64,000 nt of DNA from Nitrospiraceae bacterium (GTDB lineage: Bacteria > Nitrospirota > Thermodesulfovibrionia > UBA6902), in assembly GCA_003599275.1 (NCBI GenBank), contig QZJG01000005.1, positions 24,583 through 88,582 of the forward strand, read 5' to 3'. The notes beneath the pieces were generated by a model. That model searched no databases, had not been told where the DNA came from, and saw only the letters and a list, made by a program, of their open reading frames with translations. The position numbers were made by a program, and so were the translations under genes. Shown here piece by piece: positions 1 through 64,000 of this stretch. Position 1 is the first letter of the stretch. Each line of letters begins with the position of its first letter.

Positions 1-569
1 CAAAGAGTTTAGAGACAACCATCATGAAGACCGTTATCGACCCTATGATGAAAGGACTGTCGCGGGAGAGGATCAATTACAGGGGCGTAATATATGCCGG
101 TCTCATGATCAGCGATGGAAAGCCCTATGTGCTTGAGTTCAACTGCCGGTTTGGAGACCCGGAGGCGCAGCCGATCTTAATGCGACTTGAAAGTGATCTC
201 TTCGATATGTTGAAAGCAACGGCGGAAGGAAAATTGAATGAGGCAAGGGTTTCATGGAAAGACGATGCTGCCGTCTGTGTAGTCATTTCCGCAAAGGGAT
301 ATCCGGGTAATTATGAAAAAGGCAAGATCATTACAGGACTTGATGAATTAACGGACGAGAAAGATACAATGGTTTTCCATGCCGGAACGAGCGCAAAAGA
401 AGGAAAGCTCGTTTCCTCGGGCGGCAGGGTGCTGGGAGTGACAGCGCTCGGCAGCGATATCAGCGCAGCCAGGGACAATGCTTACAAGGCGCTGGGGAAG
501 ATACATTTCGAGGGGATGCATTACAGGAAGGATATCGGAGATAAGGCGATAAAAAGAGTTAAGAGTTAA
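1..569 (+). CDS. purD: phosphoribosylamine--glycine ligase, C-terminal part (5' end outside window)
   Basis: Motifs LEFNCRFGDPE, VFHAGT, SSGGRVL and YRKDIG; frame open to the window edge; directly upstream of purE. Confidence 0.97.
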   Translation, partial: KSLETTIMKTVIDPMMKGLSRERINYRGVIYAGLMISDGKPYVLEFNCRFGDPEAQPILMRLESDLFDMLKATAEGKLNEARVSWKDDAAVCVVISAKGYPGNYEKGKIITGLDELTDEKDTMVFHAGTSAKEGKLVSSGGRVLGVTALGSDISAARDNAYKALGKIHFEGMHYRKDIGDKAIKRVKS

Positions 570-587
570 GAAGGAGAAATCACAGCG

Positions 588-1082
588 ATGAAACCGAAAG
601 TTCTGATAATAATGGGCAGTGATTCGGATTTGCCTGTAATGGAGGAGACGGTAAAGGTGTTGAAGGAGTTCAGGATCCCTTATGATATTACCGTTGCCTC
701 GGCGCACAGGACCCCGGAACGTACTGTAAAGCTCACCAGGAATGCGGTGAGGAAGGGGATCGACGTCATCATCGCCGGAGCCGGAAGCGCCGCTCATCTT
801 GCAGGCGTCATAGCCTCTCACACGACCCTTCCTGTCATAGGGGTCCCCATAGATTCGTCCCCTCTCAAAGGCGTCGATGCCCTTTATTCCACTGTCCAGA
901 TGCCGCCGGGCGTTCCAGTTGCTGCAATGGCTATAGGCAAAGCAGGCGCTAAGAACGCCGGCATATTCGCGGCACAGATTTTAAGTGTCAGGGACAAAAA
1001 AATAGTCGTGGCGCTAAAGGAATATAAGAAGAAGCTGGCAAAGGACGTGCAGAAAAAGGCCCGGAAAGTTGAGAAGGCTTGA
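588..1082 (+). CDS. purE: N5-carboxyaminoimidazole ribonucleotide mutase
   Basis: IIMGSDSD, SAHRTP, AGSAAHL and VQMPPGVPVA motifs; AAGGAG SD upstream. Confidence 0.98.
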   Translation: MKPKVLIIMGSDSDLPVMEETVKVLKEFRIPYDITVASAHRTPERTVKLTRNAVRKGIDVIIAGAGSAAHLAGVIASHTTLPVIGVPIDSSPLKGVDALYSTVQMPPGVPVAAMAIGKAGAKNAGIFAAQILSVRDKKIVVALKEYKKKLAKDVQKKARKVEKA

Positions 1083-1086
1083 TGTT

Positions 1087-1563
1087 ATGTTCCATTCTCC
1101 TGACAGACTAAAGGACTTCGGGGAAAGACTGCGGGGGGAGTTTAAATTCTTCAAGACATTATCTGACGATGAGCTCTCGTCTTTTTTAGGCTTCTGCGAA
1201 AACAAAAAGGTGGCCGCAGGCGATACCCTCTGGCAGGAAGGAGACAGTGACAATTACGCCGCCTTTATCCTCTCCGGAAAACTCGGAATCAAAAAGAAGA
1301 CCGCATTCGAAGGGAAATACATGATCGTAGGGACCTTTGACAACGGCACTGTTGTCGGTGAGCTATGCCTTCTTACCGACCAGCCGCGTTCCGTTACCGC
1401 GATTGTAATTGAGAGTGTAGACCTCGTGATGCTTTCAAGCGTAAACTTCGAGAAGCTTATTATAGAGCAGCCCCTGTTAGGACTGAAACTCCTGAAGCAC
1501 ATATTTATGGTGACATCGAGGCGCCTCAAAGGGTCTTATGATCGCATCGCCTCAATTTTCTGA
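1087..1563 (+). CDS. stand-alone cyclic nucleotide-binding domain protein
   Basis: GDTLWQEGD...GTVVGELCLL..QPRSVT cNMP-binding signature, no HTH; ATG at 1087 preferred over the overlapping TTG at 1069. Confidence 0.8.
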   Translation: MFHSPDRLKDFGERLRGEFKFFKTLSDDELSSFLGFCENKKVAAGDTLWQEGDSDNYAAFILSGKLGIKKKTAFEGKYMIVGTFDNGTVVGELCLLTDQPRSVTAIVIESVDLVMLSSVNFEKLIIEQPLLGLKLLKHIFMVTSRRLKGSYDRIASIF

Positions 1564-1583
1564 CCACAGGCCTTTATTGCTCC

Positions 1584-2060
1584 CTATTTTCTCCCCTTCC
1601 CTCTCCCGTGCGGTGGGCCGCCGTGTGAAGGGCCGCCCTCCCAATGTCTTTCCTGCTCCCAACCCCTCCAGTTTTTTTTGAGTTGTCCATAAGGAATGCG
1701 TTGATGCCCGGGAGGCACGTGACGGTAATCCGGCGGCAGATTCAGTATGGCAACAGGGACGCTCTGGCGAACAATATATTTCCACGGACCGTTATAATGA
1801 CCGGCCCGGTACCAGTATTCATTATAGGGACGATACCAGTAGCCCTGGTAAAAGATGATATCAACGGTAATGCCGGGGATAAAATAAGCGTATGTTCCCG
1901 GTATCACAACGACTTCAGGCGGCGCCGGGACCACATATACCGGAGGCGGACCGATATGTATGTCAACACTCACATCTGCATTGACCCCGCATGGATGTGC
2001 AAGCCCTAAAGACACAAACAGCGCTATTGCAACTACCGGTTTAATTATTATCCTCATCAT
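1584..2060 (-). CDS. secreted Pro/Tyr/Trp-rich hypothetical protein
   Basis: Signal-peptide-like N-terminus, VDIHIGPPPVYV, YQGYWY/WYRAGHYNGPW, Gly/His/Arg tail; GAGGAGG SD. Confidence 0.7.
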   Translation of the reverse strand: MMRIIIKPVVAIALFVSLGLAHPCGVNADVSVDIHIGPPPVYVVPAPPEVVVIPGTYAYFIPGITVDIIFYQGYWYRPYNEYWYRAGHYNGPWKYIVRQSVPVAILNLPPDYRHVPPGHQRIPYGQLKKNWRGWEQERHWEGGPSHGGPPHGRGKGRK

Positions 2061-2223
2061 AAGACTGGCCTCCTCTGTTACAATTTATATTTTATCTACA
2101 TTTTATCACACAAATAAGCTATGGCAAAATACTCTTCACCGGCCGGAAGGGCGGATGAAACAATGGGCGGCCCCGCAATGTTGAAATGAATTTATACGGC
2201 CGCTTTCCTGTAAAATAAATCCC

Positions 2224-3405
2224 GTGACAAATACTACGATTAGAAAAGATGTTGTTATCATAGGCGCGGGGGCTGCGGGACTGATGTGCGCCATTGAGGC
2301 CGGAAAACGCGGACGTAAGGTCGCAGTACTGGACCATGCCGGAAAAACAGGTCGGAAGGTCCGCGTTTCAGGCGGGGGCAACTGCAATTTTACAAATATG
2401 AATACGGGACCGGAGCATTATATATCGCTGAACCCCCACTTCTGCAAATCGGCCTTGGGCCGTTTTACCCCTGATGATTTTGTTTCGCTGCTCAACAGGC
2501 ACGGCATCGGACATCATGAAAAAGAAGACGGGCAGTTATTTTGCAACGAGGGGGCCGGAGCAGTCATCGGTATGCTCGTGAAGGAATGCCGCGAGGCCGG
2601 CGTTGATATACATTTGAATTGCCGGATTTCAGATATCGACAAAAAGAAGTCTTTTAAAGTGATGACCGGCAGCGGCTCTTTCCTGTCCGAATCGCTTGTA
2701 GTGGCGACCGGCGGGCTTTCATACCCGAAACTCGGGGCAACCGGGTTCGGCCACAAGATCGCTGAAAAGTTCGGTCTCGGTGTGACCGCGTTAAAACCGG
2801 CCCTTGTGCCCCTGACTTTCAGTGGTAATGAGCTCAGCCTCTTTAATTCGCTGAGCGGCGTTTCGGTCAAAGCCGGGGTGGGCTGCAATAACAGGGAATT
2901 CTGCGGAAATATATTATTCACTCACAAAGGGCTGAGCGGACCGGCAATACTCCAGGTTTCATCATACTGGAACAGCGGCGATGTCATTCTCATCGACCTG
3001 CTGCCCGGCATCGATATCCGGAAGATTTTTATTGAAAAACATCAAAGCAGGATGGAAATAAAAAATTTCCTGGCCATGTATCTGCCCAAAAGATTCATTC
3101 AGGAGTGGTGCGAAGTGTACATCCGTTCCAAACCACTTTACCTGTATACGGACGCGGACCTGAGAGAAATCTCCGGACGTCTCAAAGACTGGCGGATAAA
3201 GCCGACCGGCACTGAGGGTTACAACATGGCCGAGGTCACCCTCGGAGGGGTCGATACAAACGGGCTCTCGTCCAAAACCATGGAGGCCGGAAATGTCCGG
3301 GGATTATATTTTATCGGCGAAGTCATCGATGTAACGGGGCAACTCGGGGGATATAACCTGCAATGGGCCTGGTCATCAGGTCATGCGGCTGGGCAGTTTG
3401 TATAA
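2224..3405 (+). CDS. HI0933/BaiN-family NAD(P)/FAD-dependent oxidoreductase
   Basis: GAGAAG FAD motif, SGGGNCNFTN, ATGGLSYP, LFTHKGLSGP, VTLGGV and GGYNLQWAWSSG family motifs. Confidence 0.93.
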   Translation: MTNTTIRKDVVIIGAGAAGLMCAIEAGKRGRKVAVLDHAGKTGRKVRVSGGGNCNFTNMNTGPEHYISLNPHFCKSALGRFTPDDFVSLLNRHGIGHHEKEDGQLFCNEGAGAVIGMLVKECREAGVDIHLNCRISDIDKKKSFKVMTGSGSFLSESLVVATGGLSYPKLGATGFGHKIAEKFGLGVTALKPALVPLTFSGNELSLFNSLSGVSVKAGVGCNNREFCGNILFTHKGLSGPAILQVSSYWNSGDVILIDLLPGIDIRKIFIEKHQSRMEIKNFLAMYLPKRFIQEWCEVYIRSKPLYLYTDADLREISGRLKDWRIKPTGTEGYNMAEVTLGGVDTNGLSSKTMEAGNVRGLYFIGEVIDVTGQLGGYNLQWAWSSGHAAGQFV

Positions 3406-3430
3406 ATTCGGGACCGGCCCTTTTTTGTTT

Positions 3431-3459
3431 TTGACAAGTGACAGGGCTTTTGCTATCTT
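3431..3459 (+). promoter_or_regulatory. sigma70-type promoter (TTGACA-17-TATCTT, extended TGn)
   Basis: TTGACA 3431-3436, TG 3451-3452, TATCTT 3454-3459; ATG 8 nt further on with no SD, implying a near-leaderless mRNA. Confidence 0.7.
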
Positions 3460-3467
3460 AAGATACA

Positions 3468-5297
3468 ATGAAACCAATACCCACTGCACGCTACACGCTA
3501 CACGCTACACGCTACTCCCTACCCCCTACTCCCTACACCCTACTCCCTACTCCCTACACGCTACTCCCTACCCCCTACCCCCTACTCCCTACACGCTCCC
3601 CCCTACTCCCTGCTCCCTGCACCCTATCTACCAATAAAGGCTTCACTCTCGTAGAAATTGCAATAGTCCTTGTGATAGTGGGACTGCTGATCGGTATGGG
3701 GGCATCGTTGATTGGTCCGTTGACAAAGAGGGCAAAACTGTATGCAACGAGAGAGACTATCAAAACTGCATATGAATCCATCCAGGGCTATGCAGCAAAG
3801 AATAAAAGTCTTCCTGCCAGCCTGACCTCATTAGGCATTAAAACAACTGACGCCTACAACCGTAATCTGGTATACAGCGCTGTCAACTTTACCAACCTGT
3901 GCACATCAACCGGCACATACATAACCGTCAACGACAGCAGCTCCGGGACCCTCTCGACAAAAACCAATGTCGCATTTGTCATATTAGGCGAAGGGGAGAA
4001 CTTATGTAATCAAACAGGCACGGCTTCTCCTTTTGCCATAGCCGTTCAGGATGCAGTGATTGCCTGTCCGCAGGACGCTAATGCAGGTTATGACGACATT
4101 GTCATGTATCAGGACATAGACGCCCTCAGGGACAGGATATGCAATTCTTTCAATATAGTGACGGACAGCCTGCCGTCAGGCACGGAAGAAGCCGCTTATC
4201 CATCGACTACTCTGGAGGCCACTGACGGCACCACGCCATATGCATGGAGTGTATCATCAGGTGCATTGCCGGCAGGATTGACTCTAAATTCAAACGGCAC
4301 AATAACAGGCACGCCCGCAGCAGACGGCAGCTATAATTTTACCGTGCAGGCAATAGACAGCGATAGCCCTCAGAGGACCACAACAAAGAGCCTGGCAATA
4401 ACAGTAAATCCCAATAAACCAAAGATAACCACCGAATTCATAAGTTACGGTACGCAGGACGCGGCGTTTCCAGGCACGACATTGAGCGCCACAGGCGGCA
4501 AAGCATCTTATACATGGAGCCTTGTATCGGGCAGTTTGCCGACCGGTTTAAGTCTTTCAAGCGCTGGGAGCATTTCAGGGACGCCTGCAACAGCAGGGAC
4601 ATATTCTTTTACTGTGAGGGTTACAGACAGCGGCTCGCCTGCAAGGACCGCGGACAAGACGCTTTCCATTGCCATAAACCCTGCGAGCAGCAGTTCGAGC
4701 TCAAGCAGCTCGTCAAGCTCAAGTTCTTCAAGCTCAAGCACCTCATCAAGCACGAGCAGCGGCGGTAGCGCTCCGACATGCAGTCTGTCCGCGAGTCCCG
4801 GCAACGTACCGTATAATACTACGGCTGCCCTTACGTGGTCCATTACAAACGGTCCGGCGCTCGCGTCTTTTTCTCCCACGAGCGGCACCTGTACGAGTTT
4901 TACAAACTCAACAGGCGGTTCCTGTACCACTGCAGCAATCACTAACGAGGCCTCGACAACATTTACACTTACCATATCCAATGCGTACGGCAGCGATACG
5001 TGCAGTACCACTATTTATGGAGGATGTGAGGAATACAGGGTTTGGAACAATTCGGGCAACGAGTATGATTTCCATGCCGACGGAACAGTCTGCATGGACG
5101 ACGTCGATAACGGCAACGAGATTACCAACAGCAACAGACGGTTGAATGTCGGCGAGACCATAGACAGACTGCCGGATACTAACCCTGATTGCACCGGAAG
5201 CATGATAGATCAGATTACATATACACAGGCCATGAATGCGGACGTCACGCCGGGAGATTACGACTGCCGCGTCAATTTCACAGGGACAGACAGGTAG
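3468..5297 (+). CDS. prepilin-type N-methylation protein with putative Ig (He_PIG-like) repeats, poly-Ser linker and Cys-containing C-terminal domain
   Basis: KG|FTLVEIAIVLVIVGLL class III signal; two YxWS..SGxLPxGLxL..xGxIxGTP...G.Y.FTV repeats; Ser tract. Confidence 0.85.
   Translation: MKPIPTARYTLHATRYSLPPTPYTLLPTPYTLLPTPYPLLPTRSPLLPAPCTLSTNKGFTLVEIAIVLVIVGLLIGMGASLIGPLTKRAKLYATRETIKTAYESIQGYAAKNKSLPASLTSLGIKTTDAYNRNLVYSAVNFTNLCTSTGTYITVNDSSSGTLSTKTNVAFVILGEGENLCNQTGTASPFAIAVQDAVIACPQDANAGYDDIVMYQDIDALRDRICNSFNIVTDSLPSGTEEAAYPSTTLEATDGTTPYAWSVSSGALPAGLTLNSNGTITGTPAADGSYNFTVQAIDSDSPQRTTTKSLAITVNPNKPKITTEFISYGTQDAAFPGTTLSATGGKASYTWSLVSGSLPTGLSLSSAGSISGTPATAGTYSFTVRVTDSGSPARTADKTLSIAINPASSSSSSSSSSSSSSSSSSTSSSTSSGGSAPTCSLSASPGNVPYNTTAALTWSITNGPALASFSPTSGTCTSFTNSTGGSCTTAAITNEASTTFTLTISNAYGSDTCSTTIYGGCEEYRVWNNSGNEYDFHADGTVCMDDVDNGNEITNSNRRLNVGETIDRLPDTNPDCTGSMIDQITYTQAMNADVTPGDYDCRVNFTGTDR
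3484..3623 (+). repeat. tandem array of 20 degenerate heptamers (CTACACG/CTACTCC/CTACCCC/CTGCTCC etc.)
   Basis: Decomposes into 20 consecutive 7-mers with consensus CTAC(A/T/C)C(C/G), read directly. Confidence 0.95.
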
Positions 5298-5327
5298 CAG
5301 CCTGACAATACCGTCCCCGGAATTAAT

Positions 5328-7124
5328 ATGGCAGCCAGAATACGTTATATTTTTCTTCCTCTCGTAATGGTCCTTCTGCTGTCAATCCCGGCCGTTGCAG
5401 CAGACATCGACCTCACACTTCACCAGCAAAGCATTGACGACAATATAACCATTACTGTTGAAAACAGCTCCGCAGTGAGTGTTGTTATTGATTCAGTTTA
5501 TACGGAACTTGACGGCAGGCGATATGATTACGCCGTCTCCGGCGGTATCCCGCCTTATGATAAAAAGGTCTTTCATTTCAGGGTAGAGCTGCCTTCACTC
5601 GATGGAACATATCCGGTAATTGTCACTGTCCGTTATCTGAATGACGGAAAGATATTAAGCCTCAGGCATGCAGGGCTTTTTCATTTCAGGGACCCCGCTC
5701 AGCTTAATGCTTCCTGCATTGCAGAGAATGCGACATTAGACGGAAACGGAAGCATTGTTATAAGGTCAGATAATCAGGCGCCGTGGACATTGGTTTTACC
5801 GGAGGAGATAGAGATACTTTCTCAGGAGGCTTTTCCTGACCGGAAGGAATTCCGCATAAAAAACAGGGTGTCAGGTTTCAGAAATACATATCCCTTTTTT
5901 GCCGTTGCGGAAGAAGAGACCGGCAACAGACATTTTACATCCATGTGCGCAGGCACTCTTTCCGTAAATGCAGGCAGCCCGATGCAAAGCAGCAGGGGAC
6001 ATTTACCATCCGGTTTGCTGCTACTGCTGTCAGCAACATTCTTTCTAACGATGGCCGCCTTCATCATTAATCGTTCAACGACAACTTTTACGTCTGCGTT
6101 TCAAAAATATCTGACAAGGATGTTTTTTATCACAGCGGCATACTTCATTTTAAAAAATGCCGCAGCATGGCCCAATTATTCAATGGAGCATATTGATTGG
6201 CTGCCTTACCGCTATATAACAGGCTTCTTTCTGACAAGCCTGAACAGCGGAAATTATCAGTATTTCTTCGATTACTTTATTGACGTATATCTGATGGCCT
6301 GCCTGTTTCTGACATTCCCTTATCTTTATTATTTTGACAGGGACAGGTCTGTCGGGGAAGATAAGTATGTCTCGTTTTTCAGGACAATTTTATCTGTCTT
6401 CAATGTATTTCGCGGTCAAAGGATATACTGGAACAAACTGAGCAGGCTCGGGATGCTGACGATCTTTGTAAAGTTCTTTTTTGCTCCGCTCCTGGTCTCG
6501 TGGTCCATCAATAATATGCTGCATATCGGGAATGCGCCAAGTATGCTGCAATGGGAGTTTCAGACGATCAATGCCTTTATGGTCGACCTCCTCATCCTGA
6601 CAGACACCGCCATCTTTGCGTTCGGCTATATCATTGAATCAAGGTCCCTCAGGAGTGAGATTAAATCAGTTGAGCCGACTTTCTTTGGCTGGCTTGTCTG
6701 CCTCTGGTGTTATCCGCCTTTTAATGCATTTTCCTTTAGGCCCTTTGATTATCCGATTATCAATATCTCAATCAGCTCTCCCCAATGGGTACATATTGTA
6801 ATGACCTGTGTACTGACTTTTCTCTGGGGAATATTTACATGGGCGTCGGTTGCGCTTGGCTTCAAGGCGTCCAATCTTACAAACAGAGGGATTGTCAAGA
6901 CAGGCCCTTACCGTTATGTGAGACACCCCGCATACACTGTAAAGATATTGATCTGGCTTATTCAGGGTATTTTCTTCTCGCAGTTCGGCTTGGGAATATT
7001 GCTTGCCTTCACTGTCATTTACATCCTCAGGGCATGGACGGAAGAGAGACATTTATCGATGGATACGGACTATGAAGAATACAGGAAAATGGTGAAATGG
7101 AGGTTTGTGCCGGGACTTATATAA
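5328..7124 (+). CDS. membrane protein: signal peptide, extracytoplasmic domain and C-terminal ICMT/PEMT-family methyltransferase domain
   Basis: SNLTNRGIVKTGPYRYVRHPAY...EERHL..DYEEY...WRFVPG ICMT signature; multiple TM segments. Confidence 0.8.
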   Translation: MAARIRYIFLPLVMVLLLSIPAVAADIDLTLHQQSIDDNITITVENSSAVSVVIDSVYTELDGRRYDYAVSGGIPPYDKKVFHFRVELPSLDGTYPVIVTVRYLNDGKILSLRHAGLFHFRDPAQLNASCIAENATLDGNGSIVIRSDNQAPWTLVLPEEIEILSQEAFPDRKEFRIKNRVSGFRNTYPFFAVAEEETGNRHFTSMCAGTLSVNAGSPMQSSRGHLPSGLLLLLSATFFLTMAAFIINRSTTTFTSAFQKYLTRMFFITAAYFILKNAAAWPNYSMEHIDWLPYRYITGFFLTSLNSGNYQYFFDYFIDVYLMACLFLTFPYLYYFDRDRSVGEDKYVSFFRTILSVFNVFRGQRIYWNKLSRLGMLTIFVKFFFAPLLVSWSINNMLHIGNAPSMLQWEFQTINAFMVDLLILTDTAIFAFGYIIESRSLRSEIKSVEPTFFGWLVCLWCYPPFNAFSFRPFDYPIINISISSPQWVHIVMTCVLTFLWGIFTWASVALGFKASNLTNRGIVKTGPYRYVRHPAYTVKILIWLIQGIFFSQFGLGILLAFTVIYILRAWTEERHLSMDTDYEEYRKMVKWRFVPGLI

Positions 7125-7228
7125 AAAGGGTCCAGGGTCCAATTCTGTTAAGTGAAAAGAAATGCAAACAATCCGTCGATCATAGAAATCCGGAGACGGG
7201 ATACCCTTTGTGCTTATATGCCTGATAG

Positions 7229-9328
7229 TCAAACAAGGCCCAGCACAATCTCCCTGGCCTCGATATCGACACGCTCTATCCGCACATTGACTTCTTTGCC
7301 GACGGAGAATGTCTTTTTCCTGCGCCTGCCGATCAGACGATAACTTTGTTCGTCAAACCTGTAATAATCATCCGGCATCGACGAGACATGAAGGGACCCT
7401 TCGACAAAGAAGTCTTTCAACTGTATCCTCATGCCTTTGGATGAGATGTTGGATATGATGCCTGTATATTCATCGCCCAGTTTGTCTTTCATAAACCACA
7501 CCCTCATTGCATTAACAATCTCCCTCTCGGCTTCGTCGGCAATACGCTCGGTCTTTGAGGACTGCGCAGCTATCTCAGGCAGCAGCTTCTCAAAATGCGC
7601 GCGCGTCTCCTTTGAGATCTTTTTCCTGCTCAGGGCTTCCTTGAGTATCCTGTGGACGACAAGGTCCGGATAACGCCTGATCGGAGAAGTAAAGTGAGTG
7701 TAGCTTTCAGAGGCAAGACCGAAGTGCCCGGTGTTTTCAGTGGAATATTTTGCCTGTTTCAAAGAGCGCAGCAACATGACATTCAAAAGATTCTCCTCGA
7801 TGGTCCCTTTGATTTTTTTAAGGAGCGATTGGAAAGTCCCGGCATCCGGCTTTTTAAAATGCAGGCCGAAAGATTGGAAAATGGGCCTTAACTCCTCAAG
7901 CTTGTGAGGGTCGGGCTTTTCATGTATCCGGTAAATGGACGGCAGCTCCAGACCTTCAAGGTGAGAAGCTACGGCCTCATTCGCCGCTATCATGAATTCT
8001 TCGATCATCATATGAGCAAGGTTGCGCTCCGCACGGACAATCGCCTCAGGCCTTCCCTGTATGTCAAGCATGACCTCGGGCTCAGGCAGGTCAAAATCAA
8101 GACTGCCCCGCTTCATCCTCTGCGTCCTCAGAATATCGCAAAGCTCTTCCATCATCACGAAGCTTTCAAGCAGATACCCGTATTTCTCGCGTTCAGCTCG
8201 GTCATGATCAACGAGTATCTTTTTTACAGACGTATAAGTCATCCTTTCGTTGCTGTGAATGACGCTCGGATAAAAGTCCTTTTTCAGCATCCGGCCTTTC
8301 GTGTCGAAGTGCATCTCGGCAGTGAACGTCGGCCTGTCCTGATGCGGCACGAGGCTGCATAAATTGTTTGAAAGTTTTTCCGGGAGCATCGGTATTACGC
8401 TACCGGGAAAATAAACGCTTGTGCCCCTGCGTCTCGCCTCCAGATCAATCGCCGAATCCCACGGCACGTAATGGCCGACATCGGCGATATGCACAAGGAG
8501 CGTATAGCCTTCGCCTGTTTTACTGATTGACACCGCGTCATCAAAATCCTTTGCCGTCTCACCGTCGATTGTTACGGTCAAAAGGTCGCGGCAATCTACC
8601 CTCTTCCGCATCTCAATTTCTCCTGACAGCTCTTTTACTTCGGATAGCACAGCGGCAGGGAATTTCTGGGGAAGGGAGAACTCTTCTATAATCATTTCTA
8701 TTTCATGTACCGGTTCAACAATGTCGGGGAGGACCTTTAATATCTTCCCCTCCGGGGGCTTTATCGCGCTCGGATACGAAGTGAGCTCCACGACTACATT
8801 GTCCCCGCTCTTTGCTCCCGCCCTGTTGGCAGGGCTGATTAAGATGCCGACCGGTATCTTCCTGCTCTTCGGTTTTACATAGAACATATCTCCGTCGCGG
8901 GTAAAAGTGCCCACCACTTTCTTCCGGGCGCGCTCAAGGATTTTTATAATGCAGCCTTCCCTCCTCGCAGGACTGTCTACACGGGCGACAACCTTGTCCC
9001 CCGACATTGCGCCGGAAGTTTTTCTCGGCGGGACAAAGAGGTCCCGTTCACCGGGCTTGTCGGGGACCACAAAACCAAACCCGTCCCTGTGGGCCTCAAA
9101 AAATCCCGTAGTGAGATTCAATTGTTCTACAGGGCCGTAAAGACCGTAGCGGGTCTTAAAGATTTCTCCTGAGTGGGTCAATGTTTGCAATATCCGCTTT
9201 AAAGTCCTCGATTCCCTTTTGGGAAATCTCAGCGCCCCGGCAATCTCCCTGAGGCTGACAGGCCTTTCAGTCTTTGTCCTGATGAAATTGAGGACAGCTT
9301 CTTTATTTTCGATGTCTTTGGGGACCAT
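7229..9328 (-). CDS. rnr: ribonuclease R
   Basis: N-terminal HTH and cold-shock domains (HRDGFGFV), TIDGETAKDFDDA, HIADV, YTHFTSPIRRYPDL, C-terminal S1. Confidence 0.96.
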   Translation of the reverse strand: MVPKDIENKEAVLNFIRTKTERPVSLREIAGALRFPKRESRTLKRILQTLTHSGEIFKTRYGLYGPVEQLNLTTGFFEAHRDGFGFVVPDKPGERDLFVPPRKTSGAMSGDKVVARVDSPARREGCIIKILERARKKVVGTFTRDGDMFYVKPKSRKIPVGILISPANRAGAKSGDNVVVELTSYPSAIKPPEGKILKVLPDIVEPVHEIEMIIEEFSLPQKFPAAVLSEVKELSGEIEMRKRVDCRDLLTVTIDGETAKDFDDAVSISKTGEGYTLLVHIADVGHYVPWDSAIDLEARRRGTSVYFPGSVIPMLPEKLSNNLCSLVPHQDRPTFTAEMHFDTKGRMLKKDFYPSVIHSNERMTYTSVKKILVDHDRAEREKYGYLLESFVMMEELCDILRTQRMKRGSLDFDLPEPEVMLDIQGRPEAIVRAERNLAHMMIEEFMIAANEAVASHLEGLELPSIYRIHEKPDPHKLEELRPIFQSFGLHFKKPDAGTFQSLLKKIKGTIEENLLNVMLLRSLKQAKYSTENTGHFGLASESYTHFTSPIRRYPDLVVHRILKEALSRKKISKETRAHFEKLLPEIAAQSSKTERIADEAEREIVNAMRVWFMKDKLGDEYTGIISNISSKGMRIQLKDFFVEGSLHVSSMPDDYYRFDEQSYRLIGRRRKKTFSVGKEVNVRIERVDIEAREIVLGLV

Positions 9329-9351
9329 TTGGAAATTACCGGTAAATATTA

Positions 9352-10818
9352 TTATACTTCAACCCTGAACTCTGCTCCGCCGTCTGTATTATTTACTGTC
9401 AGCTCGCCGTCCATATTTTTCTCGATTATCATCTTCGACATGTAAAGCCCTACGCCGGCGCCTTTCTTGTGGTTTTTTGTCGTAAAGTAAGGATCGAATA
9501 TTCTGTCTATAATATCTTTCTGTATCCCTCCGCCGTTGTCTTTAACAGTGACCACTGCCTTACCGTTCTCCCTGAATGCCTTTATTCCAATATACGGGCT
9601 GCCGGTTTTGCTGTCAATTAAAGCTTCTTTTGCATTGTTGAGTATGTTTAAAAGCGCCTGGGTATAATCGTTGCGGTATCCGAAAACCGTTATATCTTCT
9701 TTCAGGTCGAGTTCCACCTTTATACCGTCATTCTCAAAACCTGAATCAATAAAGGACAAAGCCCTCAGAACAATTACATCAAGATTAAATTGCTGTTTCT
9801 CCCCATCAGGCTTAAAAAAACTTCTGAAATCGTCTATGGTGTGTGACATCTTGTAAATTATGTCCATTCCCGTCTTGATGCTGCTGTCAATATATTCCTT
9901 ATTCAGTTCTCCGGAATCATAAGTCTCCTTGATGTCCTGAATTATAAGGCCGACAATGCTTATCGGCTGCCTCCACTGGTCTGCTATTGCACTGACCATT
10001 TCACCCATTGCCGCAAAACGGCTCTGCTGTATCAGCATATGGTCCTTCATCCGGCTCTTCTCGACCTCCTCAACCACCCTCTGGTCAAGAATGGATTTTG
10101 AGACCGTTATATCTTTCAGGTTTTCGACCATCATATTGAAGGCATGCGCCAGTTTACCGATCTCGTCCTTTGTCTCAATGATCACTTTTTTGTTTAAATC
10201 ACCCTGGCCGATTTTCTCGGCTGTCATTGAGAGGTCCACGAGCGGTCTGGTTATGGTCCTGGAAAATATTGCGAACCCGAATATGCCGATCAGCATAATG
10301 GAGAAGGTGACCATGATTATAAGGAAGATAATGCGGGAGATTGTTTTTGAAATTACATCCATGGAGAAGCCGATCCTGAAGAAGCCCACCTGACCTTTCA
10401 GGATCGGCATGGCAATATCGTAGATCCCCTGTTCATCGCCGGTGACAAGCAACTGGATTTTATATGCGTCTTCCGGCAAAACTCTGTTGACCCCGATCAA
10501 GTCCGTGGGGAAATTCTTGCCGAATGTATGCGCTAATATCTTGTGTTTATGATCAGTAATGAAAACGTATTCCACGTCCTTTTCCGTGATCTTTATGCCG
10601 TCAATAGTCGCCTGGAGAGAAACAGCGTCTTCAAGTATGATCATGTCGCCGACTTCCCATACAGCGTGTTTGGCAATGGAGATGGCCCGCTCCCGGAGCT
10701 CGGCTTCGAACTTCTGTTTAACGACAATCTGCACCAGCATGATTATCGCCACGGAAAGGAGGAGCGTCAATACGGTATATCCGATCAGAAATTTTGTCTT
10801 CAGACTTATAAATTTCAT
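9352..10818 (-). CDS. HAMP-domain membrane sensor histidine kinase-like protein (H-box His replaced by Asp)
   Basis: 2 TM, HAMP (DEIGKLAHAFNMM), MGEMVSAIADQWRQP, N box NILNNAKEA, DNGGG, FDPYFTTK, GAGVGLY. Confidence 0.88.
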   Translation of the reverse strand: MKFISLKTKFLIGYTVLTLLLSVAIIMLVQIVVKQKFEAELRERAISIAKHAVWEVGDMIILEDAVSLQATIDGIKITEKDVEYVFITDHKHKILAHTFGKNFPTDLIGVNRVLPEDAYKIQLLVTGDEQGIYDIAMPILKGQVGFFRIGFSMDVISKTISRIIFLIIMVTFSIMLIGIFGFAIFSRTITRPLVDLSMTAEKIGQGDLNKKVIIETKDEIGKLAHAFNMMVENLKDITVSKSILDQRVVEEVEKSRMKDHMLIQQSRFAAMGEMVSAIADQWRQPISIVGLIIQDIKETYDSGELNKEYIDSSIKTGMDIIYKMSHTIDDFRSFFKPDGEKQQFNLDVIVLRALSFIDSGFENDGIKVELDLKEDITVFGYRNDYTQALLNILNNAKEALIDSKTGSPYIGIKAFRENGKAVVTVKDNGGGIQKDIIDRIFDPYFTTKNHKKGAGVGLYMSKMIIEKNMDGELTVNNTDGGAEFRVEV

Positions 10819-10820
10819 TG

Positions 10821-11762
10821 TCAATGCAGTTTCTGATTTTCTCTAACGCTTGTTATCATATTCCGCGCAGACTCGAAATCGGCATCATCTCCCCGGACAA
10901 ACCTGTCGATCATCATGCCCTTTAAAATTTCCCTGCCCTTATTATTGTCGTGCATCCCGATAAGTATTTTTGATATATTCTCCTTCAGCTCCGGTGACAG
11001 ATTCTTCCTTGCAATAATCGGCGGGGATGCAAACGGCCGTGACTTCAGAATGATCTTCGTCTGCGAAGTATATTGGGGGTTTGTTTTATCGAGATAGTCC
11101 CATATGAGCCCGTCCACAGCTGCTCCGTCGACAAAACCCTGGGCAACGGCCGCTATGGATTTATCATGCCTGTTAGTAAAAATGTATTTACTGAAAAAAG
11201 TGTCGGGTGTCTCATTCATTTGTATGAGCAGATAAGTCGGAAATGTCTTCCCCGTATTGGAAAGAGGGTCTGTAAAAGCAAAGCTCCTGCCTTTTAATTC
11301 CGTAAAGTTTTTAATGCCGCTGTCCTTGTGCACAATTATATATGAATGATATGCGGCCCTGCCGTTGATCTGGGGCATTGCTATCAATTCCGCCCCTGCT
11401 TCATCATGGACCGACACATAGGCACCGGTGCAGACAAAGGCTATATCCACATTGCCGGTCTTTATCAGGTCGTTTGTCTCCGAATATGTCCTCCGGTCAA
11501 TTAATTTGATGTGCATATCCAGTTTGTCTTCCATGTAATTAAATATGCCTTTATAATATGCAAAGCCCTCCTCGGGAGTAATCATGGCGCCGATGGCCAC
11601 GCGCAACACTTTGTCCGAATGGTTTTCTTTTTCGTTAATGGGAGACCTTTTTTCGATATTGACCTTCTTGGGATTTTCGTTCCCGGTGCATCCGGTCATA
11701 AAAAAGGGCAGCAAAAAAATCAGCGCCAAACAAAAAAGATATTTTAACTTTTCAGCAAACAT
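10821..11762 (-). CDS. PhnD/AioX-like periplasmic oxyanion-binding lipoprotein
   Basis: Lipobox FMTGC; DIAFVC, YHSYIIVHKDSGI, FAFTDPLSNTG, HDKSIAAV..G.VDGAAVDG. Confidence 0.85.
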   Translation of the reverse strand: MFAEKLKYLFCLALIFLLPFFMTGCTGNENPKKVNIEKRSPINEKENHSDKVLRVAIGAMITPEEGFAYYKGIFNYMEDKLDMHIKLIDRRTYSETNDLIKTGNVDIAFVCTGAYVSVHDEAGAELIAMPQINGRAAYHSYIIVHKDSGIKNFTELKGRSFAFTDPLSNTGKTFPTYLLIQMNETPDTFFSKYIFTNRHDKSIAAVAQGFVDGAAVDGLIWDYLDKTNPQYTSQTKIILKSRPFASPPIIARKNLSPELKENISKILIGMHDNNKGREILKGMMIDRFVRGDDADFESARNMITSVRENQKLH

Positions 11763-11921
11763 ATTACCTCCTCATAATCAAGATGGGTCTTCCTGAGACT
11801 TATTATATATGATGCAGGCATGTCATATAAATAAAGGTTGCTTCATGAAAAGAGGGCATTATTGACAGAATTGATCGCTATCCATTTAATGGCAGGCTCG
11901 GAGCGATATTGTTTCCAGTAG

Positions 11922-13499
11922 TTATGAGCGGTCCTTCGCCGTCCACAGGATTATTTCATTGACCATCGCTTCAATGGTCGCTTCTTCCGGCATGATGCTG
12001 ACTTTCAGCCCTGCCTTTTCGACAGCCTTTGCAGTGACGGGACCGATTGCTGCTATTGCGACGTCTTTCAAAAGACCGTCCGCGTCCTCTCCGGCTATCT
12101 CCATGAAGTTGTTAAAAGTGGCCGCGCTTGTGAATGTCGCCATGGTGATTTTCCCTTCTTTTAAAAACCGCTTCATTCTCTTGCCGTGGATCTCGGGTTT
12201 CACTGCCCTGTACGCTGTGACAACATCGATCTCCCCACCGAGTTCTTTTATCTTCTCAGGCAGTATCTCTCGTGCCGTCTCAGCCCTCGGAAGAAGGAAC
12301 CTTACGCCCTGCAGTGCGGAAGTCTCATCGTTTTTTTCTGTTGCGCTTTTGCTCTGCTGCTCTGCTGCTCTGCTGCTCTGTTGCACTATTGCACTGATAA
12401 GCCCCTCAGCGTTAAACTCCTCCGGCACCAGGTCGACCTTTATCCCGTAACTGTTAATTGCAGCCGCGGTCTTTGTGCCGACTGCGCAAATTTTTATTCC
12501 TTTCAAGTCCCTGATGTCAGTCCCTCTTTCAAACAATCTCCGGAAAAAAAACTTTACTCCGTTAGCGCTTGTCAGCACAAGCCAGTTGTATGAATCAATC
12601 GTGTCAATGGCTTTATCCATTTCAGTCCAGTCATCGGGAGGGACGATCCTGATTGTGTGGAATTCGATTATTTCAGCGCCTAATTCTTCCAATTGTTCAA
12701 AACTTGCGGTATGTTCTCTCGTAATAAGAATGCGCTGGCCGAAGAGGGGTTTCTTTTCATACCATTTCAATGAGTCCCTCAACTTCACCACATCGCCGAC
12801 CACCATTACCGCAGGCGGTCTGATATCATTTTCTTTTACCAATGAAGGGATGGTCCCAAGATTGCCTATTAGTGTTGTCTGGTCGGCCCTTGTCCCCCAG
12901 CGTATCACGGCAACCGGGGTTTCAGGGCTTCTGCCGTTATCAATAAGTTTCCGGATGACGTGAGAGATGTTTTTCACTGCCATGAGAAATACAATCGTCC
13001 CCACGCCTGTTGCAAGCTTCGCCCAGTCGATTGAGCTTTCCTTTTTGGTTTCATCTTCATAGCCCGGAACTATCGCAAGGGATGAAGAATACAATCTGTG
13101 GGTAAGAGGGATCCCCGCGTAGGCAGGCGCGGCAATCGCCGAGCTGACACCAGGGACAATTTCAAATTCAATGCCTTCCTTCGCCAGTGTCTCTGCCTCT
13201 TCCCCCCCCCTGCCGAATACAAAAGGGTCCCCACCTTTCAGACGGCAGATTATTTTCCCTTCCTTTGCTTTTTCAACAAGGGTCCTGTTTATCTCATCCT
13301 GCGTCATCGTGTGATGACCGCCGCGCTTGCCCGCGTAGATAAATTCAGCGTCGTGGCTGATGTAATTAAGGATCTGCGCATTCAGATGGAAGTCATAAAC
13401 CACGACCTCCGCCTTTTGAAGGCACTTCAGCCCTTTTATTGTCAGAAGACTTATGTCCCCCGGTCCCGCGCCGACTATGTAGACTTTGCCTGGTTTCAT
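11922..13499 (-). CDS. cobA: fused uroporphyrinogen-III C-methyltransferase / uroporphyrinogen-III synthase (CobA/HemD)
   Basis: VGAGPGD, RLKGGDPFVFGRGGEE, GIPLTHR, followed by a HemD domain (LTSANGV, TFTSAAT, AIGPVTA). Confidence 0.94.
   Translation of the reverse strand: MKPGKVYIVGAGPGDISLLTIKGLKCLQKAEVVVYDFHLNAQILNYISHDAEFIYAGKRGGHHTMTQDEINRTLVEKAKEGKIICRLKGGDPFVFGRGGEEAETLAKEGIEFEIVPGVSSAIAAPAYAGIPLTHRLYSSSLAIVPGYEDETKKESSIDWAKLATGVGTIVFLMAVKNISHVIRKLIDNGRSPETPVAVIRWGTRADQTTLIGNLGTIPSLVKENDIRPPAVMVVGDVVKLRDSLKWYEKKPLFGQRILITREHTASFEQLEELGAEIIEFHTIRIVPPDDWTEMDKAIDTIDSYNWLVLTSANGVKFFFRRLFERGTDIRDLKGIKICAVGTKTAAAINSYGIKVDLVPEEFNAEGLISAIVQQSSRAAEQQSKSATEKNDETSALQGVRFLLPRAETAREILPEKIKELGGEIDVVTAYRAVKPEIHGKRMKRFLKEGKITMATFTSAATFNNFMEIAGEDADGLLKDVAIAAIGPVTAKAVEKAGLKVSIMPEEATIEAMVNEIILWTAKDRS
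12351..12382. repeat. octamer tandem repeat (GCTCTGCT x3 plus one variant) inside the hemD domain
   Basis: Read directly; encodes part of the low-complexity insert QQSSRAAEQQSKS. Confidence 0.85.
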
Positions 13500-13507
13500 T
13501 GGTTTTT

Positions 13508-13540
13508 GATTGCTTTGTCGCTAACGCTCCCCGCAATGAC
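13508..13540. repeat. half REP-like element (GATTGC...CGCAATGAC)
   Basis: Matches the right arm of the GTCATTGCGA...GCAATGAC elements elsewhere in the window. Confidence 0.6.
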
Positions 13541-13625
13541 ACTCGCAATTACGCAGTGAAAAATTCCCCTTGCAAGTGCCATTGATGATACCATAATCTA
13601 AAATATTGGGTTTAAAACGAAGAAG

Positions 13626-13652
13626 AAAAAATCCCCCTGTGGAAAAGGGGGA
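13626..13652 (-). terminator. intrinsic terminator after the HU/IHF gene
   Basis: 7-bp stem TCCCCCT/AGGGGGA followed by T6 on the minus strand. Confidence 0.7.
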
Positions 13653-13689
13653 CATGGTCTTATATCCTTCATCAGGAAGACGGTCCTCA

Positions 13690-13971
13690 CTAAACCTTGT
13701 TCACCATCTCCCGGAGCTCTTTGCCTACTTTAAAGAAAGGCACCTTCTTGGGCGGCACAGAGACGGAGTCGCCTGTCTTGGGATTCCTCGCTTTTCTCGC
13801 GTTTCTGGCGCGAAGTCTGAAATTTCCGAAACCCCTTATTTCAACCTTCCCGCCTTTTACAAGAGACTCCTTGATGCTTTCAAAGATGGTTTCCATAACA
13901 ACTTCTACCTGCTTTTTTGAGAGACCTTCGACTTTCTCCGCGATTTTTTCGATAAGGACCGATTTTGTCAT
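13690..13971 (-). CDS. HU/IHF-family DNA-binding protein (IHF beta-like position after rpsA/sppA)
   Basis: MTKSVLI...VEIRGFGNF...ARNPKTG..V.VP.KKVPFFKVGKELRE. Confidence 0.95.
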   Translation of the reverse strand: MTKSVLIEKIAEKVEGLSKKQVEVVMETIFESIKESLVKGGKVEIRGFGNFRLRARNARKARNPKTGDSVSVPPKKVPFFKVGKELREMVNKV

Positions 13972-14010
13972 GATTGCCTCCTGTTTAAAAATATCAACTT
14001 TTATTTAGCG

Positions 14011-14073
14011 GTCATTTCCGGGAAAGCGGGAACCAGGGAAAAAGACCGGATTCCGTGTGCGACCCGGAATGAC
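14011..14073. repeat. REP-like palindromic element (GTCATT...AATGAC)
   Basis: Terminal GTCATT/AATGAC with two internal imperfect hairpins; intergenic. Confidence 0.7.
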
Positions 14074-14081
14074 AACGACCA

Positions 14082-14930
14082 TTACGGTGTCATCAGATAC
14101 TTTAAACTAATGCCCTGGAAAACGTTGCCGATCAATCTTTGGGGAAGCTCGCTTTTCAGCATATCGACAAAACTGAATTTCTCCTTTTTCTCAACGACCT
14201 GCGGTTCCCCCTTGATTCCTGTCAGCTCGCCTGCAAGCAGGATGGCATCCTGAAGATTTCCCAGCTCATCGACAAGCCCCAATTCCTTTGCCATTCTCCC
14301 GGTAAAGATACGTCCGTCAGCAAGTTTCCTGATCTCTTCCAATTTCTTGCCCCTGCCCTCGGAGACCGCACTGATAAACTGGTCGTGCACGTCGTCGAGT
14401 ACTGTCTGAAGGATTTGTTTTTCTTCAGGGGTCAAAGATTTAAAGACTGATGCGATGTCTTTGTGCGCCCCGCTCTTTACTACCTGTGTCTCTACTCCGA
14501 TTTTCTTCATCAGCCCGGACACATTGGGGATCTCCATAATGACGCCGATCGACCCTGTAAGTGTTCCGGCGTTTGCCACTATCCTGTCAGCAGGGGCAGA
14601 GATATAATAACCTCCCGATGCCGCCACCGTGCCCATAGAAACGACAACCTTTTTCTTCTCCTTTATCTTTACAATCTCTTCGTATATCTCCTGGGAAGGG
14701 GCCACTGCGCCGCCGGGACTGTCGACCCTGAGGATAACGGCCTTTATGGAATTGTCTTTCGAGTATTCCTTCAGCTCGTCGACGATTTCAGTCGAATCAA
14801 GAATTACACCGCTTACCCTTATAAGAGCCACCTTGTCCCCCAGGGAAACCTTATGCGTAAATGTCAGCATAAGGCTCAGTACTACTACGAGGACAAAAAC
14901 AACAATGAAAAAAATCAGGACCCTCTTCAA
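14082..14930 (-). CDS. sppA: signal peptide peptidase SppA (36K type)
   Basis: RVDSPGG, AASGGYYI, TGSIGV, KSGAHKD, DGRIFTG...GLVDELG. Confidence 0.95.
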   Translation of the reverse strand: MKRVLIFFIVVFVLVVVLSLMLTFTHKVSLGDKVALIRVSGVILDSTEIVDELKEYSKDNSIKAVILRVDSPGGAVAPSQEIYEEIVKIKEKKKVVVSMGTVAASGGYYISAPADRIVANAGTLTGSIGVIMEIPNVSGLMKKIGVETQVVKSGAHKDIASVFKSLTPEEKQILQTVLDDVHDQFISAVSEGRGKKLEEIRKLADGRIFTGRMAKELGLVDELGNLQDAILLAGELTGIKGEPQVVEKKEKFSFVDMLKSELPQRLIGNVFQGISLKYLMTP

Positions 14931-14935
14931 TGCCC

Positions 14936-16513
14936 CTATCCTATTATTGCTTTCATGCTGAGGTCTATCTTGTGTTCGGCAGGATTGACGTTAATCACCC
15001 TTACCGACAGTTCAGTCCCTGTCCTGAAGATATCTTCCATCTTTTCATCGGGTCTTTTTTCGATCTCGGATTTATGCATCAAACCCTCAACGCCGTCTTC
15101 AAGTTCAATAAACATTCCAAATTCGGCAATGCTTACGACCTTCCCCTTTACGGTATCGCCCAATTTATATTTGTCCGGAATTTCATTAAGCCAGGGGTCC
15201 GGCGTCAACTCCTTAAGCCCCACCGAAATACGTTCTTTTTCCAGCTCGATGTTCAACACCACAACATCAATCTGCTGTCCTTTTCTGAGTACGTCCGATG
15301 GATGTTTTATGCGTTTTACCCATGATATGTCGGATATGTGGAGCAGTGCATCGACCCCCTCATCAAGGGCGATAAAGGCCCCAAAGTCAGCGAAGCTTTT
15401 CACCTTACCGGAGATCTTCTGCCCGGCAGTGTATTTGTCCCTGACAATTTCCCATGGGTTGGGTTTGAGCTGCTTTATGCTGAGAGATATCTTCTTTTCT
15501 TCCCTGCTTACTCTTAATATGACCGCTTCGACCTTGTCCCCGACGGAAAAAAACTTGGAAGGTTTTATGGATTTCTCCACCCAGTCGATTTCAGATACAT
15601 GTATAAGTCCTTCCACCCCTTCTTCAAGTTCCACGAACAACCCGTAATCCGCAGTCGTGATGACCTTGCCGAGGATCTTTTGTCCCTGAGGATATTTTTC
15701 GTCCACCAGGTTCCATGGGTCCGATTTTTTCTGTTTATACCCGAGTGTCACTTTTTCGGTCTCGGGGTTAAATGAAAGGACCACCACATCGACCGTATCG
15801 CCGACGGTGAATAATTCACCGGGATGACTTATCCTCCCCCATGACATATCAGATATATGCAACAGCCCATCGATGCCGCCGAGATCTATGAATGCCCCGT
15901 AATCCGTAAGGTTTTTGACCATGCCCTTTATTACGGCCCCTTCTTTTAACAGGTTCAGGGTCTGTCCCTTGAGTATGTTCCTCTCTTCTTCAAGCAGTGC
16001 GCGCCTGGAGACGATTACATTGGCCCCCTTGTGATTGAGATTAAGCACCTTAAAGGCACAGCTCTGACCAATGAGGCAGTCGGTATTTTTTGTGGCCTTT
16101 ATATCTATCTGTGAACCGGGAAGGAATGCGTTTACTCCGCAAATGCTTACAGTCATTCCGCCTTTTACCTTTCCGGTGATCTTGCCATCTACTGGAAGGC
16201 CTTTATTAAAGGCGTTCTCGAGCATGTCCCACGCCCTTATCCCTTCCGCCTTCAGCCTCGATAGTTTTACAAAGCCGTCCGAATCATGGAGATTTTCAAC
16301 AAAAACGTCGATATCATCTCCAGGCTTCAGAAAACTGATATCATCTTCGAGCAACTCGCTCTGAGGTATAAAGCCTTCACATTTGGTGCCTACATCGACA
16401 ATAACGCCGTCCGGCTTGACCTTCAGGACATTACCCTTGACGATTGCCCTTTCCTTCAACCCCCTGAAGGTGTTGGCATAAAGTTTTTCCAAGTCATTTA
16501 ATTGCGGTTCCAT
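14936..16513 (-). CDS. rpsA: 30S ribosomal protein S1
   Basis: Six S1 repeats (AFLPGSQ, YGAFIDLGGIDGLLHISDMSW, GVEGLIHVSE). Confidence 0.96.
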   Translation of the reverse strand: MEPQLNDLEKLYANTFRGLKERAIVKGNVLKVKPDGVIVDVGTKCEGFIPQSELLEDDISFLKPGDDIDVFVENLHDSDGFVKLSRLKAEGIRAWDMLENAFNKGLPVDGKITGKVKGGMTVSICGVNAFLPGSQIDIKATKNTDCLIGQSCAFKVLNLNHKGANVIVSRRALLEEERNILKGQTLNLLKEGAVIKGMVKNLTDYGAFIDLGGIDGLLHISDMSWGRISHPGELFTVGDTVDVVVLSFNPETEKVTLGYKQKKSDPWNLVDEKYPQGQKILGKVITTADYGLFVELEEGVEGLIHVSEIDWVEKSIKPSKFFSVGDKVEAVILRVSREEKKISLSIKQLKPNPWEIVRDKYTAGQKISGKVKSFADFGAFIALDEGVDALLHISDISWVKRIKHPSDVLRKGQQIDVVVLNIELEKERISVGLKELTPDPWLNEIPDKYKLGDTVKGKVVSIAEFGMFIELEDGVEGLMHKSEIEKRPDEKMEDIFRTGTELSVRVINVNPAEHKIDLSMKAIIG

Positions 16514-16526
16514 GGTGTATATTATA

Positions 16527-17366
16527 TTACCTCCTGACAGAAATTTCCCTGATTTTCTTTACAACTCCGTCTATTATGCTCTGAGGCGTCGATGCGCCCC
16601 CTGATATTCCCACCGTCTCAATTCCATTAAACCAGTCCTCTACTATCTCCTGGCCGGTTTCAATATGGTATACTTTATCACAAACTTCCCCTGAAAGCTT
16701 GACAAGCTGATTTGTATTTGCACTGTTTTTGCCCCCGACGATAATCAGAAGGCCTACCTTTTTTGCGAGCTCTTTGGTCTCCCGGACCCTCTGGATAGTG
16801 GAATCACATATCGTATTATAAATTTTCACTTCCCGCGCCTTTCCTATTACATAGGAAATGATACCCTTGAAGGTTACAAACGACTGGGTCGTCTGGACGA
16901 TTATCCCGACCCTCTTTTTCAGTACGGGCATGTTTTCCACATCATTTGCCACTACTACATCCTCCCCCGCAAAGCCGATCAAACCGTGCACTTCGGGGTG
17001 CTCTTTGTCTCCGATTATGAGCACCTGATAACCCTCATCTTTCAGTATCTTGGTATAGTCCTGGGCTTTTTTGACAAAAGGGCAGGTCGCGTCAATGACG
17101 TTATATCCCATCTTCGACGTCTCGGTATAAACTTCAGGCGATACTCCGTGCGTTCGTATAATCAGGGTCTCAATGTCGGGAGCATACAGGTTGTCGGTCG
17201 TATTGACTCCCACGCCTTTCAGCTCTTCCACCACCTGAGGGTTATGAATCAACGGGCCATATGTAAAAACTCCCCGCTTTGATTTTTTTGCAAAATCAAA
17301 AGTAATGTCAATCGCGCGTTTGACGCCGAAACAAAATCCGGCTTTTTTAGCGATAATTATCTGCAT
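16527..17366 (-). CDS. ispH: 4-hydroxy-3-methylbut-2-enyl diphosphate reductase
   Basis: GFCFGVKRA, LIHN, DATCPFV, HPEV, QTTQ, TICDST, GGKNSANT. Confidence 0.97.
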   Translation of the reverse strand: MQIIIAKKAGFCFGVKRAIDITFDFAKKSKRGVFTYGPLIHNPQVVEELKGVGVNTTDNLYAPDIETLIIRTHGVSPEVYTETSKMGYNVIDATCPFVKKAQDYTKILKDEGYQVLIIGDKEHPEVHGLIGFAGEDVVVANDVENMPVLKKRVGIIVQTTQSFVTFKGIISYVIGKAREVKIYNTICDSTIQRVRETKELAKKVGLLIIVGGKNSANTNQLVKLSGEVCDKVYHIETGQEIVEDWFNGIETVGISGGASTPQSIIDGVVKKIREISVRR

Positions 17367-17979
17367 ACTGTTCTCTCATCTCCTTGATGGCAGCCATGAT
17401 CCTTTCGCTTGTTTCTTCGTGAAGGACATGGCCTTCTTCCTTTACAGAGGGAGTATAATATATCGGCCTGCCAAATACTACCGATATCCTTCCCCTTCTC
17501 AGCCACTTAGCGTCAACAGGCAACACCTTGTCGGAACCGACGATCAATGCCGGTATGACAGGGACCTTGCTCAGGCCGACTATCATCCCCACGCCGCGCT
17601 TGGCCTTAAGCATCTCCCCGGTTTCACTCCTCCTGCCTTCAGGGAAGATAACTATAAGCTCGCCGCCCTTTAGTCTGGCAACCGTCTCTTTTATTGTTGA
17701 GGGTTGGGTCCTTTCCCTGTTTACCGGAATTGCGGCATACTTTATCGCCTGGCCCAGGACCGGTATACTGAAAAGACCTTTCCTCGCCATAAAAGTGGCC
17801 TTTCTCGAAATCACTGCGCCTAACAAAGGGGGATCAAGGTAACTTATATGATTTGCAGCTACAATCGCCCCTCCCTCAACCGGGACATTCTCCATCCCTC
17901 TGACCTCCACCCCTCCATTGATGCGCAGGATGGACCGTATAAGGATCTGAGTAAATTTATATAAGAGTTTTATCAACAC
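17347..17979 (-). CDS. plsC: 1-acyl-sn-glycerol-3-phosphate acyltransferase
   Basis: NHISYLD and FPEGRRS acyltransferase motifs; lies between cmk and ispH. Confidence 0.9.
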   Translation of the reverse strand: MLIKLLYKFTQILIRSILRINGGVEVRGMENVPVEGGAIVAANHISYLDPPLLGAVISRKATFMARKGLFSIPVLGQAIKYAAIPVNRERTQPSTIKETVARLKGGELIVIFPEGRRSETGEMLKAKRGVGMIVGLSKVPVIPALIVGSDKVLPVDAKWLRRGRISVVFGRPIYYTPSVKEEGHVLHEETSERIMAAIKEMREQYADNYR

Positions 17980-17998
17980 ACCGGCTCCTTACATTAGA

Positions 17999-18652
17999 TC
18001 AAAAACTACTCCTGACCCTCTCAAATATCTTCTCAACTACTTCATCAATGCTCAACCCGGTTGAATCAATATAAATCATATCACCTGTTTTTGTGAGCGG
18101 TGAGTTTTGTCTCGTTGAGTCTCTCTCATCCCTCTTTTTGATATCTTCGAGTGTCTTCTCGAGGGTAATGCCCGGATCTTTCAATTTTAATTCCTCATAT
18201 CTTCTTCTTGCCCGTTCGCCGACCCCGGCATCGAGATAGAACTTGTTTTTTGCCTCCGGAAAGATAGTGGTCCCCGTATCTCTCCCCTCTATCACCACCC
18301 TGCCCTGAAGACAGATGTCTCTTTGCAGGGAAAAAAGACCCGCCCGTACGATGGGAATGGCAGAGACCCGGGAGCTTAATTCTCCGATCTCAGCCGTCCT
18401 TATTTCCGAAGTGACATCAACACCGTCTACGGCAATCCTGCCGTCAGTCAGGGTAATTTGTATGTTTCCCACGAGATGTTTGAGGGCCGTCTCGTCGTCA
18501 AGACTTACCTCCTCTTCCCTTGCCTTCCACGCAACCGCCCTGTAAAGCGCACCCGTGTCAAGATACTCATATCCCAGCTTTTCGGCAAGGATTCTTGCAG
18601 CCGTGCCCTTTCCGGAGCCGGAAGGACCATCTATGGTAATTACGTCTTTCAT
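17999..18652 (-). CDS. cmk: cytidylate kinase
   Basis: ITIDGPSGSGKGT, LDTGALYR, EGRDTGT, RDERDSTR. Confidence 0.97.
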   Translation of the reverse strand: MKDVITIDGPSGSGKGTAARILAEKLGYEYLDTGALYRAVAWKAREEEVSLDDETALKHLVGNIQITLTDGRIAVDGVDVTSEIRTAEIGELSSRVSAIPIVRAGLFSLQRDICLQGRVVIEGRDTGTTIFPEAKNKFYLDAGVGERARRRYEELKLKDPGITLEKTLEDIKKRDERDSTRQNSPLTKTGDMIYIDSTGLSIDEVVEKIFERVRSSF

Positions 18653-18665
18653 TATAAGTGTAAAT

Positions 18666-18734
18666 GCCGGTTTGCGTCCGTTAATGTCCCTGGTACAATC
18701 CGGCTGGTCCCCTGCAAGGGTAGCTTAAGACGGA
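18666..18734. ncRNA. candidate pseudoknotted structured RNA upstream of cmk (unassigned)
   Basis: Interleaved pairings GCCGG(18666-70)/CCGGC(18700-04) and TCCGTT(18677-82)/GACGGA(18729-34), plus short hairpins; no Rfam family recognised. Confidence 0.3.
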
Positions 18735-18815
18735 GAATATAATAACAAAATCCGGAATTCTAATCCATGAGTCCCCGAAAAATAGAGATAGAATTATAAC
18801 ACCGTTGATTTATCT

Positions 18816-18947
18816 GTCATTGCGAGAACCCTAAGGGTTCGTGGCAATCTTCCTTGAGATTGCGGAGTTTATCCCCAGCGATAAAAAGAGATTGCTTCGG
18901 TCGTATCGACCTCGCAATGACGAAGCGAGGGACCTGCTCGCAATGAC
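18816..18947. repeat. composite REP-like element (GTCATTGCGA...GCAATGAC, nested)
   Basis: Nested GCAATCT/AGATTGC and GCAATGAC arms; the core is an inverted copy of the core of 25185-25297. Confidence 0.8.
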
Positions 18948-18966
18948 AACTTCCTATCTCTATTCT

Positions 18967-19659
18967 TCAGTCCGGCAGATGCTTAAATACTGCGGACAAG
19001 ATCCTGTAACCCACTACCGCAATACCTTTAAGGTTCCCCGTAAGTTTTGATTTCCCGGTCCCTTTGCGGTAACTGACCGGCACTTCGGTTATCCTGAATT
19101 TCTTCTTGACAGCCTTGATCTGCATCTCGACTGTCCATCCGAGGTTGTCCTGCATATCAAGCTCCAGCAGCCTGCTGAATTTAATGGCCCTGAACGGGCC
19201 TACGTCCGTGTACTTGAATCCGTATAATAATCTTATTAATGTCGCAGCCAGCCAGTTACCAAAACGGACCGGAGCACGAAGCGCGCCCTTTTCCGCCTTT
19301 CCCAAAACACGCGAGCCTAAAACAAGGTCGTAATCTTCATTTATTATCGGCGTGACAAGCCTGGTGATTTCATCCGGATGGTCACTGTAATTCCCGTCCG
19401 CAAAAACCACGATGTCCGGATTCCGTGTCTTCAGGTATTCAATCCCCTTAAGACATGGATAGCCATAGCCCCTTTTGGACTCGGACAGGAGGGTCGCCCC
19501 CCGCTCCCTGGCTATATCGGGCGTCCTGTCACTGCTGCCGTTGTCTATTACGACAACCTCGCTTACCACATCCATCGGCATGTCCTCAAGGACAAGAGGC
19601 AACGTCTTCTCCTCGTTCAGCGCCGGTATTATCACGGCTATTTTTTTGTCGATCGGCAT
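18967..19659 (-). CDS. GT2 glycosyltransferase, polyprenol-phosphate-sugar synthase (DPM1)-like
   Basis: IIPALNEE, IDNGSSD, GYGYPC, DLVLGSR, TDVGPFRAI, GWTVEMQ, EVPVSYR; DxD reads DGN. Confidence 0.9.
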   Translation of the reverse strand: MPIDKKIAVIIPALNEEKTLPLVLEDMPMDVVSEVVVIDNGSSDRTPDIARERGATLLSESKRGYGYPCLKGIEYLKTRNPDIVVFADGNYSDHPDEITRLVTPIINEDYDLVLGSRVLGKAEKGALRAPVRFGNWLAATLIRLLYGFKYTDVGPFRAIKFSRLLELDMQDNLGWTVEMQIKAVKKKFRITEVPVSYRKGTGKSKLTGNLKGIAVVGYRILSAVFKHLPD

Positions 19660-19666
19660 TTTTCCC

Positions 19667-19816
19667 TCACCTGAACAAATCCGGAAACTCTCTCCACCAC
19701 TTTATCTGGTTTTCAAAAAACAATGTTCTTTCCGGTACCGTGAAATACAGCGCCGCCATCAGAAATACGATTACCATAAACAATATAAAAAATATTTTTT
19801 CTCTGTCAGCCTTCAT
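19667..19816 (-). CDS. 49-aa single-TM small protein (not in ORF track)
   Basis: MKADREKIFFILFMVIVFLMAALYFTVPERTLFFENQIKWWREFPDLFR*; overlaps the upstream gene by 11 nt and stops 7 nt before the next ATG. Confidence 0.6.
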   Translation of the reverse strand: MKADREKIFFILFMVIVFLMAALYFTVPERTLFFENQIKWWREFPDLFR

Positions 19817-21770
19817 CTTTGTTGAATTTCAGGACCTTGTAGTTTTCATCGGCGTAGACCGTCCTGAATCTCTCTTTAAGCCTGCCCAGCCATCCAAGAG
19901 ATGAACGTGCCTTTTCTTCCCTGTCAATCCATTTATCTTCTTCCGAATTCCGCCTGATTAATACATGTGTCGTATTGCTGTGTCTCAACATTTTCAGCCA
20001 TTCATTATAATGGTCGGCCTTGATATAAGCCACCTTGTTTGAAAAAGCGCTGTTCCATAAAGGGGTCAGAAACAGGGGTTCAAAGGTATGAGCAAGGACG
20101 TCGCCGCCTGATATGTTTCTGCCAAGCCATATCCAGTATCCATATTCCTGGCGCGCGTGCAGATCGATACTGAATGCGTTGTGCTGCGCAAGGGTGCGTT
20201 CATTTGCAGGCAGATGCATGAACTTCTTGATCTGCAACGGCATAACGCAAGGCGAGTTCGCTGTAAAGGCTGTATAACCGGCAAGCGCCAGGGCGATGAT
20301 CTTCAACACGTTTCCTCTTTTACCAAAATAATCGAGCATAAGTCCGAAGGACAATACCCCTGATCCAAAGAGGAAGATAACATATCTCGAATTCCAGTTT
20401 CTGGTATGAATAAGGAATGTAACAAAAAGTACGGCGCTTACCGAAAGAAAACCGTATCGCCTTTTAACCAGGGCATATACGATGGAAAACAGCAAACCCG
20501 GCAGGAACAGGACAAACCACAGGGGGCCGAAACCGCTTACCCGCGAGTCATAGAAATAATATTCGACCCGTTCCATCCAGACATACAGTATCCTTTTAAC
20601 GGGCGACAGGCCTTCAAAGACCGGCGGAAGCGGTTCGATGAATTCCTTGTATAATCCCTTGAAGATTGTAACATTGAATACGGAAACCTCCATGGGATAT
20701 ACAGGGCTGCCGTAAAGTATCCAGTTTTTGATGTACCAGTAGCCTCCTATTAAAATCGCCGGGACCGCAAAATACAGGAGATAGGGTTTAATGCCCAGGA
20801 CCGGCCTCCCCTTTACCATCTCCTGCGCCCAGAAAAAGGCCGACAGCACAATAACAAATAAAGGGCCCGATCCTTTTGCTCCGAGCAATATCCCCGTTGC
20901 CAGCCCGGCCAATAAAACAGGGAGGGAAGAGGGGACCCGGGACTGGCGGGAAGAAGGATTGCTGTGCAAAAGAAAATTGATCGCGGCAAGAAACAGCGCA
21001 GACACCGTGACATCGATATAGTTTGTCGTGACCTGAAGAATTGTTATGGGCGCGAAGAAGAAAAGCAGGGCCGAATAAATCGCGTTCCTCCCGCTGATAT
21101 TTATTTTTACGGCAATGCCGTAGACTGCAAAGATGCCGATTATGACAAAAAGGAGCTGGCCCAGGTCCGCTATGACGTCAGACCGCAGGAATATTATGTT
21201 CCATATAAAAAGCAGTTCAGCATTCTTCGGAAAAATATTCATAAACTGGGTGATCATCGAGAAGACAGGATTTTCCTGTATGGCGCCGCTCTGGATGATA
21301 TAGCCCGCCATCGGCAGATGATACCAGATCGCGTCCCATGCATAAGAGGGGAAAAGGTATCCCAAAAAGATTGCCCAGCACATAGTTATTGAAAACAGGA
21401 CGATCAGCAAAAGCAGTATGAAGTCCTTTTTAATTATGCCGGCAAGGCGTATTGTCCTGTCATTAAGTTCATTCAGGATGCCGCTGACAAATGGTTTGAT
21501 ATTCTCTTCATGGCCCATTTTGCCGTGGAATAAAGCGCCGGCCAGGACAACCGATGATATGGAAAGGTTAAGCAGAAACAGGGGAACTGCGTAAAGACTC
21601 CTGAACAATACACCAAGCAGAAGCTCTGTCAGAATTATCTGCGTTAAACAGAGTACCAGGGCGCCTGTTACTCTGTCGATGAAAGGTAAAATGTCTCTCT
21701 TCCTGAAAAGGAATATGTGCCAGGAGGAAAACAGGAGAAGATTGATACTTATATATGCTGCGGTGTTCAA
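19806..21770 (-). CDS. polytopic membrane protein, GT-C (ArnT/PMT-like) glycosyltransferase candidate
   Basis: More than 10 TM segments; WDAIWYHLP, NYIDV, GAKGSG, WYIKNW..YGSPVYP, SRY motifs typical of GT-C-like proteins. Confidence 0.65.
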   Translation of the reverse strand: MNTAAYISINLLLFSSWHIFLFRKRDILPFIDRVTGALVLCLTQIILTELLLGVLFRSLYAVPLFLLNLSISSVVLAGALFHGKMGHEENIKPFVSGILNELNDRTIRLAGIIKKDFILLLLIVLFSITMCWAIFLGYLFPSYAWDAIWYHLPMAGYIIQSGAIQENPVFSMITQFMNIFPKNAELLFIWNIIFLRSDVIADLGQLLFVIIGIFAVYGIAVKINISGRNAIYSALLFFFAPITILQVTTNYIDVTVSALFLAAINFLLHSNPSSRQSRVPSSLPVLLAGLATGILLGAKGSGPLFVIVLSAFFWAQEMVKGRPVLGIKPYLLYFAVPAILIGGYWYIKNWILYGSPVYPMEVSVFNVTIFKGLYKEFIEPLPPVFEGLSPVKRILYVWMERVEYYFYDSRVSGFGPLWFVLFLPGLLFSIVYALVKRRYGFLSVSAVLFVTFLIHTRNWNSRYVIFLFGSGVLSFGLMLDYFGKRGNVLKIIALALAGYTAFTANSPCVMPLQIKKFMHLPANERTLAQHNAFSIDLHARQEYGYWIWLGRNISGGDVLAHTFEPLFLTPLWNSAFSNKVAYIKADHYNEWLKMLRHSNTTHVLIRRNSEEDKWIDREEKARSSLGWLGRLKERFRTVYADENYKVLKFNKDEG

Positions 21771-22384
21771 TCAGTCAAAACAGTTCCAGAACCTTCTGAA
21801 ACTGCAGTCCGTCATTTCATGATAGCGCCTTAACCGGGCTTCAGCCTCGTCCTTCATCCCCATTTTTCCGTAGACTGCCGCGATGTCCCACAACGCATAA
21901 CGGTGTGAGGGGTCTTCTTCAAGGACCTTTTGGTATTGTGCCAGGGCTTCTTCATATTGGCCGCTTTCCACGTAAATGGAAGCCATATCATATAATGCAT
22001 GAACATTTCCCGGATTTATCTCCAATGCCTTTTTATAGCGGGCCATGGCTTTTTCGTAATCGCGTTTTTCCTTGTAAACATATCCCAGGTCATAATTGGC
22101 AAAAGGATGACCGGGGAAAATATCGAGGAGTTTTTTGTACGCAACCTCCGCTTTATCGTAATCTTTCCTTTCTTTGTAGGTCAATCCGATCTGGTAATAA
22201 GCATATGCGTCATCCGGATTTGACTTAACGGCCTCTGTGAACTCTTCGACGGCCTTGTCCTGCAAATTTAAGGTCTGATAAAAGATTGCGAGGAGGGTAT
22301 GCCTGTTATCGACAACATAAAAAGATAATATTGCTAAGAGGGAACCCGCTATCAGGGTATAGATAATTTTTTTTTATTCTTCAT
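21771..22384 (-). CDS. membrane-anchored TPR protein with an apparent frameshift in an A9 tract just after the start codon
   Basis: About 4 TPRs (AYYQIG, ANYDLG, ALYDMA, ALWDIA); frame extends upstream through a TM helix to TAA at 22374-76; ATG at 22384 is one base out of frame. Confidence 0.75.
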
Positions 22385-22488
22385 CTCTGAAAATCTTCAA
22401 TCTTGTCAGCCTGAACAGAAATTCCCCAACACATTTCCTGAATAGTCAATTCCTCGCAAACTGTGAAACCATCGCTTGCCCGGTTTGT

Positions 22489-23472
22489 TTAGTGCACGTA
22501 GACCACGGCCAAACCGAAGGTTTCTCCCAGGGCGCTGTTTTTTGTCTTGAACTCGCCAACACCCGACAGGTCCCTGTTGTATGAAACTACCGTCTGCCAT
22601 TTAGGAGTTATGTTAAACTGAAGCCCTGCGTAGGCATTCAAACTGGACGACTCAAGCGCAAGGGTATCCTGGATAAGCGCCCCCTCGGCATGATTGTTGG
22701 CTGCTGTTCCTGTTTCGAAGCTTTTCGTTATAAGCTCATTTGAAACCTCTGCGTTTCCAAGTGCCTTTGTCCATGCCACATACGCCACTGCTGATAACCA
22801 GGACGTGAGGGGATAACCGCCACCGAAGGAAACCTTGAGCTGATCGGATGGCTTAAATGTGACCGGGTCAAACTTTTCGTTTTCAAATCTGTACTTATAT
22901 CCTGTATTAAGCCATGCATATCCTTTGCCGAAACCCCTTCCTAACAGGATCGCCAAAGTCGCGTCGTACTGGCCGTCCCCCAAACTTAAATCCTCAAGCG
23001 GGTGGCCGTAGTGATATGCTTCAGGGATCTTTACTTCCCCCTGTAGAGACATCAGTGCCCCGGAACCTAACAGGTTTTGAACAAGATTATATCTCAGGCC
23101 CAGGTTAATATCGCCTATTCCGTTTGGTCCGTCTTCTCCTGCAAACTTCATGGTATCATTGGAACGCTGCCGGTCATACGGCACCGACCCATAGACAGTG
23201 AGTGTATCGATAATCCCATATTCTCCGTAATACGTCACCTTGCTCGATGTAAACTCTTCTTCTTCGTTCCTGAAGACCCTTGAATGTGTATTGACTATCT
23301 CATCGCTCGCGTTCCTCTCGATAGTCGTGAATTTCTTTGTCGTCTTGTAATAACTCAAAGTAAGCTGATTGTAAGAATGGCCCTTTGCCTGCGTCCATGC
23401 AGAAAAAGCCTCGCCGGAAAGAAAAATGCATACCGCCAACATCAGAAACATCGTAAAGATATTTTTCCTCAT
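22489..23472 (-). CDS. putative outer-membrane beta-barrel protein
   Basis: Cleavable signal peptide (AFSAW), amphipathic beta pattern, GIGDINLGLRY, LGDGQYD, terminal strand GETFGLAVVYVH. Confidence 0.65.
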   Translation of the reverse strand: MRKNIFTMFLMLAVCIFLSGEAFSAWTQAKGHSYNQLTLSYYKTTKKFTTIERNASDEIVNTHSRVFRNEEEEFTSSKVTYYGEYGIIDTLTVYGSVPYDRQRSNDTMKFAGEDGPNGIGDINLGLRYNLVQNLLGSGALMSLQGEVKIPEAYHYGHPLEDLSLGDGQYDATLAILLGRGFGKGYAWLNTGYKYRFENEKFDPVTFKPSDQLKVSFGGGYPLTSWLSAVAYVAWTKALGNAEVSNELITKSFETGTAANNHAEGALIQDTLALESSSLNAYAGLQFNITPKWQTVVSYNRDLSGVGEFKTKNSALGETFGLAVVYVH

Positions 23473-23534
23473 AACATTTTGCTCCTTTGAAGTGGAATTT
23501 ATTTACTAAGGTACAACAACCCTTCACCAACAGA

Positions 23535-25055
23535 CTAAGCAGCAATTACATCTTCAGTATTTCGCCTGGAAATCAGATGGCGTACAAGACGGTTTGAAAT
23601 CAACCGTCCTAATATTACTTGATAAAGCGACAAAAAAGCAACATAGAAATAACCTACCTGGAAAATCATAAGGAAAGGAATAGACACGTAAACTCTGTTT
23701 ATAAAAGCAAAGTAAATATTGAATGTAAAATATATCCCCAGGAGCAATTCAAGAATTACCAGCAAGTTGATCTCTCCCCTGTATTTCTTGCCGAACCACC
23801 GGTCCCTCTTCTTTTCAATCATGTATTTCGGCGTCCGTTTGAATTCGGTCTTTTTGTTGAACAGCGCCTCAAGCACCGCCTTTGAATTATTTACGGTGAG
23901 ACCTATCCCGAGAGACATCAGCATGGGCATATAAACCAGTCTTGATTTCCAGTCTTTATAAGCTTCTTTCTGGGAGCACAGATAAAAAAATGATATGCCG
24001 GTCGTCGCCACAAGCAAAAAAGGCACGTCTGCCACAAGCATCTGGAACCATCCGATGTTTATCCTCGCAACCATGGACGGATACATCAATACCGAGAGCA
24101 GCAACATGAGCAGATACGACATATTGTTTGTCAAATGGAAAAAAGCCTCCACTTTCACCTTTAGCGGGAGGTCGCTCTTTATGATCTGCGGGAGCAATTT
24201 CTTTGCCGTCTGTATCGAGCCCTTGGCCCACCTGTTCTGCTGGCTCTTGAACGCGTTGACATCAACGGGGATTTCCGAGGGAGAAGTTTCATCCTTCAGA
24301 AAAATAAATTTCCATCCTTTAAGCTGCGATCTGTAGCTCAGATCGAGGTCTTCCGTAAGGGTGTCATGCTGCCAGCCTCCTGCCGATTCTATGGCTTCCC
24401 TTCTCCAGACGCCTGCTGTCCCGTTGAAGTTGAAAAACCGCCCGGACCAGTTCCTCGCGGTGTGCTCTATGACGAAATGTCCGTCAAGCATAATGGCCTG
24501 AATTTTGGTCAGGAATGAATAGTCCCTGTTCAGATACGACCATCTCGTCTGTACCATGCCGACGGATTTGTCGGCAAAATAATGAATGGTCTTTTGCAAC
24601 ACGGCAGCCTGGGGCACGAAATCAGCGTCAAACACCGCAACCAGTTCGCCTTTGGCAGTCCTGAGTCCATGCTCAAGAGCGCCGCTTTTAAATCCTTCCC
24701 TGCTGCCGCGATGGATGTAATGAATATCGTGTCCTTTCTTCCGGAACTCATCTACGCATTCCCTGGCGACGACCGTTGTTTCATCCGTAGAATCGTCAAG
24801 CACCTGTATATCAAGAAGCTCCCCGGGATATTCAATTTCACAGGAAGCGGCAATCAGTCGCCTGACAACATACATCTCGTTATATATGGGGAGCTGAATG
24901 GTAACGCGGGGGAGCTTGTCCAGCTTTCCCTTGAGCTGAGGTCTGTCTTTCCGGTGCCTGTAATAAAGATATACCATGTAATAGCGGTGGGATGCGTAAA
25001 TAAAAACCGTTATCAGGACGAGAAAATATATTATTAAAAATAAATAAAGCAGCAT
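23535..25055 (-). CDS. processive GT2 glycan synthase (cellulose synthase / CslA-like)
   Basis: QLPIYNE, QVLDDSTD, GFKSGAL, FDADF, FNGTAGVWR, TEDLDLSYR, QQNRWAKG (D,D,D,QxxRW); C-terminal TMs; start set at ATG 25055 downstream of the promoter. Confidence 0.92.
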   Translation of the reverse strand: MLLYLFLIIYFLVLITVFIYASHRYYMVYLYYRHRKDRPQLKGKLDKLPRVTIQLPIYNEMYVVRRLIAASCEIEYPGELLDIQVLDDSTDETTVVARECVDEFRKKGHDIHYIHRGSREGFKSGALEHGLRTAKGELVAVFDADFVPQAAVLQKTIHYFADKSVGMVQTRWSYLNRDYSFLTKIQAIMLDGHFVIEHTARNWSGRFFNFNGTAGVWRREAIESAGGWQHDTLTEDLDLSYRSQLKGWKFIFLKDETSPSEIPVDVNAFKSQQNRWAKGSIQTAKKLLPQIIKSDLPLKVKVEAFFHLTNNMSYLLMLLLSVLMYPSMVARINIGWFQMLVADVPFLLVATTGISFFYLCSQKEAYKDWKSRLVYMPMLMSLGIGLTVNNSKAVLEALFNKKTEFKRTPKYMIEKKRDRWFGKKYRGEINLLVILELLLGIYFTFNIYFAFINRVYVSIPFLMIFQVGYFYVAFLSLYQVILGRLISNRLVRHLISRRNTEDVIAA

Positions 25056-25098
25056 ATGAGCAACCCCTGTAAAATGATAGAAAAATTTATGAAGAGCC

Positions 25099-25128
25099 AT
25101 TATAACACACAGCAAATCCTGCAAGCAA
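25099..25128 (-). promoter_or_regulatory. sigma70-type promoter for the glycosyltransferase cluster
   Basis: Minus strand TTGCTT-18-TATAAT with extended TGn. Confidence 0.55.
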
Positions 25129-25184
25129 ACAAAATTTCATGAGAATTGTAACCCCTCAGTTACGGGTGCAATGCTGCCGAAGTT

Positions 25185-25297
25185 GTCATTCCCGCAAGCC
25201 CCTCGCTTCGTCATTGCGAAGCAATCTCTTTTTATCGCTCGGATAAACTCCGCAATCTCAAAGAAGATTGCCTCGGTCGTATCGACCTCGCAATGAC
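25185..25297. repeat. composite REP-like element
   Basis: GTCATT...GCAATGAC; contains the reverse complement of GAGATTGCGGAGTTTATCC..AGCGATAAAAAGAGATTGCTTC seen at about 18856-18898. Confidence 0.8.
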
Positions 25298-25387
25298 AGG
25301 GAATTCAAGCGTTACAGCTCCATGTCTATTTCAGTGTCTTGTAATCAACTACTTGCTTTTAAAACATATGTGACCATATATTAATAC

Positions 25388-25723
25388 ATGGAACAATGGT
25401 CGGGCGAATACCCTGCTGATATGTCTCCTTTAAACTGGACCGTAATACTGAAGGCCCTCGCCGATAAAAACCGTTTACAGATCATCCACGAGCTCTTAAA
25501 GCATGAAGCTACCGTCAATGAATTATCAGATGCCCTCAATCTGAAGGTATACAATATGTCCAAACATCTTAAAGTCCTCGAGGCAAGCGGATTGCTTCAG
25601 AAAAGGAAAAACGGCAGCCGAAGAATATACAATATTACAGAGCAGCTCATGTCCCGCCTGTCCGAAGACAGGCAGGTCCTGGATCTGGGTTGCTGCAAAT
25701 TCATATTCGTTTCGGAGAAGTAA
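25388..25723 (+). CDS. ArsR/SmtB-family transcriptional regulator with C-terminal Cys-Cys
   Basis: LKALADKNRLQII...ATVNEL...SKHLKVLEASGL; C-terminal DLGCCKF. Confidence 0.9.
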   Translation: MEQWSGEYPADMSPLNWTVILKALADKNRLQIIHELLKHEATVNELSDALNLKVYNMSKHLKVLEASGLLQKRKNGSRRIYNITEQLMSRLSEDRQVLDLGCCKFIFVSEK

Positions 25724-25741
25724 CCTTATTTCCGGGGAATC

Positions 25742-28700
25742 ATGGCAAGGCATCAAAAACGATACGGAATGCTGGTCAACCTTGACAGGTGCGTAGGATG
25801 CTATGCATGTCAGGTGACGTGCAAGGCAGAGTATGACATCCCCTTCGGCGCTTTCCGCTGCAAGGTCGAAACATACCGGTCCGGCTGCTATCCGGATATT
25901 ACAAAAATTTTCATCCCAAGGTTTTGCAACCACTGCGACAATGCCCCATGCATCGAGGAATGCAAAGAAGACGCCCTCTTCAAGAATGAGGACGGCGTCG
26001 TCATTTTAAAAAGTGATAAATGCGTGGGCTGCCGGATGTGCCGGGACAAATGTCCCTATAAGGCAATCGATATAAGTCCGGTCACAGGGCAGGCGGAGAA
26101 ATGCGACTTTTGCCATGGAAGGACAATAAATGGTCTCTTGCCTGTCTGTGTCCAAAGTTGCATGGGGAAGGCGCTTTTGTTCGGCGATATCAATGACCCG
26201 AAAAGCGATATCTCCCTTGAAATGGCAAAATCCGGCCTGAAGATTTTAAATCCCGAATACGGCACTAATCCATCTATTTTTTATGCATACAAGGGAGATG
26301 CCGGCAGCACGCCGTTAAAGGATTATGCACCCGTGGCCGGACGTTCAACGCGCCGCATAAAGGTCAAACACGACGGACAGGAGGGGGTGGCGGGAAAATT
26401 AATATATACGTCCGACGTCATGTGCCCTTCCGAATGCGGCATAGCCGTACTTGTGCAAGACGGCGTCGCAAAAAAAATTTACGGTAATCCCCACACCCTT
26501 GTGAATAACGGCGCATTTTGCGCAAAGGGCGCTGCGGGGCTGCAACTTACCTATTCCCCTCACAGGATCAAGACCCCTCTCATGAGGACAGGAGAAAGAG
26601 GGGAAGATAAATGGAAAGAGATAACATGGGAGGAGGCATCCGACCATATAGCAAAAAAACTGATCGGGATAAAAAACAGATACGGGCCGGAATCGGTATT
26701 CCTCGACTGCGGCGATGTTACGGACAGAGAGGCATACTACAGGCTCTTTCACGCCTTCGGCACGCCGAATACATACAATCACGGAAGCGTGTGCGACACA
26801 AACCGCAAATGGGGACAATTCATCATGACGGGAGACGAAAGGCCCCTTCCCGATGTCCAGAGACCTCTCCTGACAAGGGACGACAACAATGAGCTTCATC
26901 TTCATAACAGGCATGACGCCAGACTTATTTTAAACATCGGCGTCAACCCCTTTGTGGCGACGAGATTCAATTACATGTCGAAAGGGATAACGGCCGCCAG
27001 GCAGGAGAACGGGTGCATCTACATTGTCATTGACCCTGCATACACAAATTCAGCCGCTCACGCCGACATATGGCTCCCAATATTGCCGGGGACGGACACC
27101 GCGCTTCTCGCGGGGATGCTTTATTACATTGTTCAGAATGACGCGGAACACAAATATATCGACCATGATTTCATAAAAAATTACACAGCCGGATGGGAGG
27201 AATTCAAAGAAGCGTTTTTCTCACACACGGAAGCAACGGACCCGTCGAACGGCCTGCATTTTTTCACTCTCGAATGGACCGCGGAGAAGACCGGCATTTC
27301 AATAGAGAACATCATGAAGATATCTCACATGTTCGGCGCCACAAAACCGGCGTCGATCGAGATAGGGATGCACGGCACGGCGCACCACACAAACGGCGAC
27401 GTGGCCTCCATCCTCATGACCGCACTGTGCCTTATAACAGGCAACATGGACGTCCCCGGCGGACTTGTATTCACAGATTCGCAAAAACCCAAAAAAGGCG
27501 ACAGGACAATCGGGAAAGATTTTCTTGAGAAAATGGCCGATAGAAATATAAACGGCAGCAGCGTCAACGGCAGACTGACGGAGCTCAACAAGGACCTTTC
27601 CGGAGATTATCCCGCTGCATGGAAAGGGGTGTTAGCAGACCTGCCTCAAAAAATAAGGGACGGGATAAAGCTTAAACACGGTGCGTTCAAAGATTATTCC
27701 TATCCGGTAAAGGCCTTTATAACGAGGGCAGGCAATCCGGTAATCACGGCGGGCAGCACCCCCGACTGGATTGATGCATTGACATTGAAAGCCAACCCCC
27801 TTTTGCCGGCTTTCAACAATGAAGAGGCAGGAGGGCTTTTAAATGAATACCAGCTTGAGCTGATGGTGTTCATCGACACGCACATCACCGAGACCGGGAA
27901 GTATGCGGACATAATCCTTCCGGAAGCGGGCTTTCTCGAAAGGATGGGAACGAGCGATGTCTATACCATGAGTCCCGAAATTGCGATCAGGGACCAGGTC
28001 ATCAGGCCGCTTTATGCGTCCAGGACACCTTTTGATATTATGCTGGCCCTTTCCGACGCATTAACAAAAAACGGCGACCCTGATATAAGGACGGAAGATT
28101 TCAGGGGAAGGTATGAAAACGAAGAGGCCTTCATAAACGAGATATTAGCCGAAGCCCCTGGATTCAGCAATATCGGCGGACCGCTTCCATATCCCGATCT
28201 CCCTGAAGGATGTTTGATAATCGGGACGCCCGACAATCCATCGGCTGTATGGGGGAAAAAGGTCATAAAGCAGGGCGAAGCCCTTACCGTCGACTGGCTG
28301 AGAAGGCATAACGGCGTCGCGGTCTGGCCTGCAAGTTATTTCAGATACAAAAAATCCGATGGCTCTCCGTCCGGCATATATCCGAAAACAGCTTCAAGAA
28401 AATTCGAGTTTAAATTCGGCCGCCTCGAAGCCCTGAATAAAAAGTCAGGGACGGATTTCCCGTCCACCTTTTACTGGACGGACTGCAAATGGGACCCGAA
28501 AAACCCTTTATACAGGGACGCGAACAAAGAATACCCTTTTCAGTTGATAACCGGCAGGGTACATCATGCAATGACAATGACTGTGGTATGTCCTTACCTT
28601 GCAGAAACAGAGACCGAATGCATGCAAAGACTCAACGAAGAATTCAGGTCCGGCGAAACTCATTTTGCCGCAGGCTCGGTCTCGGTCCCGGTTTTCGCAA

Positions 28701-28999
28701 TTAACAAATCCGACGGCGAAAAACTCGGCGTCAATACCGGCGACATTGTAATTCTCGAAACCCCGTTGAAGAAACGGGTCAGAGGCAAGGTATATCTTAC
28801 GGAAGAAATCATGCCGGGCGTCATTAAAACCGCCTTTGGACCCGGGGGACAAAAAGCGTCGGGGATCGGCTTTATGAATTGCGTTGCCGGATACACCCCG
28901 AATATAAATGAATGCTTTGACCCTGAAAACATTTCCCGTTTCACCGGGATGCCGGGATTCGGGGATGTAATGGTCAGAGTCATCAAAGAGACCCCGTAA
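25742..28999 (+). CDS. Mo/W-bisPGD oxidoreductase (Psr/Phs/Arr-like) fused C-terminally to a 4x[4Fe-4S] DmsB/PsrB-like domain
   Basis: CVGCYACQVTC, CNHCDNAPC, CVGCRMCRDKCP, KCDFC..PVCVQSC; then FCAKG, RIKTPL, FGTPN..HGSVC, PGTDTAL, ETGKYADIILP, YPFQLITGR. Confidence 0.9.
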   Translation: MARHQKRYGMLVNLDRCVGCYACQVTCKAEYDIPFGAFRCKVETYRSGCYPDITKIFIPRFCNHCDNAPCIEECKEDALFKNEDGVVILKSDKCVGCRMCRDKCPYKAIDISPVTGQAEKCDFCHGRTINGLLPVCVQSCMGKALLFGDINDPKSDISLEMAKSGLKILNPEYGTNPSIFYAYKGDAGSTPLKDYAPVAGRSTRRIKVKHDGQEGVAGKLIYTSDVMCPSECGIAVLVQDGVAKKIYGNPHTLVNNGAFCAKGAAGLQLTYSPHRIKTPLMRTGERGEDKWKEITWEEASDHIAKKLIGIKNRYGPESVFLDCGDVTDREAYYRLFHAFGTPNTYNHGSVCDTNRKWGQFIMTGDERPLPDVQRPLLTRDDNNELHLHNRHDARLILNIGVNPFVATRFNYMSKGITAARQENGCIYIVIDPAYTNSAAHADIWLPILPGTDTALLAGMLYYIVQNDAEHKYIDHDFIKNYTAGWEEFKEAFFSHTEATDPSNGLHFFTLEWTAEKTGISIENIMKISHMFGATKPASIEIGMHGTAHHTNGDVASILMTALCLITGNMDVPGGLVFTDSQKPKKGDRTIGKDFLEKMADRNINGSSVNGRLTELNKDLSGDYPAAWKGVLADLPQKIRDGIKLKHGAFKDYSYPVKAFITRAGNPVITAGSTPDWIDALTLKANPLLPAFNNEEAGGLLNEYQLELMVFIDTHITETGKYADIILPEAGFLERMGTSDVYTMSPEIAIRDQVIRPLYASRTPFDIMLALSDALTKNGDPDIRTEDFRGRYENEEAFINEILAEAPGFSNIGGPLPYPDLPEGCLIIGTPDNPSAVWGKKVIKQGEALTVDWLRRHNGVAVWPASYFRYKKSDGSPSGIYPKTASRKFEFKFGRLEALNKKSGTDFPSTFYWTDCKWDPKNPLYRDANKEYPFQLITGRVHHAMTMTVVCPYLAETETECMQRLNEEFRSGETHFAAGSVSVPVFAINKSDGEKLGVNTGDIVILETPLKKRVRGKVYLTEEIMPGVIKTAFGPGGQKASGIGFMNCVAGYTPNINECFDPENISRFTGMPGFGDVMVRVIKETP

Positions 29000-29002
29000 C
29001 CC

Positions 29003-29031
29003 TTGAAAAAACCGGATACAATTGCTAAATT
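29003..29031 (+). promoter_or_regulatory. sigma70-type promoter for the pheA operon
   Basis: TTGAAA 29003-08, 17-nt spacer with TG at 29023-24, TAAATT 29026-31; ATG at 29042 has no SD. Confidence 0.55.
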
Positions 29032-29041
29032 AACTTCCACC

Positions 29042-30109
29042 ATGTCAGAACTCGACGAACTGAGAAAAAAAATTGACGAGCTCGACCTCCGGATTGTCGG
29101 GCTGCTCAACGAAAGGGCCGGGGTCGCCATTGAAATAGGCAAGGCCAAGCAGAATAAAAACCTGAACATGCATTCTCCCGCAAGGGAGAAGGAAATCCTG
29201 CGAAGGCTTGCCGAAATAAATCCGGGGCCCTTCCCCGATAACGCCCTCAAATTAATTTATGATGAGATACTTTCCGCATCGCTTTCATTGCAGCAGCCGT
29301 TAAAGGTCGCATACCTCGGTCCTTCCGCCACCTTTACACACCTTGCCGCAAGCAGGAAGTTCGGCTCGTCAACAGAATATCTGCCTGAAAGCACAATAAG
29401 GGGAGTTTTCGAGGCCGTCAACCGGGAGAAGGCGCAGTATGGCGTAGTGCCGATTGAAAATTCAACAGAGGGCGTAGTGAACTCCACACTCGACATGTTT
29501 ATCGATTCGGACCTGAAAATCGCCTTTGAGATAATGCTTGAGGTGAGGCATAACCTGCTTTCGAAAACCGGCAACAGGGAAGACGTCAAGAAGATATTTT
29601 CCCACCCGCAGGCCAGGGCGCAATGCAGGGAATGGCTCGAAAAGAACTTCCCCGGTCTGCCGGTCATTGAGGAATCGAGCACCGCTGCAGCGGCCGAGCG
29701 CGTTTCGAAAGATCCGTCTGCCGCCGCGGTCGCGAGCGAGCTTGCCGCTTCCGTTTACAACCTGGAGTTTATCGAAAAGGGCATAGAGGATTACAAAAAT
29801 AATTACACAAGGTTCCTCGTAATCGCAAAAGAGTCGCCCCCGAGGACGGGCAGGGACAAGACCTCGGTCATGCTGTCGATTAAAGACAGGGCCGGCGCTC
29901 TTTATTCAATATTGAGGCCTTTTGAAAAGCACAAGATCAATCTCTCAAAGATTGAATCGAGGCCGTCAAGGAGAAAGGCCTGGGAATACATATTTTTCAT
30001 CGATATGGAAGGCCACATAGAAGACAAGGGAGTCAGGAAGGCGGTCAACGATCTGAAAAAAGAATGTCTCTTCCTGAAAGTGTTAGGCTCCTACCCTTCG
30101 GCGGAATGA
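29042..30109 (+). CDS. pheA: chorismate mutase / prephenate dehydratase (P-protein)
   Basis: LRKKIDELD CM domain, YLGPSATFT, PIENSTEG, NYTRFLV, IESRPSR, LGSYP. Confidence 0.96.
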   Translation: MSELDELRKKIDELDLRIVGLLNERAGVAIEIGKAKQNKNLNMHSPAREKEILRRLAEINPGPFPDNALKLIYDEILSASLSLQQPLKVAYLGPSATFTHLAASRKFGSSTEYLPESTIRGVFEAVNREKAQYGVVPIENSTEGVVNSTLDMFIDSDLKIAFEIMLEVRHNLLSKTGNREDVKKIFSHPQARAQCREWLEKNFPGLPVIEESSTAAAAERVSKDPSAAAVASELAASVYNLEFIEKGIEDYKNNYTRFLVIAKESPPRTGRDKTSVMLSIKDRAGALYSILRPFEKHKINLSKIESRPSRRKAWEYIFFIDMEGHIEDKGVRKAVNDLKKECLFLKVLGSYPSAE

Positions 30110-30157
30110 ATAATTAAATATTTGGAAACATGTTCCTGTAACTTGAGCCGCTACGAT

Positions 30158-30184
30158 GTCATTCCGCACTTGATGCGGAATGAC
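30158..30184. repeat. REP-like hairpin GTCATTCCGCA-CTTGA-TGCGGAATGAC
   Basis: Perfect 11-bp stem between pheA and hisC. Confidence 0.8.
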
Positions 30185-30196
30185 GAATAAACTGCA

Positions 30197-31273
30197 ATGT
30201 TAAACGCTCCTGAACACATAAAAACCATCAAGCCGTATGTTCCCGGCAAGCCCGTCGAAGAACTCGAGAGGGAGCTTGGGATAACCGGCTCCATCAAGCT
30301 CGCATCAAATGAAAACCCGCTGGGGCCTTCGCCTCTTGCGGTCAGGGCGATGCGCAAAGGGGCAAGGGATTTAAACAGATATCCTGACGGCAGTTGTTTT
30401 TATTTAAAAGAGGCGTTGGCCGGAAAATTAAAGATCACTCCCGATGGGATAATGTTCGGCAATGGATCGAACGAGCTCATAGAGCTGGCGGTCAGGACGT
30501 TCCTCAATCCCGGAGATGAGGCGATAATGGCGCACCCCTCTTTTGTGGTTTATTCAATGATTGTTCAGGCGGCAAACGGCAAAAACATAATAGTGCCTCT
30601 GAAAGAATGGCGGCATGACCTCGAAGAAATGGCGGCGCGGACCACCGGGAAGACAAAGCTTGTCTTTATAGCAAACCCAAATAACCCGACCGGGACCATG
30701 AATACAAAAGCCGAAATGGAAGCATTCATGAAAAAAGTCCCTGCCGGGGTGCTCGTTGTCGTCGATGAAGCGTATTATGAGTATGTCGCTTCACCGGATT
30801 ATGCGGACACCATGAAATATCTGGGGGAAGGCAGGGAGATACTTGTCCTCAGGACCTTTTCCAAAATATACGGGCTTGCGGGACTCAGGATAGGATACGG
30901 GATTGCAAGTCCCCGGCTGATCACCGAGATGAACAAAGTAAGGCAGCCTTTTAATGTGAATTGCCTTGCGCAAAAGGCGGCGGTCGCCGCACTGGAAGAT
31001 AAAAAACACATTGAAAAGACCAGGAGAATTAACGCGCAGGGAAAGAGGCTCCTTTATAAACAGCTTGACGCATTGAAAATCAATTACGTGCCGACTGAGG
31101 CAAATTTTATTTATATACCCGTTGAAAGCGGCGCCTCGGTCCGTTTATACACAAATCTTCTTCAAAAGGGAGTCATCGTCAGGCCTGTAGGGCCTGACGC
31201 TATACGTGTTACAATAGGGCTCCCTGAGGAGAACAGGAGATTTATAGAGGCGCTGAAGCAAGAGAAAATTTAA
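30197..31273 (+). CDS. hisC: histidinol-phosphate aminotransferase
   Basis: [49 protein letters not shown]. Confidence 0.95.
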
Positions 31274-31296
31274 GGACAAATCTGGATGGAGGCGGC

Positions 31297-32322
31297 ATGG
31301 ACATCATAGTATTGAAAAAGAGCATCACGGCCAAAGAGCTTCGTCATATTGTCAAAAAACTCGAAGGCAAAGGATTCAGAGCGAACGTCTCGAAAGGGAC
31401 TGAACGGACAGTCATCGGCGTGATAGGCGACACATCAAAGATCACCGAAGACGAAGCAAATGCCTTTGCAACCATGCCGGGGGTTGATAAAATCCACAGG
31501 ATCATTCAGCCGTTCCGCCTTGCAAGCAGGGACTTTAAAAGTAATGACACGGTCATCCGGATCGGGAAAACCGCCATCGGCGGCAAAAAAATTCCGGTCA
31601 TAGCCGGGCCCTGTGCCGTGGAAAACCTGCCTGCCCTTCTCGACATAGCAAAGGAAGTCAAAAAGGCGGGCGCCACATTCATAAGAGGAGGCGCGTTCAA
31701 ACCGAGGACCTCGCCTTACACTTTTCAGGGGCTTGGAGAGGAAGGCCTGGAGATCCTTGCAGAGGTCCGTAAGAAGACAGGTCTGCCCGTTGTGACTGAG
31801 ATCATGGACCCGAGGGACATTGACGTCATTCTCAAATACGCGGACGTCATCCAGGTGGGCGCAAGGAACATGCAGAACTTCCGCCTCCTTCAGGAGGTCG
31901 GCTCTCATGACAAACCGATAGTCCTGAAGAGAGGGCTGTCGGCAACAATAAAGGAGCTCCTTATGGCCGCCGAATACATAATGGCGCAGGGCAACAACAA
32001 GGTCATATTGTGTGAAAGAGGCATCAGGACTTTTGAGACTGCGACAAGAAACACCCTCGACCTGAACGCCGTGCCCGTTTTAAAAAGGCTCTCGCATCTG
32101 CCGGTCATTGTCGATCCGAGTCACGGCGCGGGACAGTGGAAGCTCGTGGCCCCCATGTCGAAGGCGGCCATCGCGGCAGGCGCCGACGGGTTGATGATTG
32201 AAGTGCATACAAATCCTGAAGAGGCCCTGTCTGACGGAGAGCAGTCATTAAAGCCCGTTAAATTCAGGGCGCTCATGAAAGAGCTGAAAGCAGTGGCAAA
32301 GGCAGTAGGAAGGGAGATTTAG
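31297..32322 (+). CDS. aroF: 3-deoxy-7-phosphoheptulonate synthase (class I beta, N-terminal regulatory domain)
   Basis: [39 protein letters not shown]. Confidence 0.95.
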
Positions 32323-32462
32323 CAGGTTGCTGAAAAAGTCGGTTTTCAGTGTCATTGCGAGAAACGTTAGTGACGAAGCAATCTTAAACATCCTGATTAA
32401 TATAGAAGCGGATTGCTTCACTTCGTTCGCAATGACAGCCCAAATACTTTTTCAGCTGCCTG
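32323..32462. mobile_element. MITE-like nested element: CAGG..CTGAAAAAGT / ACTTTTTCAG..CCTG shell around a GTCATTGCGA..GCAATGAC REP
   Basis: Outer imperfect terminal inverted repeats with an inner REP; second copy at 40624-40802. Confidence 0.6.
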
Positions 32463-32463
32463 T

Positions 32464-32498
32464 TAGGGTTAAGGGTCAAGAGTTAAGAGTCAAGAGTA
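32464..32498 (+). repeat. five degenerate heptamers (AAGAGTT-like)
   Basis: TAGGGTT AAGGGTC AAGAGTT AAGAGTC AAGAGTA; the same unit occurs twice at the purD end (554-567). Confidence 0.75.
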
Positions 32499-32501
32499 GG
32501 C

Positions 32502-33362
32502 ATGAAGATAACTTTTAATAACATCACGATCATCGGCGTCGGTCTTATGGGCGGCTCGTTCGCACTTGCCCTGAAGGCGAAGGGCTTTAAGGGTAAAATA
32601 ACCGGCGCAGGCAGAAACAGGAAAAACCTGATCAAGGCAAAAAGACTCGGCATAATTGACGACTATACAACTGAATATGCCGACAGTGTCAGGGATGCCG
32701 ATCTGGTCCTGTTTGCCGTGCCTGTAGGCCGTGTTGAAACTATTGTAAAAAGTATAAGGAAGGACATAAAAAAAGGCGCAATAGTAACTGATGTAGGAAG
32801 CGTAAAGGCACAGATTGTCAGAAAGATCGGACCGTTGATGCCGGACAAGGTCGGTTTTGTGGGGGCGCATCCCATTGCAGGCCGGGAATGCTCCGGCATA
32901 GATTGCGCCACAGCCGATCTCTATCAGAATGCAAGGTGCATAATCACCCCCGCTACAGATACAAATAAACCCGCGCTGAAAAAAGTCATCGGCCTGTGGA
33001 AGTCCCTCGGGGCAAAGCCTGTGCTGATGGACCCCGTAGAGCATGACCTGATATTCGGCGCAGTGAGCCACCTCCCGCACGTGGTCGCCTATGCGCTGGT
33101 AAACAGCATCATGAAAGTCGACAGCGGCATCATCCGTCATGGAGGCCGGGGACTGAGAGATATGACAAGGATCGCCCTGAGCCCGCCGGAGCTCTGGCGT
33201 GACATATGCGCTTATAACAGGCAAAACCTCTTGCGCACCATGAAAAAGTTTTCATCCTCCGTGTCGCACCTGACCGGACTTATCGAAAGATCAGACTGGG
33301 CCGCCCTCGAAAAAGAATTCAGGAAGGCCAAAGAGGCAAGGCAGCTCCTTGAGTCAGATTAG
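32502..33362 (+). CDS. tyrA: prephenate dehydrogenase
   Basis: IGVGLMGGS, TDVGSVK, GAHPIAG, HD...SHLPH, RDMTRIA.S.PELWRDI. Confidence 0.95.
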   Translation: MKITFNNITIIGVGLMGGSFALALKAKGFKGKITGAGRNRKNLIKAKRLGIIDDYTTEYADSVRDADLVLFAVPVGRVETIVKSIRKDIKKGAIVTDVGSVKAQIVRKIGPLMPDKVGFVGAHPIAGRECSGIDCATADLYQNARCIITPATDTNKPALKKVIGLWKSLGAKPVLMDPVEHDLIFGAVSHLPHVVAYALVNSIMKVDSGIIRHGGRGLRDMTRIALSPPELWRDICAYNRQNLLRTMKKFSSSVSHLTGLIERSDWAALEKEFRKAKEARQLLESD

Positions 33363-34665
33363 CATCAAACACAAAAACCCCTTGCGCGGCGAACTTACAC
33401 CTCCGCCGGACAAATCCATCTCCCACCGCGCAGTAATCCTCGCGTCTCTTGCAGAGGGCAGGAGCGTCATCAGGAATTTCCTTTATGCAGAAGACCCACT
33501 CAGCACCGTCGGCGCGTTCAGGCAAATGGGAGTGGAAATTGAAGTCAGAAGACAGAACTCAGAGCATAAAGAAGAGATGTCCCCCACAGAAATATTAATC
33601 AACGGGAACGGCCTTTCCGGGCTAAAAAACCCTGAAGGTCCTATTGACTGCGGGAACTCGGGAACGACCATGAGGCTCCTCTGCGGCGTCCTTGCAGGGC
33701 AGCCGTTTTCAGCGACCCTGAAGGGAGACGCGTCACTGTCACGCAGGCCCATGAAAAGGGTGATCGGTCCCCTTGCGCAAATGGGCGCTGTCTTTAAATC
33801 GGACAACGGCAACCCGCCATTGACTGTTACCGGAGGACAACTGAAACCGATCAGCTATAAATCCCCGGTTGCGAGCGCACAGGTAAAATCCGCGATACTT
33901 CTCGCGGGGCTTTATTGTGACGGCATTACATCCGTGCTCGAGCCTGAAAAATCCAGGGACCATTCGGAACGCATGCTCAGGGCTTCCGGGGCCGACATAA
34001 AAATAGACGGCTTATCGGTAAGCATCAAAGGCAGGGCCGTATTGCGACCCTTTGATTTGACCGTCCCGGCAGACTTTTCATCCGCCGCTTTTTTCATTGT
34101 GGCAGGCCTGATCGTTCCCGGCTCGGAGATACTTTTAAAAAACGTCGGCATTAATCCGACCCGGACGGGATTGCTGGAGGTCCTTCAGTCAATGGGCGCT
34201 GATATCAGACTCGAAAATACAAGGGAAGTCTCCGGCGAGCCGGTGGCCGACATATTCGTCAGACATTCTTCTCTTACCGGAATAGAAATCGGCGGCGACA
34301 TGGTCCCAAAATCCATTGATGAATTTCCGATACTCTGCGTTGCCTCGGCAGTGGCTGAGGGAAAAACAAAGATAACCGGCGCAAAAGAATTGAGGGTCAA
34401 GGAGTCGGACAGGATAGCTGCAATGGCCGCGGAATTAAGCAAAATGGGCGTCAGGACCGAAGAGCTCGAAGACGGTCTGATAATCGGAGGAAAAGAAAAA
34501 TTGGGGCCCGCTGCCATTAAGAGTTACGGAGACCACAGGATAGCAATGTCCATGGCGATCGCGGGGCTTATGACGGACGGAGAGACGATAATCTCGGACA
34601 CGGACTGCATCAATACGTCTTTCCCCGGGTTTATTGAGATATTGGACAGGCTGCAGAAGAGCTGA
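33349..34665 (+). CDS. aroA: 3-phosphoshikimate 1-carboxyvinyltransferase (EPSP synthase)
   Basis: PDKSISHRA, CGNSGTTMR, SAQVKSA, SRDHSE, ELRVKESDR, DHRIAM. Confidence 0.97.
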   Translation: MSQISIKHKNPLRGELTPPPDKSISHRAVILASLAEGRSVIRNFLYAEDPLSTVGAFRQMGVEIEVRRQNSEHKEEMSPTEILINGNGLSGLKNPEGPIDCGNSGTTMRLLCGVLAGQPFSATLKGDASLSRRPMKRVIGPLAQMGAVFKSDNGNPPLTVTGGQLKPISYKSPVASAQVKSAILLAGLYCDGITSVLEPEKSRDHSERMLRASGADIKIDGLSVSIKGRAVLRPFDLTVPADFSSAAFFIVAGLIVPGSEILLKNVGINPTRTGLLEVLQSMGADIRLENTREVSGEPVADIFVRHSSLTGIEIGGDMVPKSIDEFPILCVASAVAEGKTKITGAKELRVKESDRIAAMAAELSKMGVRTEELEDGLIIGGKEKLGPAAIKSYGDHRIAMSMAIAGLMTDGETIISDTDCINTSFPGFIEILDRLQKS

Positions 34666-34706
34666 TCCTAATTCCACTTTGCAATCAAGATGTCACCTTT
34701 GTCATT

Positions 34707-34780
34707 GTCATTCCGGCTTGTCCGGAATCTTTTTGTTTTACGCAGGACAAGCCATTGGATTCCCGACAAGCGGGAATGAC
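34707..34780. repeat. REP-like element GTCATTCCGGCTTGTCCGGAATC...GATTCCC-GGGAATGAC
   Basis: Left arm identical to that of 49672-49736; flanked by a GCAATCAA/TTGATTGC outer inverted repeat. Confidence 0.8.
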
Positions 34781-34899
34781 GGACTGTAGTATTTGATTGC
34801 CGGTTTAATAGGTTGCAATTGCTGAGGAGTAAGCTTATATTAGAAAGTATCAAAGGAGCATATCTCCCTGTATATGACAGCAGCAATGCGGAATCTGTC

Positions 34900-36210
34900 A
34901 TGAAAAAATCAACACGACACAGGCAGACCCCAAAAGGCCCGCCCCGCCAAAAACCGGCCCCGGAAAACCCTATCGTCTTGACCGGAGAGCAGGAGGTGCA
35001 AAAATGGCACCATGAAAAGCTCATGGAAATGGTTACGGAACGTACAAATGAGCTGCGCCTGCTGAACGAAGAATTCAGGACAATCTTCCAGGGCCTGCCT
35101 CTTGGGATCGTATATCTCGACCGCGAATTCAACATAATAAGGGCCAACAGGTTTTTCTGCGACCTCATCAGTGTCAGTGAAGAAGAAATCCTGGGGAAGC
35201 CCTGCTATGATACCGTGGGAGAACATGCCGCCGATACAACAAAGAAAGACCTTGAAAAGATCTGCACCTTTTGTAAAAAAAGCATATGCTTTACAGATAA
35301 AAAACCTGCGATAATAGAAAGACCTCTCGGCGTCAGGTTTATCAGGGTGACTACAATCCCCGAATTGAATGAAAGCGGGGACATCGTCCGTTTCCTCGAA
35401 ATAGTAGAAGACATCACCAACCGCAAGCAGGCTGAGGCCGAGGTCATCAGGATGGGCCACCTTGCGGCCATCGGGGAGCTTGCGGCCGGAGTGGCGCATG
35501 AGATCAACAATCCGGTCAACGGCATTATCAATTACGCGCAGATACTGGCAAACAAAAGCACGGCAGGCAGCAAAGAGCACGAGATTTCCGGCCGCATCAT
35601 AAAAGAGAGCGACCGTATCGTCCATATTGTCGACAATCTCCTCTCTTTTGCAAAGGGCAGCAGCGAGGAAAGGCGCATGGTCTGCATTGACGACATACTC
35701 CACGAGTCACTTTCCCTGACCGGGGCGATGATGAGAAAAGACGGCATAAAACTCACCGTGAACATTCCCCCCGGCCTCCCGCGCGTCATTGCGCATCCGC
35801 AGCAGATTGAACAGGTCTTTCTTAACGTCCTGAGCAATGCACGTTATGCATTAAGCCAGAGATATCCGGCAGCACATAATGACAAGGTCATCGAGATCAC
35901 GGCTGGAGAAATAAAAGCCGACAATGCATCTTTTGTTCAAATAATTTTTCATGACCGGGGCACCGGCATTCCTCCGAAGGTGCTGGACCGGATAATGAAC
36001 CCGTTTTTTTCGACCAAGCCTCCCAGTGCAGGGACCGGGCTGGGACTGAGCATAAGCCACGGGATTATCAGCAGCCATCATGGTAGAATTAAAATCGAAA
36101 GCTCTGAAGGGGCTTTCACAAATGTCGTGGTCGAGCTTCCGTCTGCGGACGGGGCAAATTCGGAAGTCTGCGGCTTTGACAATGAGGAGATGCAAAACGG
36201 AAAAACATGA
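34900..36210 (+). CDS. cytoplasmic PAS sensor histidine kinase (NtrB-like)
   Basis: Cys-rich PAS (KPCYD...CTFC...C), GELAAGVAHEINNP, QVFLNVLSNA, DRGTG, PFFSTK, GTGLGL; start uncertain. Confidence 0.9.
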   Translation: MKKSTRHRQTPKGPPRQKPAPENPIVLTGEQEVQKWHHEKLMEMVTERTNELRLLNEEFRTIFQGLPLGIVYLDREFNIIRANRFFCDLISVSEEEILGKPCYDTVGEHAADTTKKDLEKICTFCKKSICFTDKKPAIIERPLGVRFIRVTTIPELNESGDIVRFLEIVEDITNRKQAEAEVIRMGHLAAIGELAAGVAHEINNPVNGIINYAQILANKSTAGSKEHEISGRIIKESDRIVHIVDNLLSFAKGSSEERRMVCIDDILHESLSLTGAMMRKDGIKLTVNIPPGLPRVIAHPQQIEQVFLNVLSNARYALSQRYPAAHNDKVIEITAGEIKADNASFVQIIFHDRGTGIPPKVLDRIMNPFFSTKPPSAGTGLGLSISHGIISSHHGRIKIESSEGAFTNVVVELPSADGANSEVCGFDNEEMQNGKT

Positions 36211-37934
36211 AATCTAAAATACTTGTAATAGATGATGAAGAGAGTTTAAGGTTTACATTCGAGAACTTCCTCTCGGATGAAGGATACTCCGTTGCTACCG
36301 CCAAAAACTTCGACGAGGCACTGTCGGAAATGAGCGGAATGAACCCGGACGTTATATTTACGGACATTATTCTTGGCGACAAATCAGGTCTCGATATCCT
36401 GAAAGAGGCGAAGACCAGAAAAATCAACTGTCCCGTAATCATGATTACCGGATACCCCAATGTCGAGACGGCGTCCGAGGCGGTCCGGATGGGGGCCTTC
36501 GATTATATGTCCAAGCCCATCCGGCAGGCGACCCTCCTGCATCTTGCAAGGACGGCAGTACGCCACAAAATGCTCCAGGACAAAAACGAGCAGTACCGCG
36601 CAAACCTCGAGGCTATCTTCAGGAGCGTCAAAGACGCCATAGTTACCGTAGACAAAGATCTTGTGATTATGGAAGTCAACGATTCGGCACAGAAAGTCTG
36701 CGATATCAGCCGCGAATGGAGAGGCAAACCCTTTGATGCCCTGCAGTCCGCGTGCAATGGCAAATGCCTCGACGCGCTGAAAAGGTGCATCGGCACAAAA
36801 GAGGCACTCGAAATGCAACGCACCGAATGTCTGAATAACGCAGGTCTCAGAAAGGTCGTCACTATAACGACCGCTCCCCTTTTAGACTTCCGGGGTGAAT
36901 TCTCCGGGGCGGTCATGGTCGTGAGGGACGAAACCGTGCTGAACGATCTCGAAAGGAACCTGAGGGAGCGCCGGCAGTTCCACAATATCATAGGGCAGAA
37001 CAAGAAAATGCAGAAGATATTTTCCCTTATCGAAGACCTGGCCGACGTACCATCCACCGTCCTCATTACCGGAGAAAGCGGCACGGGCAAGGAGCTGGTC
37101 GCAGACGCCATCCATTATACCGGCAGCCGGAGCAGCGGCCCTCTTGTAAAGGTAAACTGCTCGGCGCTCTCGGAGAACCTTCTCGAGAGCGAGCTCTTCG
37201 GGCACGTAAAGGGCGCATTTACAGGGGCCGACAGGGACAGGACAGGGCGTTTTCAGAATGCGGACGGAGGCACCATTTTTCTTGACGAGATCGGGGACAT
37301 CTCCCAGAGGATGCAGGTGCGTCTCCTGAGAGTACTCCAGGAAAAGGTGATAGACCGGGTAGGCGATTCCACCCCGATAAAAGTAGACGTCCGTATAATC
37401 GCCGCGACCAACCAGGACCTCGCAAAAAAGGTCAGGCTGGGCGAATTCAGGGAAGACCTTTACTACCGCCTGAAAGTCATGGGGCTGTCGCTGCCCGCAC
37501 TGAAGGACAGAAAAGACGATATCCCCATGCTCATAGACTATTTCCTCAAAAATTTAAATGTCAGGCTGAATAAGAGGGTCGAGGCGCTGTCGGAAGACGT
37601 AAAGAAGGCCTTTCTGGATTATACCTGGCCGGGCAACATCAGGGAGCTTGAGAACACCCTTGAGCACGCCCTTATAGTCTGCAAACAGGACACCGTCACA
37701 CTCGAACATCTCCCGCAGGGCCTGAAAGATTTCCTCAAAGAAAAAGATTATTTCCTCACTGACCAGGACGGGCTGTCCCGGCAGGCCATAATAAAAGCGC
37801 TTGAGACATCGGGCTGGAACAAGTCCAGGGCCGCGCGGCTTTTAGGTGTAAACGTCAGGACCATTTACCGCAAGCTGGAGAAATTCGATGTCAGCCATGA
37901 ACAAACTCCACGGGAAAATCATGACATGTCATGA
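36207..37934 (+). CDS. sigma54-dependent response regulator (REC-PAS-AAA+-Fis HTH)
   Basis: REC domain, GESGTGKE, ESELFGHVKGAFTGA, FLDEIG, FREDLYYRL, WPGNIRELEN, WNKSRAARLLG. Confidence 0.95.
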   Translation: MKSKILVIDDEESLRFTFENFLSDEGYSVATAKNFDEALSEMSGMNPDVIFTDIILGDKSGLDILKEAKTRKINCPVIMITGYPNVETASEAVRMGAFDYMSKPIRQATLLHLARTAVRHKMLQDKNEQYRANLEAIFRSVKDAIVTVDKDLVIMEVNDSAQKVCDISREWRGKPFDALQSACNGKCLDALKRCIGTKEALEMQRTECLNNAGLRKVVTITTAPLLDFRGEFSGAVMVVRDETVLNDLERNLRERRQFHNIIGQNKKMQKIFSLIEDLADVPSTVLITGESGTGKELVADAIHYTGSRSSGPLVKVNCSALSENLLESELFGHVKGAFTGADRDRTGRFQNADGGTIFLDEIGDISQRMQVRLLRVLQEKVIDRVGDSTPIKVDVRIIAATNQDLAKKVRLGEFREDLYYRLKVMGLSLPALKDRKDDIPMLIDYFLKNLNVRLNKRVEALSEDVKKAFLDYTWPGNIRELENTLEHALIVCKQDTVTLEHLPQGLKDFLKEKDYFLTDQDGLSRQAIIKALETSGWNKSRAARLLGVNVRTIYRKLEKFDVSHEQTPRENHDMS

Positions 37935-37968
37935 TTTCAGGCATGTCATGAAAGTGCGACATGTCATG
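37916..37968. promoter_or_regulatory. candidate upstream activator sites: perfect 22-bp palindrome AAATCATGACATGTCATGATTT plus two further CATGTCATG boxes
   Basis: Palindrome 37916-37937; CATGTCATG at 37925, 37942 and 37960; about 155-200 bp upstream of a -24/-12 promoter. Confidence 0.55.
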
Positions 37969-38009
37969 GTCTTCAAGCTGCTATAAGATATTCTCCTGGA
38001 ATAATGATT

Positions 38010-38079
38010 GTCATGCCCGCGAATGCGGGCATCCAGTAACAGATTAAAAAAACTGGATTCCCACTTTCATGGGAATGAC
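38010..38079. repeat. REP-like element (GTCATGCCCGC..GCGGGCATCCAG...CTGGATTCCC-N8-GGGAATGAC)
   Basis: Two hairpin arms; contains ATTCCC-N8-GGGAAT. Confidence 0.8.
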
Positions 38080-38122
38080 GACAATAGACGCAGAAAATAG
38101 TTTTTCAGCTCTTCCTGCCCTC

Positions 38123-38138
38123 TGGCACACTTTCTGCA
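38123..38138 (+). promoter_or_regulatory. sigma54 (-24/-12) promoter
   Basis: TGGCAC-ACTTT-CTGCA, with GG 38124-25 and GC 38136-37 at canonical spacing, right after a sigma54 activator gene. Confidence 0.75.
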
Positions 38139-38263
38139 ATGCATCTCCTTACCTGATTCCGGAAGTCATCACTGCTTTGATGCGGACTGGAAGGGACACT
38201 CAGGGAAAACCGTCTGTACAAATCATAACTCTGGTTTACTTTTTAGTTTTACAGGAGGCTTCA

Positions 38264-38488
38264 ATGGAGGAAGTAAAATGCCCTAATCTGGCGGAATGGC
38301 AAAACTGGATCATACTGCTCTGCAAAAAAGGAAGCAGGCCGTATGTCCCGAAAATGTCCGACCTCCAGACGTACTGCAAGACAAAAAATTTCAGCAAATG
38401 TCCTTACTCTGCAAAGGTGGACAGCAAGGCAGCTTTTGCAACACATTACAGGAAGGGGGAAGAAGGCAAAAATGATATGCGAGTTTGA
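38264..38488 (+). CDS. small 4-Cys hypothetical protein
   Basis: AGGAGG SD at 38253-58; MEEVKCPNL...LLC...PYVP....LQTYCK....KCPY; first gene after the sigma54 promoter. Confidence 0.65.
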   Translation: MEEVKCPNLAEWQNWIILLCKKGSRPYVPKMSDLQTYCKTKNFSKCPYSAKVDSKAAFATHYRKGEEGKNDMRV

Positions 38489-38825
38489 ACAGTTCGACAG
38501 CGTGGGGGTGTTTACCTTCTGCGGCGAATTGACGAGGGAATATGAAGACGAGCTGAAACTGGTCCTGATGAGGGCAATCCACGGCATTGACCGCTCGGTC
38601 CTGAAATTCAACAACGTAAGACGGATAGACCGGAAGTGCACACGTCTTCTTAAACAGGCCTATCGCACTTCAATCCGCCTGAAAAGCCCGTTCATTATAA
38701 CGGGCCTGTCCGGGACATTACTGGCAAAACTGACACACGGCATAACCACTGATAAGGAGAGGGATAACCATGATTACTCATTCGTCGGCGGGTTTTACGG
38801 CAGCAGGAAAGCGGCCTTCAATTAA
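38472..38825 (+). CDS. STAS-domain (anti-sigma antagonist-like) protein
   Basis: GVFTFCGELTRE..DELK..L......SVLKFNNVRRID..C..LL pattern of STAS; AGGGGGAAG upstream. Confidence 0.65.
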   Translation: MICEFEQFDSVGVFTFCGELTREYEDELKLVLMRAIHGIDRSVLKFNNVRRIDRKCTRLLKQAYRTSIRLKSPFIITGLSGTLLAKLTHGITTDKERDNHDYSFVGGFYGSRKAAFN

Positions 38826-39060
38826 CGCCGGGCCGGTCTGCGGAAAATCCAGTGGAGTGAAGGGCCTTGCCGAGGCCATTATACTTCAGTCGCTGGAAGA
38901 CCTCTGCACACAGCCCCACAGGAAAGAAAGCAGGAAATTTTTCGGAAAGAACGGCTTCAGGACCTGCGCGGAGATCGCGGGCATCGATACCGTTGAACAA
39001 TTCAAAATATTGCATCTTTTGGGAGGCAGGAAAAATGGAAGAAACAGCAGAGTACACTGA
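38770..39060 (+). CDS. small hypothetical protein ([13 protein letters not shown]...FF...F..CA.IAG)
   Basis: AAGGAGAGGG SD; overlaps both neighbours in operon fashion. Confidence 0.55.
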
Positions 39061-40618
39061 GATCAGGGACAACGGCTTAAAAGAGATAATGCCGGAGCCG
39101 GACGGACTGGACCATCCCGCTTTTGAAAGCAGGAACGTTTTTCATTCGCCGAATTACACGTGGGACGACCCGATAAAAATATACCTGCGTGAAATGGAAT
39201 CGATCCCGATGCTCACAAAAGACGGAGAGGTCGAGACCGCAAAGAAGATGGAGGAGGCAAGGAACGCCGTCTCGGGGACCATATTTGCCTCACCTTTCAT
39301 TGTAAGGCAGATATTGCACCTGCCCTTTCTTCTGAAGCAGAAGAAGGTTGCCCTGAAAAATTTCTGCTCTATCGAGAAAGACCTGACGGACGCCGAAAAG
39401 ACGGAGTTCCTGGAAAATATCCTGAAGACGACCAGGACCCTGAAAGCCCTCTTTGATAAAAGGGACTCCTATCTCGAAAGACTGTCGGCCGGAAAACCGG
39501 ACGAAAAAGAACGCGAAACAATAAAGGACCAGATGGCGGCAAACAGGTCCAGGATAATCAGCCATATATTAAACCTCAACCTCCGGGAAGAAATTGTTGA
39601 AAGCCTCTGTTCGCAATTCAAAAATATGGCATCGTTCCATGAAGAAATATGCAAAGAGATCGAAGGCATCAGGGCGCAGATTGACGTCCCTGTGGAAAAA
39701 TTAAAGAACGGAAAGATGCTCATTTCCGCAGCCGGCAAACTCGGGAAATCTCCTGATGAAGTCAAAAAACTATATGATGGCTTTAAGGGCCTGAGGGCCG
39801 AGATGCAGCTCATAGAGTCGGAGCTTGGACTTAAAGGAGAAGAAGTGCCTCTCGCATTAAAGGCCGTAGAGGACGGCAGGGCGGAGGTCCTCGAAGCAAA
39901 GAGGTCGCTCACGGAGGCAAACCTGAGACTGGTCATCAGCATAGCCCGCAGGTATATAGGCAAGGGGCTCAGCCTGATAGACCTGATACAGGAGGGGAAC
40001 ATAGGGTTGATGAGGGCCGTAGACAAGTTTGATTACAAGAGGGGCTACAAATTCAGCACCTATGCCACCTGGTGGATAAGACAGTCCATAACAAGGGCGC
40101 TTGCGGACCAGGCCCGCACCATCAGGCTTCCGGTCCACATGATAGAGACCATCAATAAGGTCACGCATATATCAAAATATCTCGTACAGGACCTCGGGCG
40201 GGAACCGAAGGCAGAGGAAATAGCAAAAAAGATCAATCTCCCGCTCGAAAAGGTGCGCGAGATACTGAAGATATGCAAAGAGCCGGTCTCTCTCGAAGCG
40301 CCCATAGGCAATGACGAAGACAGCCACCTCGAAGACTTTATAGAAGACAAGTCTTCCCCCATCCCGCTTGACGGCGTAATTCAGCAGGAGCTGAAGGAGC
40401 AGGTCCGGAAGGTCATAGGCACGCTCACCAAAAAAGAGGCCGAGATCATCGAAAAGCGCTTCGGCATAGGAGACGGCGTCTCTCTCACTCTCGAAGAAGT
40501 CGGCAAGCAGTTCAAGGTCACGAGGGAGCGCATCAGGCAGCTCGAGGGAAAGGCACTGAGAAAGCTGAGACATCCTGCAAGATGCCAGACGCTGAAGTTG
40601 TTTCTGGAAAAGAGCTGA
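39035..40618 (+). CDS. RpoD-like sigma70 factor paralogue lacking region 1.1
   Basis: Region 1.2 [11 protein letters not shown], long [58 protein letters not shown]; GGGAGG SD before ATG 39035. Confidence 0.92.
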
Positions 40619-40623
40619 CCTGG

Positions 40624-40802
40624 CAGGTTTCTGAAAAAGTATTTTAGCTGTCATTGCGAGCGAAGCGAAGCAATCTCGCTACTAATTAATCAATAAGTTT
40701 GAGATTACGTAACTGAATGGTTACGAGATTACTTCGTCATCCCGACTATGCGGGATTCCTCGTAATGACAATAAATACGGACTTTTTCAGCAGTGCAGCC
40801 TG
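40624..40802. mobile_element. MITE-like nested element (second copy of the 32323-32462 type) between convergent genes
   Basis: CAGGTTTCTGAAAAAGT ... ACTTTTTCAGCAGTGCAGCCTG enclosing GTCATTGCGAG..GCAATCT / GAGATT..AATGAC. Confidence 0.6.
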
Positions 40803-40812
40803 TTACTGTTTC

Positions 40813-42864
40813 CTAACACCTTGCTTCCATAAACGCGGCAAATTCATTGGCCGGCAGCGGTCTGCTGAAGTGATACCCCTGTGCCTCGTCGCAGCGTATG
40901 ATCTGCAGGAATGCAAGCTGCTCCTCAGTCTCGACACCTTCCGCGATCACCTTAAGGTTCAGGCTGTGGGCGAGGTTGATGACCGCATTTATGATCGACT
41001 TGTAATCAGGGTCTGCCGAAAGACCGAGGACAAAGGACTTGTCTATTTTGAGCATCTGGATCGGCAGCTTCTTCAGGTAGTTCAGGGACGAATATCCTAT
41101 GCCGAAATCGTCAATGCAAAACCTCACTCCGGCATCGGTCAGTTTATTGAGATAAGGGACCGCCAGCTCTATCTCCTGCATTACAGTGCGCTCGGTAATT
41201 TCGATGCCGAGGTAGCCCGGGTCCAGGCCGGTCTCTTTCAATATAGCGGAGACCGTCTCCGCAATGTCGGCCCTCTGAAAATAACGGGACGAAAGATTTA
41301 CCATTATGCAAACAGGCGAACGTCCGTCCTTTTGCCATTGCACACTCTGCGCGCAGGTGGTCCGCAGCACCCATTCATCGATATTGACGATAAGACCCGC
41401 TTCTTCAGCTAACGGTATAAACTGCATGGGATGCAGCAGGCCCATCTCCGGATGCCGCCAGCGCACCAGGGCCTCGGCGCAGAGTATTTGTCCGGTGTCC
41501 AGGCTCACCTGCGGCTGGTAGTGCAGGACCAGCTCCCCGGCCTCGATAGCGTGTCGCAGGCGGTTTGTAAGCTTCAGCCGCTCCAGCGCCCGGATATTCA
41601 TTGTCGGGTTATAAAACTGATAATTGTTCCGTCCTCTCTTCTTGGCGGCATACATGGCAGCGTCCGCGTTTTTAAGCAATATATCGCCGTCATCGCCGTC
41701 AACCGGGAACAAACTGATGCCGACGCTGGGCGACGTGTGGAGCGTATGACTGTTGACCATGAACGGCTCCAGGAAGGACGATACGATCTTCCTCGCGATA
41801 GTGACGATGTCTTCTTCATGATTTACGCGCGACAGGAGAACGGTGTATTCGTCTCCGCCGAGACGCGCCAGGGTATCGCTTTCACGCAGGCACGTCTTCA
41901 GACGGCGCGAGACCGCCTGCAGGAGCAGGTCTCCTACCGCATGTCCCAGGGAATCGTTTATCTCCTTGAAATTGTCGAGGTCCAGATACATAACGCCCAC
42001 CATATGCTGGTCGCGCATCGCCTGTGTCAGTGCGAGTTTGAGGTGGTCGATAAACAGCGCCCGGTTCGGCAGGCCGGTCAGCATATCATGATAGGCCTGG
42101 TGCTTTATGGCCTCTTCTATCTGTTTGCGTTCCGTGATGTCTATGATAATTCCGGACAAAACATCCTTATTGAGGGTTATGCTGAAAAGCAGATTTCTGG
42201 CCTTTCCCGTCTTTGTGACGGCCCTGATTTCAAAGTTGTCCAGCTTCCCTGTTTTTTTCAGGTTGTCGATTAAAGTCTTTCTGTCTTTCGGGGCCTCATA
42301 GATAGAAAGGGCCCTGCTGGACATAAACTCCTCCGCCGATCCATATTCGAGCATCCTGACCAGCGCATCGTTTACAAAAAGGATATCGCCCCTGAGATTT
42401 GTCTTGAACACCCCTGCGAGCGCATTGTCGACGAGGTCCCTGTATTTTTCCTCGGACTCCGCAAGCGCATCCATCATCAGCTTTCGCTCAATGGCGTACC
42501 GAATTGAACGGACCAGCAGGCCGCTGTTCACGCTCCCCTTGACCAGGTAGTCCTGTGCGCCAAGCTTCAGCGAGGAAATAGCCGTGCCTTCATCTTCAAG
42601 ACCCGTCAACATAACAATCGGGACATTCGGCGCAAGCTTCTTTATCCCGGCAATGGAGTTGATCCCGCCGCTGTCGGGAAGCCCGAAGTCCAGCAGAACA
42701 ACGTCAAAGGAGTGTTTGGCTAATTTAGCCAATCCGTCCGAAAGGGTGCCTGAATGCTCAAGCGACTGAGACAATGATGTTGCCTCAGTCAGCATTTCCT
42801 TTATCAGCCGGAAGTCTCCATCGTTGTCCTCGATGAGAAGGATGCGTAATTTTTTTACGGTCAT
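40813..42864 (-). CDS. REC-PAS-GGDEF-EAL c-di-GMP enzyme
   Basis: REC (LLIEDN..LLDFGLPD), PAS, HDMLTGLPNR, RxxD I-site (RESD) plus GGDEY, AEALVRW, IDDFGIGYSSL, KIDKSF, AEGVE. Confidence 0.95.
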   Translation of the reverse strand: MTVKKLRILLIEDNDGDFRLIKEMLTEATSLSQSLEHSGTLSDGLAKLAKHSFDVVLLDFGLPDSGGINSIAGIKKLAPNVPIVMLTGLEDEGTAISSLKLGAQDYLVKGSVNSGLLVRSIRYAIERKLMMDALAESEEKYRDLVDNALAGVFKTNLRGDILFVNDALVRMLEYGSAEEFMSSRALSIYEAPKDRKTLIDNLKKTGKLDNFEIRAVTKTGKARNLLFSITLNKDVLSGIIIDITERKQIEEAIKHQAYHDMLTGLPNRALFIDHLKLALTQAMRDQHMVGVMYLDLDNFKEINDSLGHAVGDLLLQAVSRRLKTCLRESDTLARLGGDEYTVLLSRVNHEEDIVTIARKIVSSFLEPFMVNSHTLHTSPSVGISLFPVDGDDGDILLKNADAAMYAAKKRGRNNYQFYNPTMNIRALERLKLTNRLRHAIEAGELVLHYQPQVSLDTGQILCAEALVRWRHPEMGLLHPMQFIPLAEEAGLIVNIDEWVLRTTCAQSVQWQKDGRSPVCIMVNLSSRYFQRADIAETVSAILKETGLDPGYLGIEITERTVMQEIELAVPYLNKLTDAGVRFCIDDFGIGYSSLNYLKKLPIQMLKIDKSFVLGLSADPDYKSIINAVINLAHSLNLKVIAEGVETEEQLAFLQIIRCDEAQGYHFSRPLPANEFAAFMEARC

Positions 42865-42890
42865 GGTTTGTTACCCCCAAATCAATATGT

Positions 42891-42928
42891 ACATCCTATC
42901 ACCTGTACTGCGATTTGACAATAGTAAA
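42891..42928. repeat. 38-bp imperfect direct repeat (left flank of the TA module)
   Basis: ACATCCTATCACCT-N9-TTTGACAATAGTAAA, repeated at 43783-43820. Confidence 0.8.
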
Positions 42929-43051
42929 GTGAAAGCCCCTGTAACCGATTATGGGTGGGGGGTTCTAAGGAGTGAAGCGACGAAAGATCTGAGGTAAAAA
43001 GATAAGAGGGAGTTATGATTCCGATACGACAGAGGTGGTTAACGGTTGCTT

Positions 43052-43474
43052 TCATACAAAAGGGTTTCTGACCGTTAGGCCCTTTATCTTATGGTTGTCG
43101 GCAAAGTCCTCTGAAAGGACCGTTGTCGCGCCGCCTGCGAAGGCAGCCGCTACAACAAGCGAGTCCCAGAAAGAATACCTGTATCTTTCCTGTAATTCTG
43201 TCGCTTCTATTATCGTTTCAATATCAATTATCACCGTGTCCCATTTTGAGAGTCTCTTTATTGTCTCTCTGGCAAAGGCCGGATCAATCGGCGCAGGGAT
43301 CTTTTTTGTTACTGTAACGAAAAACTCCTGCAGGATCTGGGTGCTCAACGTCCCGAGGCCGGAAGCCCAAAGGTCTTTCATGATATCAAGCGCAATACGG
43401 TGCTTGTGCCCTGCGTCAAGGTCATAGGCATACACAAGCACGTTGGTATCGACAAAGACCTTATCTCCTCTCAT
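43052..43474 (-). CDS. vapC: PIN-domain toxin (VapC family)
   Basis: FVDTNVLVY, STQILQEF, SFWDSLVVAAA, LSED. Confidence 0.9.
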   Translation of the reverse strand: MRGDKVFVDTNVLVYAYDLDAGHKHRIALDIMKDLWASGLGTLSTQILQEFFVTVTKKIPAPIDPAFARETIKRLSKWDTVIIDIETIIEATELQERYRYSFWDSLVVAAAFAGGATTVLSEDFADNHKIKGLTVRNPFV

Positions 43475-43706
43475 GAAGCTCCTCGCGCGAGCAAGGCATA
43501 TGTCCGCCGGTGCCGAGATGCAGCCCCTGCTCCATAAGCTTTATTTCCCGCTTCATCGCGTCCTGATATCCCGTATCTTTCCTTATCTTATCTTCGAGAG
43601 ACTCCCTGATCAATGCGCTCAGCGACTTTTCCTCTTTCAGCGCAAGCATCTTCGCTTTCTTCACTATTGCCCTGGGAAGCGACAACGTCAAATTTTGCCT
43701 TTCCAT
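43461..43706 (-). CDS. ribbon-helix-helix-like antitoxin
   Basis: QNLTLSLP...KAK.LA....SLSALIRE, C-terminal SREELHER; overlaps the PIN gene; AAGGAGG SD. Confidence 0.85.
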   Translation of the reverse strand: MERQNLTLSLPRAIVKKAKMLALKEEKSLSALIRESLEDKIRKDTGYQDAMKREIKLMEQGLHLGTGGHMPCSREELHERR

Positions 43707-43723
43707 AAAACCTCCTTTCCAAA

Positions 43724-43765
43724 ATCACATGATTACGTATATCACATAATCATGTGATAAGTCAA
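43724..43765 (-). promoter_or_regulatory. TA promoter with overlapping operator inverted repeat
   Basis: ATCACATGATTA(43724-35)/TAATCATGTGAT(43747-58); minus strand TTGACT-18-TATACG with TGn. Confidence 0.7.
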
Positions 43766-43782
43766 ACAACATACGTATCCGC

Positions 43783-43876
43783 ACATCCTATCACCTCTCC
43801 CGCACTTTGACAATAGTAAACCCGAACTCTTCAACCGACTGCACTATCTGCCTCAGGTGTTCAAACCGCAACGGTT
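43783..43876 (-). pseudogene. 3' remnant of a response regulator gene
   Basis: 43817-43876 is identical to 46054-46113 (PLRFEHLRQIVQSVEEFGF of the adjacent RR), continuing to TIVKVRER*. Confidence 0.7.
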
Positions 43877-45918
43877 CCTTTCCCCATGACCCTTGCCCCT
43901 TGACTCTGTCTCTTATCCGGTATCGTAAAACAAAACGTTGCCCCTTTGCCTTTCTCCGACTCGCCCCATATACGCCCTCCGTGACGTTCCACAATCTTCT
44001 TGCAGATCGCCAGCCCGGCGCCTGTGCCCGGATATTTGTCGCGTGTATGAAGACGCTTGAACATGAGGAATATCCTGTCGAAATATTCCGGGGCAATACC
44101 GATGCCGTTGTCACTGACCTGTATGACCCATTCGGCTCCTTTGTGTTCGGCTGAAATGCGGATGCGGGGCGGCTCATTACTATGGAACTTGATTGCGTTT
44201 TCAATAAGGTTCTGAAACAACTGCACCATCTGTACTTCATCAGAATGAACGGACGGCAGTATTTCGTTTATAATCTCAACCCGGTTTTCTTCAATCGCTG
44301 TGTTCATATTGTCGGACGCCCTCTTGAGCGCGACATTCAGGTCCGTCAGAATAAAAGGCTCCTCTCCCCTTCCAATCCTTGAGTAACTGCGAAGGTCACG
44401 GAGGAGCATCTGCATATACTCGGCCCCGCTGACTGCAAAACCGATAAAGTCATCGGCGTCCTTATCAAGTTTGTGCTTATACCTCTGCCCTATCAACTGC
44501 AAAAAGCTTGAGACCATGCGGAGCGGCTCCCGGAGGTCGTGGGACGCGATATAGGCGAACTGTTCAAGCTCCCGGTTGTACCGCTCAAGGTTATCGGCAA
44601 GGGACTTCAACTGCTCGATATTGGCTTCCCTTTCTCTCTCTGCGCACTTACGCTCCGTGATGTTGTCGAACACGGCCACAAAATGTCCCTTTTCCATGCT
44701 GTAGACCGAAAGGGACAGGCAGATGTCCAGCGGGGCAAATTGAATCTCGAATTTCTCAGGCCTGCCCGTCAGCGCGACCCTGCCGTAGATTTCAAATAAT
44801 TCCGGATGTGACTCCTTGATGCCGGGAATTGCCTCGGTCACTTTTTTGCCCACTACGTTTTCCAGACCGGTCAGTCTTCCGAAGGCGCTGTTGACGTCGA
44901 GATAGACAAAATCCGCAGGGCGTCCCAGGTCATCAAAAAGCATCCTGCAGTAAGCGCACCCTTCCACCATGTTTTCAAACAGCGAGTGATAACGCTGCTC
45001 GCTCTCACGAAGTGCTTCCTCCGCCCGCGTGCGCTCCTCCATCTCTTTGCTTAATTCATCCCTCGAAACCGTCATGTCCGCGAGTTTCATATAAGGCTCA
45101 TTGACCGATGCGATGAATACCCCCTTATACATCATGTAAAAAGCGGCTATTTTATAGACATGCCCAAGTACGTTATAGGTGTCAAACACCTTCGTGTAGC
45201 TCGCAAAGATGATCTCGCTGAAGATGCTGATGATAAAGGCAGCCAGGTAGTAGATTACGGCCCTGTCCCCGGTCTTCTTCATCCGCCGTCGGTAAACTGC
45301 AGCCGAAATGCACAGGCCCACGACTACCAGGTATTCGGAGATTTTCTTGAAAGGTGTAAGGCCGGTCCCCTGGATATGGGTGACGGGTGCGTACTCAGGG
45401 AAAAAGACGGTCCCGGTAACTACAAGCCCTGTCAAGAGAATGGCCGACACCATCAACACCTTTTTCGACAGCCACCTGATGGGTCTCTCCGGGTAAATAT
45501 ATGCGCTGGCCAGGAATGCCGCGGCCTGGAACAGCCTCGCGGCTATCCAGAACTGGGTAGACTTGTTGGAAGAATTGGCGGTTATAAAGGCAGGCATGGC
45601 GGCGTTGCTCATGGTATGCATGAAGTCCAGGAGGCCGATGGAAAGGAAGGCAGTGCTCAAAAAAAGCGCGTGCCGGTTACCGGACCGTTCATAAGTATAC
45701 CAGCCGATGCCGAAGATGGAGAAGGAAACCATAATGCTGAAAAACTCGGCTATGTTATGGAAGACAACATACGACTCCGCAGGTATAACACGGTCAAACT
45801 GCGAGGGAAACATTACTACCGCCAGAACCGGCAGCGCCGACAGTAAGAAGACGGCTGTCAGGATGCGTTGGTTAGCCCCTCTTTGGAAAAGAGGGATCAG
45901 AGGAGATTTTTTAATCAT
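43861..45918 (-). CDS. MASE3-PAS sensor histidine kinase (Cph1-like kinase core)
   Basis: HNIAEFFSI..SFSIF, LDFMHT.S...MP, FWIAAR, NVLGHVYK (MASE3); ELEQFAYIASHDLREPLR, QLFQNLIENAIKF, DNGIG, GAGLAIC; GGAG SD before ATG 45918. Confidence 0.9.
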   Translation of the reverse strand: MIKKSPLIPLFQRGANQRILTAVFLLSALPVLAVVMFPSQFDRVIPAESYVVFHNIAEFFSIMVSFSIFGIGWYTYERSGNRHALFLSTAFLSIGLLDFMHTMSNAAMPAFITANSSNKSTQFWIAARLFQAAAFLASAYIYPERPIRWLSKKVLMVSAILLTGLVVTGTVFFPEYAPVTHIQGTGLTPFKKISEYLVVVGLCISAAVYRRRMKKTGDRAVIYYLAAFIISIFSEIIFASYTKVFDTYNVLGHVYKIAAFYMMYKGVFIASVNEPYMKLADMTVSRDELSKEMEERTRAEEALRESEQRYHSLFENMVEGCAYCRMLFDDLGRPADFVYLDVNSAFGRLTGLENVVGKKVTEAIPGIKESHPELFEIYGRVALTGRPEKFEIQFAPLDICLSLSVYSMEKGHFVAVFDNITERKCAEREREANIEQLKSLADNLERYNRELEQFAYIASHDLREPLRMVSSFLQLIGQRYKHKLDKDADDFIGFAVSGAEYMQMLLRDLRSYSRIGRGEEPFILTDLNVALKRASDNMNTAIEENRVEIINEILPSVHSDEVQMVQLFQNLIENAIKFHSNEPPRIRISAEHKGAEWVIQVSDNGIGIAPEYFDRIFLMFKRLHTRDKYPGTGAGLAICKKIVERHGGRIWGESEKGKGATFCFTIPDKRQSQGARVMGKGTVAV
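45876..45909. repeat. solo CCCCTCT..AGAGGG-type palindromic repeat translated in the N-terminus of the MASE3 kinase
   Basis: CCCCTCTTTGGAAAAGAGGGATCAGAGGAGATTT resembles the repeats flanking the DUF559 gene at 59973-60350. Confidence 0.55.
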
Positions 45919-45982
45919 AAACAACTCCAAATCTTTTCTATGTCCGCATCGAATTTCTCAAAAACTTCTTTATCAGAAAATC

Positions 45983-46471
45983 TCAGACTTTTAATCCTGA
46001 TTTAGTCGAAAAATCATCTCTTATTTGATCTCTCTCGCCTTTCTTCACTATCATAAACCCGAACTCTTCAACCGACTGCACTATCTGCCTCAGGTGTTCA
46101 AACCGCAACGGTTTGGTAAAGTAGTATTTCGCACCGAGGCGGTAGCTTACGATAATGTCCTCTCTGTCTTCCGAAGAAGTCACCACCGCAACTGGAATGT
46201 CTTTCAGCTCCGGATCATTCGTGATCTCCCTGAGCACCTCGCGGCCGCTTTTATTCGGGAGGTTCAGGTCCAGAAGAATGAGATCGGGCTGCGGAACGCC
46301 GGAATATGTCCCCTCACGGCGGAGAAAAGACATGGCCCCTTCCCCGTCGTTTACAACATGGAGGCAGTTATGCACCTTCGCGTCCCTGAGCATCTCCTGC
46401 ATCAGACGCACGTCACCGGGGTTGTCCTCGATGAGGAGGATATTGATAGTGGATGTAGTTTCTTTGTCCAT
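45983..46471 (-). CDS. single-domain response regulator (Rcp1-like)
   Basis: ILLIEDNPGDV, DGEGA..FL, PDLILLDLNLP, IPVAVVTSS, YFTKP; start uncertain. Confidence 0.9.
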   Translation of the reverse strand: MDKETTSTINILLIEDNPGDVRLMQEMLRDAKVHNCLHVVNDGEGAMSFLRREGTYSGVPQPDLILLDLNLPNKSGREVLREITNDPELKDIPVAVVTSSEDREDIIVSYRLGAKYYFTKPLRFEHLRQIVQSVEEFGFMIVKKGERDQIRDDFSTKSGLKV

Positions 46472-46545
46472 ATAAAAAATAGGGGCAATGGCTTCTGCCC
46501 CCTCCCTTTCGGACAGAGGCTTCACCTCTGTCGTATTCGTGGCAG

Positions 46546-46935
46546 TCAGGAGGCCACCCTTCTGCCCTCTCCCTTGACGGGAGGGGGTGAGGGGGAGGGT
46601 GTTTCAATACAGTTCATCCTTATAACCTCTAATACTCCTCTTGTATTTAAAAATACTTCATTATTCCAAAATCGCAAAACCCTAAATCCTCTCTGCGCAA
46701 AATACTTGTCTCTTTTTGTATCATTTTCATTTTCAGAATGTTGCCCTCCGTCTATTTCAATAATTAAGCGGTTGCTAAAACATACAAAGTCAACTATGTA
46801 ATTACCTATTGGTTGTTGTCTCCTGAATTTAAATCCTTCTATCTGTTTAAGCCGTAAATTATTCCATATAAGTTGCTCTGCTCTGGTTAGCCTTTTCCGC
46901 AACGTCCTGGCGTTACCATATAATGGATTAATCAT
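46546..46935 (-). CDS. DUF559 (Vsr-like PD-(D/E)xK) endonuclease
   Basis: ARTLRKRLTRAE..IW..LR.KQ..GFKFRRQQPIGNYIVDFVC....LIIEIDGGQH......D..RD......GFRVLRFWN. Confidence 0.92.
   Translation of the reverse strand: MINPLYGNARTLRKRLTRAEQLIWNNLRLKQIEGFKFRRQQPIGNYIVDFVCFSNRLIIEIDGGQHSENENDTKRDKYFAQRGFRVLRFWNNEVFLNTRGVLEVIRMNCIETPSPSPPPVKGEGRRVAS
46565..46601. repeat. palindromic repeat, downstream arm flanking DUF559 #1
   Basis: CCCTCTCCCTTGACGGGAGGGGGTGAGGGGGAGGGTG; 31/37 identical to the reverse complement of 46944-46980. Confidence 0.85.
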
Positions 46936-46943
46936 TTAATGGT

Positions 46944-46980
46944 CACCCCCACCCTAACCCTCCCCCGTCAAGGGGGAGGG
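46944..46980. repeat. palindromic repeat, upstream arm flanking DUF559 #1
   Basis: CACCCCCACCCTAACCCTCCCCCGTCAAGGGGGAGGG; a partial third copy lies at about 60413-60441. Confidence 0.85.
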
Positions 46981-47084
46981 AAACAAGTTGTATCTCCCCA
47001 TTAATGGGCAGTGGATTTCTTACCCATGACCCCTGCCCCTCGGAATCGAGTTCGGCACGAATCTCCGATCGTACCCCCTTGACC

Positions 47085-48884
<1,800 letters not shown>

Positions 48885-48899
48885 GCCTGTTTTTGCCCT

Positions 48900-49238
48900 T
48901 TACTTCTTCGTCCTGAGATCAAGGCCGATGAGGATTTTATCAGTATTGGACATGTCGCCTATAAACTTTCTGATCGGCAGGGGGAGCTTTTTTATAAGGG
49001 TCGGCGCCGCAATGATCTGTTCACCCTTTGCAAGCACCGGCTGCTGGAAGATATCTACAATCTCAAGTTCGTAGCGGCCTTTGAGATGCTCCTCACAAAT
49101 TCCCTTTATGTTCATGACGGCCTTCATGGACCTCGGCGTCATGCCGGTCACGTAGAGCTTCAGTATATATTTCTCTTTGCTCTTCTCACCGGCCATTTCC
49201 TCTAAATTGCTGATTGTATCTTCGGTCTTCCTTTTCAT
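48900..49238 (-). CDS. kaiB: circadian clock protein KaiB homologue
   Basis: YILKLYVTGMTPRS..A..N...ICEEHL.G.YELEIVDI..QP.LA...QIIAAPTL.K.LP.P.RKFIGDMS. Confidence 0.95.
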   Translation of the reverse strand: MKRKTEDTISNLEEMAGEKSKEKYILKLYVTGMTPRSMKAVMNIKGICEEHLKGRYELEIVDIFQQPVLAKGEQIIAAPTLIKKLPLPIRKFIGDMSNTDKILIGLDLRTKK

Positions 49239-49245
49239 ATCGTCC

Positions 49246-49620
49246 TCATTTCCCTACCCTCAGATCGAGGCCCACAAGGACCCGCTCTGTATTGGAGAGG
49301 TCGCCTATTATTTTCCTTATCGGCACGGGAAGTTTTCTTACAAGTGTGGGAAGCGCAAGTATCTGATCGCCCTTCGCAAGCTGGGGATTTTTCAAAAGGT
49401 CTATCACCTCTATTTTATATATGCCTTTCAGGTGCTCTTCGCAGAGATTCTTAAGGTTGTTAAAGGCGGTGACGGACTTAGGGGTCTGGCCTGCTACGTA
49501 GAGTTTGAGCTCCCATATTTCACCCGCCGGTTCTCCTTTTGCGGGTTTAGATAATGCCTTCCGGTTTTTTGCCGGTGACTTCGACGATGTTTTCTTTTCG
49601 GTTTTTGCAGCAGCGCTCAT
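49246..49620 (-). CDS. kaiB: circadian clock protein KaiB homologue
   Basis: [17 protein letters not shown]...[53 protein letters not shown]. Confidence 0.95.
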
Positions 49621-49671
49621 CTTTTCCTCCCTTTTGTACTGCCCCTAACAGTTCTTTATATTTTCCGGGCT

Positions 49672-49736
49672 GTCATTCCGGCTTGTCCGGAATCTTCCCT
49701 TTTTAAAAGAAGGATTCCCGACGTTGCGGGAATGAC
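49672..49736. repeat. REP-like element between kaiC and kaiB
   Basis: GTCATTCCGGCTTGTCCGGAATC...GGATTCCC-GACGTTGC-GGGAATGAC. Confidence 0.8.
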
Positions 49737-49772
49737 GGATAACGTATATCTATTAATAAGACAGGACACTTG

Positions 49773-51497
49773 CTATTTCTGTTTGTATATCCGTCCCTTT
49801 TTTTTCGACGATGCGTCCGCCTTGCGCATGCCTGCTATAACGCCGCGGTCTGCGGCAAGGGCATTTTCTTTCAGCTCCTGTTCCTTCACGCTGGCCAGCA
49901 GTGCCTCTTCAGCAGATTCGTACTCTGCGCGGACTTCATTTATCTTTGCCTCCATGATCAGCCGCTTTCTCTCGAGCTCTCGTTTGACCCTTTCGAGCTC
50001 TTCCCTGCGGACAACGGACTCTGCCTTTTCCTTCATCTCCTGGACCCTCCGGGCTGAGCCGGTCAGTACCATGCCCTGTCCCACGTACACATCGGTGAGG
50101 TCTATGCCCTTGGCTGTTATCAGGAACTCCCGTATCTGGTTGGAGTGCGCCATGCCTCTTGACTTAAGCACGTAGAGACCCCGGGTGCGCTCTCCATTAT
50201 ATTCGATATCACGAAGGAGGAGCCACGTGTCCATGAGGGACGTTACCGCGACCACGGTCTGCTCCAGGTTCTGACCTCCGTGGGTGAGGCTTGTGCAGAG
50301 GGTGGTGATATAACTGGATTTCAGTATATCGATCATCCTCATCAGCATGGCCTTGACTTCATCCACTGACCCGATATTTGTCATGCCGGTAATCGGATCT
50401 ATAACCGCAATGTTCGGCCGGAATTCCCTGATCAGCTTATTGATTGTGACGAGGTGCATCTCCAATCCGGAGTATGTCGGCCTTGCCACATGAAAGTGCA
50501 GAAGCCCCTTCTTCACCCAGGGGGCGAGGTCAAGACCGATGGACTTGGCATTCCGGATGATCTGGTGTGCGGATTCCTCTGAGGCCATATAAAGGCACCG
50601 CTCGCCCCGGCTGCACGCCTTGTTGACGAGGTGCATGGCCAGGCTTGTCTTTCCTGTGCCTGCCGTGCCTGATACAAGGATGCTGCTGCCCCGGTAATAG
50701 CCTTTGCCGTCAAGCATCGCGTCGAGTCTCGGGATGCCGGTCGGCACGCGCTCGTCGGTCGCTTTGTGATTGAGCCCGACAGAAGTTATAGGCAGGACTG
50801 AAAAGCCGGTCTCATCGATCAGGAAGGGATATTCGTTCGTGCCGTGTACGGAACCACGATATTTGACGATCCGCAGGCGGCGCGTCGATATCTGCTCCGT
50901 CACCCTATGGTCGAGCATGATAACGCAGTCGGCCACATATTCTTCAAGCCCGTGGCGGGTAAGGGTGCCTTCCCCCTTTTCTCCGGTGATGATAGCGGTG
51001 ACTCCCTGCGCTTTTAACCACCTGAAAAGGCGGCGCAGCTCCGCGCGCAGGACATTGGGGTTAGGCAGCCCTGAAAAAAGGGCCTCGATAGTATCGATCA
51101 CTACCCTCTTTGCTCCGACGGATTTGATGGCATGGTCAAGTCTGATGAATAGCCCTTCAAGGTCATATTCCCCCGTCTCCTCGATCTCGCTCCGCTCGAT
51201 ATATACATAATCGACAACTATCTTCTTTTTCTTTGAAAGGTCTTCAAGGTCAAAGCCGAGCGAGGCGACGTTCTTTGTCAGCTCCTCCGCGTTCTCCTCA
51301 AAGGCCATGAATACACCCGGTTCATTAAACTGGACCGCGCCGCGCACCAGGAATTCCATTGCGAGCAGGGTCTTGCCGCAGCCCGCGCTCCCGCAGACCA
51401 GCGTGGGGCGGCCCTTCGGCAGCCCGCCTTGCGTTATCTCGTCGAGGCCCTGGATGCCGGTCGCGCATTTCTTAAGGGCTGACATCATTTTTTGCAT
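49773..51497 (-). CDS. kaiC: double-domain circadian clock protein KaiC (KaiC2-like, C-terminal coiled coil)
   Basis: CI Walker A GSAGCGKT with FEE; CII GTAGTGKT with SEE; KYRGS and KSRGMAHSNQIREF; AAGGA SD before ATG 51497 (alternative start 51527). Confidence 0.96.
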   Translation of the reverse strand: MQKMMSALKKCATGIQGLDEITQGGLPKGRPTLVCGSAGCGKTLLAMEFLVRGAVQFNEPGVFMAFEENAEELTKNVASLGFDLEDLSKKKKIVVDYVYIERSEIEETGEYDLEGLFIRLDHAIKSVGAKRVVIDTIEALFSGLPNPNVLRAELRRLFRWLKAQGVTAIITGEKGEGTLTRHGLEEYVADCVIMLDHRVTEQISTRRLRIVKYRGSVHGTNEYPFLIDETGFSVLPITSVGLNHKATDERVPTGIPRLDAMLDGKGYYRGSSILVSGTAGTGKTSLAMHLVNKACSRGERCLYMASEESAHQIIRNAKSIGLDLAPWVKKGLLHFHVARPTYSGLEMHLVTINKLIREFRPNIAVIDPITGMTNIGSVDEVKAMLMRMIDILKSSYITTLCTSLTHGGQNLEQTVVAVTSLMDTWLLLRDIEYNGERTRGLYVLKSRGMAHSNQIREFLITAKGIDLTDVYVGQGMVLTGSARRVQEMKEKAESVVRREELERVKRELERKRLIMEAKINEVRAEYESAEEALLASVKEQELKENALAADRGVIAGMRKADASSKKKGRIYKQK

Positions 51498-51532
51498 GCT
51501 CGTCTTCCTTTCTGAATATGGTTTCATAATGT

Positions 51533-54500
51533 TTATTGTTCGTCTTCAAAGTCGAGGGCATAGCGCAAAGGCAGGCCTGCCCGTGCGCAGAGCTCGTTTA
51601 TTTCTTTTTTCAATTCTATCATGCGCAGCTCCCGGCCGACCGCGGCATTGTTAAAGCGGGTCAATTCCTCATATCTGGCGCGCAATTCCTCCTCCGCCTT
51701 CTTTCGCTCGGTGATATCGTGGGCGACGTGCACCGAGGCGATCAACTTTCCCTGTTCATCAAACATCGGGGTGGTGGTAACCAGCAAGTCCATACCGAGA
51801 TGCTCTTCGTGTATCTCCTGGACGTGCTCGCGGCCGTCCTTAATGGTGCGGGAATGAGGGCAGAAATCAGGCGGGGCCGTTGTCCCGTGCACGGCCTCAT
51901 AACACTTCATCCCGACGCACTCTTCAGGCTTGCGTCCGAGACGCCTTGCCATTGATTCGTTTACCCGCATGATCGTGTGGTTATTGTCGAGTATCGCTAT
52001 CATGTCCGGAACGTTTGCGAAGGTCCGCTCCCATTCCTCCCTTGCGCGGCTGATCTCCTCCGCGGCCCGTTTGCGCTCCGTGATATCGCGCTCGGTAGTC
52101 GCAATGGCGACCGGTTTCCCCGTATCGTCAGCCAATACGGTCGCGGTCTGCCAGATGTCCAGAACGCGGCCGTCCTTTGTGAGACGCTTCGTCTCGAACG
52201 GGGACACTGGCTCGCCGAGGTACAGGGTTTCGAGGTACGCAAGCGCCTCTGAGAGCTTCTCAGCCGGTATCGTGTCTCTGATCTTCATCTTCAGTGCCTC
52301 GGTCTCGGTCCAGCCGAACAACCGCTCCGCCCCATGGTTCCAGACCGTGATATTTCCCTCGAAGTCATGGACCATTATCGCGTCGTTGGAATCCCGAAGC
52401 ACGGCGGCCAGCTTGCGCGAGGCCTCAGCGAGATGTCTTGTGCGCTCCTCCGCCAATTTGATCTCGGTGACGTCGCTATAGGTGATGATCACGCCCTCGA
52501 TACGGTTGTCGGAAGTTCTGTACGGGAGCGCGGTCCTGACATACCAGACATCCTTGAGCAGGATTTCATTCTTCACCGGGACAAGGTTGTCGAGAACGGT
52601 TTGCGCGTCGGCGATCAGGTCTGGGCCGACAGCCTCCTGCGACATATCCGCAATCGGCCTTCCCACGTCGGAGGGGATGAGCTTCAGCAGCCTTGACATG
52701 GCGGGGGTGAAGCGTTTCACCCTGAGCCGGTGATCAAGAAATACTGTAGGTATATTTGTGCTTGCGAGAAAGTTGTTCAGGTCGTTGTTGGTCTCATCCT
52801 GCTCCTCGATCTTGCCCTGGAGCTGGGAATTCACGGTAATAAGCTCTTCATTCAGAGATTGCAGCTCTTCCCTCGAGGTCTCAAGCTCCTCGTTGGCTGC
52901 CTGCAATTCCTCGTTGGATGATTGCAGCTCTTCGTTGAGGCTCTTAAGCTGCTCAATATGGCTCTGGAGGTCCGTGCGCGTTGCCGAAAGCTCGCTTTCA
53001 AGCTGGCGGATGGCATTGACATCAACGTCAGCGGCCTCCATAGCAGCGGCTTCCTGCTCGGAGATCCCGCCCTTCTCATGGAACACGATAAGGGACAGGT
53101 CCCCTTTCAATCTTGAAATGCGCAGAGTGACCTGGATTTTCTTCTCGTCATCTCCGGGTATGCTGGCCCGGATCGAGACAGGTTTTGCCTCCCGGGTCGT
53201 CCTGTAGATCGCCCCCCGGACCCTGCTTCGCAGGTTTTCAGAGAGGAGCTCAAGCAGGTTCTGCGTGGGCGCGCCACGGGGCTGGCGGAGGTACCTGTTG
53301 GTGGGGCCGTTATGGTAAATGATGTCGTAATATTGATTGATCGCCACTGCCGCAGGGGCATATTCCTCAAGCAGGGACTCCTGGATGGCCCCGGTGACGG
53401 ACTGCTGCTCCGTGATCGACGCCCGCGTTGGAAGAGGCACAGCGCGCTCCGATGCAAAGGGAACCGGAAGCGGCAGTCTTGCGGAAGTCGTTGCCTCGAT
53501 CTTTTGATAGACGCGGCATTTTTTATGGGCCAGGGACCTGAAGAGGGAACTGCTTCTGCCGACGGACTCCGCATTGCCGAGGAAGAGATAGCCCCCCTCT
53601 TTAAGCGCATAATGAAACAGGGTGATGCATTTCTCCTGGGCCAGAGGTTCGAGATATATGAGCAGGTTGCGGCAGATGATCAGGTCGAGCCGCGAAAACG
53701 GCGGGTCTGTGAGAAGGTCCTGTTTGGCAACCACCACGCGCTCGCGTATCTCTTTGCCGATAATCACCGAAAGGCCGTCTTCGGAGCATGTGAAATATCT
53801 CTTCATGAAATCCGGCGGCACGTCGGCGGCAATGCTGCCGGGGTATTTGCCTTCACGCGCCTTATCGAGCGCCCGGTCGTTGACGTCCGTGGCAAAGACC
53901 TGTATCTCCCTCTTCCTCCCGGCAAGCTCAAACTCGTTGTGAAGCATCATGGCAATGGAATACGCCTCTTCCCCGGTTGCGCACGCTGGGGTCCAGACCC
54001 GGACAGGGAAGTCATTCTCTTCCGCTGCGAGCTTCCTTATCACGCCGAGATTGAGGGCCTTCCATGCCAGCCTGTCACGGAAAAAAGAGGTGACCCCTAT
54101 CATGAAGTCGGCGGCAAGGGCGCCTGCCTCGGCGTCATTTTCCGCCACCATTTCCATGTAATCCTTCACCGACAGGACCCCGCGCAGGTACATGCGCCTC
54201 CTGATCCTGCGGTTGATTACGTTCTGTTTATAATAATTAAAGCGGTACCCGGTCTTCTCAATTATCAGCCGGTAGAAGGTCTCGAAATCTTCCCCTGTAA
54301 TAACGCCTTCAGTGCTTATTGAGGCGGCCCCGTGGAGCTTCAATATCTCTGCGGCGATTTCCTCAGGCGACAGCACGCCGTCCGCCTTCCCCGTATCTAT
54401 GGCGGCGAGAGGCATTCCCGGAAACTCGGCAGTGGCCGGTGCCTGGACAAAGACCGTCCCGCCCGCATTCTTTATTTCGTGAATTCCACGCGCCCCGTCC

Positions 54501-54904
54501 GTGCCTGCCCCGGAGAAGATGACCGCTATGGCCCGCTCCCCGGCGTCTTCGGCAAGGGAAATGAAGAACTCATCGATGGGCAGATGAAAGTGCCCACCGG
54601 AAAGCGGCGCTGTATGAAGGACCCCTTTCTCAATTCGTAGCTCCACCCCCGGCGGACAGAGATAAAGTCTTCCGGGAAGGACCTCCATTCCGTCGGTTAT
54701 CTCCTTTATATCAATAGAAGGTCTTCCGGAGCGGAGCAGGCCGGGAAGAAGGTTCCCGTGTTTATGCGAAAGGTGCTGGAGAAAGACGATTGCAAAACCG
54801 AGGTCCTTCGGCAATACATTCAGGAAGCATTGGATGGAGTTTAGACCGCCTGCCGAAGCGCCGATGGCTACTATGGGGAAATCTTTGTCAGGCATGGTGG
54901 ACAT
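51533..54904 (-). CDS. CheB-CheR-PAS fusion without a C-terminal kinase domain
   Basis: GASAGG/QHL/GTDG CheB triad; IGVTSFFRD, ACATGEEAYS, FATDV, ICRNLLIY CheR; EELQSSNEEL coiled coil; PAS domains; ends VGRELRMIELKKEINEL. Confidence 0.93.
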   Translation of the reverse strand: MSTMPDKDFPIVAIGASAGGLNSIQCFLNVLPKDLGFAIVFLQHLSHKHGNLLPGLLRSGRPSIDIKEITDGMEVLPGRLYLCPPGVELRIEKGVLHTAPLSGGHFHLPIDEFFISLAEDAGERAIAVIFSGAGTDGARGIHEIKNAGGTVFVQAPATAEFPGMPLAAIDTGKADGVLSPEEIAAEILKLHGAASISTEGVITGEDFETFYRLIIEKTGYRFNYYKQNVINRRIRRRMYLRGVLSVKDYMEMVAENDAEAGALAADFMIGVTSFFRDRLAWKALNLGVIRKLAAEENDFPVRVWTPACATGEEAYSIAMMLHNEFELAGRKREIQVFATDVNDRALDKAREGKYPGSIAADVPPDFMKRYFTCSEDGLSVIIGKEIRERVVVAKQDLLTDPPFSRLDLIICRNLLIYLEPLAQEKCITLFHYALKEGGYLFLGNAESVGRSSSLFRSLAHKKCRVYQKIEATTSARLPLPVPFASERAVPLPTRASITEQQSVTGAIQESLLEEYAPAAVAINQYYDIIYHNGPTNRYLRQPRGAPTQNLLELLSENLRSRVRGAIYRTTREAKPVSIRASIPGDDEKKIQVTLRISRLKGDLSLIVFHEKGGISEQEAAAMEAADVDVNAIRQLESELSATRTDLQSHIEQLKSLNEELQSSNEELQAANEELETSREELQSLNEELITVNSQLQGKIEEQDETNNDLNNFLASTNIPTVFLDHRLRVKRFTPAMSRLLKLIPSDVGRPIADMSQEAVGPDLIADAQTVLDNLVPVKNEILLKDVWYVRTALPYRTSDNRIEGVIITYSDVTEIKLAEERTRHLAEASRKLAAVLRDSNDAIMVHDFEGNITVWNHGAERLFGWTETEALKMKIRDTIPAEKLSEALAYLETLYLGEPVSPFETKRLTKDGRVLDIWQTATVLADDTGKPVAIATTERDITERKRAAEEISRAREEWERTFANVPDMIAILDNNHTIMRVNESMARRLGRKPEECVGMKCYEAVHGTTAPPDFCPHSRTIKDGREHVQEIHEEHLGMDLLVTTTPMFDEQGKLIASVHVAHDITERKKAEEELRARYEELTRFNNAAVGRELRMIELKKEINELCARAGLPLRYALDFEDEQ

Positions 54905-54942
54905 AGATTGTTTCCTGGAAAATAGGTCTTAAAAGTCGTGAC

Positions 54943-55317
54943 TTATTTGTTCTTTATAAATTCCTCTATCTGTCCCACGAATTTCTCCGGGACTATCGGC
55001 TTATCGATGTAGCCGTCGAAGCCGGCGGAGAGCACCTTGTCGCGGTCGCCTACCATCGCCAATGCGGTAACTGCTACGAGCGGGATCTGGCGCAGCACCG
55101 GGTCCTTTTTGAGATATTTCGCAACTGCATAACCGTCTACTATGGGCAGGTGCACGTCGCAGATTATGAGGTCCAGCATCTCCCTTTTTGCCGTAGTTAT
55201 GCCTTCTTCACCATTATGCGCAATCAGGACCGTGTAGCCGAAGGAGCTGAGTAAATAGCTCATAAGCTCCATGTTCGCAGGGTTGTCTTCGATGATCAGT
55301 ATTCGTGCTTGTTGCAT
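54943..55317 (-). CDS. single-domain response regulator (DivK-like)
   Basis: ILIIEDN, IICDVHLP..DG, IPLVAVTALAMVGDR, GFDGYIDKPI. Confidence 0.93.
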   Translation of the reverse strand: MQQARILIIEDNPANMELMSYLLSSFGYTVLIAHNGEEGITTAKREMLDLIICDVHLPIVDGYAVAKYLKKDPVLRQIPLVAVTALAMVGDRDKVLSAGFDGYIDKPIVPEKFVGQIEEFIKNK

Positions 55318-55357
55318 TCGGATATTCTAACAGAAAATAAGTCCTATAGGACATAGG

Positions 55358-58300
55358 TCATATAGGACTTATAAGACCTATTCTTTCTTTCTCCATCTTC
55401 ATCATCTCATTGACCAGCCGCGCGTTCTCAAGGGAGATGGCGGCCTGGGAGGTGAGCAATTCGGTCATCTGCGTCTTCTCGGAGGTGAAGACCGCATCAG
55501 CAAGTCGGTTTTCTAAGTAGAGTATCCCGATCATCTTTGACTGCTTGATTACCGGCAGGCAAAGGACGGAGCGCAATTGCATGGACTGGACCTCCGGGTT
55601 GTCTTTGAACGCGCCCTCCTGTGAGGCGTTGTTCAGGATCAGACGCTCGCCGGTGCGGTATACGTAACGGACAACGGCCTTGCATATGTCCGTCGCGTCT
55701 TCGAGTTTAGAGTTTATAGAGTTTGAAGAGTTGTGGAGTTGCGGAGTTTTTGATGACTCTTTGAACTCTTTAACTCCTGAACTCTTTGACTCTCCCTTAT
55801 CGGCAGCGTGGCTCTCTGCCCGCACAAATAATTCGCCTTCTTCCTCGATCATGAGATAGCCGTGCTGGGCCCCGGAGCTTTCGATGACCACGTTCATGAT
55901 CTTCTTCAGTAGCGCGTCCTGCTCTATCTCGGCGGAGATGGCGAGGGACGACTTCATAAGGTATTCGATGTCAAGGTCGGGCAGTGTATACGGCGACGCC
56001 TGGACAGCCTCAAGCTGCGGGTATGAGGTCTTTTCTTCCTCGAAATACTCAGGGTATTTCGCAGTGAGGTTGATCTCCTTGCGCTCCGCCCTGCACTTGC
56101 CGTACAGGCGCGCAGCCTCCACAAAATACACCCTCTCAGGGAACTGGCCGGCCTGGAGCATATGCTCGCCCAGGCATTCATTGAGATGGCCTTCAAGGAA
56201 TATATACTTTTGCTTGTGCGCAAGGTTTATCGCGTCAAGGTAAAGACCCCGGGCCTCTTTGAATTCGCCGGTGACCCTCTCAAGCTCGGCATAGAGGAAG
56301 GCCAGATAGGGTTTAAGCAAAGGCCCCATCGCGGCCCACGTCTCGACCTTTTTGATAATGGGCCTGATCTCGGCCAATAATTTGTCTTTGCTTTTGAAGC
56401 CCGTGCCGCGCTCGTAAAGCTTAAGCGCGTTCAATACGCGGAAGACGTGCCACTGTCTCTTGAGCACGTTGTCGGTAAGACCGGACAGATATCTCCTTAC
56501 CCCGACGATGTACCGCTCGGCCTCTTCATATTCTCCGAAGTAATAATGCATCAGCGCCATGTGGACGTAATAGCTCCCGGCAGAGGCGATGTGATTGTCA
56601 CGCTCCCACTTCCTCAGTTTTTCATCCATGGACACGGGCGCGTAATCTTTTTTCATGGGAGCGGTCCAGCCCGCCTGCATGGCCTCGGCAAGGCCGACTG
56701 AAAAGGACAGGTGATACCTGTTTGAAAATTGCAGGCACTCCTTTGCCACGTCATCGATGATGGCCATGTCCGCGCCCTGCACCTGGAGGTTCCACATCAA
56801 CGGGCCGTATGAAAGCCCGGCGTTATACAGGTCGCCGCAGTTTTTCCCGCACTGGATTGACTTGAGGCAGTAATCCACGATCTCCCTCGGGTGGCTGCGT
56901 GAATGCATGTTGCACCAGACGATGCCGTTCATGCCGCGTGTTGCGCCGAAGGTGTTCGGGTATTTGGCGGAGAGGTCACGGGCCAGGTCTTCATATTTAA
57001 ACGCCTGCTCGAATTCCTCCTGCTCCCCCAATTGGAGCCCCATGATGCTGAAGGAATAGATCACGGACTCATCCATACCTCCTGCCAGGCAGTGCTGGGT
57101 AGACTGCGCGGCTGAGAGATACAATTGCGGCACAAGCCCGGACATGTACAAATCGGGGATAAGCTCGCTGTAGAAGGCCAGCTCGATCTTGCTCTTTCTG
57201 TCATCGGTAAAGGGCATGTTCAGGATCGTGTCCCACACGTCAACGTTCTTTGAGGCTATGGCGCTCATAAGCTCAGCCCTTCTCTTGTCCGCCTCATCCG
57301 CGCTTTCAGGGATGGCCTTATTGAAATAGGCAAGCCCCCGGTTCGCGGTCTCAATCGCCTTTATAAAATTGCCTATGGATGACAAGGAGGTCGTCTGCTC
57401 CGCAAGGCACTCCGCCTTGTCCAAGTCGGTCTTTGCATGGTCAAGGAGCTGGGTGAGCAGTCTTTCGGAGTTCCCGTAATTGCCGCACATAAGCTCCGTC
57501 TTTGCGGCCTTCTTATATATCTTGAAGGTGCTTTCATAATATGCTTCTTCCCAGCAGTCCTGGGGCAGCAGCTCCCTGCTTATGCTGAAATACTCATTCG
57601 CAGCCTCCGTGGCCAGGGAGTCAAGGGCCTTGTTGCCTGCGTGGTAGTTGATGTCGGAGAGAAAATACGCGGTATCTTTGTCGGGATGCTCTTCTTTCCC
57701 AAGGTGGAGATGGGAGACAATGGTGAACAGGTTATCGAGCTTTTCAAGCTCGGCCCCCGGTGGAACAGCGGAAAGGAGGTAGCTGCCGACCTCGCGGTGG
57801 ATCTCGCGCCGCCTTTTTGCGGGTATCGCGGAAAGTACCGCCTCCTGCACGCGGTCGTGAATGAACTGGAGCTGGTTTTTATTTTCCATAAGCAGGCCCT
57901 GTCCGAGGGCGGGCTTGAGCATCTCAAAGGTCCCAAGCAATGTTATATCCCTGATAGCGGATATCTCGGTAGGCGAAAAGGTATTGCCCATACACGCGCA
58001 GTATTCAAGAAGGGCCACAAGGTCGGGAGGGAGCCTCCGTATCTTGGAGCTGAAAAGCGCGACTACCGTGGTCGGCATGTTGGACTGCCTGATCTTGTCC
58101 AGGTCCCACCGCCACTGCCTGTCGCTGTCAAGGAACAGGAGGTCTTCATTATGGAGATAGGACAGACTTTCACTGACGAACAGCGGGTTTCCTTCGCTCA
58201 GGGTATTTATGAAATCCGCCAGGCTCCTTGTCTGCGGCCTGGGGGAATCAAGGATGTATGAGACCATCTCATGACAATGCTGGGGCTTCAATGGCTCCAG

Positions 58301-59896
58301 CCTGATCTCCTTCAAAGGCTGGCTGCCGTCCCTGACGCTGCGAATGAGTTTTGTCAGGGGATGGCTCGGATCGACCTCGTTATGACGGTACGCGCCCAAT
58401 AAAAACAAATAAGGATGGTCATTATAATTTGCAAAGATATTTGTGATGAAGTCGAACGAGGCCACGTCGCACCACTGAAGGTCGTCAATGAAGAGCGTCA
58501 GCGGGTTCTCCTCGCTCGCAAGGCAGGTCAGGAACCGGTCGAATATGTCATGGAACCTGTTGAGCGATTCCACCGGCGGCAACTGCTTCACCCCCGGCTG
58601 GACGCCTATTAGTATCTCAAGCTCCGGGATAACGTCCGTCAGCACCTTGCCGTTTTTGCCTACGGCCTTCAATATCTTGTTCTTCCATTGCGCGACCCTT
58701 TCGTCACTTTCGGTCAGGAAGGTGCGCATTAAATTTCTCAGGGCCTGTATGAGTGAGCTGTACGGGATGTTCTTCTGGTACACGTCGAATTTTCCGGAGG
58801 TGAAATATCCCCTGTGCTTTACAATAGGCTTTTGAAGCTCCTGAATGAGGCGCGTCTTCCCTATTCCCGACAGGCCTGAAATGAACAGTGCCCGGAATTC
58901 GCCGCGCGCCACCTGCTCGTATTCATCGAGGATTGTCTCCGATTCCTTGTCGCGTCCCACCATCTTGGATATGAAGGTCACCCTCTGGGTCAGGAAGCGG
59001 CTTTCAAGGGGGAACTCGCGTATGGTGCCGATGGCTGAAAATTCGTCCTTGCACCGCAGGAGGTCCGTGAGCAGGGCGCTGCTGCTTTGATAACGCTTCT
59101 CAGGCTGCTTGAACATCAGCTTGGCCACTATCTTGCTCAGGGCCACCGGGATATTGGGATTTATTTCATGCACCTTCGGCGCTTCTTTGGCAAGGTGCGC
59201 GTGGATCAATTCAAGCGGGTCATCCGAATAAAACGGGAGCCGCCCGGTCAGCATCTCATAGAACACGATGCCGAGGGAATAGAGGTCCGAGGCAAACACA
59301 ACTCTATGGTTGATGCGCCCGGTCTGCTCAGGAGAAGTGTAGGCCAGCGTATCGCGGACAAAGGAGCGATCATAGATAAAATGGCTGACGTCCCTCACGT
59401 CTATCGCGCTGAAAAAATCGATCAGCCGGACGTCGAGGGTCCTGACGTCCACGAGTATGTTGTGGGGCTTGACCCCGCCGTGAATGATCCCGGCCTCATG
59501 CACCTTGTCCAGCGCCCCTGCCAGTCTGCACGCTATTGTGAAGAAATCATTCAGGGGAAAAATAGGGACACATCCCATTTTTGTTTCTCCAAAATGGGAT
59601 GTGTCCCTATTTTTCATGTTATCGAGGGTCACCCCTTCAAAATAGTCCTGGGTTATGAAGCAGACCCCGTCCTTCTCGCCGAAGGAGACCGGCGTGATCA
59701 CTGCCGGGTCGTTCAGCACCTTGAGGTGCTCGATCTTCTGCCTGAACTGCGCCTGCTTGTATTCCGACAGGCTGCCCGCCTTCAGGATTTTGAGCACCAG
59801 CAGCCGCGCCGGGTTTTTCTTGTGATACGCCTTGTAAATCGCCGATTGCGGGGCCTCGGCGATCTTTTCGATCAGTTCGTAGTTTGAAAGTAGCAT
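55358..59896 (-). CDS. Ser/Thr kinase-like (pseudokinase) - AAA ATPase - helical repeat - GAF protein with no histidine kinase output
   Basis: VLKIL, IHGGVKPHNIL, LIDFF, YTSPEQTGR, SDLYSLG; GLSGIGKT Walker A, FIDDLQW; GAF (SVLCLP..ILYLEN..QAAISLENARL); GGAGA SD before ATG 59896. Confidence 0.9.
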   Translation of the reverse strand: MLLSNYELIEKIAEAPQSAIYKAYHKKNPARLLVLKILKAGSLSEYKQAQFRQKIEHLKVLNDPAVITPVSFGEKDGVCFITQDYFEGVTLDNMKNRDTSHFGETKMGCVPIFPLNDFFTIACRLAGALDKVHEAGIIHGGVKPHNILVDVRTLDVRLIDFFSAIDVRDVSHFIYDRSFVRDTLAYTSPEQTGRINHRVVFASDLYSLGIVFYEMLTGRLPFYSDDPLELIHAHLAKEAPKVHEINPNIPVALSKIVAKLMFKQPEKRYQSSSALLTDLLRCKDEFSAIGTIREFPLESRFLTQRVTFISKMVGRDKESETILDEYEQVARGEFRALFISGLSGIGKTRLIQELQKPIVKHRGYFTSGKFDVYQKNIPYSSLIQALRNLMRTFLTESDERVAQWKNKILKAVGKNGKVLTDVIPELEILIGVQPGVKQLPPVESLNRFHDIFDRFLTCLASEENPLTLFIDDLQWCDVASFDFITNIFANYNDHPYLFLLGAYRHNEVDPSHPLTKLIRSVRDGSQPLKEIRLEPLKPQHCHEMVSYILDSPRPQTRSLADFINTLSEGNPLFVSESLSYLHNEDLLFLDSDRQWRWDLDKIRQSNMPTTVVALFSSKIRRLPPDLVALLEYCACMGNTFSPTEISAIRDITLLGTFEMLKPALGQGLLMENKNQLQFIHDRVQEAVLSAIPAKRRREIHREVGSYLLSAVPPGAELEKLDNLFTIVSHLHLGKEEHPDKDTAYFLSDINYHAGNKALDSLATEAANEYFSISRELLPQDCWEEAYYESTFKIYKKAAKTELMCGNYGNSERLLTQLLDHAKTDLDKAECLAEQTTSLSSIGNFIKAIETANRGLAYFNKAIPESADEADKRRAELMSAIASKNVDVWDTILNMPFTDDRKSKIELAFYSELIPDLYMSGLVPQLYLSAAQSTQHCLAGGMDESVIYSFSIMGLQLGEQEEFEQAFKYEDLARDLSAKYPNTFGATRGMNGIVWCNMHSRSHPREIVDYCLKSIQCGKNCGDLYNAGLSYGPLMWNLQVQGADMAIIDDVAKECLQFSNRYHLSFSVGLAEAMQAGWTAPMKKDYAPVSMDEKLRKWERDNHIASAGSYYVHMALMHYYFGEYEEAERYIVGVRRYLSGLTDNVLKRQWHVFRVLNALKLYERGTGFKSKDKLLAEIRPIIKKVETWAAMGPLLKPYLAFLYAELERVTGEFKEARGLYLDAINLAHKQKYIFLEGHLNECLGEHMLQAGQFPERVYFVEAARLYGKCRAERKEINLTAKYPEYFEEEKTSYPQLEAVQASPYTLPDLDIEYLMKSSLAISAEIEQDALLKKIMNVVIESSGAQHGYLMIEEEGELFVRAESHAADKGESKSSGVKEFKESSKTPQLHNSSNSINSKLEDATDICKAVVRYVYRTGERLILNNASQEGAFKDNPEVQSMQLRSVLCLPVIKQSKMIGILYLENRLADAVFTSEKTQMTELLTSQAAISLENARLVNEMMKMEKERIGLISPI
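55703..55792. repeat. head-to-head micro-repeat arrays (6x GAGTT-type, 5x AACTC/GACTC-type) inside the GAF domain
   Basis: Read directly; encodes most of ESKSSGVKEFKESSKTPQLHNSSNSINSKL. Confidence 0.75.
59557..59615. repeat. perfect 25-bp inverted repeat translated in frame inside the kinase-like domain
   Basis: GAAAAATAGGGACACATCCCATTTT-9nt-AAAATGGGATGTGTCCCTATTTTTC. Confidence 0.92.
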
Positions 59897-59911
59897 GGTT
59901 ATATCTCCGTC

Positions 59912-59987
59912 AAAACACTCCCTCTTGTTAGAGGGGTGACAGGCTTCTAATTTCCCCTCTAACAAGAGGGGATTAAGGGGTGTGTTT
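59912..59987. repeat. pair of CCCCTCT..AGAGGGG palindromic repeats downstream of DUF559 #2
   Basis: CCCTCTTGTTAGAGGGG (about 59920-36) and TTTCCCCTCTAACAAGAGGGGATTAAGGGGTGTGTTT (59951-87). Confidence 0.85.
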
Positions 59988-60350
59988 ATTTTCAATTCCT
60001 TTCATACAATCTTTTATATCTTCTACTACCCCATCAATATTGTTTATTACATCTTCATCTCTGTATCTCAAAATTGTTATCCCCATTTCTCTTAAACGTT
60101 GTTCTTTCTTTTTATCTTTTTCAAATACCTCTTCAAAGCCATGCGTATAACCGTCTACTTCAATGGCCAACATCAGTTTATTGCAGAAGAAATCTGTAAT
60201 GTAATTTTCTACCGGTTTTTGCCTGTGAAAGGCATAGTCCATTAGTTGTTTCCCTTTTAAGCAACTCCAAAGTTTTATTTCTGCTTTTGTACTATTATTC
60301 CTCAAGCGTCGAGCTAATTCTTTCAACTCGGAATTGTATTTAATTTTCAT
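59973..60350 (-). CDS. DUF559 (Vsr-like) endonuclease
   Basis: YNSELKELARRLRNNSTKAE..LW..LK.KQ...Y.FHRQKP..NYI.DFFC..LMLAIEVDG.TH. Confidence 0.92.
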   Translation of the reverse strand: MKIKYNSELKELARRLRNNSTKAEIKLWSCLKGKQLMDYAFHRQKPVENYITDFFCNKLMLAIEVDGYTHGFEEVFEKDKKKEQRLREMGITILRYRDEDVINNIDGVVEDIKDCMKGIENKHTP

Positions 60351-60352
60351 TA

Positions 60353-60387
60353 AAACACACCCCTGGCCCCTCTTTTTAGAGGGGAAA
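60353..60387. repeat. palindromic repeat, upstream arm flanking DUF559 #2
   Basis: AAACACACCCCTGGCCCCTCTTTTTAGAGGGGAAA; near reverse complement of 59951-59987. Confidence 0.85.
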
Positions 60388-60473
60388 AACTACCCACGCA
60401 CATAACTTTCATCACCCCCACCCTGCCGTCAAGGGGGAAGGAATGTCTTGCCACTTGACCCTTGATCCTGTCT

Positions 60474-63400
60474 TTACGCCTTCTCATCCAGCACTATCGT
60501 AAACTCACTCCCCTTGCCGTACTCACTCTTCATGGTGATCCGGCCTTCGAGAAGCTCGGCCAATTTTTGGCTCAGGTACAGGCCCAGCCCCGTGCCTTCA
60601 TACTTGCGGGAGCTTGAGGTGTCCACCTGGGTGAAGGCATGGAACAGCCTTTGCTGATCTTCGGGTTTGATGCCAATGCCGGTGTCTATCACGCTCAGCT
60701 CGGTGCGCTGGGCGCCGTTGTAACTGTAGCGGCGAAGCTCAAGCCTCACTTCTCCTTTTTGGGTGAACTTGATCGCATTATAAGTCAGGTTGAGCAGTAT
60801 CTGGCTGATAGCGCGGCGGTCCGTGCCTACTATCACGTCCTGGTCCGGCATCCTGTAGTACAGCTTGAGCCCCTTGCTTTCCGCCAAAGGCCGCAGCGTG
60901 TTGGTGACTTCCTGCACTACAGCCTGGCAGGAGACCGGCTCCGTTTGTATCTCTATCTTGCCTGATTCGATCTTTGCAAGGTCCAACAGGTCATTGATCA
61001 AAAGGAGCAGGTGCTTGGCGCTTGTTGAAACATTCGTCAATTGGTTTTCCTGGTCTGTTGTCAGCGGCCCCGGCAGCTTCATAAGCAGCGTGCCGGTGAA
61101 GCCTATGATCGCGTTCAGCGGCGTGCGTAATTCATGACTCATGCTTGCAAGGAACCGGTCCTTGGCAAGGTTGGCGTTTTCCATTTCCTCGCTCTTCTCC
61201 TGCAGGGTCTGCTCAAACCGCTTGCGCTCAGTAACGTCACGCGCCGCAGCGAACACGCCCTGCAGCTTGCCGTCCCGGTCTGCAAACGTTGTCGCGTTAT
61301 AACTGACGACCGTCTCCCGGCCCTGCTTGCTGCTGGCGGTAAGCTCGTAGTTTGTGACCTTGCCCTCGCGCAGCACCAGCCGGATGCCATCCTCCGCGCG
61401 GCTGGGGTCTGTGAAGTAATTCTTGAAAGGCGTGCCTATCAGCTCCTCACGGGTATGGCCGGTTAGCGCCTCCATCTGCTGGTTGACGTCCGTGACCAGG
61501 CCGACTGGGTCGGTGGTCATCAGCGCGTCTATGTTGGATTCAATTAGAGAACGTGAATAGAACTGCTGGTCGCGGAGCTGCTGCTCCAGCTTCTTCTGCT
61601 CGGTAATGTCACGGGCTGCTGCAAGTATGCCGATCTGTTTGCCTGCGGCATCGGAGAACACGCCGGCGTTGAAGCTGACCGGTATCCTCCTGTTCTGGCG
61701 CGTGATAAGCACCAGCTCGTATCCAAGGACCCGCGCCTGGGAGAGGGTCTGCTGCACGCCGGCATTGGCGCGGGCAGGCTCTGTGAAATAAGGCGAGAAC
61801 ATGGAATTTATAAGGTGCTTGCGGGAATAACCCGTCAGGCGCGTCGCTTCCTCATTAACGTCGGTTATCACCCCGTCAGGCGCGATAGCAAAGAGCGCGT
61901 CCGCGCTCGCCTCGATCAGTGAACGGTTGTAGGCCTGTTGATCGACAAGCTGTGTTTGCAGTCTCGCTTGTTGGCTGATGTCACGGGCGCTGGCGAATAT
62001 TCCCTGCATCCTGCCATCTGCAGCGCGGAACACCGAGGCGTTGAATGAGACCGTGGACTTTTTGCCGGTCTTGGTCTTTAACACAAGGTCATAGTTGGTG
62101 ACCACGCCCTCTGCGATGGTGCGCTTGACGCCCATGCTGGCGCGGAGGGGATCGGTGAAATAGTTTTTAAACTGCGTGCCGATCAGGTCTTCGCGGGGAT
62201 AGCCGGTCATGCGGCACATCTGCTCATTCACATCTGTAATGAACCCTTCGGGATCGACCGTGATAAGACCGTCAACGGACGATTCGATAAGACCGCGCAG
62301 GTAGGTCTGCTGCTCCTGCAATTGCTCATTGAGGCGCACGCGGTCGGTGATGTCACGGGCGCTGGCGAATATACCTTTGACATTTCCGGACGGGTCTTTA
62401 AACACCGAGGCGTTGAACGACACCTGCAACAGCCTGCGGGTGCGGCTGATCAGGGTCAGCGCGTATTCCGTAACAACGCCTTTGTCAAAGGTCTCTCTTA
62501 CCCCGGAAAGGGCCAGGGCCGGCTCGGTAAAGTAATCGGCAAACGGCGTGCCTATCAATTCAGCGCGGTTGTAGCCGCTCATCTGGCACATACGGTCATT
62601 AACGTCGCTGATTATCCCGTCAGGGTCAACCGTGATAAGACCGTCGACCGAGGCCTCGATCAGACCCCTGTTATAGGCCTGTGATTCACGGAGCTGCTGC
62701 TCAAGCTTCTTCTGCTCTGTAATGTCACGGGCCGCGGCGAACACGCCCTGCAGCTTGCCTTCCCTGTCGTTAAAGGTTGTGGCGTTATAGGAGACGACCG
62801 TTTCCTTGCCCTCTTTTGCGCGGGCGGTCAGCTCGTAGTTTGTGACCTTGCCTTCGCGCACAACGAGCTTGATGCCCTCCTCAGCGCGCTGCGGGTCCGT
62901 GAAAAAGTTTTTAAAAGGCGCGCCGATAAGATCTTCACGGGTAAAGCCCGTCAGGCCTTCCATCTGATAGTTTACGTCGGTGATTATGCCCAGCGGGTCG
63001 GTGGTCATCAGGGCGTCTATGTTGGATTCAATAAGTGAACGGGTATAAAACTGTGACGCATTCAACTGGGACTCCAGCTTCTTCTGGTCAGTAATGTCAC
63101 GGGCGCTGGCGAATATGCCGCGCACCTTGTTGGATGCGTCTTTAAATATAGCGGCGTTGAATGAGACAGGCACCAATTGCCCGTCCGCGGCCTGGAGGGT
63201 CAAAACGTAGTTGGTGACCGAACCCTCATTAAACGTGAAGCGCACGCCTTCCGCCGCGCGCTCGCGCTCTTTGAAATATGCCGGGAATGAAGAGCCGATG
63301 AGCTGGTTTCTCCGTCTGCCCGCCATGCGGCACATGGTCTCGTTGACGTCCGTGATCGTCATGTCTTCGTCGACCGTGACCAGGCCGTCCACGCTGGCCT

Positions 63401-64000
63401 CGATAAGACCCCTGTTGTACGTCCGCTCATCGCTGAGCTGTCCCTGCAGCCGCGACTGGTCGGTAATGTCACGGGCGCTGGCGAAAATACCGCGCACCGC
63501 GCCGGACTCGTCTTTAAATATGGCGGCGTTGAATGAAACAAGCTGCTCGCTGCCTTCCCTGGTGTGAAGGGTCAATTCATAGTTTGTGACCGCGCCTTTA
63601 TCAAGGGTCAGCCTGACGCCCTCGGCAGCGCGCTTTGAATCAGTGAAATAACCGGGGAACGGCGTGCCGACAAGCTCCTGCCGCGAATAACCCGACATGC
63701 GGCACATGGTCTCGTTGACGTCAGTGATGTTCAGCATCGGATCGACCGTGATAAGACCATCGAGGGAGGCCTCGATGAGACCCCTGTTATATGCGCGCTC
63801 TTCAGAGAGCTGGGTCTGGAGCCGCGACTGCTCGGTAATGTCACGGGCGCTGGCGAATATGCCTTTGACGCCGCCTGTGGGATCTTTAAACACCGAGGCA
63901 TTGAACGAGACGACCAGCTTCTGCCCCTCACGTGTGGCCATTGTCAGGGCGTAATCCGTGACCACGCCTTTATCAAAGGTCTGCCTGACCCCGGAATCCG
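60474..64000 (-). CDS. multi-PAS (at least 8 repeats) cytoplasmic histidine kinase, 5' end outside window
   Basis: Repeating Y.R.LIE...D.L...D...I.DVN...ARD(I/V) units; FLASMSHELRTPL, NLTYNAIKFT, DTGIG, GTGLGL; frame open to the window edge. Confidence 0.95.
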   Translation of the reverse strand, partial: DSGVRQTFDKGVVTDYALTMATREGQKLVVSFNASVFKDPTGGVKGIFASARDITEQSRLQTQLSEERAYNRGLIEASLDGLITVDPMLNITDVNETMCRMSGYSRQELVGTPFPGYFTDSKRAAEGVRLTLDKGAVTNYELTLHTREGSEQLVSFNAAIFKDESGAVRGIFASARDITDQSRLQGQLSDERTYNRGLIEASVDGLVTVDEDMTITDVNETMCRMAGRRRNQLIGSSFPAYFKERERAAEGVRFTFNEGSVTNYVLTLQAADGQLVPVSFNAAIFKDASNKVRGIFASARDITDQKKLESQLNASQFYTRSLIESNIDALMTTDPLGIITDVNYQMEGLTGFTREDLIGAPFKNFFTDPQRAEEGIKLVVREGKVTNYELTARAKEGKETVVSYNATTFNDREGKLQGVFAAARDITEQKKLEQQLRESQAYNRGLIEASVDGLITVDPDGIISDVNDRMCQMSGYNRAELIGTPFADYFTEPALALSGVRETFDKGVVTEYALTLISRTRRLLQVSFNASVFKDPSGNVKGIFASARDITDRVRLNEQLQEQQTYLRGLIESSVDGLITVDPEGFITDVNEQMCRMTGYPREDLIGTQFKNYFTDPLRASMGVKRTIAEGVVTNYDLVLKTKTGKKSTVSFNASVFRAADGRMQGIFASARDISQQARLQTQLVDQQAYNRSLIEASADALFAIAPDGVITDVNEEATRLTGYSRKHLINSMFSPYFTEPARANAGVQQTLSQARVLGYELVLITRQNRRIPVSFNAGVFSDAAGKQIGILAAARDITEQKKLEQQLRDQQFYSRSLIESNIDALMTTDPVGLVTDVNQQMEALTGHTREELIGTPFKNYFTDPSRAEDGIRLVLREGKVTNYELTASSKQGRETVVSYNATTFADRDGKLQGVFAAARDVTERKRFEQTLQEKSEEMENANLAKDRFLASMSHELRTPLNAIIGFTGTLLMKLPGPLTTDQENQLTNVSTSAKHLLLLINDLLDLAKIESGKIEIQTEPVSCQAVVQEVTNTLRPLAESKGLKLYYRMPDQDVIVGTDRRAISQILLNLTYNAIKFTQKGEVRLELRRYSYNGAQRTELSVIDTGIGIKPEDQQRLFHAFTQVDTSSSRKYEGTGLGLYLSQKLAELLEGRITMKSEYGKGSEFTIVLDEKA

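Follow-up and report, generated by a model that had tools for sequence, protein, structure and literature searches.

[quoted passage not shown] 2011 (PMC3164672). In the KaiBC system of Rhodobacter sphaeroides (KaiC_RS and KaiB_RS; PDB 8DBA, 8FWI, 8FWJ), a C-terminal coiled-coil extension of about 50 residues on KaiC is described as taking the place of KaiA (Pitsawong et al. 2023, PMC10076222). For the KaiC-kinase pair of Pseudomonas putida, a PAS domain at the N-terminus of the kinase is reported to suffice for KaiC binding (10.1101/2022.01.26.477890). KidA of Synechococcus elongatus, a PAS x4-GGDEF-EAL protein, is reported to work in the KaiABC oscillator, to be encoded outside the kai operon and to bind fold-switched KaiB through its PAS domains (PMC9478674). 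Both proteins are precedents for a PAS domain as reader of a Kai protein.

The locus studied here is a cluster of 15 genes in the window, i.e. the whole stretch of 64,000 nucleotides that was analyzed, from a draft assembly of a Nitrospiraceae bacterium (74 contigs, 88.6% complete). All 15 genes, from the multi-PAS histidine kinase HK1 to the REC-PAS-GGDEY-EAL gene, are located on the minus strand (Table 1), and the open reading frame listing and Pfam agreed with the gene order given in the first-pass annotation. An extent of more than 23 kb had been claimed; the length was found to be 24,623 nt, because HK1 runs beyond the end of the window. Intergenic distances range from -23 to 187 nt. The GC content of the island is 0.533, compared to 0.476 for the genome. 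The island is bordered by rpoD and a cca-like gene, which are only about 2.9 kb apart in a sister species of the same genus (G266), and the cluster was not found in same-genus genomes. The cluster is best explained as a mosaic signalling island acquired horizontally and recently, made up of two separately conserved modules and selfish inserts, with an estimated probability of about 0.6. The first module would be a KaiA-independent Kai cassette of KaiC with its coiled-coil tail, KaiB-alpha, KaiB-beta, HK2 and RR2. The second would be a Kai-independent Nitrospirota block of the multi-PAS kinase, a pseudokinase-AAA-GAF scaffold, RR1, the CheB-CheR-PAS-tail protein and the MASE3 kinase.

Table 1. 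Features of the cluster in order of transcription, with positions in the window.
Feature	Position	Strand	Evidence
HK1, multi-PAS histidine kinase	60474..64000, on to 65435	-	Pfam PAS, HisKA, HATPase_c
DUF559 insert (Vsr-like endonuclease fold)	59973..60350	-	PF04480 2.8e-29
Pseudokinase, Pkinase-AAA_16-GAF, 1545 aa	55358..59995	-	Pfam
RR1, single-domain REC	54943..55317	-	Pfam REC
CheB-CheR-coiled coil-PAS_10-PAS-PAS protein, 1123 aa	51533..54904	-	Pfam and sequence
KaiC	49773..51527	-	PF06745, matching twice
kaiC-kaiB spacer, dispersed repeat	49621..49772		Genome repeat matches
KaiB-alpha	49246..49620	-	PF07689 1.4e-27
KaiB-beta	48900..49238	-	PF07689 7.4e-26
HK2, PAS histidine kinase	47085..48884	-	Pfam
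Second DUF559 insert	46546..46935	-	PF04480 6e-39
RR2, single-domain REC	45983..46525	-	Pfam REC
MASE3-PAS histidine kinase	43861..45930	-	Pfam MASE3 2.3e-69
DUF6364 gene of TA-like pair	43461..43706	-	PF19891
PIN gene of TA-like pair	43052..43474	-	PF01850
REC-PAS-GGDEY-EAL protein	40813..42864	-	Pfam

The only KaiC of the genome is a double-domain protein of the KaiC2/R. sphaeroides type. 8DBA was its closest solved relative (E 1.1e-194), and the alignment to R. sphaeroides KaiC extended over residues 18-568, including the C-terminal coiled-coil extension. The Walker A motifs, the EE pairs and T424/T429/S430 are all present; the phospho-site pair is Thr-Ser, in contrast to the Ser-Ser pair described for the kaiC2 group (PMC10076222). 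Measured from the stop codon of the CheB-CheR gene, the distance is 5 nt for the first kaiC ATG and 35 nt for the second one, at 51497, in agreement with the limit of about 35 nt noted in the first-pass annotation. The second ATG is the probable start, as it is preceded by the Shine-Dalgarno-like run GAAAGGAAG and agrees with the 574-aa database model. No KaiA family match was obtained in the 88.6% complete genome, in a search confined to that family and thus not extending to KaiA3-like proteins. Only two KaiB-domain matches were found in the genome, and a SasA-like third KaiB domain is therefore absent. The lack of kaiA and sasA in the window had been noted before. As in the cyanobacterial KaiABC-SasA-RpaA oscillator, the KaiC of the locus has two domains and the autokinase residues, and the KaiBs belong to the same Pfam family. 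The locus differs in having no KaiA match, no KaiB-like domain on the kinase, the gene order kaiC-kaiB-kaiB and an output kinase with a PAS reader. Unlike R. sphaeroides, the host has no detected type-II reaction-centre gene, which fits the earlier suggestion of a probably non-phototrophic organism.

The core of the cassette is conserved in the order kaiC, kaiB-alpha, kaiB-beta, Kai-PAS kinase and response regulator, and was found in Nitrospirota, Bacteroidota, Planctomycetota, Verrucomicrobiota, Chloroflexota, Actinomycetota and others. Among related loci for which sufficient sequence downstream was available, 75 of 81 had two KaiBs, and a fourth gene with the Kai-PAS domain, matching the N-terminus of HK2, was present in 74 of 76. 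Judged from their sequences, the KaiB-alpha and KaiB-beta positions are ancient, separate clades, divided by one branch with support values of 99 and 100 (76 rows each). KaiB-alpha is of the same type as the characterised R. sphaeroides KaiB and shares its diagnostic residues (8FWJ chain M). KaiB-beta has fixed differences from KaiB-alpha, and in a comparison made with the R. sphaeroides KaiB only, this second KaiB would set the cassette apart from the R. sphaeroides system. [quoted passage not shown] The designation as an undescribed system was therefore too strong for the core, since kaiC-kaiB beside a kinase or GGDEF/EAL protein was already described in 2011 (PMC3164672). These data agree well with the proposed KaiC-KaiB-KaiB timer, which would work without KaiA like the hourglass systems of purple bacteria and have the downstream PAS kinase and response regulator as its putative conserved output.

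HK2 consists of an N-terminal helix and the Kai-PAS domain (residues ~1-180), a second PAS domain and a HisKA/HATPase transmitter, and its structure was modelled with a pLDDT of 88. The N-terminus showed 33-51% identity to the product of the gene in fourth position in other Kai cassettes. The transmitter is 63-65% identical to that of the MASE3 kinase, compared to 29-33% for other cassette kinases, and the two transmitters are mutual closest paralogues in the genome, where two further paralogues exist. The common transmitter could also be due to gene conversion or domain swapping instead of a common partner. A search for the Kai-PAS signature gave a single match in this genome and no match in 18 loci without Kai. 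Elsewhere it is fused to HisKA, HisKA_3, hybrid kinase, SpoIIE or GGDEF-EAL domains, and some of the proteins have no detected output domain. Compared to the P. putida pair, the reader is a distinct conserved unit of N-terminal helix, hairpin and PAS. RR2, with a probable start at the ATG at 46471, is 63% identical to the response regulator of a kinase-RR-DGC operon in G266 and 42% identical to a cassette response regulator.

The cluster had been described as interrupted only by nuclease and toxin-antitoxin inserts. The DUF559 and DUF6364/PIN inserts are indeed present, but the 152-nt spacer between kaiC and kaiB is a dispersed repeat as well, with 13 further matches in its own genome and many in same-genus genomes. 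The upstream DUF559 insert has a GC content of 0.325 and is flanked by short dispersed repeats with copies on other contigs. The DUF6364 and PIN reading frames overlap by 14 nt, and this toxin-antitoxin-like pair is an insert outside the signalling logic. Such disruption raises the question of whether the Kai cassette arrived by recent transfer and is a poorly integrated or decaying passenger. KaiC was not found in seven same-order genomes, and the cassette is missing from same-genus, same-family and same-order genomes. The spacer repeat places a terminator-like hairpin (49733-49714) between kaiC and kaiB, whereas most relatives have a gap of less than ~50 nt or overlapping genes. The second DUF559 insert separates HK2 from RR2, whereas the response regulator follows the kinase directly in other cassettes, and an (ACT)11 poly-Thr run lies inside the second PAS domain of HK2. 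However, every open reading frame of the cassette is intact with its catalytic residues kept, the inserts are located between genes and none within, and the local transmitter type acquired by HK2 suggests adaptation to host partners and not decay. A decaying passenger is thus highly improbable.

The genes upstream of the cassette have a different distribution. HK1 is a protein of 1653 aa with 10 PAS stretches (Pfam PAS x7-10), HisKA and HATPase_c. The pseudokinase, whose gene likely starts at the ATG at 59896, deserves its earlier label, as HGG replaces HRD in the catalytic loop and the glycine loop is degenerate. RR1 has retained the acceptor Asp, the Thr and the Lys. Pfam also agreed that the pseudokinase and the CheB-CheR-PAS protein are two upstream sensors without a transmitter. 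The first-pass annotation had combined all these genes into one Kai-centred network of eleven signalling genes, with the pseudokinase and the CheB-CheR protein providing input to KaiC or to the kinases downstream, and with c-di-GMP as sole output. The 15 genes on one strand with short gaps count against the mosaic reading, and co-transcription of both modules is possible; the short distance between the CheB-CheR gene and kaiC points in the same direction. Furthermore, the two sensors would need a partner, since relatives have a transmitter: the pseudokinase of G235 (69-71% identity) still has GAF-HATPase_c, and several close CheB-CheR orthologues end in a kinase. Nevertheless, the multi-PAS kinase, the pseudokinase, RR1 and the MASE3 kinase were found in none of 90 other Kai loci, nor were any Pkinase, AAA_16 or MASE3 matches. 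In L011 and L012, whose KaiCs are the closest relatives (87-88% identity), these genes are all missing 5' of kaiC. The same genes are clustered in G200, a genome where KaiC was not found, with identities of 85% for HK1 (over 1542 aa), 82-85% for the pseudokinase, 71% for RR1, 66% for the CheB-CheR protein and 63% for the MASE3 kinase. Most of the flanking genes are thus not conserved with kaiBC. The pseudokinase of G200 is equally transmitter-less and is followed by RR1, so HK1 and RR1 are its more likely partners. A single super-system is therefore quite improbable, and within the mosaic island the link of the upstream block to Kai would be at most a local rewiring, as the block exists elsewhere without Kai.

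The CheB-CheR-PAS protein requires separate consideration. It shows the order CheB_methylest, CheR_N, CheR and PAS_10 and the coiled coil of repeated EELQ-type heptads known from proteins named by one source as 'two-component system, chemotaxis family, CheB/CheR fusion protein', and ends in a conserved tail of ~45 aa. All matches of the tail profile were at the C-terminus of sensors without a transmitter. Unlike several close orthologues, the protein has no transmitter, and its gene is immediately upstream of kaiC. As stated in the earlier annotation, no chemoreceptor or cheA gene is present in the window; none was found on the contig, nor was cheW, and all MCP (8) and CheW (9) matches in the genome are on other contigs. 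It is conceivable that only this protein is coupled to the Kai cassette, either with its tail docking on the KaiC coiled coil or Kai-PAS, or with its methyltransferase and esterase acting on a cassette protein as an adaptation input, the remaining genes of the island being independent. Among the 90 Kai loci, 9 had a CheB-CheR fusion in the flanking DNA retrieved, with about seven separate origins (7 changes on the KaiC tree). Three Nitrospirota families, represented by the window, G188 and G140, have such a fusion gene immediately 5' of kaiC, and in G275 and G262 one adjoins a kaiC of another type. Tail-ending proteins are directly upstream of kaiC in L019, L047 and L054, in L019 and L034 the product of the Kai-PAS gene also ends in this tail, and only two tail-bearing reading frames occur in this genome. 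These recurrences, including the three additional loci with tail sensors, hint at a genuine connection, to which the mosaic reading gives too little weight. On the other hand, KaiC was not found in any of the 13 genomes with the closest orthologues (60-70% identity), and in Kai-less loci the tail-bearing proteins simply precede a kinase and a response regulator. At least 223 proteins in the database share this C-terminal tail, most of them CheB/CheR fusions. The fusions beside kaiC (43-45% identity) are no closer to the protein of the window than other paralogues, clustering of signalling genes is general, so that the frequency expected by chance was underestimated, and the eight chemoreceptor genes elsewhere in the genome could be the substrates. 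Coupling of this protein alone is consequently considered unlikely.

The REC-PAS-GGDEY-EAL protein is the likely c-di-GMP output, with REC Asp59, GGDEY, an RESD I-site, EAL, DDFG, EGVE and QGY. Its cyclase activity is uncertain because the GGDEF site reads GGDEY. The protein is 71% identical to its orthologue in G266, where kinase, response regulator and diguanylate cyclase (GGDEF/EAL) are kept as one operon. In G202, another Nitrospirota genome, Kai-PAS is fused directly to a GGDEF-EAL part that is 56% identical to that of the window. The proposed c-di-GMP branch is made plausible by this operon and fusion, with the reservation on the cyclase site. As a PAS-GGDEF-EAL protein with a putative tie to the Kai system, it resembles the description of KidA (PMC9478674). 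In contrast to KidA, the protein of the window has a receiver and no Kai-PAS, the direct fusion being found only in G202. It also differs from the contexts reported in PMC3164672, as the c-di-GMP enzyme would be reached by phosphorelay and not as an adjacent gene.

As the cluster is a mosaic, probably no more than some of its genes act together with the timer. Based on homology with the R. sphaeroides KaiBC system, KaiC would autophosphorylate without KaiA by tail-mediated assembly, and KaiB binding would favour KaiC dephosphorylation as ATP/ADP falls, resulting in an hourglass or energy-state timer. The conservation of Kai-PAS suggests that this domain would read the Kai state and set the activity of HK2. 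HK2 and the MASE3 kinase, being alike in their transmitters as local paralogues, would both signal to RR2, to the receiver of the REC-PAS-GGDEY-EAL protein or to both of these, and c-di-GMP turnover would thereby be the output of the timer.

The first-pass annotation had described one Kai-centred super-cluster of more than 23 kb with a c-di-GMP output, and its gene set and domain architectures were borne out by the ORF listing and Pfam searches. Fifteen consecutive minus-strand ORFs span 24,623 nt, with gaps of -23 to 187 nt between successive ORFs. Beyond the multi-PAS histidine kinase HK1, a 366-nt gap is followed by a divergent, cca-like gene of DHH-DHHA1-CBS-PolyA_pol architecture. The distance of about 35 nt given for the CheBR stop and the kaiC start holds for the second kaiC ATG and not for the first, which lies 5 nt from the stop (CheBR is the CheB-CheR-PAS protein upstream of kaiC). 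The second ATG is preceded by a purine-rich Shine-Dalgarno-like run and agrees with the protein database, where the gene model has 574 aa. Scans of the DNA for consensus promoters and terminators gave chance-level numbers (15 hits where the mean was 14.8, and 21 where it was 20.6). The genome of the window comprises 3.05 Mb in 74 contigs and is 88.6% complete; the organism was assigned to Nitrospirota by the names on its closest KaiC relatives. The description as probably non-phototrophic is in keeping with the genome, in which no type-II reaction-centre match was found.

Coordinates of the features discussed (window positions unless a genome or locus is named)
Feature	Location	Strand	Remark
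HK1, multi-PAS HisKA/HATPase kinase	past window end, to window coordinate 65435	minus	1653 aa on contig; Pfam, contig
DUF559 gene	59973-60350		GC 0.33
CheBR C-terminal tail	51536-51680
kaiC-kaiB spacer	49621-49772		dispersed repeat
(ACT)11 microsatellite	48041-48076		in frame, HK2 aa 271-281
DUF559 gene	46546-46935		GC 0.39
Spacer	40619-40812		dispersed repeat
Spacer	32318-32470		dispersed repeat
Dicluster-molybdopterin oxidoreductase fusion	25742-28999		upstream of island
Kai-less signalling island, >30 kb	G200:C15:1671000-1713000		L113, L118, L119
Second tail-bearing gene	G000 (window's genome):C44:28345-30063		followed by a PAS gene
Kai-PAS-SpoIIE/PP2C phosphatase fusion	L037:7616-9850		fourth gene; Actinomycetes record
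Kai-PAS-HisKA_3 kinase fusion	L036:12506-13681		fourth gene; Anaerolineaceae record

The grouping of all these genes around kaiC failed a comparison of neighbourhoods. Ninety Kai loci (80 from species-representative genomes and 11 from a sample of the phylum, less one duplicate) were annotated with domain queries cut out of the window's own proteins, and matches to Pkinase, AAA_16, the middle of the pseudokinase and MASE3 were found in 0 of the 90. G200, a 100% complete Nitrospirota genome of another family, has no KaiC match, and a single stretch of it encodes relatives of CheBR (66% identity), the multi-PAS kinase (85% over 1542 aa), the pseudokinase (82-85%), the single-domain response regulator RR1 (71%) and the MASE3 sensor (63%). 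This cross-family identity of 82-85% suggests recent transfer of the signalling block. The pseudokinase itself, a Pkinase-AAA_16-GAF protein of 1545 aa, deserves its name: HGG stands in the catalytic loop in place of the HRD of Hanks-type kinases, and their GxGxxG glycine loop was not found. The G200 orthologue is split over three frames. The sole other close orthologue, in G235 (69-71%), still ends in GAF-HATPase_c, so the window's pseudokinase would be a transmitter-less derivative that kept its own kinase and response regulator neighbours.

In same-genus genomes the DNA-level match runs to rpoD and thereafter covers only segments of the REC-PAS-GGDEY-EAL protein (DGC), the response regulator RR2 and kinase cores, all located elsewhere. 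From rpoD to the cca-like gene (81% identical in the same-genus genome G266) there are about 2.9 kb with two unrelated ORFs in G266, compared to 25 kb in the window's genome, and the GC content of the island is 0.533 against 0.476 for the genome. Of the 301 genomes sampled from the phylum, 21 gave a KaiC, which was not found in two same-genus, three same-family and two same-order genomes. The KaiC tree is discordant with the organism phylogeny, and the window's KaiC falls among records of Nitrospirae, Pseudomonadota, Oligoflexia and Desulfuromonadales. On these grounds the cluster is best taken for two mobile modules accompanied by inserts (two DUF559 genes, a DUF6364-PIN pair and dispersed repeats), with the Kai cassette apparently embedded in an unrelated signalling block through horizontal transfer. 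Both DUF559 genes lie between signalling genes in the same orientation, and each has flanks of 35-58 nt with further copies on many contigs; they resemble small mobile units. Upstream of the island, a 1085-aa 4Fe-4S dicluster-molybdopterin oxidoreductase fusion adjoins EPSP synthase and a sigma-54 two-component pair.

The cassette itself is widely shared. Judged by gene content, the window's locus and its 90 relatives show the common non-cyanobacterial form of Kai as a four-to-five-gene cassette with two distinct KaiBs and a swappable reader. Among the loci whose sequence extends 900 nt or more past kaiC, 75 of 81 have two KaiB genes and the other 6 have one. Where it extends 1800 nt or more, the next gene matches the N-terminal part of HK2, the PAS kinase after the KaiBs, in 74 of 76 (exceptions L014 and L099). 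Such cassettes occur in Nitrospirota, Bacteroidota, Planctomycetota, Verrucomicrobiota, Chloroflexota, Actinomycetota and others. Both KaiBs of the window are encoded next to kaiC and score above the PF07689 cut-off of 27, at 95.7 and 90.1 bits. They are the only two KaiB-domain matches in the genome and both are stand-alone proteins; unlike in the SasA-type output kinase, a KaiB-like N-terminal domain was found on no histidine kinase of this genome. First-position (KaiB-alpha) and second-position (KaiB-beta) proteins, 76 rows each, are split by one branch (FastTree support 99; IQ-TREE SH-aLRT 100), and the duplication therefore predates the spread of the cassette over phyla. In the window the two are 53% identical, with fixed differences at a handful of positions, where the structurally characterised KaiB of R. 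sphaeroides has the alpha-type residues. No description of tandem KaiB paralogues was found in the literature searched, as far as the retrieved text goes. The kaiC-kaiB spacer is a repeat with 13 further matches in its own genome and many in same-genus genomes, and this copy carries a terminator-like hairpin. Two other spacers of the window are likewise dispersed repeats, with 48 (40619-40812) and 47 further own-genome matches and many in same-genus genomes.

KaiC is the one double-domain KaiC of the genome, matching PF06745 in two stretches (E 1.6e-112). Walker A motifs were found at 49 (GCGKT) and 290 (GTGKT), catalytic EE pairs at 77-78 and 317-318, and the CII phospho-site residues T424, T429 and S430 are present (ORF numbering). 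T429-S430 presumably occupy the S431/T432 position of the S. elongatus protein and T424 that of T426. The phospho-site serine is invariant in 31 relatives. Their majority consensus for the pair is Ser-Ser, as is typical of KaiC2/KaiC_RS-type proteins, whereas the window's KaiC has Thr-Ser. Among solved structures the best match is R. sphaeroides KaiC (8DBA, E 1.1e-194). The KaiC_RS-type C-terminal coiled-coil extension of about 50 residues is shared, since the 8DBA alignment reaches query residue 568 of 584, and the tail is kept in the alignment of relatives. In R. sphaeroides this extension is reported to join two hexamers and to free autophosphorylation from the need for KaiA in an hourglass driven by ATP/ADP (Pitsawong et al., PMC10076222). 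The absence of kaiA from the window extends to the genome: PF07688 was unmatched in the 88.6% available, with S. elongatus as a positive control. This differs from the self-sustained KaiABC circadian oscillator, which requires KaiA. By analogy, the cassette is of the known hourglass kind and its KaiC would behave in the same manner. The original interpretation thus stands for a Kai cassette of this kind with a plausible c-di-GMP output, and is not supported for the surrounding signalling block, which is unrelated. One Nitrospirae record set holds two full Kai cassettes on two contigs (L011 and L012), with KaiCs 88% and 87% identical to that of the window.

The fourth cassette gene begins with a specific N-terminal domain, here called Kai-PAS. 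Residues 1-180 of HK2 share 33-51% identity with the beginning of the fourth gene's product in cassettes of other phyla, and an alignment of 31 members contains invariant or near-invariant positions in the N-terminal helix and the first PAS strands. In a confident AlphaFold model (pLDDT 88), a long N-terminal helix, a hairpin and a C-terminal helix accompany the PAS core; a fold search with this model returned generic FixL/LOV-type PAS matches only, which were uninformative on the partner. A short signature of Kai-PAS occurs once genome-wide, in HK2, and in none of 18 Kai-less loci. What follows Kai-PAS varies by lineage: a HisKA kinase, a hybrid kinase, HisKA_3 (L036), SpoIIE (L037) or GGDEF-EAL (L101), and in most Bacteroidota a coiled coil alone. 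The SpoIIE/PP2C and HisKA_3 fusions are probably alternative outputs of the same timer type. Conservation combined with swappable outputs is what one would expect of an input domain for reading Kai proteins, and Kai-PAS is predicted to bind them. That kaiC-kaiB outside cyanobacteria usually precedes a kinase or a GGDEF/EAL protein has been reported since 2011 (PMC3164672). In a KaiC-kinase pair of P. putida the PAS domain of the kinase alone is reported to be enough for binding (preprint 10.1101/2022.01.26.477890), and the reported partner of the KidA PAS domains is fold-switched KaiB (PMC9478674). The second PAS domain of HK2 contains an in-frame (ACT)11 run encoding 11 threonines, which could reflect length variation between cells or an assembly artefact.

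The transmitter half of HK2 shares only 29-33% identity with the transmitters of other cassette kinases, as against 63-65% with the MASE3 kinase encoded two genes downstream and 62% with a PAS kinase from G266. HK2 and the MASE3 kinase are mutually closest paralogues in the genome, where two more distant paralogues exist. G266 is Kai-less and has an operon of kinase, response regulator and REC-PAS-GGDEF-EAL protein, headed by this HK2-like PAS kinase, in which the regulator is 63% identical to RR2 and the REC-PAS-GGDEF-EAL protein 71% identical to DGC. In G202, another Nitrospirota genome, the fourth cassette gene fuses Kai-PAS to a GGDEF-EAL unit that is 56% identical to the window's. Because of the transmitter paralogy, the G266 operon and the G202 fusion, the most likely and favoured route runs from HK2 to RR2 and/or the DGC receiver, and the MASE3 kinase would provide a second input to the same receivers; RR1 is predicted to lie outside this route. 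The receiver Asp of DGC is intact. Its cyclase motif is GGDEY (336-340), which departs from GG[D/E]EF, with a RESD I-site upstream at 327-330. The four EAL phosphodiesterase motifs are all present (EAL 464, DDFG 585, EGVE 642, QG[FY] 662). Hydrolysis of c-di-GMP is the safer prediction for DGC, rather than synthesis, and a locally rewired c-di-GMP output of the cassette is plausible.

CheBR combines a methylesterase (PF01339, 1.9e-48) and a methyltransferase domain (PF01739, 2.2e-47). In contrast to a chemotaxis CheB/CheR pair, it is not encoded with chemoreceptor, CheA and CheW genes, and the reported absence of chemoreceptors was upheld, the 8 MCP and 9 CheW matches of the genome all lying off the cluster's contig (C3). 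Within the flanks fetched, 9 of the 90 Kai loci have a CheB-CheR fusion, and one further locus has CheB alone. On the KaiC tree the nine rows need 7 changes, and the juxtaposition with kaiC therefore arose repeatedly. The fusion lies immediately 5' of kaiC in three Nitrospirota families and also occurs near other KaiC types (genomes G275 and G262). From 1-5 copies in every 3-4 Mb, adjacency would roughly be expected at about 1-3% of loci; the observed adjacency is enriched over this estimate, which ignores the clustering of signalling genes. The closest CheBR orthologues (60-70% identity, 13 genomes) are in genomes with no KaiC match, where CheBR either bears a kinase or precedes a kinase and a response regulator. 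Among metagenome contigs, CheBR matched three short loci, none with KaiC; one of them, L105, ends about 860 nt past the CheBR stop, and the sample is too small to carry weight.

The C-terminus of CheBR is a conserved tail of about 45 residues, for which a Pfam search gave nothing under E 0.01. A profile of the tail matched only two ORFs in the window's genome. The second is simply followed by a PAS gene, and a weak KaiC-family match near it on contig C44 was rejected as DnaB. Transmitter-less PAS proteins with the tail lie immediately 5' of kaiC in L019, L047 and L054, and the Kai-PAS gene itself carries the tail in L019 and L034. At least 223 database proteins have it, mostly CheB/CheR fusions, with HATPase_c in 3 of the 120 listed. 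The transmitter-less sensors bearing it are of CheB-CheR-PAS, PAS-only, REC-PAS, HAMP-PAS and dCache-HAMP-PAS-GAF types. From this distribution the tail has the look of an output element shared by split sensors in general, and it may represent a type of output or docking element that has not been described.

A bolder joint reading makes CheBR a dedicated input to the Kai hourglass. The tail would dock on the Kai cassette, and the methyltransferase and esterase would reversibly methylate glutamates of a cassette coiled coil, be it the C-terminal tail of KaiC or the helix at the N-terminus of Kai-PAS. Methylation would move the register, and with it the gate on KaiC phosphorylation, while KaiB-alpha and KaiB-beta would form a mixed cap in which KaiB-beta recruits Kai-PAS. 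Titles and opening lines of abstracts pairing KaiC and KaiB with CheR and CheB contained nothing on a link, and the listed records on the function of CheB/CheR fusions contained nothing relevant. We regard this combination as a long shot, with roughly one chance in seventeen. If true, it would be a chemotaxis-style adaptation memory for a KaiA-less timer.

Kai proteins are widespread beyond cyanobacteria. The features that draw attention in this locus belong to the cassette as a whole and not to the locus: two ancient KaiB paralogues, a modular Kai-PAS reader and a recurrent CheB-CheR or tail-bearing neighbour. The locus is also a warning that, in such genomes, signalling genes running for a long distance on one strand may form a mosaic of modules, each mobile on its own. 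The partners of Kai-PAS reveal outputs, namely two-component kinases, a PP2C phosphatase and c-di-GMP enzymes, and the cassette opens a cheap and concrete route to studying the readout of an hourglass timer in anaerobes that are not phototrophic.
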